From positions 14,233,142 to 14,297,141 of the forward strand of contig NC_057749.1 in the NCBI RefSeq assembly GCF_004010195.1: DNA of 64,000 nt. The letters run 5' to 3'. The position numbers and the translations under genes are program-made. Below are positions 1 through 64,000 of this stretch, piece after piece. The notes under the pieces are model-generated. The model did not search any database. It was not told where the DNA came from and was given only the letters and a program-made list of their open reading frames with translations. This DNA comes from Chiloscyllium plagiosum. Its lineage: Eukaryota. Within the stretch, counting starts at the first letter, position 1, and every line of letters begins with the position of its first letter.

Positions 1-208
1 ATACATGTATGGAATGAGTTGCCAGAGGATGTGGTGGAGGCTGCTACAATTGCAACATTTAAAAGGCATTTGGATGGGTAAATGAATAGGAAGGGTTTGG
101 AGGGATATGGGCCGGGTGCTGGCATGTGGGACTAGATTGGGTTGGGATATCTGGTCGGCATGGACAGGTTGGACCGAAGGGTCTGTTTCTGTGCTCTATG
201 ACTCTATA
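1..208 (+). mobile_element. CR1-clade LINE 3' end
   Basis: Encodes WNELPEDVVEAATIATFKRHLDG, followed by the tail ggttggaccgaagggtctgtttctgtgctctatgactctat that recurs in many copies in this window. Confidence 0.85.
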
Positions 209-398
209 ACTGGCTTCAGGCCCCAAATCCAGTAAATGGTTGGCATCTCCCCTATCTCAGCAGCATCACAAGTGGCCACAGCTGGGACTACAGCAAGTCC
301 CCTGAAAATGAGGAGCCAGGGATTTAGAACAACTTGAATCCAGTGTCATGCTGGGATCTAGGCTGTCAGGCCCGAACAGGCAGGGAGAGATGGAGTGG

Positions 399-616
399 AC
401 AGTACAGGAGAGATGGAAATGTGTTGCTGGAGAAGCGCAGCAGGTCAGGCAGCATCTAGGGAACAGGAGAATCGACGTTTCGGGCATTAGCCCTTCTTCA
501 GGAAATTCTCCTGTTCCCTAGATGCTGCCTGACCTGCTGCGCTTCTCCAGCAACACATTTCCATCTCTGATCTCCAGCATCTGCAGACCTCATTTTCTCT
601 TCACAGTACAGGAGAG
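399..616. mobile_element. Short inverted-repeat PLE-derived insertion (family 1) with hammerhead motif and 14-bp TSD
   Basis: ACAGTACAGGAGAG at 399-412 and 603-616. Arms of about 410-472 and 505-568 are reverse complements. Minus-strand CTGAAGA-AGGGC-TAAT-GCCC-GAAACGTC at about 474-501. Confidence 0.85.
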
Positions 617-786
617 GCCAAACACAGCTTTTTGAGGGGGAACCTTTGATGGCTGCCCAAACAAGGGACACCTGCAAGCCCGATCACCAGACTAGCAGCT
701 TGTACTGGGCATCCTGTAATGTTGGCATGGGCCTTCTGCCCACCATAGGAGGAATTGCTGCAGTAGCAGAAGATGCCTATAGTGGC

Positions 787-1042
787 CTCCATATACATGT
801 AGGAGAAAGTGAGGTCTGCAGATGCTGGAGATCAGAGATGGAAATGTGTTGCTGGAAAAGCGCAGCAGGTCAGGCAGCATCCAAGGAACAGGAGAATCGA
901 CGTTTCGGGCATTAGCCCTTCTTCGGGCATGCCCGTTCCTGAAGAAGGGCTAATGCCCGAAACGTCGATTCTCCTGTTCCCTAGATGCTGCCTGACCTGC
1001 TGCGCTTTTCCAGCAACACATTTCCATCTCCATATACATGTA
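787..1042. mobile_element. Short inverted-repeat PLE-derived insertion (family 1) with hammerhead motif and 15-bp TSD
   Basis: CTCCATATACATGTA at 787-801 and 1028-1042. Near-perfect palindrome centred on cgggcatgcccg (924-935). Confidence 0.87.
936..970 (+). ncRNA. Minimal type I hammerhead ribozyme motif (PLE type)
   Basis: CTGAAGA (939-945), an extra A, stem II GGGC-TAAT-GCCC, then GAAA and CGTC. The ACGT palindrome replaces helix III, with a predicted GUC cut after 966. Helix I pairing is short. Confidence 0.7.
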
Positions 1043-1659
1043 ATTAAGCAGGTGAGTGGGGTTAATTGATTCATTAATAAACCAAGTGGGGTGAACAGAT
1101 AGGATTGCAGTGGAATTAGCTATGAGACTGAGTAGTCAATAAACTCTATCCACAAAGAAAGGCATTTTGGTCTTTCTCTCACCAACTTGCTTTGGTTTGA
1201 ATTGACCTCCTGAATTTGCAATCACTTACAAATACTTTATGTGCATCCTAAGTAGCAACAGCCCTCACTGTGCCTTTTGAGAAATTCTACTTGATCTTCC
1301 ATCTACCCTATCACAATCCAATCTCCAGCCTGAAAGTGTGCCTAAAATTTAGTCACCACCTCTTAAACAAAGTGAAAATAGCTGCAGAGCCAGGAAGAGA
1401 GGAAATAAGTCATCAATCTCAATGACAAAGAGTGAGCTTTCCAAATTCCAATTATGTTCTATTAACTTTTAAAAAAAATCATTTTAATCCGTCTTCACAG
1501 TCAACTGGTTCAAATATCTTCATTACATCTTTGATGGGAAGTCAGGACAAGAAAGTTTAGGTTGGATTTTTATCAAGGAAGAAGCTTGACATGCAAATAA
1601 TTACTTCTTCCCTGCTGTTATTAGTTTGCTGAATAGATCGCTCTCATTTCAAATCGAAT

Positions 1660-1826
1660 GTTGACCTTGCCTTTGTGTGCCTTCCATGCAGTTATAACCT
1701 GTACGCCTCGCTCTGTTTAAGCACCCTATGATCAGTATGTCCTCGTTTGTTACAATCTGCCTGTATTGTTCACAAAATAAAACTTCTCACTGTACTTAGA
1801 TAGATGTGACAACAATAAATCAAATT
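1660..1826 (+). mobile_element. 3' tail of an unclassified non-LTR retroelement
   Basis: Ends aaaacttctcactgtacttagatagatgtgacaacaataaatcaaatt. A related reverse-orientation tail is at about 11680-11745. Confidence 0.4.
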
Positions 1827-2269
1827 GATCAAAAATGGTGCACTCTGTATATTTGATAAATTGTTAAACTTAGGAACATAGAACAGGAGGAGGTAACTTA
1901 CCTCTTCGAATCTGTTCTATCATTCAATGAGCTCAGGGCTAACTCTATATACTTGTACTTGACTTAAAAATCAGAAAAAATAATTTAATCAAAAGTTGAG
2001 TATGCAATTGATCTGGATGACACTGAGAGTAAAAACATCTTTGAGCATGATTACAGTGAACATTTATGCACTAAGCAAAGATCAAGCTTAATTTTGTAAT
2101 TAATTTCAAATAGCCAATACTCTTACTGTGAGCAATATGTGCAGATGAGGAAGGGCGGATGTATGATATTTAGCCATTCTTGATTTAGCTGATGACCTGG
2201 GCAGGGCAGGAAGGGTTGTTAATGGTGTCTATCATATGCATTACAATTCATCTGTGTGTCCATATCTAA

Positions 2270-2775
2270 AAACAACAATTTATATTTTTATAGCATTTTT
2301 TCATGGAATGAAAGATCCCAAAGTGTTTCTCAGGAGCATAATAGAACAAGATATGATGCTAAACTACACAGAAAGCCTTTCGGTCAGATAGCCAGAGTCT
2401 TGGTCAAAGAGGTGGGCATGTCTTAAAGAAAAAGTGTTAGAGAGGCAGACGTGCGGGAAGGGTATCCAAGAGCTCAGACTCCAGGCAGCTGAAAATGGAA
2501 CTACCAATGGTAGAGCAAATAAAATCAGAGAGTTAATGGAGTGCAGATATCTCAGAAGGCTGTGAGCTGGGGGAGGCTACTGAAAAGGCAGGGAGAATTG
2601 AGGCCAAGGGATTAGAAAAGATGGATGACAAGTTTAAAATGAAGTCTTTGTTTGACTAGGAGTATAGTTTAGTGAATATAGGAGAACAGGACTTGCTGCA
2701 AGTTAAAAGATGGGCGGTACAGTTTTGAATTACCTCATGTTTTTAGAGGGAAGATTTTGGGAGGCCAGCTCAGAA
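2270..2775 (-). mobile_element. Old L2-like LINE 3' remnant
   Basis: Starts acaacaatttatatttttatagca...ccaaagtgtttc followed by a purine-rich degenerate body. Similar remnants at about 32530-32950, 39340-39640, 41650-42060 and 42140-42690. Confidence 0.45.
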
Positions 2776-3008
2776 TTGGACAATAAGTATCAGATACTTT
2801 GTGAAATAACTGCACAGAGGCTGGTATCCCATCACCAAGTCATCCTTTATTTACTTGTGCACAGAACAGTGGCTGAGTCAGTCCCCCTAAACTGAGGAGA
2901 TTCTAAATCCCCTGTCAGCCATGGCTCCCTAATTGGCCCAGATTAACAACCCCAATCAAGGATGTCATAGTCAACGAGACCTACTTGGCTCCAATCACTA
3001 TTCTTTGC

Positions 3009-4009
3009 CTACTAACTTGACTAGGAGAAAGTGAGGACTGCAGATGCTGGAGATCAGAGCTTAAAAATGTGTTGCTGAAAAAGCGCAGCAGGTCAGGCAG
3101 CATCAAAGGAACAGGAGAATCGATGTTTCGGGCGTAAGCTCTTCTTCAGGAATGAGGAGGGTGTGCCAAGCAGGCTAAGATAAAAGGTAGGGAGGAGGGA
3201 CTTGGGGGAGGGGCGTTGGGAATACGATAGGTGGAAGGAGGTTAAGGTGAGGGTGATAGGCTGGAGAGGGGGTGGGGGCGGNNNNNNNNNNNNNNNNNNN
3301 NNNNNNNNNNNNNNNNNNNNNNNNNNNNNNNNNNNNNNNNNNNNNNNNNNNNNNNNNNNNNNNNNNNNNNNNNNNNNNNNNNNNNNNNNNNNNNNNNNNN
3401 NNNNNNNNNNNNNNNNNNNNNNNNNNNNNNNNNNNNNNNNNNNNNNNNNNNNNNNNNNNNNNNNNNNNNNNNNNNNNNNNNNNNNNNNNNNNNNNNNNNN
3501 NNNNNNNNNNNNNNNNNNNNNNNNNNNNNNNNNNNNNNNNNNNNNNNNNNNNNNNNNNNNNNNNNNNNNNNNNNNNNNNNNNNNNNNNNNNNNNNNNNNN
3601 NNNNNNNNNNNNNNNNNNNNNNNNNNNNNNNNNNNNNNNNNNNNNNNNNNNNNNNNNNNNNNNNNNNNNNNNNNNNNNNNNNNNNNNNNNNNNNNNNNNN
3701 NNNNNNNNNNNNNNNNNNNNNNNNNNNNNNNNNNNNNNNNNNNNNNNNNNNNNNNNNNNNNNNNNNNNNNNNNNNNNNNNNNNNNNNNNCTCCGGCCTAT
3801 TACCCTCACCTTAACCTCCTTCCACCTATTGTATTCCCAACACCCGTCCCCCAAGTCCCTCCTCCCTACCTTTTATCTTAGCCTGCTTGGCACACCCTCC
3901 TCATTCCTAAAGAAGGGCTTATGCCCGAAACATCGATTCTCCTGTTCCTTTGACGCTGCCTGACCTGCTGCGCTTTTCCAGCAACACATTTTTAAGCTAC
4001 TAACCTGAC
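3009..4009. mobile_element. Larger inverted-repeat PLE insertion (family 1) spanning an assembly gap
   Basis: About 3060-3265 and 3790-3998 are reverse complements. Flanks CTACTAACTTGAC (3009-3021) and CTACTAACCTGAC (3997-4009) form a 13-bp TSD with one mismatch. Hammerhead-like motifs at about 3122-3150 (-) and 3907-3935 (+, core changed to CTAAAGA). Confidence 0.8.
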
Positions 4010-4264
4010 CCCTACATGCAATGAATAAGATAAAGATAGGACAGACTTAGGTTTGATAGCCTGCAATTGATGAACCACCAACACTCGAAGATAAGTAATC
4101 ATCACTTGGCTAATGAGAAGCCAGGCTGGCTCAGTCAGTAGGGTATGAGACACATACTGCCAAGGCTCTGGGTTCAAGCCCCATTCTGGGTACTATCACT
4201 TTGAAGTTTAGCTTCTTGGTGAGTGAATGCCTTCAAACCAATTCTTTTGCATGCTGTTTTTAAT

Positions 4265-4530
4265 GGGGTGGCATGGTTAGCACTGCTGCCTCACAGCACC
4301 ATTATCAATTCCAGCCTTGGACGACTGCCTGTGTGGAGTTTGCACGTTCTGCCCATGTCTGCATGAGACGCCTCCCACAGTTCAAAGATGTGCAGGCTAG
4401 GTTGATTAGAGATGGGAAATGCAGGGTTACAGGAATAGGGTGGGGGGACTGAGTCTGGGTGGGATTCCCATTGGAGGGCCATGCAGACTCAATGGGCTGA
4501 ATGGCTTCTTTCTACACTGTGGGGATTCTA
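4265..4530 (+). mobile_element. HE1/V-SINE-like tRNA-derived SINE (degenerate)
   Basis: Head tggttagcactgctgcctcacagc, core ctgtgtggagtttgcacgttct...ctcccacag...aaagatgtgcagg, and a CR1-like tail. Confidence 0.75.
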
Positions 4531-5189
4531 GGAGGCGATCTCAGTTCTGGACACTCACAGGAGAATAGGGGAAGTGAGAAAACTGTTGAGGAAAAGAATG
4601 GACACTCAATGACACTACTACTGCCTTGATGTGCCTGGTCAGAAGAAATAACTGCTCTGAACTAGATCTCCCCGGCTGTCTAAAATCATGATGACATCAG
4701 CATGCACCCTTGCCACAAATAACCTGAAGAAACTATAGCATAACAATTAAAAGCTTATTAAGACTACGGTAATTAATCCATCTGCTTTGAAAGGATGTAT
4801 TTTGTATCAAATATAAGAATAGCTGCTTCCTCTTAAAGTTAAAAAGTACTGATATAAATTCAATCCAGGTCCCAAGTTACTGGAAGTAGATAGCAGCTGT
4901 GTTAATGAGAGACCTGCAGCTGATGACAGCACGGGTGTTGGTGTGGGCTTGGTGGAATGAATCACTGGTCATATGCTCTTTGCTGAAATGGAAAATGATT
5001 TCAGACAAGCAGCACTTTAAGTAAAATATCTGAGCACTATCTGGAACATATAATTCAGGCCAAACAGTAGAAGAAACAGCTGCTGAGGAGTGAAGCCAAG
5101 ACCCCTACCTCTGTTTTATACTTCCTCCTTCTTTTCTCTTGAGGGCAGAGGGTCAGGAGATCTCTAACAAGCCTATTGGAGCATTGGTA

Positions 5190-6780
5190 GGCCATTCAGC
5201 CCATCATCTCTGTTCAGTTAGAACGTGGCTGATCACAATCCTCAATACCAGTTTCTCATACCTTGTAGATATCTCATAATATCATTCATTTCTAGAATCT
5301 ATTGATCTCTGTTTTGAACCTACTCAGTGACTCAGCTTCTCCAGGTCTGGAATAGAAAATTCTATAGATTCACCTCCTTACGTACTTAGAATATTCTCGC
5401 CATCTCTGTCTTAAATGGCCAATCGCTTATTCTGAGGGTCCATTCATTTTGGTTCTTGACTCACCCTGGGGAAATGTCCTAACTCCATTCACCTGTCACA
5501 TCCAGAAGAACATTGTAAATCTATATTACTCTCAACACTCTCAAAACAGACTCAATTACCTCCACCTCTTCACATAAGACAATCCTACTATCCCAGGGAA
5601 TAGTCTGGCAAACCTCCATTGCATTCTCTCTATAGAAATGCTTTGCAAACTTTTTCCCGATTGAGATTTCAAAATTGTTGCAACCTCTCAGTGAGAGTAG
5701 GGAAGATAGAGAGCAGGGCCCTGTTAGAGTTCAGCAGAGCTTTTATAACTTGGTCAGAACTCCAAGGTGGCCATTTTTATGTAGGGATTGTGCCTCAATG
5801 TTTTAGCTGGCAACACAACTTGTGGTCCTGACCCCACTTTGGGAAGCCCTTCTCTATGGCAAGTGTACCCTTACTTAGATAAAGAGATCAAAACTGTACA
5901 CGATACTCCAGGTGCAGTCTCATCAAGGTTCTTTACAATTTCAGAAAGTAGCGTTACTCCTATACTCAAATCCTGTTCTAATGACAGGACAGGTAACAGT
6001 TGATGAAGGGTTTATGCCCAAAACATCAACTGTCCTGCTCCTCGAAAACTGCCTAACCTGAGATGCTTTTCCAGCACCACACTTTTCAACAGCTGACAGC
6101 TGCCCTCTCAATTGCTTGTGTATGTTCCTGAACACAAGGGAATTTCAACACATCCCCCCCCCCCCACTGTTTAAGAAATGCTGTCATTCTGTTTTTTCCC
6201 TAACCACACTGGCTAAGTGCACATGTATTTGCATTATATTTCATGAGCCATGATCTTGTCCATTCACTTAGCTCGTCCAAATTCCCTTAGAACCTCCTTG
6301 CATTCTCTTCAAAACTTATATTTCTACATAAATTTGTGTCATCTGCAAATTTGGAAATATTACATCTAGGCCCCATATCCACATCATTGCTATAAATTGT
6401 GAACTACTGTAGCTTCATCACTGCTAATAACAGCTTGGCAGCCTGAGAATGACTCATTTATGCTTCCTCTCTGTTAATCAATTCTCAATCCATGCCAATT
6501 TATTATCCCCAATCCCATTTGCTCTAATTTTGTTTCTTGATCTCCTATGTATCTTCTGAAAAACAAAACAAAAACATATCTACTGGCTCCCCTTTTTCTA
6601 TGCTACAAGTAAGATCTATTAAAAAAAACTCCAACAGGTTTGTCAAATATCACTTTCCTTTCATAAGTCCATGTTGACTCTGCCCAACCATATCATCGTT
6701 GTTTAGATATCACATTCTTTCCAAGGTTTTTCCCAACTACCAGTATCAAACGAACAGGTTTGTTTTCGCTCTCCTCCATT
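5190..6780 (-). mobile_element. Old degenerate CR1 LINE fragments, interrupted by a PLE terminal fragment at about 5990-6095
   Basis: Reverse CR1 tail (taggccattcagccc) and RT-derived segments (tttgtgtcatctgcaaatttgg; ccatgttgactctgcc). The insert carries tgatgaagggtttatgcccaaaacatc. Confidence 0.55.
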
Positions 6781-8139
6781 TTTAATGAGGTGCTTAACAT
6801 CATCATGGCCTCGTTATCCCATTTTATCCAATTGTAACTATCTGTACCTCTACCATGGCTACGTTTCTATCCATGCATCTTAGAGAAGGAATGGTGTCCC
6901 TGTTACACTTGAAGCCTTCAGTGACCGATGGACACCACAGGGCTGGAGTGCATTATCTTCTCCAAAATGTTATTTTAATTTAATATGTCAATTTCCTTTA
7001 AAGTTTTGTTCTTTGTGACAGTGCCCACTTTAGGGATGTTTTCAATCACTTAATTTGTTTGTCAATCATGTGAATAGCACAAAAGCCTTCAGAGAGAAGT
7101 GGACTCTGTGTAAAATACTGCGCTTTCTTTCCCCTCCAACTGCATTTTGATTCAGTTCTTGCTCTCCCTACTCACCAACCCCCACCCCAATTTCATTTTT
7201 GATGATGCGCATTGCCCATTATGGGCTTTACTCGTAAATTTCTAATTGACCGGACGGTGAATACTGGTGATAGTTAATAGTTATATGAAAACAAAAAAAA
7301 AGTCAAGGTGATTCGATGATGGGAAAGTTCTTTTGTTGTGTCTGATAACACTTCCAGATGGAAAATATTAAAATGAATAACTTAAGTTTACATTTTGGAG
7401 TCCTTGGAGAGGAAGCATGCAGTGTCCACCAATATCCTTAACATCTTTAGACATTTTAATTTAGACAGCTCCCACTCCCCTTACCTCTCCCTCATGTTTT
7501 TGATGGTCTATATTGTCCTTAATGGGATTTGCTCATAAATTATTCAATTGGAAAACATGGATAATTTACTGGCAGTGGTTAATAATTGAAAGAATACCAT
7601 GAGTGATTTGATGATAGGAAAAAGAAACATTCAGTTGTATGTAAGAGCACTCAATATATTAAATTAAAATAACATTTTGGGGAAGATAATGCACTCCTGC
7701 CCTTGTGGTGTCCACCAGTCATAGAAGCCTTCAAGTGTAATGTGTACACTGCATATTCCTTCTCCAATAATGTCCAGATAGGAATGTAGCTGTGGAAGAG
7801 GGATATGAAAAAAAAGAGAGAAAAGAAAGAAAACCTAAATGAACAGGGAATACTTATGTTTGTGCTCAGATGTCCTGGGAGACGGAGCACATGGTGTCTA
7901 CTGATACCCTGAATGCCTTCAGAAAGAGGTGAACAATGCATTATCTCCTCTTCCAACTGGGGCTATTCCTATTTCCTAATTTGTTTGGAACATGGTGGAC
8001 TTTCACAACTGTAGGGAATCAGAATAGATCAGTGGACGTGCATTGGGGTCAACTCTGAGGTCTGTTGCTCTCGATGTGGTCTCCTCTAAGCTGGGGAGAC
8101 AGGACGCCACCTCGTGGAATGCAAGCCCACTGCCCACTG

Positions 8140-8600
8140 CCCAATGGCCAACCAAGTCCTGGGCCTCCTCCACTGCCAAATCCTAGCCACCTTACACCTG
8201 AAGGAAGACTGCCTCATCTTCTGCCTTGAGACCCTCCAACCACAACATCAATTACACTAGTTTCCTCATCTCCTCTCCTCTCACCTCATCCTAGATCCAA
8301 CCCTCGGCACTGCCCTCTTGAACTGTCCCACCTATCTGCTGCACCCTCTGCTCTGACCTATTGCCATCACCCCCACCTGCATCTACCTATCACCTTCCCA
8401 GCTATCTTTCCCCCAGCCCGAGCCCTAGCTCCCCCTATTTATCTCTCAGCCCACTTCCCCACCTCCACATTCATGATGAAGGGCTTATGCCAGAAGCGTC
8501 GATTCCCTTACTCCTCGGATGCTGCCTGACCTGCTGTGCTTTTCCAGCACCACACTTTTCGACTCTGATCTCCAGCATCTGCAGTCCTCACTTTCTCCTT
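8140..8600 (+). mobile_element. PLE 3' fragment: GIY-YIG C-terminal remnant plus family 1 terminal repeat
   Basis: gtcctgggcctcctccac...gaaggaagactgcctcatcttc matches 53950-54020. Degenerate hammerhead atgatgaagggcttatgccagaagcgtc at about 8473-8500. Ends ctccagcatctgcagtcctcactttctcct. Confidence 0.75.
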
Positions 8601-8619
8601 ATATGAGACTCCCCTACCC

Positions 8620-8845
8620 TGGCTTGGCTATTCACCCTATCCATGCCCTTTATGATTTTACAAACCCCTTTAAGTTCGCTCCTCAGCCTCCAATGCTCCA
8701 GGGATAAAAGCACCAACCTATTCAGTATTGCCCTGTAGCTCAAACCCTCCAACCGCGGCGACATCCGTGTAAATCTTTTCTGAACCTTTCAGGTTTAACA
8801 ACAATTTTCCCATAGCAGGGAGACCAGAATTGAATGCAGAATTCC
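8620..8845 (-). mobile_element. CR1 LINE fragment
   Basis: Reverse complement resembles 24300-24450 (ctcaaaccctccaacc...catccgtgtaaatctttt). Confidence 0.65.
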
Positions 8846-9007
8846 ATCCAATGGGCCCAATGGCCTATTTCCGCTCTATGTCTCATGGCCTAAGGAAAAA
8901 ACAGTAAAACTGATTAATGGTACATACTGGTCTGACTTGCTCATGTCAAAATAGACCCCAGATATGACCAGTACATCCATTTCCAAACATTACTTATTTT
9001 TAAGCCA

Positions 9008-9435
9008 TGATGTGAGGGTACCAGTGGGGTGGACAAATTTAAAAATCACACAACATCAGGTTATAGTCCAACAAGTTTATTTGGAAGTACTAACATGTTT
9101 AAAGACTTTTTAAAAACTTATTTCCTTTCTCTTGAGCTGTTGCGTGTGATATCACAGGATTCTTATCAAGTAAAATTTTACACTGCGCCACATACACTGA
9201 AGTTGAAATAGAGCAGTGGGTTTAAGGAACTTCTTTAAAAGTTTGTTTGAAAGCACAAGCTTTCAGAGCGCTGCTCCTTTGTCAGGTAGCTAGTGGGGCA
9301 GGATTATAGGACACAGAATTTATAGCAAAAGATCAAAGTGTCATACAACTAATGCGGTGTATTGAATAAACCTAGATTGCTGTTTGTGTGATTGTTAACT
9401 TTGTCCACCCCAGTCCAACACCAGCACCTCCACAT
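9008..9435. mobile_element. Family 2 PLE-derived element with inverted ends
   Basis: aaaaatcacacaacatcaggttatagtccaaca on the left and tgtgtgattgttaactttgtccaccccagtccaacacc on the right. Degenerate minus-strand hammerhead at about 9255-9285 (ctgacaaaggagcagcgctctgaaagctt). Confidence 0.65.
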
Positions 9436-10499
9436 CCTGGCTTCTTTAAGGGAGCACAGAGAGAGGTAGTGAGACAGAAACTGAGGCAGTTTAGGGAACA
9501 TATTCGGAGCATATGGCCTCAGAAGGTTGATGATACGGTCTCCAACGCTGGGGAGGGCTTAAAAGAAAGGGCAAATCCCAGAAAAGGTTTTCTGTTTTCT
9601 TGACTACCTGAACACAATGCTCGGTCAGTTGTTTAACAATGGTGCAACATCACTTCCATTCAAATTTTCAAAGCAATTTAATTCAAATGGAGCATCAATT
9701 CTGCCTACAGCAGAGAAGATAAAAGTGTGTGGTCCTGTAATTATAATTTCCTGACGCTTTCAAGAGTTTGGACTGTGGACACGCAATTGGATTGAAGCCA
9801 GTGGGAGGTCAAAATCTTATTAAAGTTGAAAGACATTTAATTCCCTTCCAGTGTAATTCTTTCCAAACCCACTGGCATCAGCCTTTTTCAAGAAAGATAG
9901 TCTGGCTTTTATGTCGCATTATTAGGTCATGAGGGCAGGAACATTAGATGTTGGCTTTCAGTCTGACAGTGCTGAGTTCATGTCCAAGACCTGACAGATA
10001 CCCAGACTTGTTTGGTGTCGGATGACCTTTGTCAGATCTTGAAAAGTATGATTGCCACAATGCCACAAAGCATTCTGTTTCACAGATTGCAAATCTCAAC
10101 ATGTGCCTTTTTGAGTTGTGCTAGCCGCAGAAGTATACTGCTGTTCCTTCTCAAAACAGCATCCTTCTAAACTGCCAATTATCCTGGAACAGGGAAGGTT
10201 TTGTCTGCTGGGTTCTGAGCTAAAGCAGTGGTCTTGGACAGTTGTCTTTGATGCATAACTTTAAACATTCACTCCCTCCAGCACTGATCTGATGTAAGCC
10301 TTCTTTGACAGCACTTTCCAAACTTGTGACCTTGAAAAGGGCACACTGAAAATGACCTCCTTTATGTTCCCCTTCAAATCATACAGCAGCCTACCTTGGA
10401 CACTGACACTGAGTCAACATCCTGAAACATCCTCCTGGATAACACTATCAGTCTATCTTCACCAGATGAGCTACAGTGGAAATTGATTCTTAAAAAATT

Positions 10500-10970
10500 T
10501 CTTCATTCACAGAATGAAGTGTCACCGGCCAGGCCAACATTTATTGCCCATCCCTAATTGCCCAGAGAGCAGTTAAGAGTCAACCACAATACTCTGGGCC
10601 TGAAGTCACATGTAGGCCAGACCAGGTAAGAATGGCAAGTTCCTTCCCTCAACGACATTAGTGAATTAGATGGGCTTTTCCCAACAATCAACAACTGATT
10701 CATGATCATCATTAGACTCTGAAGTCCAGATTTTCACTGGATTCAAATTCCACCATCTGCCCTGACAGGATCCAAACCAAGGTCCCCAGAACATTAGGCA
10801 GGTTTCTGGAATGAGGAGGAGCTCGGAGGAAGGGTCATTGGACTCAAGGTCTTAACTCTGATTTCTCTTCACAGATGCTGCCAGACCTGCTGAGTTTTTC
10901 CAGCAACTTCTTTTTTTTTGTCTCTGGATTTACAGTCCAGTGATAATACCACTAGGCTGTCACCATCTCT
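10500..10970 (-). mobile_element. SacSINE1/Deu-SINE-like element interrupted by a family 3 PLE terminal fragment (about 10810-10920)
   Basis: atttattgcccatccctaattgccc...ccagaccaggtaagaatggcaagttccttccct is the reverse of 33590-33770. The tRNA-like head resumes at 10921. Confidence 0.65.
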
Positions 10971-11013
10971 GAGCTCACTACCACTCTTTCAGGGCAGTTA
11001 TGGATAGGCAATG

Positions 11014-11238
11014 CAGTCAGTTCTTCTATAAAGTGATGGTTGCGTTCTTGTGCAAACCCATGTAATAGAAAAATTGCACTTTAGAAACAGCGCTTAGAAG
11101 TGTTAACGCTGTAATCACGTTACAGCCAACGCACGTTTTAAAAGTTCGCGCTTTAGAAACAGCATCCCCAATTTGTCAGCCGTGTCACAGCGAATTTGCA
11201 TTGAAGAAATGCACTTTGTAACAGAACAGAACAACCTG
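11014..11238. mobile_element. MITE, Tc1/mariner-Tigger (MER6-like) type
   Basis: Imperfect terminal inverted repeats cagtcagttcttctataa / ttgtaacagaacagaacaacctg, flanked by TG/TA. It splits a SINE-tail motif (ggcaa-TA-aatgc). Confidence 0.55.
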
Positions 11239-11757
11239 TAAATGCAATCCTTACTGGTCACACCCACATAAAATTAATTGAATTTTTAAGATTCCTTTTC
11301 TTTCTGACAATCGGCTGAGGTGTATCCTTGATCTCAATGAACATCATTAACGCACCTGTGATAGTCAATAAAATAGCTCTCTTGGTAGCCAAGGAGACTG
11401 TGACGTCTTGGCGTATTGTTCTTTTTTATTGAATGTGCATGCTTTCTGTTGCCGAAGGCTACCGTCGGTGGATGACATATCTCATATGAGAGTGCAATTC
11501 TGCAGCACATATTCCATTGAAGGCCACGAAACCACCAATTTCCTATATACTACATATTCTTTACAATGTCACTATTCTTATAGAGTGAACAAAATAAAGC
11601 AATGGAAAAGAAAGGATTTGCAATCGCATATCTTGCACAGACACATGATATCCTAAGGTGCTTTACAGGCATTTGAATTTAGAATAGAACAGAATAGCCT
11701 TTATTGTCATGTGCATTCGAATGAGTGCAGTGAAAAGTTTGTAATGTCACCTCTCAG

Positions 11758-12288
11758 CAACATAGAACATAGAACAGTACAGCACAGAACAGGCCCTTTG
11801 GCCCACAATGTTGTGCTGAGGTTTAATCCTAATGTAAAATGTAGTAACTTAACCTACACACCCCTCAACTCACTGCTATCCATGTGCATGTCCAGCAGTC
11901 GCTTAAATGTCCTGAATGACTCTGCTTCCACCACCACCGCTGGCAACGCATTCCATGCATTCACAACTCTCTGCATAAAGAACCTATCTCTGACGTCTCC
12001 TTTATACCTTCCTCCTAATATCTTCAAACTATGACTTCTCGTACCAGTCAATCCTGTCCTGGGGAAGTCTCTGGCTGTTGACTCTATCTATTCCACTCAT
12101 TATTTGTACACCTCGACCAGGTCTCCTCTCTTCCTCCTTCTCTCCAGAGAGAAAAGTCCGAGCTTATTCAACCTTCCTTCATAAGGCAAGCCCTCTAGTC
12201 CAGGCAGCATCCTAGTAAACCTTCTTTGCATCCTCTCCAAATCCTCTGTATCTTTCCTGTAATAGGGCGACCAGAACTGGACACAGTA
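11758..12288 (-). mobile_element. CR1 LINE 3' end (subfamily with ctatgtt repeat tail)
   Basis: ORF 11854-12051 reads TRSHSLKILGGRYKGDVRDRFFMQRVVNAWNALPAVVVEAES. Tail aacatagaacatagaac. Confidence 0.85.
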
Positions 12289-12727
12289 GGTACAGGATGC
12301 TGAGGTATAGATATTTTAAGTGTTGTCACAGAATTGAAATTATAAAAGAAAGATTAGCATGGGAATAGAGTTTAAGAGTTCAGAATGAGAATAAAAGGTG
12401 TCTACAAAGTACTGAAGTTATAGTCCTTACAGTCCTTTTCCAACATGAGTCCGTGCCTGCAGGTTTCAGACCATAAGGCCATGGTGCTTCCAGGCACTGG
12501 CCTCTGTCCAGGACTCACTCTGCAGTCACTGTTTTAACTCGGAATCATCACAACCAGTTTTTTGCCCAGCAAGCTTCCACAAACAGAAAATCGACAATGA
12601 CATTGCAGCAAAGCAGCTGTGGTGTTAATTGAAGGGAAATGTTGCCAACGGTATCCGGAAGAATCTCTTTGAAGTCACAGCCATGGGATCTTTTAAGTAA
12701 TCTGAGAGGGCAGATCACTTCACTGGC

Positions 12728-12935
12728 TCATCTGAAGGTTATGATGTGGAGGTTATGGTGTTGGACTGAGGTGGACAACACCAGTCACATGACAGCAAGT
12801 CATAGTCCAACAGGTTTATTTGAAATTATAAGCTTTTGGAGCCAAAAGAGCAGCGCTCTGAAAGCTTGTGATTTCAACTAAACCTGTTGGACTATCACCT
12901 GGTGTCATGTGACTTCTGATTTCATCTGAAGGTTA
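12728..12935. mobile_element. Family 2 inverted-repeat insertion with 14-bp TSD
   Basis: TCATCTGAAGGTTA at 12728-12741 and 12922-12935. Arms atagtccaacaggtttatttgaaat / atttcaactaaacctgttggactat. Partial hammerhead gagcagcgctctgaaagctt. Confidence 0.8.
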
Positions 12936-13139
12936 GCACCTTTGATAATGTAGCATTCACTCAGTTATAAGTAAAACGTTGCATATAACATTCCCTTTAT
13001 GCAGCATGACTGCACAGTTCCACACACACCAATCAGTGTGTCAACATACATTGACTTTTATTTTCTGTTCCATACACAGGATCATAGAGGTCGGCACATT
13101 GAAAAGAGAAATATTAGAGGGCATATTGTCAATGCACGC

Positions 13140-13305
13140 TAGAAATCTGAAATAAAAACAGAAACTGCTAGAGAAACTCAGCAACATCCATGGCAAGAGA
13201 AACAGAGTTAACATTTCAAATCCAGTATGATTCTTCTTCAGAATAATTCAATGTTTTTCATTTTCAGACTTGCTGAGTTTCTCCAGTCCTTTCTGTTTTT
13301 AGTTA
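13140..13305. mobile_element. Family 3 inverted-repeat PLE-derived insertion (degenerate)
   Basis: Arms aaaaacagaaactgctagagaaactcagca / tgctgagtttctccagtcctttctgttttt. Minus strand carries ctgaagaagaatcatactggatttgaaatgtt. Confidence 0.6.
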
Positions 13306-13404
13306 GTACTGACTCAATGCTGTACTGGGTTTTATTCCTTGGAGTGGCACTTAAACCCACAGTGTTTTGACCCACTCAGAGGCCAGAATGAGGATCAACT
13401 AACA

Positions 13405-13720
13405 CAATAGATTAGATTAGATTCCCTACAGTGTGGAAACAGGCCCTTCGGCCCAACCAGTCCACACTGACCCTCCCACCCAGACTCATTTTCCTCTGAC
13501 TAATTGACCTAACACTATGGGGCAACTTAGCATCGCCAATTCACCTGGTCTGTATGTCTTTGGACTGTGGGAGGAAACCGGAGCACCTGGAGGAAACCCA
13601 CACAGACACAGGGAGAATGTGCAAACTCCACACAGACAGTTACCAGAGGCTGGAATTGAACCTGGAACTCTGGTGCTTTGAGGCAGCAGTGGTAACTACA
13701 CTGAGCCACTGTTCCGCCCA
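13405..13720 (-). mobile_element. HE1/V-SINE-like tRNA-derived SINE
   Basis: Reverse complement of 57473-57792, including the (agatt)n tail and the gggcggaacagtggctcagtg head. Confidence 0.85.
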
Positions 13721-14884
13721 TGAAGGCATGGATGTGTTCAGAAGCTCATCTCAGGTCAAATATGGCACCAAAGTTGTGAGCAGTCTTGTTCAACGTCAGT
13801 TGTCACAAGGTGAAAGTTGGTAAATAGAGTCCATCCAATATTCAGTTGGTGGAAATTTCAACTCCTTTAATAATGTAGGGCGACAAATAGTCTGACAATT
13901 TCAAGATGGCAGAGAGAACACAGACAGAGAGGGGAGTTAGAACTGCATAGCATTAGCTGCAGCATCAATTTCTGCCTGGACACTGAAAGGCATCATAGAG
14001 GTGATAAATAAGACACAATCAACAATACATCCTTAGGGGATGGGAAAGGTAATGGTGTGAGAACATGAAGTCATTGTAAGTGATTCTCTGGCTGGTTGGA
14101 TATACATATGAATGTATGCAGTGAATGCAGTTTCATTCAGTTGGATGGAGGAGAAGCACTGCAAGAGGAGGATGTGGCCAAACATGGCAAAGGCTGCAAA
14201 GACAGTTCATGAAGGATAAAGACATTTAGCTTTGGTGCATTGAAACAGGGTTTCGTTGGGACATCAGTAAGAATCTTTCTGGTACAGAGAGGAGACACAA
14301 TGTGAGTTTCAGATATACAGTTCTGGAAAAGTGAAACAGATTTGGGAAGTGATGGCATGTTAAAGGACTATGGAAGGGAAAGAGAGTTAGAAAGAAGGCT
14401 GTAATTTTGCAAAACAGGGATCATAAGCATTGTTTTTAAAGGAGAAAGAAAGACAATGACAGCAGATGAAAATAGTACCTGAGGAGAAAGAACAATTAAA
14501 ATTCACTAGAATTGGACCTAGGGAAGAAAGTTAGGTGATCAACAGTTCAATGAGAATAGATTCAGGAAGGAGGTGGGTCTCGAGGACATTGCGAGCTGGA
14601 AGAGGTTGAGGGTGGAGAAGAGAGAAACTAGAGAAGTATAGCAGTTTTGGCTGGGGTTGGGAGGAGACCTGAAGTTGAGTTTAATGGGTAAGTAGGAAGA
14701 GAGGGAAGCAGCAGAGGCAGCAAATTGAATGGTCTCAATTTTAATAACAATCTAGTGATATCACCACACAGGGTAAGAGTGAAGAATATGGGAAGATGTA
14801 AGGAAATGGTTTCCAAAGGAGAAATCCATTCCACCCCACAACAATCTGGTAATGAATAGCTAAATCAGTTGGCCATCTTTTCCA

Positions 14885-15020
14885 AACAGAAGGGTCATTT
14901 GACCTGAAATATTAACTCTGATTTCTCTCCACAGATGCTGCCAAACCTGCTGAGTTCTTCCCAGCAATTTCTAGTTTTTTGTTGCTTATTTACAGCATCC
15001 GCAGTTCTTTCGGTTTTTGT
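14885..15020 (+). mobile_element. Family 3 PLE terminal-repeat fragment
   Basis: gaagggtcatttgacctgaaatattaactctgatttctctccacagatgctgcc matches 10828-10910 and 50012-50100. Confidence 0.65.
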
Positions 15021-16029
15021 CTACCGTATCCATTAAGTCTGTGTTCCTTCGATATAATGTATTGTAAATGAGGGATCCACCAGAAAGAGGGGCAAATAGT
15101 TTTCATGGGGACCAGGACAACAAAAGCATTAACAGATTGGTAACTGCGTCTGGTGGAGAGAAGGCCAGGCAGTTAGGATTTTGAAAGTGCAATTGTAAGT
15201 GACTTGGGAGACAGTGTTTCTTTCCCCCAACAGGGACAACAAAAATGGAAGTAGACGTTAGGGAAGAAAGTGATCCAATCTGTGAACGAAACCATGAGAG
15301 CAGAAAGACAATGCAAGATGTCACAGTTTTGTGTATGTCTTTGGTGTTGGGGGGAGGGGGAAGATGCAGCTGTGAATACAAATTGGAATGCTTTTATGGA
15401 GAGATCAAGAGAAGGGTAGGATGGCCTGAATCTTATAGCGAGAGAGAGAGAGAGAAAGCACATGAAGAATTAAGATGGAGGTTCAAATTACCAAGGAGAA
15501 GTATTGGGTTTTGTATACTCCAGCCAATTAGTAAAATACCAGTAAGCTTCCCAGCATTTTCATTACCCTGACTAGCCACAGGGAAAGGTTGGAATTCAAT
15601 GTAAATAAATGAGTCTGACAAATATCCCCATTCTTTCAAGTGGTTAAAATGATGCCAATTGTCAAATGGTGATGATCATTATTTCACATTACAAATGGGG
15701 AGAAAGCATAACCTACAATTCTATATAACTTAGGTCTGGGAAAGAATTTACAGAGGTTATTGAAATTCAAGGCATATATGTTCTGCAGATTTCAGTGAGA
15801 AATTATGACAGTTGGCCTAAGGGACAACACTTACATCAGGGGTGGCTACAAAACACAATTTGGTCTGTGGTACATGCGATTTCATTAAAGTTCACCATTT
15901 GAAGGTGAAATATATAAAGCCAAAATTTCATTCAGTAACAGAAAGCCACAAATCTTTGCTGCATGAATCGGCTTCATTCACAACTTAAGTGTGATCTTGA
16001 TAGTGAGACAGGAACCTCAAGTTGACATA

Positions 16030-17915
16030 TAAGCATGCCAACAATTGTATGAAGTTATTTTATTAATCATTTTAATGCAGACTTTAGCACATTTGATTTT
16101 GTAATTACTTTCTTTTAAAAGGAGGAATCTAAAAAGAATGTCATGTAATATCAGTGAAATATTCATACAATAATATTCAAGGAGTTATTTTGAGGCACAA
16201 GAGGCTGGAGACACAAGAGGAGGACTGTTCCATTTGCTGGCAGTCAGTTGAAACAAAAGCATTGCATCCCAGCTCCCACTTATTCCACATAACTGGGTAA
16301 AATGCAATTTTAGCTGAGGTTCTATTTATTTTCATTAAATGAGGAAAACAGAAATCTTACCTACTCGGGGCTGGTTAGAGTTATGGTACTCAAGCCTGAG
16401 ATCACAAAGCCATAGCCAACTAGTTATAACTTATGATAGCATGGCAGAAAAAAATTAATCAAAGTCTTTTGCTTCTATTGACAAATATTCTGATCAGTTA
16501 AATTACTGTAAAGTAATACTGATATATTGATGTAACTGTTCCCCTTTAATGTGTATTAAGAAAAATATATACTTGATTAGGAAAAACTTTCCACATATAC
16601 ACACAATCACTTCAGAACACAGGGTGGATTAGAATTACAGTCAACAAATGTGTCACACAAGGCTGCTCCATGAAAGGAAACTTGGCAGCACAATTCAGGA
16701 CAGTATGCCACTTGAACCGAAGATGCAGACTACTCATTGTACTCTTCACAGGGCACTGGTAATGCTGCAAACAGGCAACATCCAGGTTGACCTCATGTTC
16801 CATTTCAGAAACTACATTTGTTTTGTGATTATTCGCACCCTTTGGTTACAATTTTCATGGTATTGCCCTAAATTTCCATGAGGCGTACTGACACATTCAG
16901 GAAGAGACTACTAACTGAAAAATTTCTGAAGAGGTACCAGTGAAACTACTGCTGTTAATTGGAGTCTCCTGTTCAGTCAAATGATGCCAAACTCACTGAT
17001 CTGCCTTCAAATCCAAACAATCCATGTATTAAATAATCCAAGCAAGGAATTGTTAAATTGTTATTATGCTAAAATGACTTTTTATTATTTTGAAAGATAA
17101 ACTCAGCTATATTTTTACTGCAAAATAAAACTGGCAGAGACAGGAAATATAGATTCTGTATAAAAAGCCATGCTTGAGTTTTATTACGCCTATCTTAAGT
17201 GCAATGAAATCACATCAAGTAGCTATCACCAGAAAGACTTCCAAAGATATGACCACCATACAGTGAAAAGATTTGCACAAATTCTAATGCTGCATCCCTA
17301 AACAGCAACATACTTAATACCACCATGCTCCAGTTTCACTTAACTCCCATCTTTTCACCCTGGTTTGTTTGTTTGTATTCTTAGTGTTTTCGTTGGGATA
17401 TCATAACACGACAACATGGGGTTCCAAGTCTTCCATGATTGCCACTGACACCACTCTACAATGGAGCAGCGACCAGACTTAGATCAGCAAAACAAGTTGT
17501 CTGATGGCAAATATTTTCTCTCCACTCCTAGCAGCCCAAAAGATTACATTTGTTTGACAATCTGCTTTTGTGCAACTGACCCATTAATGCATTTTTCACA
17601 AAGTGGCTGTAGTTTTGTTTTTTCAAGGCATGATATAAGTAAACATACAAATTGTCATAGCTTCATCAACAAACATCCAAGCATCCGTTGTAAGAGCAAG
17701 TTAGAGCTTGCATATGTGCCTAAGAAAAAAATAACAAATATTTGTTGCTTAATGTAGGCATCACTTTCCAAAATGTAGAAATCTATTACATACACTTTAA
17801 ATACTGCCATTTACAAAGTCAGAACATTTACAAAAAATTGCACATTAATCCAAATTTGGTAGGAGAGAAGGGAAGAGGAAGGCCAGGAAGGGAAAGCAAG
17901 CAGCAGTCACACAGG
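16030..17915 (-). other. Probable PEAK1 3' UTR with candidate polyadenylation signals
   Basis: AT-rich stretch after the stop codon with no repeats I recognise. Minus-strand AATAAA at 17180-17185, 17081-17086, 16325-16330 and 16039-16044. The true end is unknown. Confidence 0.5.
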
Positions 17916-19037
17916 TTACTGGAGCTGGAGGAGCTTCACAATATGACTGAGGGATTCCACTGAAGCAAAGGCTAAGTACTGACAACAAAGCCAGACCTCA
18001 AGGTTAACACTGCACTCTGTATCGATGGCTTTCTCTGCAAATTTGATCATAAGTAGCGTTCGTTTTAGGTCCAGCCAGCTTTGCAATACATTATTTCTCT
18101 CTACAGTGCTGTTGAGGGAGTTGAGTGTCTGCAGCAAGTCATCGCGTGGTCCCCATAGGAGGCACTGCAAGTAGACTTTGGCATCTGAAATGAGGATGCG
18201 CTCTGAGGGATTAGGATGCAGGAGAAGACTTGCTAGCTGCTGCAGCCCCAGGGAGTAGACAGAGCGTATAGGGATGGCAGGTAGGTCTGTTCGAGTGTAT
18301 TCCTTCTCTTTGAGTTCTGGGTTTTCTTCAAATGGATTAGGTAGGTGCAACATCTCATAAATGAGTATACCTGTTTGAAACTCATCACACTTTTTGTACT
18401 GAGTGATGGTGATGATCTCAGGAGCTAGCCGAGACTGATCCTTCAAGGCTTCAAGATCTACCACCTGACTTTTCTGCTTGGCCTGGGAGAAGTTACTGAC
18501 AATCAGTCGGGCCAATTGTGCATTTGGATTGGTGTTTTCAGATTCACAATTTCCTGAGGTTCCTTGTCGACATCGCACCAAAAGCAAATTCTCCAGCCTC
18601 AAGTCACAGTGTGTAACGTGATGTGGCTTTAAGTGATTAAGGCCAGCACAGAGTTGCAGCAATAGTAAGCATACTTGTCGCTCATACATTTCAGGGTTTC
18701 TGCTGTGCCGTGGTGCTGATTCATGCACAAAGTCAGCAACAGTCTGGTATGGGACCTCTCGAGTGATAACCACCACTCGGCTTCTGTGTTTACTGGACGC
18801 TCCCTTGCAGGTGGGGTTGTTGCTTTTTATAGCACTTGAAACATCTGAGCTATCTTCATTTTCCTCCTCTTCTAATACTGGGGCGTTGGGATCCTCCCAT
18901 GGAAGCATACGGACTGGGACCTCAGCTAGGAAGTGCCCACAGTCCTGTTGGATGTTGAAGTGAACAGCAAGGCTCTGTCTTACAGCCAGACTGTGGTAGT
19001 ATAGCTGTTGGGATGCTTTAGCTTGACTTTTACAAAT
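17916..19037 (-). CDS. PEAK1: PEAK1 last coding exon (pseudokinase domain and C-terminal SHED helices)
   Basis: Acceptor cctttttccag|ATT TGT AAA (ICKSQAK...HFNIQQDCGHFLAEVP) is in frame with the 330-aa ORF containing HCDLRLENLLL, SNFSQAKQK, RLAPEI and WLDLKRTLLMIKFAE. Stop TAA at 17918-17916. Confidence 0.96.
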   Translation of the reverse strand: MCKSQAKASQQLYYHSLAVRQSLAVHFNIQQDCGHFLAEVPVRMLPWEDPNAPVLEEEENEDSSDVSSAIKSNNPTCKGASSKHRSRVVVITREVPYQTVADFVHESAPRHSRNPEMYERQVCLLLLQLCAGLNHLKPHHVTHCDLRLENLLLVRCRQGTSGNCESENTNPNAQLARLIVSNFSQAKQKSQVVDLEALKDQSRLAPEIITITQYKKCDEFQTGILIYEMLHLPNPFEENPELKEKEYTRTDLPAIPIRSVYSLGLQQLASLLLHPNPSERILISDAKVYLQCLLWGPRDDLLQTLNSLNSTVERNNVLQSWLDLKRTLLMIKFAEKAIDTECSVNLEVWLCCQYLAFASVESLSHIVKLLQLQ

Positions 19038-19198
19038 CTGGAAAAAGGATACAAGATAGGATCAGTGAAGAGGGTAACTTGCTCAGTGAACACAAAAATC
19101 TAACACCATTTCTAATGACACAGAAACTCCTGGAGCTGCATGTTGCCACCACCAGATGGAGCTTCATAATTTGCGAGTAGCCACAGCTATGCAAGAAT

Positions 19199-19430
19199 AA
19201 CTTCACATTTACATGATGTTGAGATGCTGGTGTTGGACTGGGGTAGACAAAGTTAAAAATCACACAACACCAGTTTATAGTCCAACAGATTTATGTTGAA
19301 GCACTAGCTTTCGAAGCACTAGCTTTCATCAGGTAGTTGAAGAAGGAGCAGTGCTCCAAAAGTTAGTGCTTCCAAATAAACCTGTTGGACTATAACCTGG
19401 TGTTGTGTGATTTTTAACTTTACATTTACA
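19199..19430. mobile_element. Family 2 inverted-repeat insertion with TSD, about 160 bp upstream of the last PEAK1 exon acceptor
   Basis: AACTTCACATTTACA (19199-19213) and AACTTTACATTTACA (19416-19430). Arms of about 19250-19332 and 19338-19421. Minus strand reads CTGATGAaagctagtgcttcGAAAGCTA. Confidence 0.82.
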
Positions 19431-21058
19431 GCACTTACCCGGAACTCAGCACAATCAGATCTTTGACCAAATGCAAGGCTTCATCGATATGAGACCCCTC
19501 TTCATCTAACCCCAATATATTTTACAACATGTCTTTGCCCACTTTTTGTGAAATGCCCTTTTTACTATGTTTTAAGTAATCTTTGTGACAGCTAATTCCA
19601 CATTCTAACCAATCTCTGGGTAAAAACATTTTTCCTGAATTGCTTGTGGGATTTATTAGTGACTATATTATATCAATGACCCTCTAGTTCTGGATTTCCC
19701 CACAATCAGCACATTTTCCCCAAGTCTACCCTAGAATTTCACATACTTGTATTAGGCTTTCAACTGTGACCAACTACCTGACAAGACCTATGTGGAGAGC
19801 AAGTAGAAAAGTTTCTCTCACACATCCAACAAGAGACAAGTGTTACCATTCGGACACAGGATCCCTGCTTGATTTACCCTCTCTGAAATATTTAGTGTCT
19901 TTAATATGGGAAAAGACCCCATTTACTTCTGAGGCATTATATCTTCTTTTTAAATGATTAAAAATTTAAATTAAATATGGTCAAAATGGGAGTTGAAGAG
20001 GAACTTAAAATAGGAGAAGGATAAAATGGTTTTAATGATGTAATTCCAGACCATTAGGCACAGATGGCTGAAGACTTGGAGGTTAATACTGGGGCAAGTA
20101 TAAAAAGGTATATATGCTATTGGCCAGACAAAGAAAATTCTAAGAGGGCATGTGGATGTTGGGCAGGATGATAGTTAGAGATAGGGAGACACAAAGCCAT
20201 GAAGAGATTTAAACATAAAAAATATTAAAATTAGTGTGGGGGATACTGGTCAGTGGAAACATGCCTCTCCAGTGTGCGAGACATGATGTAGTGTAGGGTA
20301 TGAACTGAAGTTTACAGAAGATGGACAATGTCAAGAGAACAATGCAACAGTTGCTAGACCACAAAGTATACTGGAAAGCAAATGTACTTTGTATGTTTTT
20401 TAAATATCACAATTAACAGCAGCCAAAGCAGAAGGCAAATAACAAACAACCCATTCTCCTAAGCAAGCTTCATTGGAGAAACATCCAGATGCTTTCAATG
20501 GCTCAGCTAAAAATTGATAGCATGGACCCAAGTTTGATTCTCAGTCTGTGATACATGGGTTGATCTCAGATGTTACTGCTGTAAGGGCCTTCATAATGAC
20601 TGAATGAGGCCCATTAATAACACAGATATATCAGTGATGGAATAATCAGGCTTAACTACGACACCTTCAGCACCAAAGAGCTCAGCAGCATTCATAGCCC
20701 AGGCAGAGACATAGACATGGATTCATAATGCCCATGAAGCCATAATCAGCCTTTTGTAGAGGGCAAGCAGATTAGGCTGAAAATTGTGACTGTGTATCTC
20801 AGTCCTCAGACATTCAATATGCACTTTTATTGAGACAAAGACTAGTTCTTATAAATTTTACATTGCTCAGAGCACTAAAACATGTGAACGTGATTACCAC
20901 AACAATAAAGTGGCAATTTAATTCTTAAAATAAACTAAATTATCAAATAATTTGGAGTTAACATCTTTCCATTAAAACTAGCCTATTGGGTTGATTAATG
21001 CACTGTTAACAATGCTCTAAGTAACACTATGAACGTAAAGGTAACAATTTTATTATTT

Positions 21059-23072
21059 AGAGTCATAGAGATGTACAGCATGGAAACAGACCCTTTGGTC
21101 CAACCCGTCCATGCCAACCAGAGATCCCAACCCAATCTAGTCCCATCTGCCAGCACCCGGCCCATACCCCTCCAAACCCTTCCTATTCATATACCCATCC
21201 AAATGTCTCTTAAATGTTGCAATTGGACCAGCCTCCACCACTTCTTCTGGCAGCTCATTCCATACATGTACCACCCTCTGCATGAAAAAGTTGCCCCTTA
21301 GGTCTCTTTTATATCTTTCCTCTCTCACCCTAANNNNNNNNNNNNNNNNNNNNNNNNNNNNNNNNNNNNNNNNNNNNNNNNNNNNNNNNNNNNNNNNNNN
21401 NNNNNNNNNNNNNNNNNNNNNNNNNNNNNNNNNNNNNNNNNNNNNNNNNNNNNNNNNNNNNNNNNNNNNNNNNNNNNNNNNNNNNNNNNNNNNNNNNNNN
21501 NNNNNNNNNNNNNNNNNNNNNNNNNNNNNNNNNNNNNNNNNNNNNNNNNNNNNNNNNNNNNNNNNNNNNNNNNNNNNNNNNNNNNNNNNNNNNNNNNNNN
21601 NNNNNNNNNNNNNNNNNNNNNNNNNNNNNNNNNNNNNNNNNNNNNNNNNNNNNNNNNNNNNNNNNNNNNNNNNNNNNNNNNNNNNNNNNNNNNNNNNNNN
21701 NNNNNNNNNNNNNNNNNNNNNNNNNNNNNNNNNNNNNNNNNNNNNNNNNNNNNNNNNNNNNNNNNNNNNNNNNNNNNNNNNNNNNNNNNNNNNNNNNNNN
21801 NNNNNNNNNNNNNNNNNNNNNNNNNNNNNNNNNNNNNNNNNNNNACCACTCTGCCCTCATCAATCCTCTTTATTACTTCTTCAAAAAACTCAATCAAGTT
21901 TGTGAGACATGATTTCCCACACACAAAGCCATGTTGACTATCCCTAATCAGTCCTTGCCTTTCCAAATACATGTACATCCTATCCCTCAGGATTCCCTCC
22001 AACAACTTGCCCACCACCGTGGTCAGGCTCACCGGTCTATAGTTCCCTGGCTTGTCTTTACTGCCCTTCTTAAACAGTGACACCACGTTTGCCAACCTCC
22101 AGTCTTCTGACACCTCACCTGTGACTATCGATGATACAAATATCTCAGCAAGAGGTCCAATAATCACTGCTCTCACTTCCCACAGAGTTCTCGGGTACAC
22201 CTGATCAGGTCCTGGGGATTTATCAACCTTTACCCGTTTCAAGACATCCAGCACTTCCTCCTCTGTAATCTGGACTTTTTGCAAGATGTCACCATCTATT
22301 TCCCTACAGTCTATATTTTCCATATCCTTTTCCACAGTAAATGCTGATGCAAAATATTTATTTAGTATCTCCCCCATTTTCTGTGGCTCCACACAAAGGC
22401 CACCTTGCTGACCTTTGAGGGACCCTATTCTCTCCCTAGGTATCCTTTTGTCCTTAATGTATTTGTAAAAACCCTTTGGATTCTCCTTAATTCTATTTGC
22501 CAAAGCTATCTCATGTCCCCTTTTTGCTCCCCTGATTTCCCTCTTAAGTATACTCCTACTTTCTTTATACTCTTCTAAGGATTCAACTGATCTATCCTGT
22601 CTATACCTGACATATGCTTCCTTCTTTTTCTTAAACAAACCCTCAATTTCTTTAGTCATCCAACATTCCCTATACCTACCAGCTTTTCCTTTAACCCTGA
22701 CAGGAATATACTTTCTCTGGATTCTTGTTATCTCATTTCTGAAGGCTTCCCATTTTCCAGCCGTCCCTTTACCTGCGAACATCTGCTTCCAATCAGCTTT
22801 CCAAAGTTCTTGCCTAATACCGTCAAAATTGGCCTTTCTCCAATTTAGAACTTCAACTTTTAGATCTGGTCTATCCTTTTCCATCACCATTTTAAAACGG
22901 ATAGAATTATGGTCGCTGGCCCCAAAGTGCTCCCCCACTGACACCTCAGTCAAGTGCCCTGCCTTATTTCCCAAGAGTAGGTCAAGTTTTGCAATTTCTG
23001 TAGTAGGTACATCCACAAACTGAATCAGAAAATTGCCTTGTACACACTTAAGAAATTCCTCTCCATTTAAAA
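21059..23072 (-). mobile_element. Young 5'-truncated CR1 LINE (ORF2: end of endonuclease, tether, start of RT; gap; 3' tail)
   Basis: About 410 stop-free codons with LDLLLGN, GASDHNSI, KSPGPDQVYPR, PGNYRPVSLT and QHGFVCGKSCLTNLIEFF. The 3' piece reads FFMQRVVHVWNELPEEVV with a ctctatgactct tail. Confidence 0.93.
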
Positions 23073-23714
23073 TCAATCACCAATTCATCCTCAGTCACAA
23101 AAAGCAAGACAATAAACTTGAATTCTGAATTATACCTGAAAAGTGCCTGAATTTTCAGCAAAGATAGGATAGAACTGATCTCCAGAAATAAAGTTTATTT
23201 ATATTTAATTGTGAATAATGTCTGGTGTTTCAAAGTTCAGACAGTGCTATTGAAGTACAAATAGAAACTTCACAGTCCTACAGGGAAATAACAGAAATTA
23301 AAGACTGAGTTCCTAACTGGCAGGCAAGTTCCTTTTGTCCAACTTCATTAACAGACTGTGGAATGAGTTACCAGATAACCTGACAAGAACATTCAAGATG
23401 ATCACTGATGTAGGTAATAACCTTCAAAGACTTGAATTTCATCGCAGTGGAAGCTTTAATGCATAAATGCTGAATCCCAAGACATCATCTTCTTCAGTTT
23501 TGAGTTATGTAAACCAGCTCCATAAAATGTCAAAGAATTGACAGGAAACCAAATCAATTTTAGTACTGTAATCAATTTACAGTATTAGATTTATTGCCAT
23601 ACAATACACTGAGATCTGATAAAAAATGCCATTTAAAGTCTGGCGTATGATCATAATAGGCAGAGTGTGGGAAAAGACCATAAACGATCCCTGTTAGCGC
23701 ATCTAATTGTTGAC

Positions 23715-23868
23715 TAAACCAGATTCCTAAAGAAGGGCTTATGCCCGAAACGTCGATTCTCCTGTTCCCTGGATGCTGCCTGACCTGCTGCGCTTTTCCA
23801 GCAACACATTTCCAGCTCTGATCTCCAGCATCTGCAGACCTCACTTTCTCCTCAAAGATTTAAACCAG
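23715..23868 (+). mobile_element. Solo family 1 PLE terminal repeat
   Basis: Near-identical to 936-1025 and 505-598. Hammerhead core changed to CTAAAGA. Possible 8-bp TSD TAAACCAG (23715-23722 / 23861-23868). Confidence 0.8.
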
Positions 23869-24013
23869 GCATACCCAAAAGGTTTTGTTTTCAAGGTATG
23901 TGCCCCATTAAAAAACCTATTATTTGCTTCTTGTTCAAGAATCAAATTATTGACACCAACAGATCTCACTTTCCTGATTTAGTGTTTGTTCACCAATAGG
24001 GCAACAGCAGCAA

Positions 24014-24244
24014 TAAGAAATACAAAGTTAAAAATCACACAACACCAAGTTATAGTCCAACAGGTTTATTTAGAAGGTCTAGCTTTTGCAGCACTGCTCC
24101 TTCAGGACAATCACCTGATGAATGAGCAACACTCCGAAATCTGGTGCTTCCAAATAAACCTGTTGGACTATAACCTGTATGTGTGATTTTTAACTTTGTA
24201 CACCCCAGTCCAACACCGGCATCTCCAAACCATTAAGAAATACA
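24014..24244. mobile_element. Family 2 inverted-repeat insertion with 11-bp TSD
   Basis: TAAGAAATACA at 24014-24024 and 24234-24244. Arms of about 24021-24105 and 24114-24201. CTGATGA at 24115-24121 followed by a degenerate stem and GAAA. Confidence 0.82.
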
Positions 24245-24274
24245 TTTTACAAATCTACAGGACAAAGTCAGTCA

Positions 24275-24780
24275 ATAATGATGTAGTTTAACTTGAAAGG
24301 GTGCAGGAAAGATTTACAAGGATGTTGCCAGGATTGGTGGGTTCGAGTTATGGGGAGAAGCTGGTGAGGCTGGGGCTATTTTCCCTGGATTATCAGAGGC
24401 TGAGGGGTGATTTTTGAGGTTGATAAAACAGTGAGGGGTATGGGGAGGACAAATACCCAAGATCTCTTTCCTAAGGTAGGGGAGTCCAAAACTAGAGGGC
24501 ATAGGTTTAAGGTGAGAGGGGGAAAAGATATAAAAAGGATCCGAAGGGATACCTTTTTCATGCAGTGTGTGGAGCATGAATGGAACAAGCTGCCAGAGGT
24601 GGTGGAGGCAGTGGGTACAAGAACAACATTTAAAAAGCATCTGGATGGGTTTATAAATAGAAAGGGCTTAGAGATTTATGGGCTAAATGCGAGCAAATGG
24701 GACTAGGTCAGACTGGGATGTCTGATCAGTGTGGACAAGCTGAACCAAATGGTCTGTTTCCATGCTATATGACTCTATAA
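24275..24780 (+). mobile_element. CR1 LINE 3' fragment
   Basis: ORF reads LFPKVGESKTRGHRFKVRG...WNKLPEVVEA. Tail gctatatgactctat. Confidence 0.85.
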
Positions 24781-25569
24781 GCAGTTCAAATGCTCACATA
24801 AGCAAGTTGCTTGGGCTGTTAGCAGAATTGTTACGGTTTTAAGATCATGTTACCAACAGGTTGTAGTTGGAAGATCTGTTATCTTAAAATGACTCCAAAA
24901 TCTTTGTATTCAGAGAACTTGCAGGAAGGACTGAGTACCTTTTGAACAAAAAACACTCAAACATAAATTATATTGTTGTTGTGTTTTCTTAAAAACAAGC
25001 TAACTTTGCTCAGAGCAGAGATTGAATTGAAAAGAGTGGTAGTTCAGAATCAAAGTCGGTGGGAAGTCTCACATTTAAAATCTTTTGACTCAACGCTAAA
25101 TTGCCAATGATTATTCCCTACCCACTTTTAGCATGACCTTCCCTGTTTCAGGAATTTTACTATTCCAAGGTTGTCTCATGTCTGACATTACACTCCCAGA
25201 ATATTTGCAGACACAGTGACAAAGCCAGGCATTTTCCAGTTGGTACTGTGTTGTGACAAAGCACAAGTTTACTCTTGGCTTTTTTTTGAGTGGGATGGAA
25301 TCAAACTTTTTTTCAATTGAGAATCTTAGATACCACAAATTCTTATATTTGACTAATCTCATTATTAAACAAAAATTACTGAAGATTCTTTTAAACTAAA
25401 AGGAAGAATGTAAATATTAATATAAAAATATTTACACTTACTAGCAAACAAAACTCCATGCAATCATACAAAAACATAAAATGTACAGCAAGATGTCAGG
25501 CACCAGGCTGCATTAAAATTACACTATATTAATATAAACAATTTATGATCCTTTACATACACATTCTCT

Positions 25570-25865
25570 GGAGCAGCGGAGGCTAAGGGGAGACTGGATA
25601 GAAATCTCTAAAATTATCAGATGCATAGATAGGGTTGATGGTCAGAATCTTATTCCCAGAGTTGAAATGTCTAATATTGGAAAGCATGGATTTAAGTTGA
25701 GGGGAGGAAAGTTCAAAGGAGATGCGAGGGGCAATTTTTTTTTTTAAAACACATAGCGATAGGAGTCTGTAATGCTCTGCCAGGGATTGTGGTGGAGGCA
25801 GATATGTTAAGGGTATTTAAGGGACTTTTAGACAAGCACATAAATATGCAAGGCATGGAGGAATA
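25570..25865 (+). mobile_element. CR1 LINE 3' fragment
   Basis: cggaggctaaggggagactggatagaa...gctctgccagggattgtggtggaggca. Confidence 0.75.
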
Positions 25866-26204
25866 TGACAAAAGCAATCAACTATGATGAAAATGACAGA
25901 TCATGGCTGACTTAGGTGGGTTAAGATCACCCCAGTCCAGGAATCTGTCTGAACAAAATAACTGCTATTTGACCTTGTCAATTTTAAGAATCAAAAAATT
26001 TGAGTTCCTCACTAATATTTTGAGCCTGAGTATAAACTAACTTAGAAATATCCAAATAGGTTTCTGGACAAGGTTAATGGACATCTACAGCAAGACTAAA
26101 ACATTAGATGCCCAATTTGCTTAAAAAGACTGTCAGACTAAGAGTTAACATTATGAACTGCACAATAATTATAATAATTTTATAAAGCAAGGACTTGTAA
26201 ACTG

Positions 26205-26302
26205 GCAGAGTCGATAAAGTATGGCACTGGAAAAAGCACAGGTCAGGCAGCATCTGAGCAACAAGACAGTTGACTTTTTGGGCTTAAAACCTTCACCAGG
26301 AA
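26205..26302 (-). mobile_element. Family 1 PLE terminal fragment (degenerate)
   Basis: ctggaaaaagcacaggtcaggcagcatc...ccttcaccagga. Confidence 0.6.
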
Positions 26303-27890
26303 CCTACACTGGAACCCATACATACCTAGGGTACTCCAGAATTCATTCATTCAATTTTTACCAGCCCATAACCAGATTTCTGGAGAGGATGATTTACTGC
26401 TACATTAGAACAGCTACTTGTATTAATATAGTATCTTTAAATAGAACAACTTCTTAAGGTGCTTCATGGGTGCTAATGACACTAAAGTAAATGCCAATCC
26501 AAAGGAAGAGATAAATTTAACTACAACTGCTTCTCTCCTGAAAATCACAAACACAACAAAAATACAGCAGGTAACTGATTGGTCAGACTGCATGTTGGGC
26601 AAGGCAGGATTAGCTGAAGTGATTCCTGGGGCTACAACATCCAAGGCAATTGTGGAATTAACACTATGTTCAAGACTGGAGTTTGCAGTTTACATTTAAA
26701 GTATTTTAATAGTCTGGAAAATGGACTAAGTAAAATATTTTAGCAATAAGCAGTTGCAAAGCATCCAAAATGGAAACTACAGTTAAGTACTTAAGACCAC
26801 CCAGTCTGAAACCCTGATTTGGTAAGCTGCCAAATCCTGTAACCAACAGCCACAGTTAATGAGCCTAAATTTTTAAAGTAAAGTTGCATCTTTGCTCCTA
26901 TACTCAAAGGCACTTATCCAATGACATGTGTTATTAATTATACTTAAACTTTAAAGAATTTGACACTGCACTGCTTATTTCAAGTAATTCAAAACGTATG
27001 TGAATTCTCACGATATTGTACGAGGCAGAAAAAAGAAAACTCCCCTTAAATTGTGCAAGTTGAAGTCTGAGTGGTTATATTCCCAAAGGAAGGCAATCAA
27101 ATGTCTGGTTCTGTGCCTTATGCCTGCCGCCGTTTGTTGAACAGTTAAGTCTCAGGTGTCACTAATCATATAGGTACAGGTAGCAGATAGGAAATTCAGT
27201 ACTGTACTTGCTGCAGCTGTCCCTAAGCTCCAGATACGAACATATCCACATTCCCCTTATAAGGAGATCATTACAGAGGGTACTTTCCAAGAGTAGTGAA
27301 ACATTGAGTTTCTACTGCACTCACATTTCTCTTTATATTGACAATGTGTAAGTGCAAGGAGAAAGACTTAATGGGCACATTTCATTTAACTGATCATAAA
27401 CACTTCCACAGGTTATTCAAGGAGAAAGTCTGCTGGCTTTCAATATTGAACTTGGCTTGATATTCCTTTCTTTGATTTCATGCAATAATCATCACCTTTG
27501 TACAGAAGCACAAAATCATCTTGCACATATGGGAGGGGCAGAAAAAATAGAATGTCAATGATTAACCGAAAAATAATAAAACCTCTCTTTGGGCAAGGTC
27601 TGAGTGATGATTATTTGTGTGTGAAAAGATGCAGCACACAGAGTTAGCAGGCAAGGATAGGCCATTAAAACAGCAGACCCATGATGGTGTCTATACGACA
27701 CACAACCCTTTTTCCTAACCATTTCACCCAAGCTTTCCATTCTTTTCTGTCTCATATTCCCTTACCTTAAAATACTCTGAGATTCTGTCCAGTTTTTCAT
27801 GAAAGTTACAAATTTGTTGTTTTGTCTATGGTTTGTGATGACTAGATTTTGGTACATTAAAGAAAGGTGGTAATTATTTGGAGCACTTAC

Positions 27891-28672
27891 CTTGATCGCA
27901 TATTGGTTATGAAGGTCCTTAGCGTAGGAAGCTGTGTAGTAAACTGCATCACCTGCCTCACAGCAAGGTTTATCACTCGTCAGTCTGAAGTCTGACCAGT
28001 TGTCCAATCCAAAGCGAAGCTGGTTCTTCTGGCCTTCCATAAACCTGTCCTCACATTTAGCTGCCAGTTTCCGCAGTGAGTCTGTATGGAGGTTTCGAAT
28101 CTTCATGATTACCTCCTCTTTGTTCTCGATCCCTTTGTACAGCGTATGCCTTTGTGGCTTTTGTATACTTTTACCAGGTCTCTGAGGAATACGATTCTTC
28201 TCAGAGAGTGAATCCAAGCTGTTTGAGTACCCTTCCCTACAGCTGCTCGTGGTGAGGCTGCACGTACTGTTGACTGTTGATGATGCTCTGGTCTTTGTCA
28301 TCGACTTGCTCACTGCTCTTTCCAGTGAATCACCTGACTCGTTGTCACAGAGTCTGGCATCTGAACTGAGCGAGGAACAAGCACTTGACGCATCCCAGTT
28401 TGCATCACCAGGATACTCTACATCATACAATGGATTTGCCAAGTTCACATTGTGTCCAGAATTTCTTCCTTCTATCTTTTTCTGGGCATAGTCCTTTGAT
28501 GTGGGATCAGTGTTTGCACGGATTATGGTTTTCTTTGGAAGTGGCGGTGGTGTTGGTTGGCTCTCTGACATGGTTTCCTGTTCCGTAGATCCCACAAATG
28601 CAATGGCATCATCCGAAGCTCCTTTCACTTGTCTTGGCTGCTTCAGGGGTATCATGTTAGCCCGCGATTGCC
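27891..28672 (-). CDS. PEAK1: PEAK1 third coding exon (proline-rich motif, NPLY, SHED N-helix, pseudokinase N-lobe)
   Basis: Acceptor ttgcatag|GG CAA completes the phase-1 Gly codon (GQSRANMIPLKQPR). Contains PTPPPLPKKTIIRANTDP, NPLY, KIRNLHTDSLRKLAAKCED and YAIK. Donor AAG|GTAAGT at 27891/27890 (phase 0). Confidence 0.95.
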
Positions 28673-28879
28673 CTATGCAATCATACAAAAGATGACTAAG
28701 TATCATAGTACAGTCAACCAAAACAGCACACGTGAATAAACAAACAACATTTTGGATAGAAAAACACACTGGATTGAACATGCCATACTTCTGAATGCTA
28801 GTTTAAATTCCATAGATCAATTTAAATGTTTAGCCTTAGCAGAAGTGCAAATAGCAGTTTTGATCAGTGAAACATAATG

Positions 28880-30192
28880 GAGGGTTGGAGTTATAGGCTG
28901 GATAGGCTGGGACGTTTATCAATGGCATGTAGGAGGTTAAGGAGTGACTTTATAGAGGTTTATAAAATTATGAGTAGATAAGGTGACAAAAAAGAATCTT
29001 TTTCCTGGAGTGGGAGAGTACAAAACTAGGGACATATTTTTAAGGTGAAGGGAGAAAGTTTTAAAAAAGGACATGAGGGGAAACTTTTTTTTTTAAAACA
29101 CAGAAAGTGATTTGTGTTTGGAATGAACTGCGAGAGGATGCAGGTACAGTTACATTACAACATTTAAAAGACATTTGGATAAACACATGAATAGGAATGG
29201 TTTGGAGGGATCTGAGCCAAATGCAAGCAAGTGGGACTAGTTTAGTTTGGGAACATGTTCAGCATGGATTAGCTGGACCAAACGGTATGTTTCCATGCTG
29301 TATCACTCTATGACTCGAAAAACAGGTAGTGCTGAGGAAGCAAGGCGGCTGCAGAAGGGCTTGGCAGGCTAGAGGATTGAGCAAAATAGCAGATAGAAGG
29401 CAGTGTGAGAAAGTATAAGGTGATGCATTTTGATAGGAAGAAAATCGGCGTAATTTATTTTCTAAATGGGGAAAGGCTTCAGAAATCTGAAACACAAAGA
29501 GACTCCAAAGTGAGTCCTTGTTTAGGATTTTTCTTAAGGTTAACATGCAGGTTCAGTTGGTCATTAGGAGGACAAATGCAATGTTAACATTTATTTCAAG
29601 AGGGCTAGAATACGAAACAGAGATGTACTGCTGAGGCTGTATAAGGCTCTGGTTAGACCACATGTGGAATATTGAGAGCAGTTTTGGGCCCTGTATCTGA
29701 GGATGGATGTGCTGGTGTTGGAGAGGGTCCAGAGGAGGTTTACATGAAGTGATCCCAGTGATGACAGGCTTGTCAAATGTGGAGCAGTTGAGGACTCTGG
29801 GTCTGTATGCGATGGAGTTTAGAAAGATGAGGTGGAGATCTTGTTGAAACTTACAGAATACCGAGAGGCCTGAATAGATTGGATATAGATATCCCCACTA
29901 ACAGAGAATTGGAGCCAAGGGCACAGCCTCAGACTGAAGGGTCAACCCTTTAGAACTAGATGAGGAAGAATTTCTTCAGCCAGAGAGTGGTTAATCTGTG
30001 GAACTCATTGCCACAGAGGGCTGTGGAGTAATTGAATGTATTTAAAGACAGAGAAAGATAGGTTCTTGATTGGTAAGGGAATCAAGAGAGAAGGCAGAAG
30101 AATGGGGTTGAGAAACTCAGTCATGATCGATTGGCAGAGCAGACTTGATGGGACGAATGGCCTAATTCTGCCCCAGCATCTTATTGTCTTAT
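28880..30192 (+). mobile_element. Two adjacent CR1 3' fragments (28880-29315 and 29320-30192) of different subfamilies
   Basis: The first ends ctctatgactc. The second has RT C-terminal remnants (KVMHFDRK; LYKALVRPHVEY) and ends ggcctaattctgccccagcatcttattgtcttat. Confidence 0.8.
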
Positions 30193-30589
30193 ACTTCAAG
30201 AATAGGACGTGGCTGTGATACATACCACTTCAGCTATTACTTCAAAGAGCCCAAGACAAAATAATTTTCAACTGTGGGACAGCAATTCTAGCCATCGAAC
30301 AATTTCAACTACACCCAAACTTTGTGTTCTTAATCAAAACCTCAATAAAATATGAAATTAGAGAGTATTATACGAGGAAAAATAGCATTTATCTTAATAT
30401 ACTGGACGGTTGTACAAAGTATACCTTTTACTGATAAGGATGAAAATTGAACTTGGCAACTTTGGGGAACTGATCCTGTACCAGGCAGATACACATAGTA
30501 TGGATAATGATCAGCTGATGTGTCATTGAGGACTCATTTCCCATTCTGTTCCAGATGGTTCTACATGACAATGCTTTAGTAAGCTCAAT

Positions 30590-30715
30590 TTAGGAGCAAA
30601 TTCCTACAGATGCTGGAATCTGTACTGAAAACGACAAATGTTGGAGATCACAGCAGATCTCTCCAAAGGTGATGTCTGACTGGCTGTGATCTCCAACATT
30701 TATTCTTTCCAGTTC
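30590..30715. mobile_element. Small inverted-repeat PLE-derived remnant
   Basis: Arms aaatgttggagatcacagc / gctgtgatctccaacattt with a cagatgctggaatctg terminus resembling families 1 and 3. Confidence 0.5.
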
Positions 30716-33389
30716 AGAAGGCTCAACTTGGTTTAAGACTGTTTTAGCTAGCTAAATGCCATCAGTTAAACATCGCCTTGTCCTTGGGCTTGCCAATGAG
30801 AAGCTCTCTGGTTCTCCCAGGGGGGTTAGGTAGGTGGGCCGTGTTCCTCTAGCTGCCTCCAGCTTATTCTATTGGTCAATTTGCTGTTCCACACTTAAAA
30901 ATAATAGTTGTTCATTTTAGTGAGAAATAAATTGCAATAGCAGGTTATGGTCAATGGCACAAATATTAATTTCAAATTCAAATTACTCTTCCCGTCATGA
31001 AGATACTTTTTTCAGGAATTATAATATATCTGTTTCCAGATTCTAGTAATTACGTAATTAAAGATGTACATGTACTTCTCTTTAGATTCTCTCATCTGCC
31101 CTCTCGAGCACAGAAACACATGACACATAGTAAAGGTACTCAGAATGTAGCTGGGGTCACTGACAGCCCCAGCTTACTCCTCCTCACCTGTGGCTCTCAA
31201 TAAAGGAGCAGTTCCATAAATCTCTGAGCTTCCATCCACAGCCCGCCAGCTCGGGGATTTTGCTAAAGCCAGGATTACAGACATGTAAAAGAAAGAAAAA
31301 TACAGGAAAGAAAGGAAGAGAGAGAGAGGGAGAGAGAGAGAGACAGCAAGATTGGAATAGTGAAACCCTCAACTAAAGGTTAGTAAGTAATGTATAAAGT
31401 ATTGCAGTTACACCTTACCACGCAGCAATGCCACTTTCAGCACCAGTGTCTCACAAGAAATATTTTTACTTTTAAATCCTGAGCCAAGTGATACCCATAG
31501 GATGAATATTCATTGTGCAATCATTTTCAAATTGTTCAGGGGAACAGTCACATTTTTATGGGGCTATGACATGGAGTTGCCATTGTGCATTGGTATATGA
31601 CCAATGTATTAATAAAAATACATTTTTGACAAAAAAATCACAAATTAAAAAAAATTGGTGGACAACTATAGGAATCTTTGCTAAGCAGATGAATTTTTCA
31701 TGTTGACAGATGAAATTATTTTTAAAAATCTCAGGATTGTTGCAGAACAAGCTGAGAAACTCAATTCTGGAATGAATGTAACCATTACCGAATTCCTCCC
31801 ACAAATGTAGCAAGGTGTTATTATTATTCTGGAATGGATTCCTGTGCATGCACATTAATACCTGATGTATTCTAGATATGACTCACCTTCTGGATGGTTC
31901 TTGCAGTGACTCAGTATTTGCACTATCTAGTGCATTTTTTTTTGGAAGTCAGTGAAAATGCTAGTTTCTGGCTGACAACTCTGCAGAGACAACTACATTC
32001 TGGACACCACCTAACATGTGGCTCAGTATATAAATACACAATTTCCATTCCACCTATTCTAGTTTGGACATGGTGTTGACATTGCATTGGTCAGAAATGT
32101 GCATCACAGGAACAGTTTGAACATGAACAAGGACTGACTACATCAATCGTGTGAGGTAATATATGAAGATCAATCAATTAAAACAGCAAAAGAGCTCTGT
32201 TGGAATTAGTTCAAACTTTCATCATTCAGTCCACAATAAGTGCTATGGTTACCCACTGATCAATTAAGCTTGTGTCTAGCATGCTTGCTATCTACAAAAT
32301 GAACCATATACTTATAAGAAAAACACTCAAAACGTTTTTGAACTCATTTTAACATTTTACAGATGATTAAATTACTTGGGATATTTACATAATTGTGTGG
32401 CCATTTTAAAAATGAGCACAGTGTCTAGTTGGGTCTGTCAAAATTAACACGGAAATGTGTTTTGTTTTATGAAGTAACACTGTGCTGGAACATTCATTTT
32501 CCCACAATTGAAAACAAAAATTGATATCCAGCAACAATTTGCAATTACATATCACAATTTAACATCAAAATTATCCTACAATATACAAAAGAATCAAAGA
32601 AAATTAAAATATGTAAAAGTACCATCACTGAACAAATGAGAGTGAGGAAGCGAAACCAAAAAAAGTGGCTGAGATCTTAAACTGAACAGGCTTGTAATAA
32701 GGAGGAGAAACTGAGGGCTTGTGAGAAGAACTTTGGTAGATTATGTTGAGAGTCATCGAGGCTCTGTCACCAGCAATGGGACAAAGATGGTTGTGATACA
32801 CAATTAGCCAGAGTTGAAAGAATAAATAGTGAAGGGTGAGGGGGTGTAAAGCTACAGCAAGTTATTAAGATAATGACAGTTAACCTGTTAAAGGGGTTTG
32901 AAGACAGAAAATGATCTTGAATTCACTTTTTTGGGTCATAGTGAACCCATATAGCTTAGGGTAAAGTTTTCATAATTTCACATACTTTGATTCCATGTAC
33001 AATTCAAGATAGCAATTAATTAAAACTGGGTCTTTTAATCATTCTATCACATCTTTAATATAGCTTTCATGCATTAGGATCTCTATGCATCTTATTACTA
33101 TTTGTCATCTACAAGATCTACACACAAAGGTTATCAAACAGTGACCATTTTGTCGGGAGCAACTGTAAGTGAACCCAAATCTCAACACTGCAATAGAATT
33201 CAGTTATTTTGGGTTTGCTGGGTTAGTTTTAAAGGACATTAAGGTGTAGTAAAATAATTCAAAAACAATAAGAATTATTTTGTTTGGAAGCTCAGGACTG
33301 ATTGATTTCAACAAGTAGTTATCCTCCAGGAAAGGTAGAGGAGAGGGAACATGGGGTTTATTCAAAATCAAATGGATTCAAAATGTCAT

Positions 33390-33785
33390 TGGGGAGGTGG
33401 TGACATAGTGGTAATGTCACTGGTTTAGCAATCTCATACACAGGCTAATGCTCTGGAGATAGCACCTCAATTCCCATCCATGCAGATAGTGAAATAAGAA
33501 TTCAATTTTTAAAAAAACTGAAATTTTAAGAAACCTAGCATAATGGCAACTGTGTAACCCCTGTTGATTGTTTGAAGTATCCACCTGCTTCATTAATGTC
33601 CTTTAGGAAAGGAAATATGCCATCCTTACTTGGTCTGACCAACACGGAACTTCAGGCTTCCTGAACTGTGGGGTGACTATTATCTGCCCTCTGAACTAAC
33701 CCAGCAACCCACTCACTTCCACGGCAATTAGGGATGGGCAACAAAAGATAACCTTACCAGCAATACCCACATCCCACAAACGAAG
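33390..33785 (+). mobile_element. SacSINE1/Deu-SINE-like tRNA-headed SINE
   Basis: Head ggtggtgacatagtggtaatgtcactgg; body cattaatgtcctttaggaaaggaaatatgccatccttac; tail gcaattagggatgggcaa. Confidence 0.65.
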
Positions 33786-35196
33786 GAAGACTGGAACTGA
33801 GTCAATCTTCCACGGCAGATGCAACAACGGACACCTGAGCCAGCCAGGTCCACAGGAGACAGTCGATACTTACAAATCAGCCGCACTGTCTAGGCAGGGT
33901 CCAGGATAACTAAACCTTTCACCATAGGCTGTTTTTTTTTTTACCAATTGGCTACAAAAAATCCTGAACAGACCAACAGTCGATTGTCCTGGCTGGCATA
34001 GCAGCAGGACTCCATCCTGTGTTCTGTGCAACATTAAACTTGAAGCACAGTAAACACAGAATTTGTAAATTTTGGCTCTTTCCAGTTTCTGCCCAAGCTC
34101 TAAATATTGGATAAGTGAGATTTCCCTCTGCAGGAATGCATGCTTCAGCAGATAAATGGAAACCCTACTACCACGACTTTCAAGGTTTGGAGATTTTCAT
34201 CACTCTTAGAGATTTTCATGGGTATTAGATACCAAGCTGATCAGAGAAAAAGATTTTTCACACTGTGATATGTAATAGTCACAGGGGACTCACACTTCCA
34301 GATTTCTTTAGATTTTATGTTTTAGGATAGGACAATTATTACAATTGGTAAAAGTCTGAAGTGTTCCCATGTTAATTACAGTAGCTTGTTTACCTTGAAA
34401 AGAAAACTGTTTTTAAGAAAATCATAGACAGCAAGGCATACTTGAATGATGTTGTAAAAGTTAGGTTTTTCACAAGAGAGTATGAAAAGAAAGAATTTAT
34501 AAACGTATTCTTTATTTGTACTCATGCATCACTTCAGTTAAGAATCAACTTTGTCTCACCTCATAATTCTTAAACAAAAGATAGCCTCATAACCTGCAGG
34601 ACAGTTACCAATTATTTAGTACAGTTCTAAAAACCAGGACATGATGAATGAACGCCAAATTTGAAACAATGAAGGTATCCCTGCTGTGCGGTTAACATGT
34701 TGAAAGTGCACATTCCTGCCATATCACCATAGCTTTTCTTTCCTGACCCTGTATCTACGCTGGTTTGTTGAACACTTTCAGCATTTTCTTTAGTATATCG
34801 CAAAAAATTAAAACGTTAGTCCTACCTTTAACTGAAGCCAGAAATCATCAAGCAAGGAACTTGAAAGAAAGAGGTGCCGTCATGTTGGCCCTTTTTACAC
34901 GGTACAGCATTTGATAGGGCGTTTAAGCTTTAATCTAATCTCTTCCTGTTCGTTCTACCTAAACAGGATTGCCCACATTACAGCTGCATTCCTCACTCTG
35001 TAATCTACAATACTTACTGGCAGCCAGCAGGGACACTCTTATCAATTAAACATTTGTCTTGCACATACCTAGCTACAGTCTGAGGCTCAACTGATGAATT
35101 TTAAATCTGGCAGATCTGGAAAATGCAATAAGCCTACAGTAAAGAGAAAGGAGAAATTAAATCCTCTTCCTCCCCCACACCTTTATCGGCTCTTAC

Positions 35197-35387
35197 CCAA
35201 GTTGCTGTAAGTAGCGCTGCTGATACTTTCGTCAGTGGATTCACTGCCTGCTTCCTTATCGTCCTGAGATCCTGTAGTGACCAGCAAAGTCATTGTACCA
35301 GGTGTCTCTTGGTTCGATGGTGCTGATCTTTGAACTTCTGATACTTGTGGTGGCATGTCTTCAACGGTCACCTCACCCGGCAGGCTG
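35197..35387 (-). CDS. PEAK1: PEAK1 second coding exon (ends ...SSATYSNL)
   Basis: Acceptor tttgtttattcAAG|CAG| (exon start 35387 or 35384) fits phase 2. Donor G|GTAAGA at 35197/35196 is phase 1. Encodes the ATYSNL tyrosine motif. Confidence 0.9.
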
Positions 35388-37309
35388 CTTGAATAAACAA
35401 AGTTTTCCTTCAGTCTTCATAATTCACAAAATGCTCAATATAATTTATTGGTCTAACAAAACCGGGCCATTTATTTTGAATACTGCACTCCAAAAAATAT
35501 TTCTAAGTTCTACCTCAACAGCTGTTGGGGGAAAGAAAATATGCAACCCAAGCACAGTATGTGTTAAAATTAAGTAAAGACTTGCAAGAACTTGTTAGTT
35601 CAAGATCCCTGGGCAATGTTAGCTTCATTTTACAGTCTCTTCAATTAATCTTGTTGCAGGCCACAATCCAGCAGAACAGGTTCCTTTAAATCTTATGCAT
35701 TTACCTTTATGTAACCACAGAGATCAAATCCTAATTTTAAATATATAATTTATTATAATATCTAAAGGGCACCATACCACAATAAAGCTTTATGCCTTAA
35801 CTAAGGTGTGTCTCAATTGATAACCACGAAAAGCGTTTGGTGTTTACAATGCAGTTGGTTAAAGTGCCAACAACTTAAACCAAAATTCTTAATGTGCTCT
35901 CAAGCCCTGAAGAACACTTATTTGAAGATCACTCATGGGACAAATTGTTCTTTTTCTCTTCCAGTTATTCATTTTAGAATCTTCTTGAAGTTGTTCCGTA
36001 CAAATTGAATTGCAACTCATGAGTTTCAACTCAGCATAACAAGAAAAAGCACCAACTCTTACTGTACTACAGCTCTTACTGTCTTCAAACAGAAGTTTCA
36101 ACTCTTAACTTACCTACTCAAATCACTCACACAACTCCCCATTGAAACAAGTGTTTTGAATTTGCTTCTTAACTTCATAAACATGTTTTGAAAGCAGTTG
36201 ATTAACTCAGAGCTCTAAAGCTCTGCAACAGTGATATCATCAGCCAGACCTTCCTACCTAAGGCTGAAAACCTGCCAACACACTCTACCTATAATATATT
36301 GAGGTCACTTAAATGACTCAGACTTATTAACACTTACAGAGCTGTTGCGTTCAACTGAATTTCAAAGAATTCCACTCAACACAGTTACATTTTAAAACAA
36401 GGCATGTGTTGGCACCAAACTAGGAGACTCAATCAATACCTGTAAAACTATTTTTAAATTTGAATGGAAATCATGCAAATATTTCTACTCAATCACAGCC
36501 ACAGTTTCTTACTAACACAGAGCACATGTAAAAACAAATGTGCCAATTTAGAATTGTATCTGAAAATTAAATGAACTTTTCAGGTCTGCTTCTTGGAAAA
36601 ACAAGAAAATCTGCAAAAAGAACTTTTTTTTTGCTCTGTCTTAGTTTGGAAGCTTCTCTCTCCACTGTACTTTTCACTGATGTATGGTAAACAGTCATTT
36701 CGGACATGTTGTACCCTCTTTCCCCCTGAAACTATTACTGTGACAACTGTGACATGGATAAATGAAAGAAACAAGCAACTCATTCCATGGCTTAGAACTA
36801 CTGTCCACAGCAGATGACCGATATCTCGTACACTGTTTATTTGCAGTTGGGCTGGGAGGGTAGATTGTGTACTTTGCCTCTGCCTGCCTTTCCGGGTAGT
36901 TAAGTGGAGAATAGGATGGGAAAGTTTGTCATAATTACCATTGTTTTTCAGGTGCTCTCTCTTAGAAAGCACACATGATGTATCCACAGCCAATAGTTAT
37001 TTGAATGGCCAGTTTGAACTGATAAAGGCAACATCTTTTTAACAACAGAATGGAAACATTTGGGTGGCAAAATTATTGAAAGGAGGCAAAAAAATTATGC
37101 AGTATCACAAACTACAAAAAGCAACCTGACATTCTCAATGCACTCCTTACCTGCAAAAAGGCAGAATGCAGAGTTCTTTGTACTGGTCTGCAGAGTTCTT
37201 TGTACTCTATAGTTTCAAACTTCAAAACACAGGAGTGCATGTTTAGAACAAAATAGCCAAAGTAATGGACTCTGTTGTAACAAAAGTAGTTTGGATAGTT
37301 TGTTTTAAA

Positions 37310-37600
37310 ATTCATTCATGGGGTGAGGCCATATTGCCCATCCCTTATCACCCTAATAGTGGGCCTGAAGTCACGTTAGCCAGACTAGGTAAGGTCCAGC
37401 AGATTTTCTTTCCTAAAAGACATTAGCGAAACAGACTTTTTAAAAAAAATGACAATAGTTACATGGCCATCATTAGAAAAGATTTTAATTCTAGATTTTG
37501 TTTTGAATTCAAATTTCATTGATGGGATTTGAACCCATTTCCCCAGAACATTATCTGGGTTTTACTAGTCCAGTTACATTACCACTTCATCACTGGCTCT
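37310..37600 (-). mobile_element. SacSINE1/Deu-SINE-like SINE
   Basis: Similar to 10500-10970 (attgcccatccc...ccagactaggtaagg...ggatttgaaccc). Confidence 0.6.
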
Positions 37601-40242
37601 TTGGAAGAGATAGAACAATTGAACATATATTTACACAGATTTTCACAATTTCAAGACATTCCAAACTAATTGACACGTAACCACATTTTCATTTTAGAAA
37701 AACGTTAGCCAGATTTACGCATAGAAAGCAGTGTGAAAAATGATTGGGTAATTTGTTTTAGTGATACAAGTTGAAGACTGAATATTGGCAAGGACATGGA
37801 AAAAGGTTTTTTGATTTTAGTTAAATAGTTCAATGGGATGTTTTGAATGTCCATCTGGGAAGGTAGACTAGGACTTTGTTTAACACCTTCTTCGAATAAC
37901 ATCACCTCCAACAGTGCAGCATACCCTCAATAATGCATGAAAGTGTTTGTTTTAATTATTGGCTGATCTCTGGAGTGGGGACTGAATGCACAACCAATGG
38001 ACTAAAGGTCAAGGGTGCTTCAATTAGCCCAGACGAATACCTATGCACTGTGTGTTATAGAAATGTGATACTTATTAATGTATAACCTCAGTGCTAAGTG
38101 CAGGAGAGCAATTTTCTCTTAGTTTGGTAGATCATCTGATTTGGGTATCTTCCATTTTGCCTGCACTTTTCTGAGTCATTGTGAGATCAAAACGTCCCAA
38201 CTAAAACAGGGAAGCTGAGATGTAGGGTGATTATTGCATATACATTTAACTAATCATTTTTTACAACTGTTCGTTTAAAAATGTTAATCAAGATTTCAGT
38301 TTATCAGCACATACACAAAATGTTTCAAACAATGCTGCTTCCAATGATGCATAGTGTTACTGTTAAGATGCACAGATCATGCGGGCTTTACGCTGTAATA
38401 AATACTGTCTGAAAAACACACATTTTAAAAATTGATTCTGTGCAAAAACTCAATTTTAAAGAAAAATTAACTACACACAACATATCCTTGAGAATCTGTG
38501 ATGAGAATGTTTAATTTTACAGAACTTTGATGGTCAGTGAATCACTACGAATGTGATTATAGGTGATGATTCATTCAAATACATATTACGCTCTACTCCT
38601 TGCAACTATTTCACAATATGTAGAAGAGCTTCTCATCAATACATGGGTATTTGTCATAAGTCAGCAATCGGAAATCACACAGACAAAAGGCAAGTTAAAG
38701 GTGCATACATCTATCTTGAGTTCTTCGAAATTCCAAAGAATTAAAAGTAGTTTGCTGTTGTGAAATGTAACCTGACGACGGACATTTACTCATTTCAGTT
38801 GGATACTTAAACTGGCACATACCCATAAATAAACTGATTGTTTCAAAGACACATGAAAAGTTGAACTAATAAATCAATAGTTTATCCCTATTCTAACATT
38901 TTTATTTTCCCCACATCTGCAACACCTTGTTGCCAGTAATATGTTAATATCAATTTTGATTCACTGCCTGTTTCTATCACTAGAATATAATCAGACAGAC
39001 TATGTAGTCATTCTGAATCACCTGATGTCACCATAGCATGCATAAAGAAAAACTCAAAAACATTGACTTTAATTCTTAAATGATCATTTAAAACGGTCAG
39101 TCACCCAGACGTGACAGCAGCCAGAAGGATTGTTCCATTTGAAGGACTGGCATGTGTTTTAACAGAATCAGCAAGAAGCCGATCCCAAACAGGTGTCCTG
39201 ATGTAGCTGACCATATTTTGTGCGATATTGGTGACCCACAGAAAGTCTAGACCAGGTTCAGGAATTGGAGAAGAAATGGCAGCTTAAGGTTGGGCAGACA
39301 GCATTATTTATGGAACCCAGAGTAACAAGTCTGCTCAACACCAATTTACATTTCTACAATGCCTTTAACATAACAAAAAGTCCCAAAACACTGAACTATG
39401 TGAGGGAACGGTGTTGTGAAAATGGTAGTTTTTAAAAGGAGGATGAAAGAGACCCACAGGAATTTAGGGAGGGAACTCTACAGAACAGGTGCAAAGTAGC
39501 CAATAGTGGAGCAATGGAAATTGGGGACAGCCAGAATTCATGGAGGACAAAGACTTAGGATGGTTTTTGGATTTGGGGAGGTTATAGATAGGAAAGGACA
39601 AGGCCATGAAGATATTAAAACAAGGGTTGCAAATTTAAACATGGGCCAAAATAATTAAATAGATGCTCAATTCTAAAAAGTATAAAATAACATGGATTCT
39701 GATATCCCATTAATGTACACTTATAGTTGCATTACACAATAATGAAGACATTAATATGATAACATAACAGGAAATTTACTTGCCACAAACAGTTTGCATT
39801 TGCCACATTTCACAACAATACATCTCCCTGCTTGACGAGCAGCAATTGTCCAAACTTCTGACAGCCTTTGCAGTTCAGGTGAATGGGGATGGGCAGGGGG
39901 AAGGAGATTCCAGAGCAATGATCATTTCTGCTTCTCAGTACAGTTTCTGAGCAATTTCTGGTAGTGAGGGAATACTTGTGCACTGGCTTGTAGAATCAGT
40001 TTTTTTGCTGATCCAGTAGATTTGGGGATGTGCCAGCCAAATGGCATTCTAAGCTGCATTTCGAGAGGCATGTTTCTCACAGGCTCAAAGCTGTTGCTTC
40101 ATGCATAAAAGAATGTTAAATTTTCATCTAAACATTTCCCAAAACATGAAAAGATCACAGAAGAAATTTTCAAAATTATCTTGTGCTACAGAAAAGTTCT
40201 GAATAATTTGCAAATTAAGAAAGCATGCAGCAATCTGTGACT

Positions 40243-40550
40243 CAGAATCCCTACAAATGTGGAAGTAGGCCATTCAGCCCATCAAGTCCACACTGACCTT
40301 CCGAAGAACATCCCACCCAAAACCACACCCTCCCCTATCCCTGTAACCTAACCTGCACTACAGGCAATTTAGAATGGCCAATCCACATAACCTGAACATC
40401 TTTGGACTGTGGGAGTAAACCAGAGCATCTGGAGGAAACCATGCAAACATGGGGAGAATGTGAAAAATGCACACACAGTCTCACAAGGATGGAATTGAAC
40501 CTGGGGTCCCTGGCGGTGTGAGGCAGCACTGCTAATCACTGTGCCACCAC
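40243..40550 (-). mobile_element. HE1/V-SINE-like tRNA-derived SINE
   Basis: catctttggactgtgggagtaaacc...ggaattgaacctgggg...gtgaggcagcactgctaatcactgtgccacc. Confidence 0.82.
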
Positions 40551-43500
40551 AAAATACTTCAAATTAAACTTGTTCAAAATGTTTCCCAATCTCAAAGGAG
40601 ATCAAAAAGTAAAACTTCTGCGAGCTTCTATGAAATTCTTTCTTAATGCTGAACAAAGGGGTGAGCTTAACCCTGGATATTAACTCTGAACTGAACTATT
40701 TAATTCTGAATTGCTATTTTACACATTATACGGACAAATTCAGATTTGTCATAGGGCCATATAAGTTCATGTAGTGTATGTTCACAACCAGCTGCCGAGT
40801 GAAGCAATAATCAGATTGATCAAGATTTTGTAAGTCCAGCCACTGATATAAATAAACTAGCAGTGAACATGGTCAAATTTTGGTCTAACGACATCATGAA
40901 TGGGAATTTTGGTCAGCCATTCCTATTAAAGCTTTGCTGAAGAAGAGTTGCGTAATAAAATCTGGATCTGCACATAAAATGTCTGCTTGCAGACTGCCTC
41001 AAAGTAAACAGCTTCAGAAAAAAGATCAAGAATGCAACAGTTAATGAAATTATATTTTGTATAATTTAAAAATAACATATAATCCGATTAGGAATAAACT
41101 TCTTTTTTGATCAAAGTGCCATGGTTAGATGTCAGAGGTGAACTAAAAAAAAACTATTAAATTCCATGATCAACACCAATCTAATCTCTTTTCCTGTGGG
41201 TGTGCAATATAACGTATGGAAGTTCCATATCTGCATACTCGAGACCGTAAATAAATAGTACTTGACACTAGGAAAAACAGCCTAGTTTATTTACCATTAG
41301 TAAATTTTTATCTTTAAAATTAAAAAAAAGGTTTCTCGAAGATCTCCTGGAAATTTGTCCGAACCAAAAACACCAGCAGACAAACAGAAAGTTTGCGCAA
41401 TACTGCAATTTGACCAGGCAATTTAAAGTGAACAGTGACCTTGAAACTCTTCTCCAATTTCTTCGTTCTTCCCAGAAAAAAAATGACTGCCATCTGATTT
41501 GATCGTGGCCAAAATGAGGAATTTATCATGTGAGGAGAGTGATGACTGTGAGTTAAGAGCATATTATATAAATTTACTGTCACACTAAGCCTTACCCTTA
41601 TAATGGAAATATTTCTATAAACATACCATAATTACATACAGCCTAAGACATCCCAAAGCACTTAAAAGAAGCACAACAATCCAAGTGGTAATAATACAAG
41701 ATTTGGGGGAGAAGGACAAAGGCCTGATCAAAGGAATCAGCTATAGAATACTTTTGAAAGTGGGAAGAGAAGTAGGAAGGCATAGGGTTTATGGTTCCAA
41801 ACCATAGGGCATATATGCTGCAAACAACAGAAGAACAGAGAGGGGAATGCATTGCAGTCACATGGTAACAACCAATTTAAAGCAAGTTACAAGGCAGGTT
41901 AGTGGGGTCAGGGAAACTGTGAATGAGGAATTTAACATTCTGGAAGCAACACAAACAATGGAGATTATAAAGGCAGAAAAGATGGGACAACAGGATTTAA
42001 AGCAAAATGAGAGGGGAGCAGTGAAAGTTTTGAAAGAGTTTAAGTTTGTGCAAGATGAAGCTTTATCATATACTGCATTGTCTACAGGCTTTGTTGATTT
42101 TATTGTGTTAATGCGTTTTTATGCAAACATGTAAAAGATATAACAATGCTTGAATAATGCTTACATCAAGCCTTTAGCAAGGCATTCAAAAGCATGTACT
42201 CAAATGGAAAAAAAACTGACTGAGCCCAAATGGCAAGGTCATTAAGACAATTGAGCAAATGTTTACTAAACCAATAATTTTAAGGAGCATTGTAAAGGAA
42301 ATATTTAGGGAGGAAATTCTTGAGTTTAGGATCTTAATAGTTGATAGCAAAACTACCAATTGCCATGGAAAGGAAGTGAAGAGGCCAGAATTGATTGGAC
42401 ACAGAAATCTTGGAGGTTTGCAGAGTTGTAGAGGGTTTCCAGGTTAGGGATAGGAACAGGGATAGGTGTAAGGATAAGGGAAGAGAATTTTAAAATTGCA
42501 ATGGTGCTGGACCAGATGCTCACAGATTAGCAAACAGACAAGTGATGGGTGAACAGAACTTGGTGTAATTTAAGGCAATGGGAGGAATGTATTGAGTGAT
42601 CTCAAGTTTGTGCAGGGAGGAAAATGGGAAGTCAGCCAGAAGAGTATGGAAATAGTAGGGTCAAGAGATAAGAAAAGCATAGGTAAGGATTCCTGCATCC
42701 AGAAAGATATTCACGACAACCACTGCTGCTTTGAATTCTCAGACAAATACTAGAAGTTACAACTTGTCTGGGCATTGAGAATTCCATCCATTCCTGCAGA
42801 ATTCATTATAAAAGAGTCTGTGCAGAAAACCTCTGTTATATGAGCAGCAAATATAGGCATGCCTTATACATGTTCATAAATTGCAAACATTAATAGCTGC
42901 TCAGTGAAATGCAACCATATTTTCCTTTGGTCCAATGTAAAATATTGAAATTACAGATTTTATGTATAGAAAACATAAGCACAATATATTCAGAAAAATA
43001 ATTTTCCTTTGAATTTCCAAATGATTTCACAAATGATAATATTCTTTTGATATTATTGTCAATTAGGACAAGCATAATTAAATCCAAGATAGAAGGCAGA
43101 AAAAAGTTGTGGCTGTAACAGCTGCTACTTTTTTGAGATATTCTCAGTAGAAGTGATTTCCTCACATTCTAGCAGTAATTACTGTTTTATAAGCTGTTCT
43201 ACTGTTTTGGAACGTTGGGGGCGGGGGAATAAAATCAAAACAGCACTTTTAAAAAGGAGGAAGATAGACAAAGGTTGTGACCACATGGGAAGTGATTCAA
43301 ACAGGGAATGAAACCTACAATGCTGTCTGACGCTACTGCTTCTGCTGTTTGACTTTCAAGTATCTCTTGACATTGTAGTTTATCTAAGAAAAATTAAGGA
43401 ACAGTGAAATTCACAGCTGACCTAAGAGAAACGTATGTGGAAGAGGTAACAACAGGGGAGCAGCTATGAGGCTTTTTAAAGTGTAACATTATTGTTTATT

Positions 43501-43659
43501 TTGTAAAGCTACAAAAGTGAGCAGAGTGAGTTATTTTTGATTGTATGTTTTATTGAGATATGTCTCTTGATTAAACTTTAAAAATATAAAAGGTACTAAG
43601 TTAGCGTTGAGCAGTATTTGTTAGAACAGTAAGGCTGGACTATTTTCTGGGCCTTTAGT

Positions 43660-44270
43660 AGAGTGATGTGTTCTTCCTGTCGAATGTAAGGAATTAAGGA
43701 GACTTTCCATGTTACTGATGATTATATCTGTAGGAAGTGTGTTTGGTTGCAAATCCTATTGGATCGCATGGATCGGTTGGAGCAGCAATTAGAGGTAATG
43801 AGGAACTTACAAGAGCGAGAGGGTGTGATGGATGGCAGTTGTAGGAAGGGGAAAAAAAACACAGATACAGTCAGGTAGATGGGTTACCTCGAGGATACAT
43901 AGGGAGGGAGGCAGGCAGAGCAGGAGTCTCCTGTGGCAATCCCCATCTCAAACATGAGGGACATGGATAGGGTAAACAGACAGTGTTTTTTCCCCCAAGG
44001 TGGGAGGGTTAAGATTTAAAAGGGACCCATGGGCAACTTCTTCATGCAGAGGGTAGTGAGTGTATGGAATGAGCTACCAAAGGAAGTGGTGGAGGCTGGT
44101 ACAATTACAACATTTAAAAGGCATCTGGATGGGTCCATGAATAGGAATGGTTTAGAGGGATATGGGCCAAGTGCTGGCAAATGGGACTGCATTTGTCTAG
44201 GATATCTGGTTGGCATGGACGAGTTAAACCAAAGGGTCTGTATCTATGCTGGAAAATCGCTCTGACTCTA
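43660..44270 (+). mobile_element. CR1 element with ORF1 N-terminus joined directly to the 3' tail
   Basis: 43663-43950 resembles CR1 ORF1 start (CSSC...YICRKCVWLQILLDRMDRLEQQL). From about 43955 it is ORF2 end (NFFMQRVVSVWNELPKEVV) and tail. Confidence 0.7.
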
Positions 44271-45321
44271 AATGATTAACTGAAATGTAGTGCAATGATT
44301 ACTACTGTGAAAAAAATGGAATCCGAACAGAACAAAGCTGTAGGCATTGACATTAAAGATTGCAAATTAATGTCAAGATTCTCAGTCTGTAATTTCGTGC
44401 CATTACATTTTTCTTTGGTCTTTCTTTCTTTGCTATCTACAGAAAAAGAGCAGAGAATTGCTATTCGGCATGGGATATTCCAAAAGCGAGATAAAAAAGC
44501 AAATCTCCATTGAAATTTAAGGCTTTAATTAAGCCATCTGCCCTGTGATTTTCCTCAGCCTCTCTTCATGTGCGGCAGCACCTTTCCTTAGTTATTGGAA
44601 CAAGTCTACAGTATGGGAAAAACTGTGCTGCAAAAACATTGCTAGGAATAGATCTTCAGTAGCTCTAGTTGGAATTGTGGTTTTTGACAAAAGGCTGGTG
44701 AAATATAGTGAATCGAAAATGTATTTCAAATGGATATGCCACTTGCTTGCCAAAATGTGCACTGGGACATTTTCACCCTCTCAACTGAAGTGACCCTAGG
44801 ACAGTGGAGAAATGGAACTTCAAAAGGGATTGAATCTAAGTGGATGCGAAAACAATGGGAAGGACAAGGTCCTGAAGAAATTGATATTCAGGACTTAGAC
44901 ACATCAGTTTGATAGCTTTCCTCTTGTGACATGGTGTAAATGAAATACAAGAGCTGCCATTTGATTTGCTCTGGAAATATAAGGGCTTCACAGAAAGCAA
45001 ATCAAAGACCCAAGAGATGATTGTTTGACAACTTAGAACAGATCACTCTAAGCAAAAATCACAATATATTTTTTTTTAAAATGAGTAATCTATTTCCCCT
45101 CATTTTCAATATTCTACAAATATAGCAGAAGATCAACAGAAGTGGCATACCAAAGGCAACCTTGTGAAAAATATTCACCTACATATTATAACGAAATTTA
45201 AGGCACATTTGTGAAACAGGATAAAGTACATTCACACACTTAATAGATAAGGACATGAAAAACGACTTATTCAACATTTGATAAAGAGTAAAATAAAATC
45301 TAAATAAAAGGCAACACTTAC

Positions 45322-48300
45322 TTGTTACATTTCTTTGGTGGAGGAGGTGGGGGAGAATTTTGACTGCTTAGACAGCCAATTTCTTTTTCACTTTCAGGAA
45401 CACCCATCGTCAGCTTTTCATCGTCTTGTAATCCAGATATCATAATCTGTGTTTCACTGGCAGTAGAAGGAGTTTTAGTATCTATTCCAGCGATATCCAG
45501 TTTGTCAGCCTCAGTCTTTATAGCATCTAGTCCAAGCTCCTGTTTATAATTCAGTATGGTGGTCAGCTTCTCAGTTGGTTCTAAAATCTTCTGATCACTG
45601 CAAAGGTGATGTCGTTGTATCGGGGGTGGTGGAAGCATGTGTATCACCCGTCCATTCAGTCCAATTAATTTGTCTTTATCTTTCTCTTTGTCCTCCTCTT
45701 CGTCTGTTTTACGGCGACGGAAGAAGCTTTTAAAAGAGATCCATCGTTTTGGTTTGGTGTCCTGTAAGCGTTGGCGACCCTCTGGGTTCAGCGGTGCGGA
45801 TTCAATCTCAGGTGTACGTACAGGGCTAGTTGGCTTCCCCCAGTTACTGAAGTGTTTGTGCAGAAGATTGCCGGCATGGTAAGGGGAGGATGTAGAACGT
45901 GGAGGAGGAAATGGGGGCAGTTGTTCACTCTTTGGGCTCGAGCAGGGTGCACCAGGAGATTGTAAAGTACTTGGTTTAGAAGTGGGGACAGTGACCTGCT
46001 TTGTTAGAATGCTTTCTTTTTGTCCTTTTGCAAATGTGCTGTCCATCACTTTGGACATTTCTGTTTCACTATTTGCTTGTGAGGAAAATAATGACTTTGG
46101 GCGGATGTGAACATCTCCAGTGCCTTCTAAGATAGCAGGTGGCTGAGAGTAAAGTTCTTCTGCACTATTGGCTTTGGATGGTGTCTGGGGATTTTCAGGT
46201 GGCATCTGTGGAGGCTGAATAGATGCAACAATTTGGGAAAGCACAGTGCTGGCATTTTCCCTGCTTCCTGATGATGTCTGCCTTTCTGGTGTTTCTTCCT
46301 TTCTGGCTGGTGAGTCTAGAGTAGTTCTCTGAATTCTAGAAGGAGAGCTGTGATTGGATCCGAAGCTTTTATGTGGCGAGGACTGTGACAAAATTTGTCC
46401 TTTGTTTTGGGCATTGTTGAACTCCTGCACTTTCTGCGCAACGGAGCCAAACGCCTTTCGTTCTGTGCTAGTGCTTGGTCCTTTTACTGGAGGCAAATCT
46501 GTAGATTTTCTTACTGTTGATCCAATTTCTTCATATGTATGACTTGCCACACTTTCTAAAGCTTCCTTTTTCAAATGTGATCCACTTGGACCCAAGAAGC
46601 TTTTATAAATGGCCAAGTTGTCATAAGCATTTGGATTAATTACTATTGGCACTTTTATAGCCTTGTGTTTTGAACTCTGCGCATATGTTGGTTCATCATG
46701 TATGATGATAGGGAAAGGGGGCATTCCAGCATTATTGTAACTATTGAACTTGATCTCAGACAGATTTGGAGACTTTACGGGAATAGTTTTTGAAGTAGCA
46801 TTTGAAGTAGTTGGTGAAGTAGGAGCTGATTTATGACTCATTTGTCTTGGAGGAGGAGTAGGACCAGAACTACTTGACATTAAAGCCACCCTGGGCATTT
46901 TCTGTCGAGGGCTAGTGCTAGAAGTCCACACCTCCTGATACCTGGTAATATTTGACTTTTTCTGGTTGTTTATCTGGCTTGAGAGTGACGTTGGTGGGCT
47001 TGCACTCACTGGTGAAGTTTTTGCACTTTGAAGAGATTCAGATGAACTGTCAATCTTTTTATTGTTCATTGCAGCAGATACATCAACTACAGTGTATGGT
47101 TTACACATACCTGGTGGTTCCAAATCCACAACTCTGTAAGGCTTTGCTTGTTCTTCCTTTGGAATAATGTTAATTGTCACAGTTTGCCCAGAACTTTCTG
47201 TGGAATTCACCGTGAATTCCTGCTTCTCACTTTGTAGGGCTATCTTTCCATCCTTCTCTTCCAACCTTAATGCAAGAACAGCTTTATGAGTTTCCAGAGA
47301 CTTTGCTGCAGTGCCTCTTGCTGGTTTAAATGGAGCTTGCTTTACTTGGGAAACCTGTCCGTTTTCACTTATACTTTCATAATCTGGTTCAATAAACTTG
47401 GTGCTTTTACAGTCACTTGAAGGAAGATCACCATTACAAAGTTGTTGATGCATAGTTTTGGTTGTCCCAGCTTGAGACCCCTCTGTCATTGAGGAATCAG
47501 GAGATGTAGATTCAGAAGATAATATGCTTGGCATACTGTCCTGACCATATGGGATCAACGTTTCATCACCGTAGCCATTTAGAATTTCATCGTAACTATC
47601 ATCATAGTCAACAGCACAAATTCTCTGCAATGACTGCTTTCGTAATGGCACTGTGTTCCACTTTTTACCATCACGGAACCTGACAGGTGAGAGTGTGTTG
47701 GCCCTAAAATTAGCAAAACGTGGTTGACCACGCATACGTATTTCCATTGCCAACAGCTCTTCATCACTTTCATCCCAACTTTCTCGCTCTTCTGTTGCAT
47801 TCTCACTTGCTTCATTATCCACTCCTTGATCACTGCTAAAGGACCAATCTGGGTAGCAAAAGAGTCCTCCTTCATTGCTAATGATATCAGAGCTGCTGCT
47901 GAGCATTACACGCTTTCCTGTATTCTCTCTCATACCAGCCACAATACAACTAGGAGGAAGCTTCCTTTCCAGGGACCGTTGATAACATTTGTTGATCCTT
48001 CCAAGAAAAGACTCTCTATCACATACTTTGCTTTGCAAATGTGGCTCAGGCTCAAATCCAACAATTTCCTTCAATACATCCGTTAATCCATTATTATTGT
48101 TGTTTGGCATTCTATCATTAAAAACTCTGTCTGGGTTACAAGCCCTTTGAGAATTGCCGTTGTTCTCTTCATTGTTATTGTTCACTGGTTTCCTATTGAG
48201 AAGAACACCATTCCTATTCCATCGTTGCTTATTTTCACAGCTTTCCACTACCTCCATTTCTGTACTCACAGTTTGTCCATCGATGACCATCATGGTGGGC

Positions 48301-48524
48301 TTCACAGCAATTGTTGGCTTCTTGGCAACAGGAGGTCGAAAGTTACCTGTGCCTGACCTACCCCGGTGATTGTTGCTATGGTTAGCATTAGTTTTTAAAT
48401 TCTTACATGAAAGAGGAGGTGTTTCAGAGGCAGCAGACAAACAATGCAAACTTTTGGGCTTAAAACAGTTCTTGCATTCACCAGGTTTCCACACGTGTTC
48501 AGTGAAGGCGTTGCAGGCGGACAT
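45322..48524 (-). CDS. PEAK1: PEAK1 (pseudopodium-enriched atypical kinase 1 / SgK269), first coding exon; N-terminal disordered scaffold region
   Basis: 1068-aa ORF begins MSACNAFTEHVWKPGECKNCFKPKSLH and contains SWDESDEELLAMEIRMRGQPRFANFRANTLSP, EPTYA, AYDNLAIYKSF, HTYEEI and PKRWISFKSFFRRRK, which I recognise as PEAK1. Donor AA|GTAAGT at 45322/45321 (phase 2). Acceptor ttttctttcattcctag| places the exon start at 48640. Confidence 0.97.
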
Positions 48525-48640
48525 TTTTCATAGAGCTATTCATGAGATACCCCTCGCTTACTGCATTCCACTACATTCACTGAGAAGTTTCACTTCTCAA
48601 TCACCAAGTTCATTTATCGAAGTTCAGTGTCAACCTGTAC
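48525..48640 (-). promoter_or_regulatory. PEAK1 5' UTR portion of the first coding exon, with several upstream AUGs
   Basis: Polypyrimidine tract and AG end at 48641. Five ATGs lie between the acceptor and the main ATG. Further non-coding exon(s) must lie at higher coordinates; I could not identify them. Confidence 0.7.
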
Positions 48641-48904
48641 CTAGGAATGAAAGAAAATATTAATTAAGGAAGGCTGTATTGAATGAAGACTCAGGGCTTG
48701 ACTTATAAATCGATGGCTAACTAAAACTGAACTGCTCTAATTTCACGCTATTCACCCTTCAATTGTAAATTTGCGAGAGTAAATACACATAGCAATCTTT
48801 CTTCATCTATTTTCTCCCCCAAAGAGAGATAATACAGTGATCAACACCTCTTTTGATTCCACAAAAACAGGAATCAAAGGATTAATAGTCATCCAAACAA
48901 ACAA

Positions 48905-49150
48905 ACAAATTAGAAAGAGTAGGCCATTCTGTCCCACGTGCCCTCTCACTCATTCAGTAAGGTCATGGCTCACCTGATTGTAGCCTCAACGCCACATTCC
49001 TGCCTACCCCAAAACACCTTTGACTCTCTTGTTAGTCAAGAGTGTATCTACCTCAGCCTTAAAAATACGAAATGACCCTGTCTCCACTTCTCCCTAAAGA
49101 AAGACTATTCCACAGGGTCCTAACACCAAAACAAAAATTCTCATCTTCTT
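48905..49150 (-). mobile_element. CR1 LINE 3' tail (old)
   Basis: gagtaggccattc...cattcagtaaggtcatggctcacctg...ctacctcagccttaaaaata. Confidence 0.6.
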
Positions 49151-49922
49151 CAAGGGGAGGCTAAGTGAAATCAGACAATCTCCTCAGCTGGAGCTTTCTA
49201 AAGTGGAGAAATAGCAGAACTTCAAGGCTGGTCAAGGATCTGAATGGAGTACATCTATCCAGGTTCACTCTACATTTTGCCTAATCTCCATTCACTTCAG
49301 TACACCACCAGCACTGACACAGGAGATATTTTTGGAGGACGTAGCCACATTACACATCCAATAATATCTACAGAAATGGATGAAGATTTTTAGACTCTAT
49401 TTTTCCATCTTACTTTATTCTATTGGTTGTCAGTGTTGCCATTGCCCTGAAACAACATGGATTGTGGTACCACTGACGCAATTTTCCCATTTTTTAAAAT
49501 CTGGTTATATGTACCAATTGAAGAAAATTTCTGGAAGAATAAAGAGAATTGAGTATTGTCATCTCATTTTCATTCATTTCGAAGCAAGCTTAATTATGTG
49601 GTTTTTGCTCCAAACTCCTTTCATTTTACAAAAAGAATTATGACATAAATGTTCACATTCATTAAGAAAAATTTCTTCCACTGTGCCTTGAAAATGCGCC
49701 TAAGCATCAAGGGGCCAATTCCATTGAATAAACTTGATGTATTCCCATTTTCTCACACACAATCTCTTCTCTAACCCTAGTGGAACAGCCAAATTTGATG
49801 CAAAGAGATTTTGCCTGACTGATTCTGACTAAATATATTTTCTGTAGGAATCTTCTACCTAATGGGAGGAAAGGTTTTCAGAAATATCCGAGAGACGAAA
49901 GGTAGCGTCCAAACCAAGATAC

Positions 49923-50119
49923 TACATCTGCCTCATAAAAACTGAAAGAACTGCGGATGCTGTAAAACTGAAACAAAAACACAAGTTGCTGGAAAGCAAC
50001 TTGAGTTCTGAAGAAGGGTCACCAGACCTGAAACATTAACTTTGAATACTCTTCACGGATGCTGCCAAACCTGCTGAGCTTTTCCAGCAACTTTTGGTTT
50101 TGTGTTTTACATCTGCCTC
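49923..50119. mobile_element. Family 3 inverted-repeat insertion with hammerhead motif and 12-bp TSD
   Basis: TACATCTGCCTC at 49923-49934 and 50108-50119. Arms aaaaacacaagttgctggaaa / tttccagcaacttttggttt. CTGAAGA (50008-50014)-AGGGTC-ACCA-GACCT-GAAACATT. Confidence 0.8.
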
Positions 50120-51839
50120 CGCTGCTTACCCCTTTACTTATCAAAGGAAATACTGTAAATGGTCAGTTGTCCCAAACAACCTATGCCAGTATTTGTGCGC
50201 CACACAGCCTCCTCCTATTCTTCTTCATTTATCTTGATCAGCATGTTTTCTTTTTGGTCGTGGGTTTATGTGCTTCTGTTTAAATGCTATTTGCCATAAC
50301 TAAGCTGTGATAGTTTTTAAAGGTGTTAAAGTGCTGGTGAGCTGCCTTCTTGAACTGCTGCAGTCCATATGCTGTAGGTAGACTCACAAACCTTGCAAAA
50401 GACTCACAATGCTAAGAGGAAGTGAGTTGCAGGACATTGACCCAGTAACACTGAATGAACAGCAATATATTTCCAAGTCAGGAGGGTAGGTGGCTTGGAG
50501 GGTAACTTGCAGGTGGTGGTGTTCCCATGTATCTGCTACCCTTGTCCTTCTAGATGGAAGTGGTCATGGGTTTGGAAGATGTTCATGATTGCTGAATTTT
50601 CCAGACACACTTCTATCCTAGATTTCCTGATAGCCAACTGAAATCCATTTATTGAAATGGGTTACTGTCATGTTCCCATCAATTTCCAGATCTAAGTGAT
50701 ACATTTTTTATGAGAAAGCCTTCTGTATATCTTTGAACATTTGTTTGCAAAAGTAGATACTGTACATTGCATGGAAATCAACTCAAACTGCATCAGCAAT
50801 TGCATACTTTATCAGTGTGACAAAAAATTAATACACAGCTATTTTTGCTCCTTTCACCCTACATGTTTACCAAATGCTTACTGAGAAAGTTTGAAGATCT
50901 GAAAGAAATAATGTGGATCATCCAGCCCACATGCCCCAAAATATACACGCTACACCACCTTGGATTTTGTCACATTTACATAACCTAAAGATAACTGAAG
51001 GTTTTCGTTTTGACTGCATCAGTAACCAAATGAAGTTCTAAAGAATCAAATAAAAACCTTGGATAATTGCTTTCCGATTACATTTACTTTGTCCCAGCAA
51101 AGATTCTGTCTTCCAAGAAGGTTTTGATTGAAAATGATTAGAAGAGATGAGCTTGCAGATACAAGTTTACATATCATTAAGACTCTTATTAACAATAAGA
51201 TGTACATTTCTCAAGTGAACTAGATCACATTTTAGGTAGTTCAACTCAACTCAGTTGTGCAATTGTATATAATGCAATGTATTTTCTTACTGATCATTTA
51301 CAACTATGAATGACAGCAACATTACTTTGCAATAATACAATCTGATCAACAGAGGGCATGAAGTTACTATACATTCTTGAGACAGTACATTTACTTACAG
51401 AATTTCACTGTTTCGAATAGAATTCCACCCAACTTCTGAAATAAAATCATGTTGGGGTCACAACTTCAGAGATTGGATATCAGGAAGGATTGCAGATATA
51501 TATACAGCACTAAATCAACAATGGAGAAGTTATAAAGCTTTCAGAGGCTTAAACTACTCCAGTGTTGAGATCTTATCAGAGGTAGAGGAAGTTTTTTTTT
51601 AAAAACAGTGGTAGCAGGGGGTCTATTAAGTCGGAAAGCAGTCAACCAATAAAACTTCCTTCATGTTATTGCAAATGAGCTCAAATTTAGACAAAGCAGC
51701 TTTTCCTTGTACCAAAGGAGAGATGTTTCTGCAGCCTAGGCAAGATTGGGAATTAAATATAACTAGTTTATATTTTACATAGTTGTATTCATCCAGCAAG
51801 ACTTCCTAGTAAAAGTGAAACTTCACAAACTTAACCAGT

Positions 51840-52190
51840 ATGTTACAAATTTGTTCACTGAGCTGGTAGATTTTCTCTCAGACGCTTCGTCACCATGCCA
51901 GGTAACGTCATTGTTGAGCCTCTGGTGAAGCACTGGTGTTCTGTCCCACTTGCTATTTATCTGTCCTGGTTTGTTGTGGTGGATGATATCAGCACCGGAA
52001 GTGATATCACCCACCACAACAAACCGAGATAGATAAATAGCAAGTGGGTCAGAACACAAATGCTTCACCGGAGGCTCACCGATGATGTTACCTAGCATGG
52101 CGACAAAGCGTCTGAGAACAAATCTCCCAGCTCAGCAAGTAAACTTACAACCTGATCCACAACCTGAGCCACAAATCTTCTCCAAAATCC
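51840..52190. mobile_element. Family 4 inverted-repeat PLE-derived element
   Basis: About 51850-51990 and 52002-52145 are reverse complements around a short spacer. Each arm has a degenerate hammerhead (ccgatgatgttacctagcatggcgacaaagcgtc at 52079-52112). Confidence 0.78.
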
Positions 52191-53607
52191 TAACCATTAG
52201 ATTTCTGGGAAATACTGGGTCATGATGTTAGTTTGAATTCGAAGGCAGTTCCTATCAAATCTGAGAAACCATGCATCACACTGGCTTGTAAACCTGTAAA
52301 ATGCATTACCCCACTGCCACAGGTGCAAAGCCAATAAGGTCATTCAAAAGGGTTAGAAGTATTCACTTGGGAAGATGGAGGACAGGGAATTAGATACTTA
52401 AAAGTACAGAGCCACCGTAGCTAATAAAATAAGAAGACGATGCACAATAACCCAACTGGCAGACCACTGTTCTTATTGTTAACTCTTCCGCACACAAGCA
52501 TGTTAAAAGCAGCTTTAATACTGACTTCAATGCAGAAAGATGCAGGTCAGCAAATACTGCATTCAGGCATCTTTGTAGATTGCAATCAAACATGACTAAC
52601 AAAGTAAAACATTCCAAATTGTTTCCTGTCTATATAAATACTACATGGGGATTTAGTAACATGATTCATTACCACAAAACAAAGCCAAGAGTACATCACA
52701 AATTCACCACTGTACAATGGAACTGAAAATGTACTTAACACATTGGCTAGGAATCTCTTTGGTGCTGCACACAAATCTTTACTGTCACTTTATACAAGCA
52801 CGACAGATCATAGTTTAACCATATTTCCAGTAAACTTAGTGGCAGAGTAGGAACAATTCCCTAGAAATTCTCAATCAGAAGCTCCCTTTGTATTATTAAT
52901 TGTGATCTTACACAATATAATTGACCTGTAGTTTTTTTTTGTTAAATTTGAACTACCACCATTTGTAGGACAACAGTTAATGAGCAGGTGCAAACAAAAG
53001 CCATACAGTAAATTTACACCAATGCTAACAAATTCTTTAAAGGATTGCTGGATTTGAATCAGCATAGTCATCAAAAACTAATCAGTTCTTCCTTGGGCCA
53101 TACCCTACCAGGTTTCATTGAAATTTCTGCGTTAGGTTTTGAGATGGTTTGGTTGTCTGGAACAAATAAAAAAAAACAAAGGTACAAAAGGCCTGTTCTG
53201 AATTCAGGCATGATAATCCAGATTAATCTAAATGTTAAAATGGTTCCAAATGTTACATTCACTGGTGACAAAAATATACAATGTAAACTTCAGTCTATGT
53301 TTCAAGACCTTACTACCAATGAGTCTTTATCTTTTGCTAATTTATTAACAGAGAACACTAACCACATAAAAACACAATTGTTATGTACTAATTACTTAAT
53401 CTCTGTTTCAAAACAAACTCAGAATGACCAGTGCCGATACAGTATGTCTCAGAGAGGGTGCAGAGTGTTCTCAAAGGGGAGAGGAACCAGCAGGAGGTCA
53501 CTGTATACATTGGAACCAACAACGTAGGAAGGGAAAAGGAGAGATTCTGAAGGGAGAATGTCGAAAGTTAGGCAGGAATTTAAAAAGGAGGCCCTTGAGG
53601 GTGGTAA

Positions 53608-54398
53608 ACGTGACTACCTGGTCAGGTCCACGCCCCTCTACAACCCACCCTCCCATCCTGGCACCTTCCCCTGCCACTGCAGGAACTGTAGAACCTGCGC
53701 CCACACCTCCTCCCTCACCTCTATCCAAGGCCCTAAAGGAGCCTTCCACATCCAAAGTTTTATCTGCACATCCACTAATATCATTTATTGTATCCGTTGC
53801 TCCCGATGCGGTCTCCTCTACATTGGGGGGACTGGGCGTCTCCTAGCACAGCGCTTTAGGGAACATCTCCGGGACACCTGCACAATCAACCACACCGCCC
53901 CGTGGTCCAACATTTCAACTCCCCCTCCCACTCTGCTGAGGACATGGAGGTCCTGGGCCTCCTTCACCGCCGCTCCCTCACCACCAGACGCTTGGAGGAA
54001 GAACGCCTCATCTTCCACCTCAGAACACTTCAACCCCAGGCATCAATGTGAACTTCAACAGTTTCCTAATTTCTCCTTCCCCCACCTCATCCTAGTTCCA
54101 AACTTCCAGCTCAGCACTGTCCCCATGACTTGTCCGGACTTGTCCTACTTGCCTATCTCAGTTTCCACCTATCCACTCCACCCTCGCCTCCCTGACCCAT
54201 CACCTTCATCCCCTCCCCCACTCACCTATTGTACTCTATGCTACTTTCTTGCCACCCCCACCCTCCTCTAGCTTATCTCTCCACGCTTCAGGCTCTCTGC
54301 CTTTATTCCTGGTGAAGGGCTTTAACCCGAAACATCGATTTAGCTGCTCCTTGGATGCTGCCTGAACTGCTGTGCTCTTCCAGCACCACTAATCCAGA
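53608..54398 (+). mobile_element. Penelope-like element 3' part (Neptune-like: Cys-rich linker plus GIY-YIG endonuclease) with family-1-related terminal repeat
   Basis: GTFPCHCRNCRTC...FICTSTNIIYCIRCSRCGLLYIGGTGRLLAQRFREH; shifted frame RRLEEERLIFHL. Degenerate hammerhead ctggtgaagggctttaacccgaaacatc at about 54309-54336. Confidence 0.9.
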
Positions 54399-55814
54399 TA
54401 TCTAGAATACTCCTGATGCAACAAGCTAGGAGGATAGATCAGATAAATGTGTGGCTAAGGAGCTGGTGCATGGGAGAAGGGTTCACATTTTTGGAACCTC
54501 TTCTGGGGTAGAAGTGACCTGTATAAAAAGGACAGATTGCATCTGAATTGGAAGAGGACTAATATACTGGCAGAGGGATTTGCTAGAGCTACGCAGGAGG
54601 ATTTAAACTAAGTGCGGGGTGGGAGTGGAACATTATCAATCCTCTTCGGTACTTCAAAAAAAAAATCAAGTTCATGAGACATGATTTCCCACACAAAGCC
54701 ATGCTGACCATCCCTAATCAGTCCTTGCCTTTCCAAACATCCTGAGATAGCGAGGAAAGAGATCAATCTGAGACTGTTGCAGTTGGGAAAGGGAACGAGT
54801 CAAACAGTCAGGGCAGGAAGGAACAAAGCAGTGAACAAGGTAGGACCGATAAATTAAACTGCATTTACTTCACTGCAAGAGGCCTAACAGGGAAGGCAAA
54901 TGAACTCATGGCATGGTTAAGAACATGGGACTGATATATCATAGCAATTACAGAAACATGGCTCAGGGATGGACAGGACTGGCAGCTTAATGTTCCAGAA
55001 TACAAATCCTACAGGAAAGATAGAAAGAGGGGGCAAGAGAGGAGGGGGAATAGCATTTTTGATAAGGAATAACATTACAGTTGTAGTTAAGGAGGATATT
55101 CCTGGGAATACATCCAGGGAAGTTATTTGGGTGGAACAGAGAATAAGAAAGGGATGATCACCTTATTGGGATTATATTATAGACCCACTAATAGTCAGTG
55201 GGAAATTCAGAAACAAATTTGTCAGGAGATTTCAGTCATCTGGAAGAATAATAGGGTGGTTATGATAGGGGATTTTAACTTTCCAAACATAGACTGGGAC
55301 TGCCATACTGTTAAGGGTCTAGATGGAGAAGAATTTGTTAAGTGTTTAGAAGAAAACTTTCTTATTCAGTATGTGGACGTACATACTAGATAAGGTGCAA
55401 AACTTGACGTACTCTTGGGAAATAAGGCAGGGCAGGTGACTGAGGTGTCAGTGGGGAAGCACTTTGGGGCCAGCGACCATAATTTGACTAGTTTTAAAAC
55501 AGTGATGGAAAAGGATAGACTAGATCTAAAAATTGAATTTCTACAATGGAGGAAAGCTAATTTTGACATTATTAGGCAAAAACTTTCAAAAGCTGATTGG
55601 GTGCAGATGTTTGCAGGTAAAGAGATGCCTGGAAAATGGGAAACCTTGAGAAATGAGATAATGAGAGTGCAGAGACAGTATATTTCCATTAGGGTGAAAG
55701 TAAAGGCTGGCAGATGTAAGGAATGCTGGATGACCAGAGAAATTGAGGTTTTGTTAAGAAAAAGAAGGAAGCATATGTCAGGTATAGAGAGGAGAGATCA
55801 AGTGAATCTTTAGA

Positions 55815-56448
55815 TTAGCCTGAACTAGGCCAGACTAATCAAAACATCCTTGAGCAGGCTATCCAGACCATAACTTTCCAATTTGTTTCAGTAAGTGTAC
55901 AGTCAGAATTACCTGGAGTAAGCTAGCTAGATTGACTACGAGGTTTTAAAACAGACAGAAATTTATTCACAAAATTACACAATGAAACACAAAGAACAGA
56001 ATAAAGAACCCCGACATAACTCAGTCTATCCAAACTAGACTTAATTATGCTGTTCTGAATATACACAACAGTCCCAGTAAGCAAACCCCCTTAAAACCCT
56101 GTATAAATGGAACAGATGCTTACAGGTTGAAGTTAGAAGGGCAGCAGGAGAGATTGAGTTTCCAAACAGCTCACTGTTGAACTCCCAACCAGTTCTGAAT
56201 TGAACTGCTCAACTAGAGAGCTGACCACTCCCCTTTCATTATACAGGTTACTTCTAAAACATGACCACTTTGGCCTGAAGTCTCATCTGTTTACATATAA
56301 ACAAAAGGCCTCAAAATCCTTTTCATCTCTGTGCCAAACTAGTCTAATTGGAGCCCGCCCCATTTACAATCCCTCTGAAAGAAATCAAGGACACAGTATC
56401 CTTGAGAAAAGGAACAGCTTTTAGAAAAAAGGAACCAGCTTTGTGACA
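55815..56448 (-). mobile_element. Unclassified, LTR-like insertion within CR1 ORF2
   Basis: CR1 similarity stops at about 55814 and resumes at about 56448. The insert is non-coding, its minus strand begins TGTCACA, and it has a minus-strand AATAAA near 55962. Confidence 0.45.
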
Positions 56449-57472
56449 CTATAGACCAGTGAGTCTGACATCGGTGGTGGGCAAGTTGTTGGAGGGAATC
56501 CTGAGGGACAAGATGTACATGTATTTGGAAAGGCAAGGACTGATTAGGGACAGTCAGTACGGCTTTGTTCATGTCTCATGAACTTAATTGATTTTTTTTG
56601 AAGTAACAAAGAGGATTGATAAGGGCAGAGCGGTGGATTTGATCTATATGGACTTCAGTAAGGCATTCGACAAGGTTCCCCATGGGAGATGAGCTAGCAA
56701 GGTTAGATCTCATGGAATACAGGGAGAACTAGCCACTCAGATACAAGCTCGAAATAGAAGTCAGAGGGTGGTGGTGGATGGTTGCTTTCCAGACTAGAGG
56801 CCTGTGACCAGTGGAGTGCCACTAGGTTTGGTGCTGAGTTCACTACATTTCATAATTTATGTAAATGATTTGGATGCAAACATAGGAGTTATAGTTAGTA
56901 AGTTTGCAGAGAGCTGCCAGAGGAAGTGGTGGAGGCTGGTACAGTTGCATTTAAAAGATATCTGGATGAGTGTATGAATAGGAAGCGTTTGGAGGGATAT
57001 GAGCCAAGTGTAGTGGACAGCAAAGAAGGTTACCTCAGATTACAATGGGACCATGATCAGATGGGCCATTGGGCTGAGGAGTGGCAGATGGAGTTTAATT
57101 TAGATAAATGTGAGGTGCTGCAGTTTGGAAAAGCAAATCTTAGCAGGAGTTAAGGTCCTGGGGAGTGTTGCTCAATGAAAGAACCTTGGAGTGCAGATTC
57201 ATAGTTCCTTGAAAGTAGAATCTCAGGTAGATAGGATAGTGAAGAAGGCATTTAGTTTGCTGTTCTTTATTGGTCAGCATATTGAGTATAGGAGTTGGGA
57301 GGTCATGTTGCAGCTGTACAGGACATTGGTTATGCCGCTTTTGGAATATTCCGTGCAATTTTGGTCTCCTTCCTATCAGAAAGATGTTGTGATAGGGACT
57401 AGATTGAGTGGAGATATCTGGTCAGCATGGACGAGTTGGACTGAAGGGTCTCTTGACTCTATGAGGCTAGTT

Positions 57473-57792
57473 GGGGCGGCACGGTAGCTCAGTGGTTAGC
57501 ACTGCTACCTCACAGCACCAGGGTCCCAGGTTCAATTCCAGCCTCGGGCAACTGTCTGTATGGAGTTTGCACGTTCTCCCCGTTCTGCGTGGGCTTTCTC
57601 TGGGTGCTCCAGTTTCCTCCCACAATCCAAAGATGTGCAGGTCAGGGAATTGGCCATGCTAAATTGTCCATAGTGTTAGGTGCATTAGTCAGAGGGAAAT
57701 GGGTCTGAGTGGGTTACTCTTTGGAGGGTCGGTGTGGACTGCTTGGGCTGAAGGGCCTGTTTCTACACTGTAAGGAATCTAATCTAATCTAA
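57473..57792 (+). mobile_element. Full-length HE1/V-SINE-like tRNA-derived SINE
   Basis: A box tagctcagtggttag, B box ggttcaattcc, core tggagtttgcacgttctcccc, tail gggctgaagggcctgtttctacactgt and (aatct)3. Confidence 0.88.
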
Positions 57793-58843
57793 TTTGTTAA
57801 AGCTATCAAAATATTAACAGTTTCTAATGCAGGTTGGTGGACGTGAATTGCCCTAAAGCCTACCCCAGTGAGACAGAAGATCTGAATAAATATACAGCTT
57901 TTCAACTTTGTAGTTACCAAGGCAGAACAAAGCTTCAAGGAAGAGTAATGACAAGAAACATTTAATGAACACAATATGGTGGATATATGAGCCCTGTAAA
58001 GTGTCCTCTTCACTGATTAATGATTTTTTTTTGTCTGTTATATGATGCACTGTTTGTATAGTAGCACATATTGTTTAACATGTTTTGCTTCCAGCATTAT
58101 GCTCAAGCACAATTTTTTTTAAAATGAGAAGATCCTATAAAAAGTAAATACAACTTTTCTCATATTGTTACTACCAGAACCCAAATTAGATTCCGCAAGT
58201 TATTTGTTTCAGACAGAATACCCCAAATTGTCAAGCTCCCAGGTAAACAGAGATGAACTAGCTTTCCTTTTGATTCACCTGCCCCCTTTCTGGTCACTAC
58301 AAAAGATTCTGCTCCCAAAGGATACCTTTCTTCCAGGCCAAACAAAGTTTGGTATTAAAAGGAACCAATTTGACCAGGCTTTCTTGAAATAAAAGTTTGA
58401 GAAGAAATAATAACACATACACACAGATTAGAAATGAGAAGTAAATTAAACCTAATAAAGTTAAGAGAGTGTCTCTGAATCATTTGTGAAAAGCAGACTT
58501 TGAGAGTTAAGCAATCCATTTTGAGATCCTTGGCTTGGCCGGTTAGTTGAAATCCTGTTTCCTTTTGATGGTAGTTGGCTGGTAGCACAGAAACAAAAGT
58601 GTCCTTCTGTTGCTCTGTTTCTCTTTTGACCGGTTTGGTGGTCAGATGACTGCTTCTAGTTCACAGAGTAAAAGAATCCTATACCTGCAACACAACGTTG
58701 CCTAGTGAATGGTTCTTCAACTGGGACTTCACAGCACATGAGTGTTCAAGGCCAGGTTACTGTATATGAGTACCATAGTTCATTGACATACACACACACA
58801 TTAAGGTTGCTGTGGTTCTGTTCGCCGAGCTGGAAGTTTTTGT

Positions 58844-58884
58844 TGCAAACGTTTCGTCCCCTGGCTAGGCGACATCATCAGTGC
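58844..58884 (-). ncRNA. Minimal hammerhead ribozyme motif, intact core
   Basis: Minus strand GCA-CTGATGA-T-GTCGCCT-AGCC-AGGGGAC-GAAACGTT-TGC: helix I GCA/TGC, helix II with one mismatch, ACGT palindrome, GUU triplet. Confidence 0.72.
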
Positions 58885-58989
58885 TTGGGAGCCTCCTGCG
58901 AAGCGCTTCTTTGATGTTTCCTCCGGTGTTTATAGTGGTCTGTCCCTGCCGCTTAAACATCAAAGAAGCGCTTCGCAGGAGGCTCCCAA

Positions 58990-59029
58990 GCACTGATGAT
59001 GCCGCCTAGCCAGGGGACGAAACGTTTGC
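58990..59029 (+). ncRNA. Minimal hammerhead ribozyme motif
   Basis: CTGATGA at 58993-58999, then gccgcctagccaggggac, GAAACGTT, TGC. Confidence 0.68.
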
Positions 59030-59787
59030 AACAAAAACTTCCAACTCGGCGAACAGAACCACAACAACGAGCACCCGAGCTACAAATCTTCACACAAACT
59101 TNNNNNNNNNNNNNNNNNNNNNNNNNNNNNNNNNNNNNNNNNNNNNNNNNNNNNNNNNNNNNNNNNNNNNNNNNNNNNNNNNNNNNNNNNNNNNNNNNNN
59201 NNNNNNNNNNNNNNNNNNNNNNNNNNNNNNNNNNNNNNNNNNNNNNNNNNNNNNNNNNNNNNNNNNNNNNNNNNNNNNNNNNNNNNNNNNNNNNNNNNNN
59301 NNNNNNNNNNNNNNNNNNNNNNNNNNNNNNNNNNNNNNNNNNNNNNNNNNNNNNNNNNNNNNNNNNNNNNNNNNNNNNNNNNNNNNNNNNNNNNNNNNNN
59401 NNNNNNNNNNNNNNNNNNNNNNNNNNNNNNNNNNNNNNNNNNNNNNNNNNNNNNNNNNNNNNNNNNNNNNNNNNNNNNNNNNNNNNNNNNNNNNNNNNNN
59501 NNNNNNNNNNNNNNNNNNNNNNNNNNNNNNNNNNNNNNNNNNNNNNNNNNNNNNNNNNNNNNACTGGGGCAACACTACTATCATAGGGCAAGCCAGACAG
59601 AGAACAGCCAGGGAATTCCTAGAGGCATGGCATTCATCCACAAATTCCATCAACAAACACATCGACCTGGACCCAATATACCAACCACTACAGTGGACAG
59701 CTGAAACTGACAACCGGAAGCGGCAGGGACAGACCACTATAAACACCAGAGGAAACATCAAAGAAGCGCTTCGCAGGAGGCTCCCAA

Positions 59788-59827
59788 GCACTGATGATGT
59801 CGCCTAGCCAGGGGATGAAACGTTTGC
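59788..59827 (+). ncRNA. Minimal hammerhead ribozyme motif
   Basis: CTGATGA at 59791-59797, stem gtcgcctagccaggggat, GAAA at 59817-59820, then CGTT and TGC. Confidence 0.68.
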
Positions 59828-62800
59828 AACAAAAACTTCCAGCTCGGCGAACAGAACCACAGCAACGAGCACCCGAGCTACAAATCTTCGCACAAACTTT
59901 GAACATTAAGGTTGAATGGCTCTGAATCCTTTATTTGGATATTCTTTAAAGGAGAAGACAAAATCTTTCTCTCTGTCATTTCTCCTATCATGCTACAGTC
60001 TGAGCTAACTGCCAGGAGATTAGAGTTCAGTTTGTAGTACATTTCTGCTTTTTAAGTCTGTCCCTTTGAGGATTCCCTAATATTTCATCAGGCATGATAT
60101 TCCAGGGTCTCCCTACCTGGTCAACCACTAAATTTATATCCAGAATAATCTTTTGACAGTGAGTTTCTCAAATGTTATAATTAAACTTTAAAAAATGTCT
60201 GTAGGAACTTTAAGGATCCTCCAGCCTCACAACCGTACACACTATGTTAGAGAGATTAGACAGAATGTAGGTCAAGTAGTCTAAGTCTAAGAAAAGAACA
60301 GAAAAAGAAGGATACAGTGACAAGGTTAGAAATAGGGTCGGGAGAAGTTACCATGGAACATAAGTATCGGTATAGACCAGTGGGCCAAAAGATCTGTTTC
60401 TTCTTGTAAGCTCTCTAATTCATTACAAATATGCAGTCGTTGAGTCTAACAGTTTTAATCACTATGGCAGTCTTGTTGCACCAATTAACACAACTTTGCG
60501 TTTAATTAGATGTTCCATCCTATAAAACTCCTTTTGCATAATATACTATTAATCTGCCATCACTTTCATCATAACAACGTCTAATGCTCTATATCCGCAT
60601 GCTCCTCAAGATTCATTTGCATGCACAAAGTACATTCTATTGGGGTCAGACTGCAAAAGACATAATTTCTCAAAATCTCAATTTTGTGTAGATTCAGGCT
60701 TGTAAATTTGTAAATTTAATTACATAAGGCACATTATTAGAAGGAATATTTTTTCCAAATCAGAACTCTGATTTTCTCTGTTGTAGCATTAGAAGTTTTA
60801 GAAATTATAATCAAAATATCACTGTTGAACAAGAGGATTAGTTTTTAACACTCCACATGAATACATCACAATGAAACATCTGCATTCAGGGACCCTCCCC
60901 AGAACAGGGAGAAGAGTGCTCTATTGTAACTTGTAAACATAAACAAAGAAAGCTCTAATCATGCTTGTCCCTTGTTTGAAAGGAGCAAAGAGAGATTGGA
61001 TACACCAAATAATCAGTGTATTTGATATGAATCTTTACATATAAATATACAGGGGTCATGTTACTCAGTGCTCCCATTAGGGAGAGGTTAAGGTCATTGC
61101 AAGCATGCATTTCCTGTCTACATCCTTTCATTAAGGCACGATCTCTATGCCATCACAATTAGGCTAAGTGTGAATGTAAGCATCAGGATGAGTAATTTAG
61201 GTCAGTGCTCAGTCAGCACAGCTGTTGCTATCATTAGTTATACAAGTTAAGGAAATTGGTATAATATCACTAAGTTTTTCTCAAAGCTCCCCACATGCAC
61301 ACACCATCTCCTGCAGTAGAAGAAAGATTAAAAGCAGCTATTCTTACTTTCAGGTAAATGATCAAGATGAAAACACATTCAGGTAAGAGAGAGATTTGTA
61401 GGAATAGGCACAAGTCTACAGAACATGATGTTGTCAAGTGAACAGGTGAGCTACCTGAAATGTCTTCTGGCCAATTGGACTGATGCACATTCTAATGAGA
61501 AATCACCAGCAGCAATATGGAATCCTTTAAAAAAGCCAGCTGGCAAAGGCTTCGTTTTGCATATCATATTCATACCTGACCCATCGAACTTCATCAGTTT
61601 TTCACTGCTAATGACTGAAGTAGTCTACCGTGGCAGTAATTAAGTCACTGGCACATTTATTTTTCATGCCAGTTTTTTTCAATTATATGGAAGAGAGTAT
61701 TGGGCTGAGATAATCAAATACATTACACAACTTCAATGCACTTATCACACATGCAATGAGTTTCAAATGACTATGAATGTCACATCACACAAGTGTTTTA
61801 AAATTAGATCGTGATGCCATTTTTATAAATTCTTCCATCTGTCAGCAAAAACAAAGTAATATTCTCCCTTAATGAGTAGAGAATAGAAAACTCAAGCGAG
61901 AAAGGTCACCAGCTGAATAACATTGAGATTTTAGAAATTAATGGAAACTTTTGTGTATGTTCAGGAGTTAAAACAGGGAGTTCTGTCAGCTTAAAACTGC
62001 AAGAACAAAGCTCAGGGGTCATTCCCAAATTCATGCATCAAGTTGCAACACAGCTGTTTTTTTCCAACATGCTATCTACAGGGTTACAATTCAGTAATGT
62101 CTCAATGGTTTAGAGTTAAGCTAAATGAGAAAATTCTGTGCAGCAAGTTAAAACAAGGTTTTAATAAAAATAAATGCCCATGGAGTATATATTACAATCA
62201 TCATATTAGGTGATAGAGAGCTTGTTACATGTTGAGGGGAAATATCCATTAACTGTACTATAACCAGATGCTTAACATTTATAACATTGAAATCAATTTA
62301 AAAACAATTACTTGTTAGATTATTATTTTATCCCAAAGGTTCGTAAAAGAAAAGTTACTGCTGGTATGAAACAGAAAACATAATCATGTTTGCATGAACT
62401 ATTTCTGTAATACACACTGTTCTCTGATTCTCTGGCCCACTGGTTCTCTGAAATGTCCAATTTAGTCTCATTTCTCCAGTACCTTGCAAATTAGTCTTCA
62501 ACTATGTCTGTTTCCATTTTACAGGTTGCTATGGAGTTTGCATGCATCACTCTTTCAGGTAGTGTCTTTCTGATCTTAACAACACTACGACAAAGAAGTG
62601 TTCAATTCCCCTTGATTATCCTCATTGAATTATTCAATATATCATTACATCTGCCGTACTGGTTACAAACCCACTTTGTAAGGTAACACTTTCTCCCTAT
62701 TTGCTCTATTCAAGTATCTCATTTTTGACTACATGCATAATTAGATCTCCATTTAGCTTTGCACACTATAAGGAGAACAATTTCAGCTTCTTCAATCACT

Positions 62801-62884
62801 CAGTCTTGATGGTATAAAAGGCTTTGTCATAACTTTTCATAATGCGCTGCCTAGAATTGCACACAAATGTCTAGTTAGGCATCA

Positions 62885-63045
62885 CCAGAGGAAATGATGT
62901 CACCACAGGAAATTACATCACCAACCCAAGGAAATCCAGACACATAAATAGAAAGTAGGCTATACCACCAGCCATCAGTGCTTCATCCGAAGGCTCACTG
63001 AAGATGTTACCTAGTATGATGATGAAACGTCTGAAAACAAACAAA
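62885..63045 (+). mobile_element. Family 4 PLE terminal-repeat fragment with hammerhead motif
   Basis: Similar to 51993-52120. tca-CTGAAGA (62998-63004)-tgttacctagtatgatgat-GAAACGTC (63024-63031)-tga. Confidence 0.7.
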
Positions 63046-63689
63046 TCTACATCTAGAAGTGATTTCTTTGCTTTTTAGCATTCAAAACCCTTATTTATAA
63101 ATCCAAACATGCCTCAATACCTTAGTCATAACCATTCGTGTCACACACCATATCCCAGCCAACAATGAAGCATCACCTTCGTTGTCTTCAGCCTTCCAAA
63201 AAGATCTCTAAATGCAGCAACATCTCTCACCAATTGCTTTAATCTGTTTTAATTTAACTCTGTCACCGTTGGAGCTCTACATAAGTAAACATACACCCTC
63301 AAAATAGAACTAAATGAGATTATACAGTTTCTCCATAGTATTCAACACAGATTTATCACTTTATATTTATCTGCATGCAACCTCTCTTTCTCCTCTGTTA
63401 CAAAGCTATCACAGAAATATTCATATTGTTTCTACCAGGTAAATAGACTTTTTGTTTTACTGACTTTTTTTGTTGCTTTCATTATTTTGTCATTAAAACA
63501 ATTGCCAAAAAGTAGGAAGACCACCGCAAATATTTCAGCTCCATACTGAACTGGGGTCCTGTACGTTATGAACAGTGGAGCTGAGTGTGCTTTATGAACA
63601 GTGGGAAAACACGAGCAATTAAGGCATTGCTTCACTACTCCTGCTTGGTGGGTCAGTTTGTCAACATTTGAAACATAAAAGGACTGACA

Positions 63690-64000
63690 TCAACATTTAA
63701 CACTAAAGTATTGACACTTTAAAAGCACTGGCTTTTCTACAAATAATAGTGAGGAAAACACTCTTCTCCCACTCTGAGAAGAAAGTCTGCAACGGGATAC
63801 AGATAGGTTAATGCCGTGGGAAATGAGAGATTGATTGTGTTGGCAGGAATAATAGAAAAGCAGAGCATTATTCAAAAGAAGAGCGGCTGGAGAACATTGC
63901 AATACAGAAGGATCTCGGATGTTCTTAAACACGAACCACAGAGTGTTGGTACGCAAGGAGGGCAAGTAATTAGGGAGACAAATGGAATGGTGGCTTTTAT
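63690..64000 (+). mobile_element. Old CR1 RT fragment, runs off the window
   Basis: ctgcaacgggatacagataggttaa...cagaaggatctcgg...gcaagtaattaggga resembles 29340-29590. Confidence 0.55.

Follow-up and report, generated by a model that had tools for sequence, protein, structure and literature searches.

Short inverted insertions with hammerhead motifs in Chiloscyllium plagiosum: very probably ordinary insertion units of canonical Penelope-like elements

Endonuclease-bearing (EN+) Penelope-like elements (PLEs) leave copies that are cut short at the 5' end and lie next to an inverted, likewise truncated copy, with a tail of 30-40 bp at one end and a target-site duplication (TSD) (PMC3846280, PMC8557442), and their terminal repeat (pLTR) bears a hammerhead (PMC8557442, PMC3846280, PMC4209133). 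For the Poseidon element PAc of Anolis carolinensis, in vitro work described two adjacent internal reverse transcription (RT) start sites that bound the tail, with both target strands cleaved and extended (Frangieh et al. 2024, PMC11167929). Animal non-LTR retrozymes, present in one chondrichthyan sampled, carry hammerhead sequences from PLE terminal repeats and are defined by tandem head-to-tail units (bioRxiv 10.64898/2026.07.22.740005).

The window analysed here is a stretch of 64,000 nucleotides of the C. plagiosum genome, for which an original prediction had listed seven inverted-repeat elements, ascribed either to a separate non-autonomous, MITE-like system or to extreme 5'-truncated and inverted PLE insertions. 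All seven are present with flanking duplications of 11-15 bp (Table 1), and an exact-word search found each flanking word in the window solely at its two places beside the element. Their unequal inverted arms were recovered independently by a repeat search of the window (complementarity 80-100%), and at least three further inverted pairs lie beyond the listed seven, starting at 58798, ~51842 and ~13140. The count of at least four families holds (A, B, E and C/D); family E has a 34-nt block in common with A at 88-91%. The range covered by the original prediction ends with the single arm at 62917-63041.

Table 1. PLE-type features of the window (the unit at 13140 is counted under family E; the features at 51842, 58798 and 62917 under C/D)
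Position	Strand	Feature	Target duplication	Arms, tail and other parts	Hammerhead motif
399..616	.	Family A inverted pair	399-412 + 603-616 (14 bp)	Left arm ~413-504 inverted, without tail; right arm ~505-602 sense, with tail, starting 1-2 nt past the predicted cleavage site; 100% complementary across 64 nt	Intact, 474-501(-)
787..1042	.	Family A inverted pair (L001)	787-801 + 1028-1042 (15 bp)	Left arm 802-927 inverted, with tail; right arm ~936-1027 sense, without tail; 97% complementary	Intact, 939-966(+)
3009..4009	.	Older family A subfamily, long inverted pair	3009-3021 + 3997-4009 (13 bp, 1 mismatch)	Left arm 3022-3281 with tail; assembly gap 3282-3789; right arm 3790-3996 without tail; 209 nt at 95%; each arm enters the PLE ORF region at its C-rich end	
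8300..8597	+	Older family A-like single sense copy		With tail; long upstream C-rich part	
12728..12935	.	Family B inverted pair, old	12728-12741 + 12922-12935 (14 bp)	Tail on left arm; 83% complementary	Decayed core
13140..13310	-	E-like unit		Minus-strand sense arm; 35-nt inverted arm 13270-13304	Intact in sense arm, 13210-13241(-)
14888..15022	+	Family E single sense arm		With tail	
19199..19430	.	Family B inverted pair	19199-19213 + 19416-19430 (15 bp, 1 mismatch; ~6 bp may be homology to the element's own end)	Tail on left arm; 90% complementary	Decayed
23724..23853	+	Family A single arm, non-inverted		With tail; 95% to element 399-616; starts at the modal 5' end, directly before the hammerhead core	
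24014..24244	.	Family B inverted pair	24014-24024 + 24234-24244 (11 bp)	Tail on right arm; 80% complementary	Decayed
49923..50119	.	Family E inverted pair	49923-49934 + 50108-50119 (12 bp)	Left arm inverted, tail ~40 nt; right arm without tail	Intact in right arm, 50008-50037(+)
51842..52190	.	Family D inverted pair, old	Decayed, ~11/14 (by eye)	Tail on right arm; 150 nt at 84%	Decayed
53528..54389	+	Older PLE copy, 5'-truncated		Open frame 53528-54268 with zinc-knuckle and GIY-YIG endonuclease motifs, then family A-like 3' region 54306-54389	Decayed
58798..59914	.	Family C unit	58798-58809 + 59903-59914 (12 bp)	Inverted no-tail arm, partial sense copy, gap 59102-59562, open-frame end 59565-59807 (without match in a Pfam search), sense arm with 40-nt tail; arms 97-99%	
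62917..63041	+	D-like single arm			Intact, 62998-63031(+)

The hammerhead motif predicted to be shared among the families was searched with a strict descriptor (CTGANGA, helix II of at least 4 bp, GAAA, NN, T, H), and five intact copies were found in the window; 100 dinucleotide shuffles gave 0.04 copies on average and never more than one. By-eye reading of families A, B, C and E indicates that helices I and II differ in sequence and keep their pairing; together with the intact copies this co-variation argues for a shared, putative hammerhead. In each of the three family B elements, as in most remaining window arms, the core is decayed. The Rfam hammerhead models, suggested as a check, returned zero matches on the window, at gathering scores as well as at E up to 10. 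The putative hammerheads resemble the minimal hammerheads of metazoan PLEs (Cervera and de la Pena 2014, PMC4209133) in several respects: the layout is type I, the cores read CUGANGA and GAAA, one base ahead of helix II stays unpaired, helix I is short, and helix III has shrunk to a single A-U pair enclosing 2 inserted nt, so that a palindromic ACGU or AGCU results. They differ from these in that helix II has 4-6 bp versus 7-8 bp in the Schistosoma families, helix I of family A has just 2-3 bp, and the family E insert is non-palindromic (ACAU), probably through CpG decay.

Each unit runs from the hammerhead motif over ~60 nt to a "no-tail" end, followed by a tail of 36-42 nt. The tail is on exactly one arm in 34/34 sampled family A pairs (16 from 30 loci found with a no-tail query and 18 from the first 30 tail-pattern matches), in 10/10 sampled family B pairs, and, by eye, in all nine clear window pairs. 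Among the first 100 genome matches to a 28-mer, the 21 close pairs all stand head to head (-,+), with zero (+,-); tandem arms were found neither in 58 family A loci nor in the window. Insertion with target duplication, as originally proposed, is borne out by the genome sample: an exact duplication of 14-18 bp flanks 29 of the 34 family A pairs (32 if one mismatch is allowed), compared to direct repeats of at least 11 bp in 2 and at least 14 bp in 1 of 1180 random placements at genome loci. In addition, a 15-bp word flanking one pair (L039) is present twice there and once in all five uninterrupted paralogues, which represent a paralogous empty site.

Junctions vary among the 34 family A and 10 family B pairs, and the outer ends shift by a few bases, in some cases overlapping target homology (by eye). 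These observations favour the view that the inversion is made anew at each insertion. The junctions do not follow the predicted ribozyme cleavage site, since only 5/92 sampled arms begin at q151-165; the larger share, 56/92, begins at q121-134, a short way 5' of the catalytic core. Exact genome matches likewise number 5250 just inside this 5' boundary versus 1359 straddling it, so that ~74% of family A arms end close to the hammerhead core, on its 5' side; family B arms begin 2-10 nt ahead of theirs. Such a discrete boundary is not predicted by random 5' truncation and could mean a dedicated short template. Arm copies of intermediate length are present as well (starts at q1, 26, 74, 77 and 88). 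Rare variants are common to both arms at 4 sites versus 0.54 expected (maximum 5 in 2000 permutations).

L1 twin priming, in which a second nick primes on the same RNA, places an inverted segment inside one TSD pair, and in L1 5' inversion the inverted segment and the direct one come from separate, neighbouring stretches of the RNA. The shark units likewise hold an inverted segment within one pair of target duplications. Unlike those of L1, both shark arms span the same 3' region, as would follow from two internal start sites side by side. The shark units share with PAc (PMC11167929) two start sites bounding the tail and the cutting and extension of both strands, each putative in the shark, a hammerhead ~60-100 nt upstream of the start sites, and a helix around them (a body-tail helix of 6-9 bp in five shark families). 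The target signature differs (it looks like GGK-N15-CCC in the shark, n = 29, versus an ATT motif for PAc), and the PAc ORF begins inside the hammerhead whereas the EN ORF of shark family A ends ~24 nt before the modal 5' end. An ATG in family A helix II opens a frame of only ~29 codons (counted by eye).

The Penelope-like link is upheld by a GIY-YIG-type frame in the window that immediately precedes A-type 3' ends. This frame (53528-54268) matches PF01541 at E 2.9e-4 and 21.5 bits, 1 bit under the cut-off of 22.6, which one genome copy (L069) passes with 22.8 bits; another copy (L070) holds a weak RT fragment, and a YIDD motif was read by eye in genome copies. The ORF of a further copy, L079, gave no match in a Pfam search; it is homologous to the window EN ORF (tblastn E 2.3e-33), and the last 89 nt of L079 equal the short arms letter for letter (compared by eye). 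Because the short arms continue from such a copy, no separate non-autonomous system is needed. First-look candidates from a genome search with the EN protein number 175,390. In the young family A, no RT-EN copy was readable over its full length, as the long copies run into N stretches; a partial tandem (pLTR) state and an active autonomous partner of family A may exist and are putative. Exact genome matches amount to 3554 for a 45-mer and 7251 for a 28-mer of family A, and to 15,108 for a 41-mer of family B. Seven raw RNA reads of 150 nt, with seven distinct starts, span one inverted junction; read starts do not pile up at the 5' boundary, and coverage is similar on the two strands.

We consider it very probable that the units are ordinary insertion units of canonical endonuclease-bearing PLEs, in several families of different age. 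The original interpretation therefore stands in part: the PLE link, the hammerhead, the TSD and the fresh inversion are retained, and of its two alternatives the extreme 5'-truncated and inverted PLE insertion is the one that fits. The separate MITE-like system is given up in view of the 89-nt match of the short arms to the L079 3' end and of an architecture (inverted 5' copy, one-sided tail, TSD, hammerhead) already in print for PLEs (PMC8557442, PMC3846280, PMC4209133). The lack of an Rfam match, the decay of most window cores and one junction that recurs 136 times speak against the PLE reading, as do the interrupted long copies of family A, the Pfam results for the L079 and window frames, the discrete 5' boundary and the RNA reads, whose starts do not gather there.

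Alternatively, the units could be a dedicated short retroelement, non-autonomous and of the SINE or retrozyme kind. A handful of master loci would then supply its own short RNA, beginning immediately ahead of the hammerhead core and ending at the start sites; PLE RT/EN would move it in trans, and pairs would form at integration. The discrete 5' end in families A and B and the thousands of near-identical copies would suit this reading, and non-autonomous PLE derivatives are known elsewhere (PMC8557442; bioRxiv 10.64898/2026.07.22.740005). We nevertheless regard it as unlikely. The short arms match the 3' end of the EN-ORF-bearing L079 over the 89 nt compared by eye, intermediate lengths exist, and one RNA population sharing a 5' end explains short arms and EN-bearing copies alike. 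With nothing retained upstream of the boundary, the short copies have no promoter of their own, and by analogy with the Anolis element (PMC11167929) a template would have to extend past the start sites into sequence that is not retained in the copies. The hammerhead-bearing sequences resemble those of retrozymes in deriving from PLE terminal repeats; the shark, unlike the retrozymes, shows only head-to-head pairs and singles, without tandem arrays in the 58 family A loci or the window.

That the palindrome itself is mobile, copied whole from a hairpin RNA or in the manner of a fold-back DNA transposon (MITE), is suggested by the exact q132/q143 junction, which is dispersed over chromosomes in its 136 occurrences and present in 3/18 tail-selected pairs. 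Set against 3554 tail arms, these occurrences make up just a few percent, though, and other junctions are pair-specific, with fillers, partial re-copies and one captured flank (L016, L020, L024, L029). The ends are asymmetric, as just one of them bears the tail, the position of the no-tail end varies by a few bases and overlaps target homology in some loci (L014, L034; by eye), and the duplications vary from 11 to 18 bp, so that we hold this to be highly improbable. Even less credible, to the point of being nearly negligible, are palindromes assembled from mis-joined reads of a high-copy repeat: longer pairs do coincide with the gaps 3282-3789 and 59102-59562, and short-read assemblies are known to have difficulty with PLE structures in tandem or inverted arrangement (PMC8557442), but unique flanks with exact duplications, the paralogous empty site, RNA reads through an inverted junction and the exclusive head-to-head order all argue against it.

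For the PLE insertion units we propose that the element protein would nick both target strands ~15 bp apart, by analogy with the Anolis PLE (PMC11167929). Each 3'-OH would then prime reverse transcription within the element RNA, one at an inner site (no tail) and one at an outer site (tail). The no-tail cDNA would usually extend to a discrete 5' end of the RNA, a short distance upstream of the hammerhead core, and the tail cDNA would stop earlier; both might be joined 3' end to 3' end via template switching or end joining, a step that would account for fillers, for the flank captured now and then and for junctions that vary. Since the two arms always use different start sites, we infer a common template for both primers, either one RNA or one RNP in which two start sites lie side by side. 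The one support for this model is the strict tail/no-tail rule; variant sharing is only slightly above that of permuted partners.

The shark units are like EN+ PLEs of the Penelope/Poseidon type (PMC3846280, PMC8557442) in their inverted truncated copy, one-sided tail, TSD, terminal-repeat hammerhead motif, upstream GIY-YIG endonuclease ORF and assembly gaps at long copies. Unlike the EN+ PLEs described there, most shark copies are extremely short (~90-130 nt per arm), end at one discrete 5' position before the hammerhead core, and occur near-identical in thousands; the duplication is also longer (modal 14-16 bp) than the 8-10 bp of Adineta vaga (PMC3846280, PMC8557442). Families A and B each have thousands of near-identical copies, and the families are very large, some of them very young, in a shark-type genome. 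The short copies, without anything upstream of the 5' boundary, are most likely dead on arrival and not a self-propagating non-autonomous family.

The seven elements of the original prediction, beginning at 399, 787 and 3009 (family A), at 12728, 19199 and 24014 (family B) and at 49923 (family E), were all recovered in the window with flanking duplications of 14, 15, 13 (one mismatch), 14, 15 (one mismatch), 11 and 12 bp, respectively; every duplicated word is confined to its two places in the window. Their inverted arms also emerged independently from a repeat search of the window, with a complementarity of 80-100%. Each element is an inverted pair: two head-to-head, 5'-truncated 3' ends (arms) of a Penelope-like element (PLE) inside one target-site duplication (TSD). 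Three additional pairs and five single arms belong to the same families (see the table). One arm of each pair ends in a tail of 36-42 nt while the other stops at the no-tail end, as seen by eye in 9/9 window pairs.

Additional PLE-derived features and sites of the body-tail helix (window positions unless a sampled genomic locus, L002 or L095, is named)
Feature	Position	Remark
Additional inverted pair	58798-59914	spans a gap, 12-bp duplication
Additional inverted pair	~51842-52190	from repeat search
Additional inverted pair	~13140-13310	from repeat search
Single non-inverted arm, same families	23724-23853	
Single non-inverted arm, same families	8300-8597	
Single non-inverted arm, same families	14888-15022	
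Single non-inverted arm, same families	54306-54389	
Single non-inverted arm, same families	62917-63041	
Body-tail helix	14905-15022	
Body-tail helix	52002-52190	
Body-tail helix	59718-59905	
Body-tail helix	L002:1537-1634	
Body-tail helix	L095:319-412	

The PLE pieces of the window are intronic in a minus-strand host gene with exons at 17916-19061(-), 27762-28802(-) and 45318-48527(-); one exon encodes a kinase-like domain (Pfam Pkinase, E 1.1e-12), and two consist of long open frames, of 346 and 1069 aa, without a Pfam match. Two other repeats of the window are not related to the PLE families: a LINE-type open frame at 21325-23076(-) with a weak RVT_1 match (E 9.4e-5), broken by the assembly gap 21334-21844; and two adjoining inverted repeats at 6894-6986 and 7656-7749 (48-49 nt, 96% and 80%) around ca. 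670 bp of unrelated sequence, possibly left by a DNA transposon or by an inverted duplication. Four of the inverted pairs (19259-19412, 58871-59003, 12802-12895 and 51957-52036) score against several Rfam microRNA-precursor models, at values far under the gathering scores (e.g. 49 vs 89 bits); these matches reflect hairpin resemblance and are likely to give rise to false microRNA calls.

The assignment to PLEs had been proposed from the repeats themselves and is now borne out by coding sequence. In the window an ORF containing zinc-knuckle and GIY-YIG endonuclease (EN) motifs continues into an A-type 3' end (53528-54389); the GIY-YIG ORF belongs to the same element and lies directly upstream of that end. 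Matches to Pfam PF01541 were obtained for two sampled genomic loci, L069 (22.8 bits, cut-off 22.6) and L077 (22.5), and for the window copy 53528-54268 (21.5). The ORF of L079, a young-type genomic copy, has no Pfam match and is homologous to the window EN ORF (tblastn E 2.3e-33); the last 89 nt of L079 equal the short arms letter for letter (by eye). An EN protein search of the genome gave 175,390 first-look candidates. Putative reverse transcriptase (RT) remnants upstream of EN are broken fragments only, such as RVT_1 in L070:637-930 (E 0.016, under the cut-off) and a YIDD motif seen by eye in L070 and L075. An intact full-length RT-EN copy of the young family was not found: the long copies fetched end in N stretches, which in a search for pseudo-LTRs begin before any second direct repeat; long "open frames" among the EN candidates turned out to be N stretches as well; and extension of L060, L009 and L018 in the upstream direction ran into gaps or truncated ends. 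The family A EN frame stays open through a C-rich region (L079:595-1500; window 3093-3963) to a TAG stop that precedes the short copies' modal 5' end by ca. 24 nt, so most of the "terminal repeat" on the 5' side of the hammerhead is coding. Sequence following the tail in L056 had been considered as a continuation of the element; it has two matches, both at that locus, and is therefore local flank.

A hammerhead motif common to the families, as originally predicted, occurs in five intact copies in the window vs 0.04 expected (strict descriptor, dinucleotide shuffles), and most arms carry decayed cores. Sequence differs between families while pairing is retained: helix II reads GGGC/GCCC in A, GGAGC/GCUCC in B and GGGUC/GACCU in E, and is imperfect in C (5/6 pairs), and helix I occurs as UC/GA, CAC/GUG, GCA/UGC or GAGUU/AACUU. 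Helix III consists of a single A-U pair around CG or GC. This is the minimal, dimer-type arrangement known from PLEs (PMC4209133), and in sequence the shark motifs share with the min-HHR of metazoan PLEs the conserved core, the paired helix II and the minimal palindromic helix III. The Rfam hammerhead models, to which the original prediction had looked for a check, gave no match in the window at gathering scores, and the 18 Rfam matches found there at E up to 10 include no hammerhead; the single-pair helix III may account for this.

We then sampled the 3.56-Gb assembly for family A, taking 30 loci by a no-tail arm query (29 usable) and the first 30 matches of a 45-mer that spans the tail (26 resolvable; 3554 exact matches genome-wide, control 0); abundance of tail copies was measured by exact pattern counts. 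Positions (q) refer to a natural family A reference copy with the hammerhead core at ~q132, the predicted cleavage at q160/161, the no-tail end at ~q217 and the tail end at ~q259. An adjacent inverted truncated copy was present at 16/29 of the loci chosen without tail, at 18/26 of those chosen with it, and at 10 loci of family B, which counts 15,108 exact 41-mers in the genome. All inverted pairs combine one tail arm with one no-tail arm (34/34 in family A, 10/10 in family B), and the close pairs among 100 listed matches are head to head in 21/21 cases. An exact duplication of 14-18 bp flanks 29 of the 34 family A pairs, or 32 if one mismatch is allowed; randomly placed controls had one of at least 14 bp in 1/1180. 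In one case the empty site is preserved in paralogues: the pair is nested in an older PLE, where a 15-bp word occurs twice, and once in 5/5 intact paralogues. Identity to the 108-nt query reaches 99-100% over ca. 97 nt in many family A copies. Seven raw RNA reads of one run, with seven different starts, span an inverted junction, which argues against an assembly artefact.

Junctions between the arms vary from pair to pair in family A and include fillers and captured flank. The original prediction called for tabulating them against the predicted cleavage site; they do not cluster there, and with only 5 of 92 family A arms starting near it hammerhead cleavage is discarded as the source of the junctions. 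The no-tail end itself shifts by a few bases and at some loci (L014 and L034, by eye) overlaps homology to the target. One exact inverted junction, at which q132 meets q143 within the helix II loop of the hammerhead, recurs in 136 copies on many chromosomes (e.g. L032, L040 and L043), owing either to preferred joining of cDNAs at this hot spot or, with lower probability, to copying of whole palindromes. At L016:1510-1926 and L024:1511-1814 the arms are split by fillers of 136-263 bp; that of L016 contains ca. 31 nt of left flank a second time, which means that target DNA was copied while the junction formed.

These features are those of a known kind of element. PMC8557442 and PMC3846280 describe for PLEs an inverted 5'-truncated copy, an optional tail of 30-40 bp at one end and a target duplication, as well as solo terminal repeats and trans-mobilisation; PMC11167929 reports that in vitro the tail is delimited by two internal RT start sites that adjoin each other, and that the PLE protein cuts and extends both strands, hammerhead cleavage being dispensable there. 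Because their architecture is the one described for PLEs, the shark elements fit this kind, sharing with EN+ PLE insertion units the GIY-YIG ORF, the inverted truncated copy, the one-sided tail and the TSD. Non-LTR retrozymes, in contrast, consist of tandem head-to-tail hammerhead units, and direct tandem arms were seen neither in the window nor in 58 family A loci (L056 and L057 are a local duplication that includes flank). The MITE-like appearance noted originally does not hold up either: MITEs have symmetric terminal inverted repeats and a fixed short duplication, whereas the shark units have unequal arms, asymmetric ends with a one-sided tail, varying junctions and duplications of 11-18 bp. 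The separate non-autonomous system first suggested is thus superfluous; the units are ordinary PLE insertions, and the shark families are additional members of a known PLE type. Our literature search, which covered article texts, found no paper on these elements in sharks.

The insertion sites have a signature of their own. Among the loci L001-L058, the 29 family A pairs with an exact TSD, aligned with the tail arm to the right, taken together read as the two-fold symmetric pattern GGK-N15-CCC: the two positions 2-3 nt ahead of the duplication are G in 15 and 16 pairs, its first base is G in 0/29, the three positions that follow it are C in 16, 14 and 13 pairs, and the duplication is A-rich. 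The pattern looks as though a nick fell 5' of CC(C) on each strand, and it differs from the ATT motif reported for an Anolis element. A Watson-Crick helix of 6-9 bp joins body and tail in five families, one strand lying 10-45 nt upstream of the no-tail end and the other 9-24 nt after it in the tail, which places the inner start site (the no-tail end) in a loop. A compensatory change in this helix distinguishes families A and E. Shuffled sequences matched it in 6/2000 cases for A, 16/2000 for B, 93/2000 for C and E and 489/2000 for D; only A and B thereby reach significance, with C and E marginal and D not significant. When G-U pairs are allowed, B and E do not exceed the shuffles, and minimum-free-energy folds of the 3' regions reach z of only -0.6 to -1.8.

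The arms also share a discrete 5' end. In family A the no-tail arm starts at q121-134 in 30/34 pairs and the tail arm in 15/34, the no-tail arm reaching further 5' in 19 pairs and the tail arm in 4; exact 30-mers number 5250 genome-wide just inside this boundary vs 1359 straddling it. Family B arms mostly start 2-10 nt before the hammerhead core. By eye, an Inr-like TCA|TTCC lies at the family A boundary, and long family B copies have CTATAAAT at ca. 37 nt upstream. The boundary may be a transcription start; it may also have arisen where RT stops, or from a short dedicated template. A splice acceptor was rejected as its cause, no AG being seen there by eye. Raw single-cell poly(A) RNA (489 reads placed from one run, none from a second) covers both strands and tracks DNA copy number; its depth rises ca. 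4.8-fold at the boundary on both strands, and that of DNA-like contigs ca. 3.2-fold, a step which speaks neither for nor against a transcription start. No pile-up of read starts or ends was reported in these reads, whose library is unsuited to showing self-cleavage.

Our inferred mechanism is that both target nicks prime on one RNA at adjacent internal start sites, one nick using the inner and the other the outer site (the tail end); the inner-site cDNA would run off the RNA 5' end, the outer-site cDNA would halt earlier, and the two would then be joined. A wider scheme, possible but in our estimate rather doubtful, would read the families as a natural record of thousands of recent PLE integrations and combine such priming with a run-off origin: most insertions would be run-off cDNAs from a start site ca. 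90-130 nt from the RNA 5' end, and transcription would begin at that end, immediately 5' of the hammerhead core. The presence of one tail in every inverted pair would follow from priming of a single RNA at two sites, and the discrete 5' boundary in two unrelated families from run-off at its 5' end. As a test for a common template, the arms of a pair share four rare variant sites, against 0.54 in permuted partners; another 45 variants occur in one arm only, many of them alignment noise at junctions, and family A is too uniform for this comparison. As far as the literature was searched, single-RNA dual priming with a run-off origin is not yet in print. If true, internal initiation would inevitably yield short inverted pairs as a by-product, and the ends of the copies would owe nothing to hammerhead cleavage.

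For genome annotation, the units should be masked as PLE fragments and not as MITEs, SINEs or microRNA precursors; they also account for the gaps at long inverted copies. Pairs located in introns, such as those of the kinase-like host gene, give rise to transcripts from both strands and would fold into long RNA hairpins. With such very large and in part very young families, the genome holds thousands of independent integration events, and a genome-wide table of these could reveal the unsettled integration pathway of PLEs: the two start sites, priming on both strands, the joining of cDNAs, and the target.
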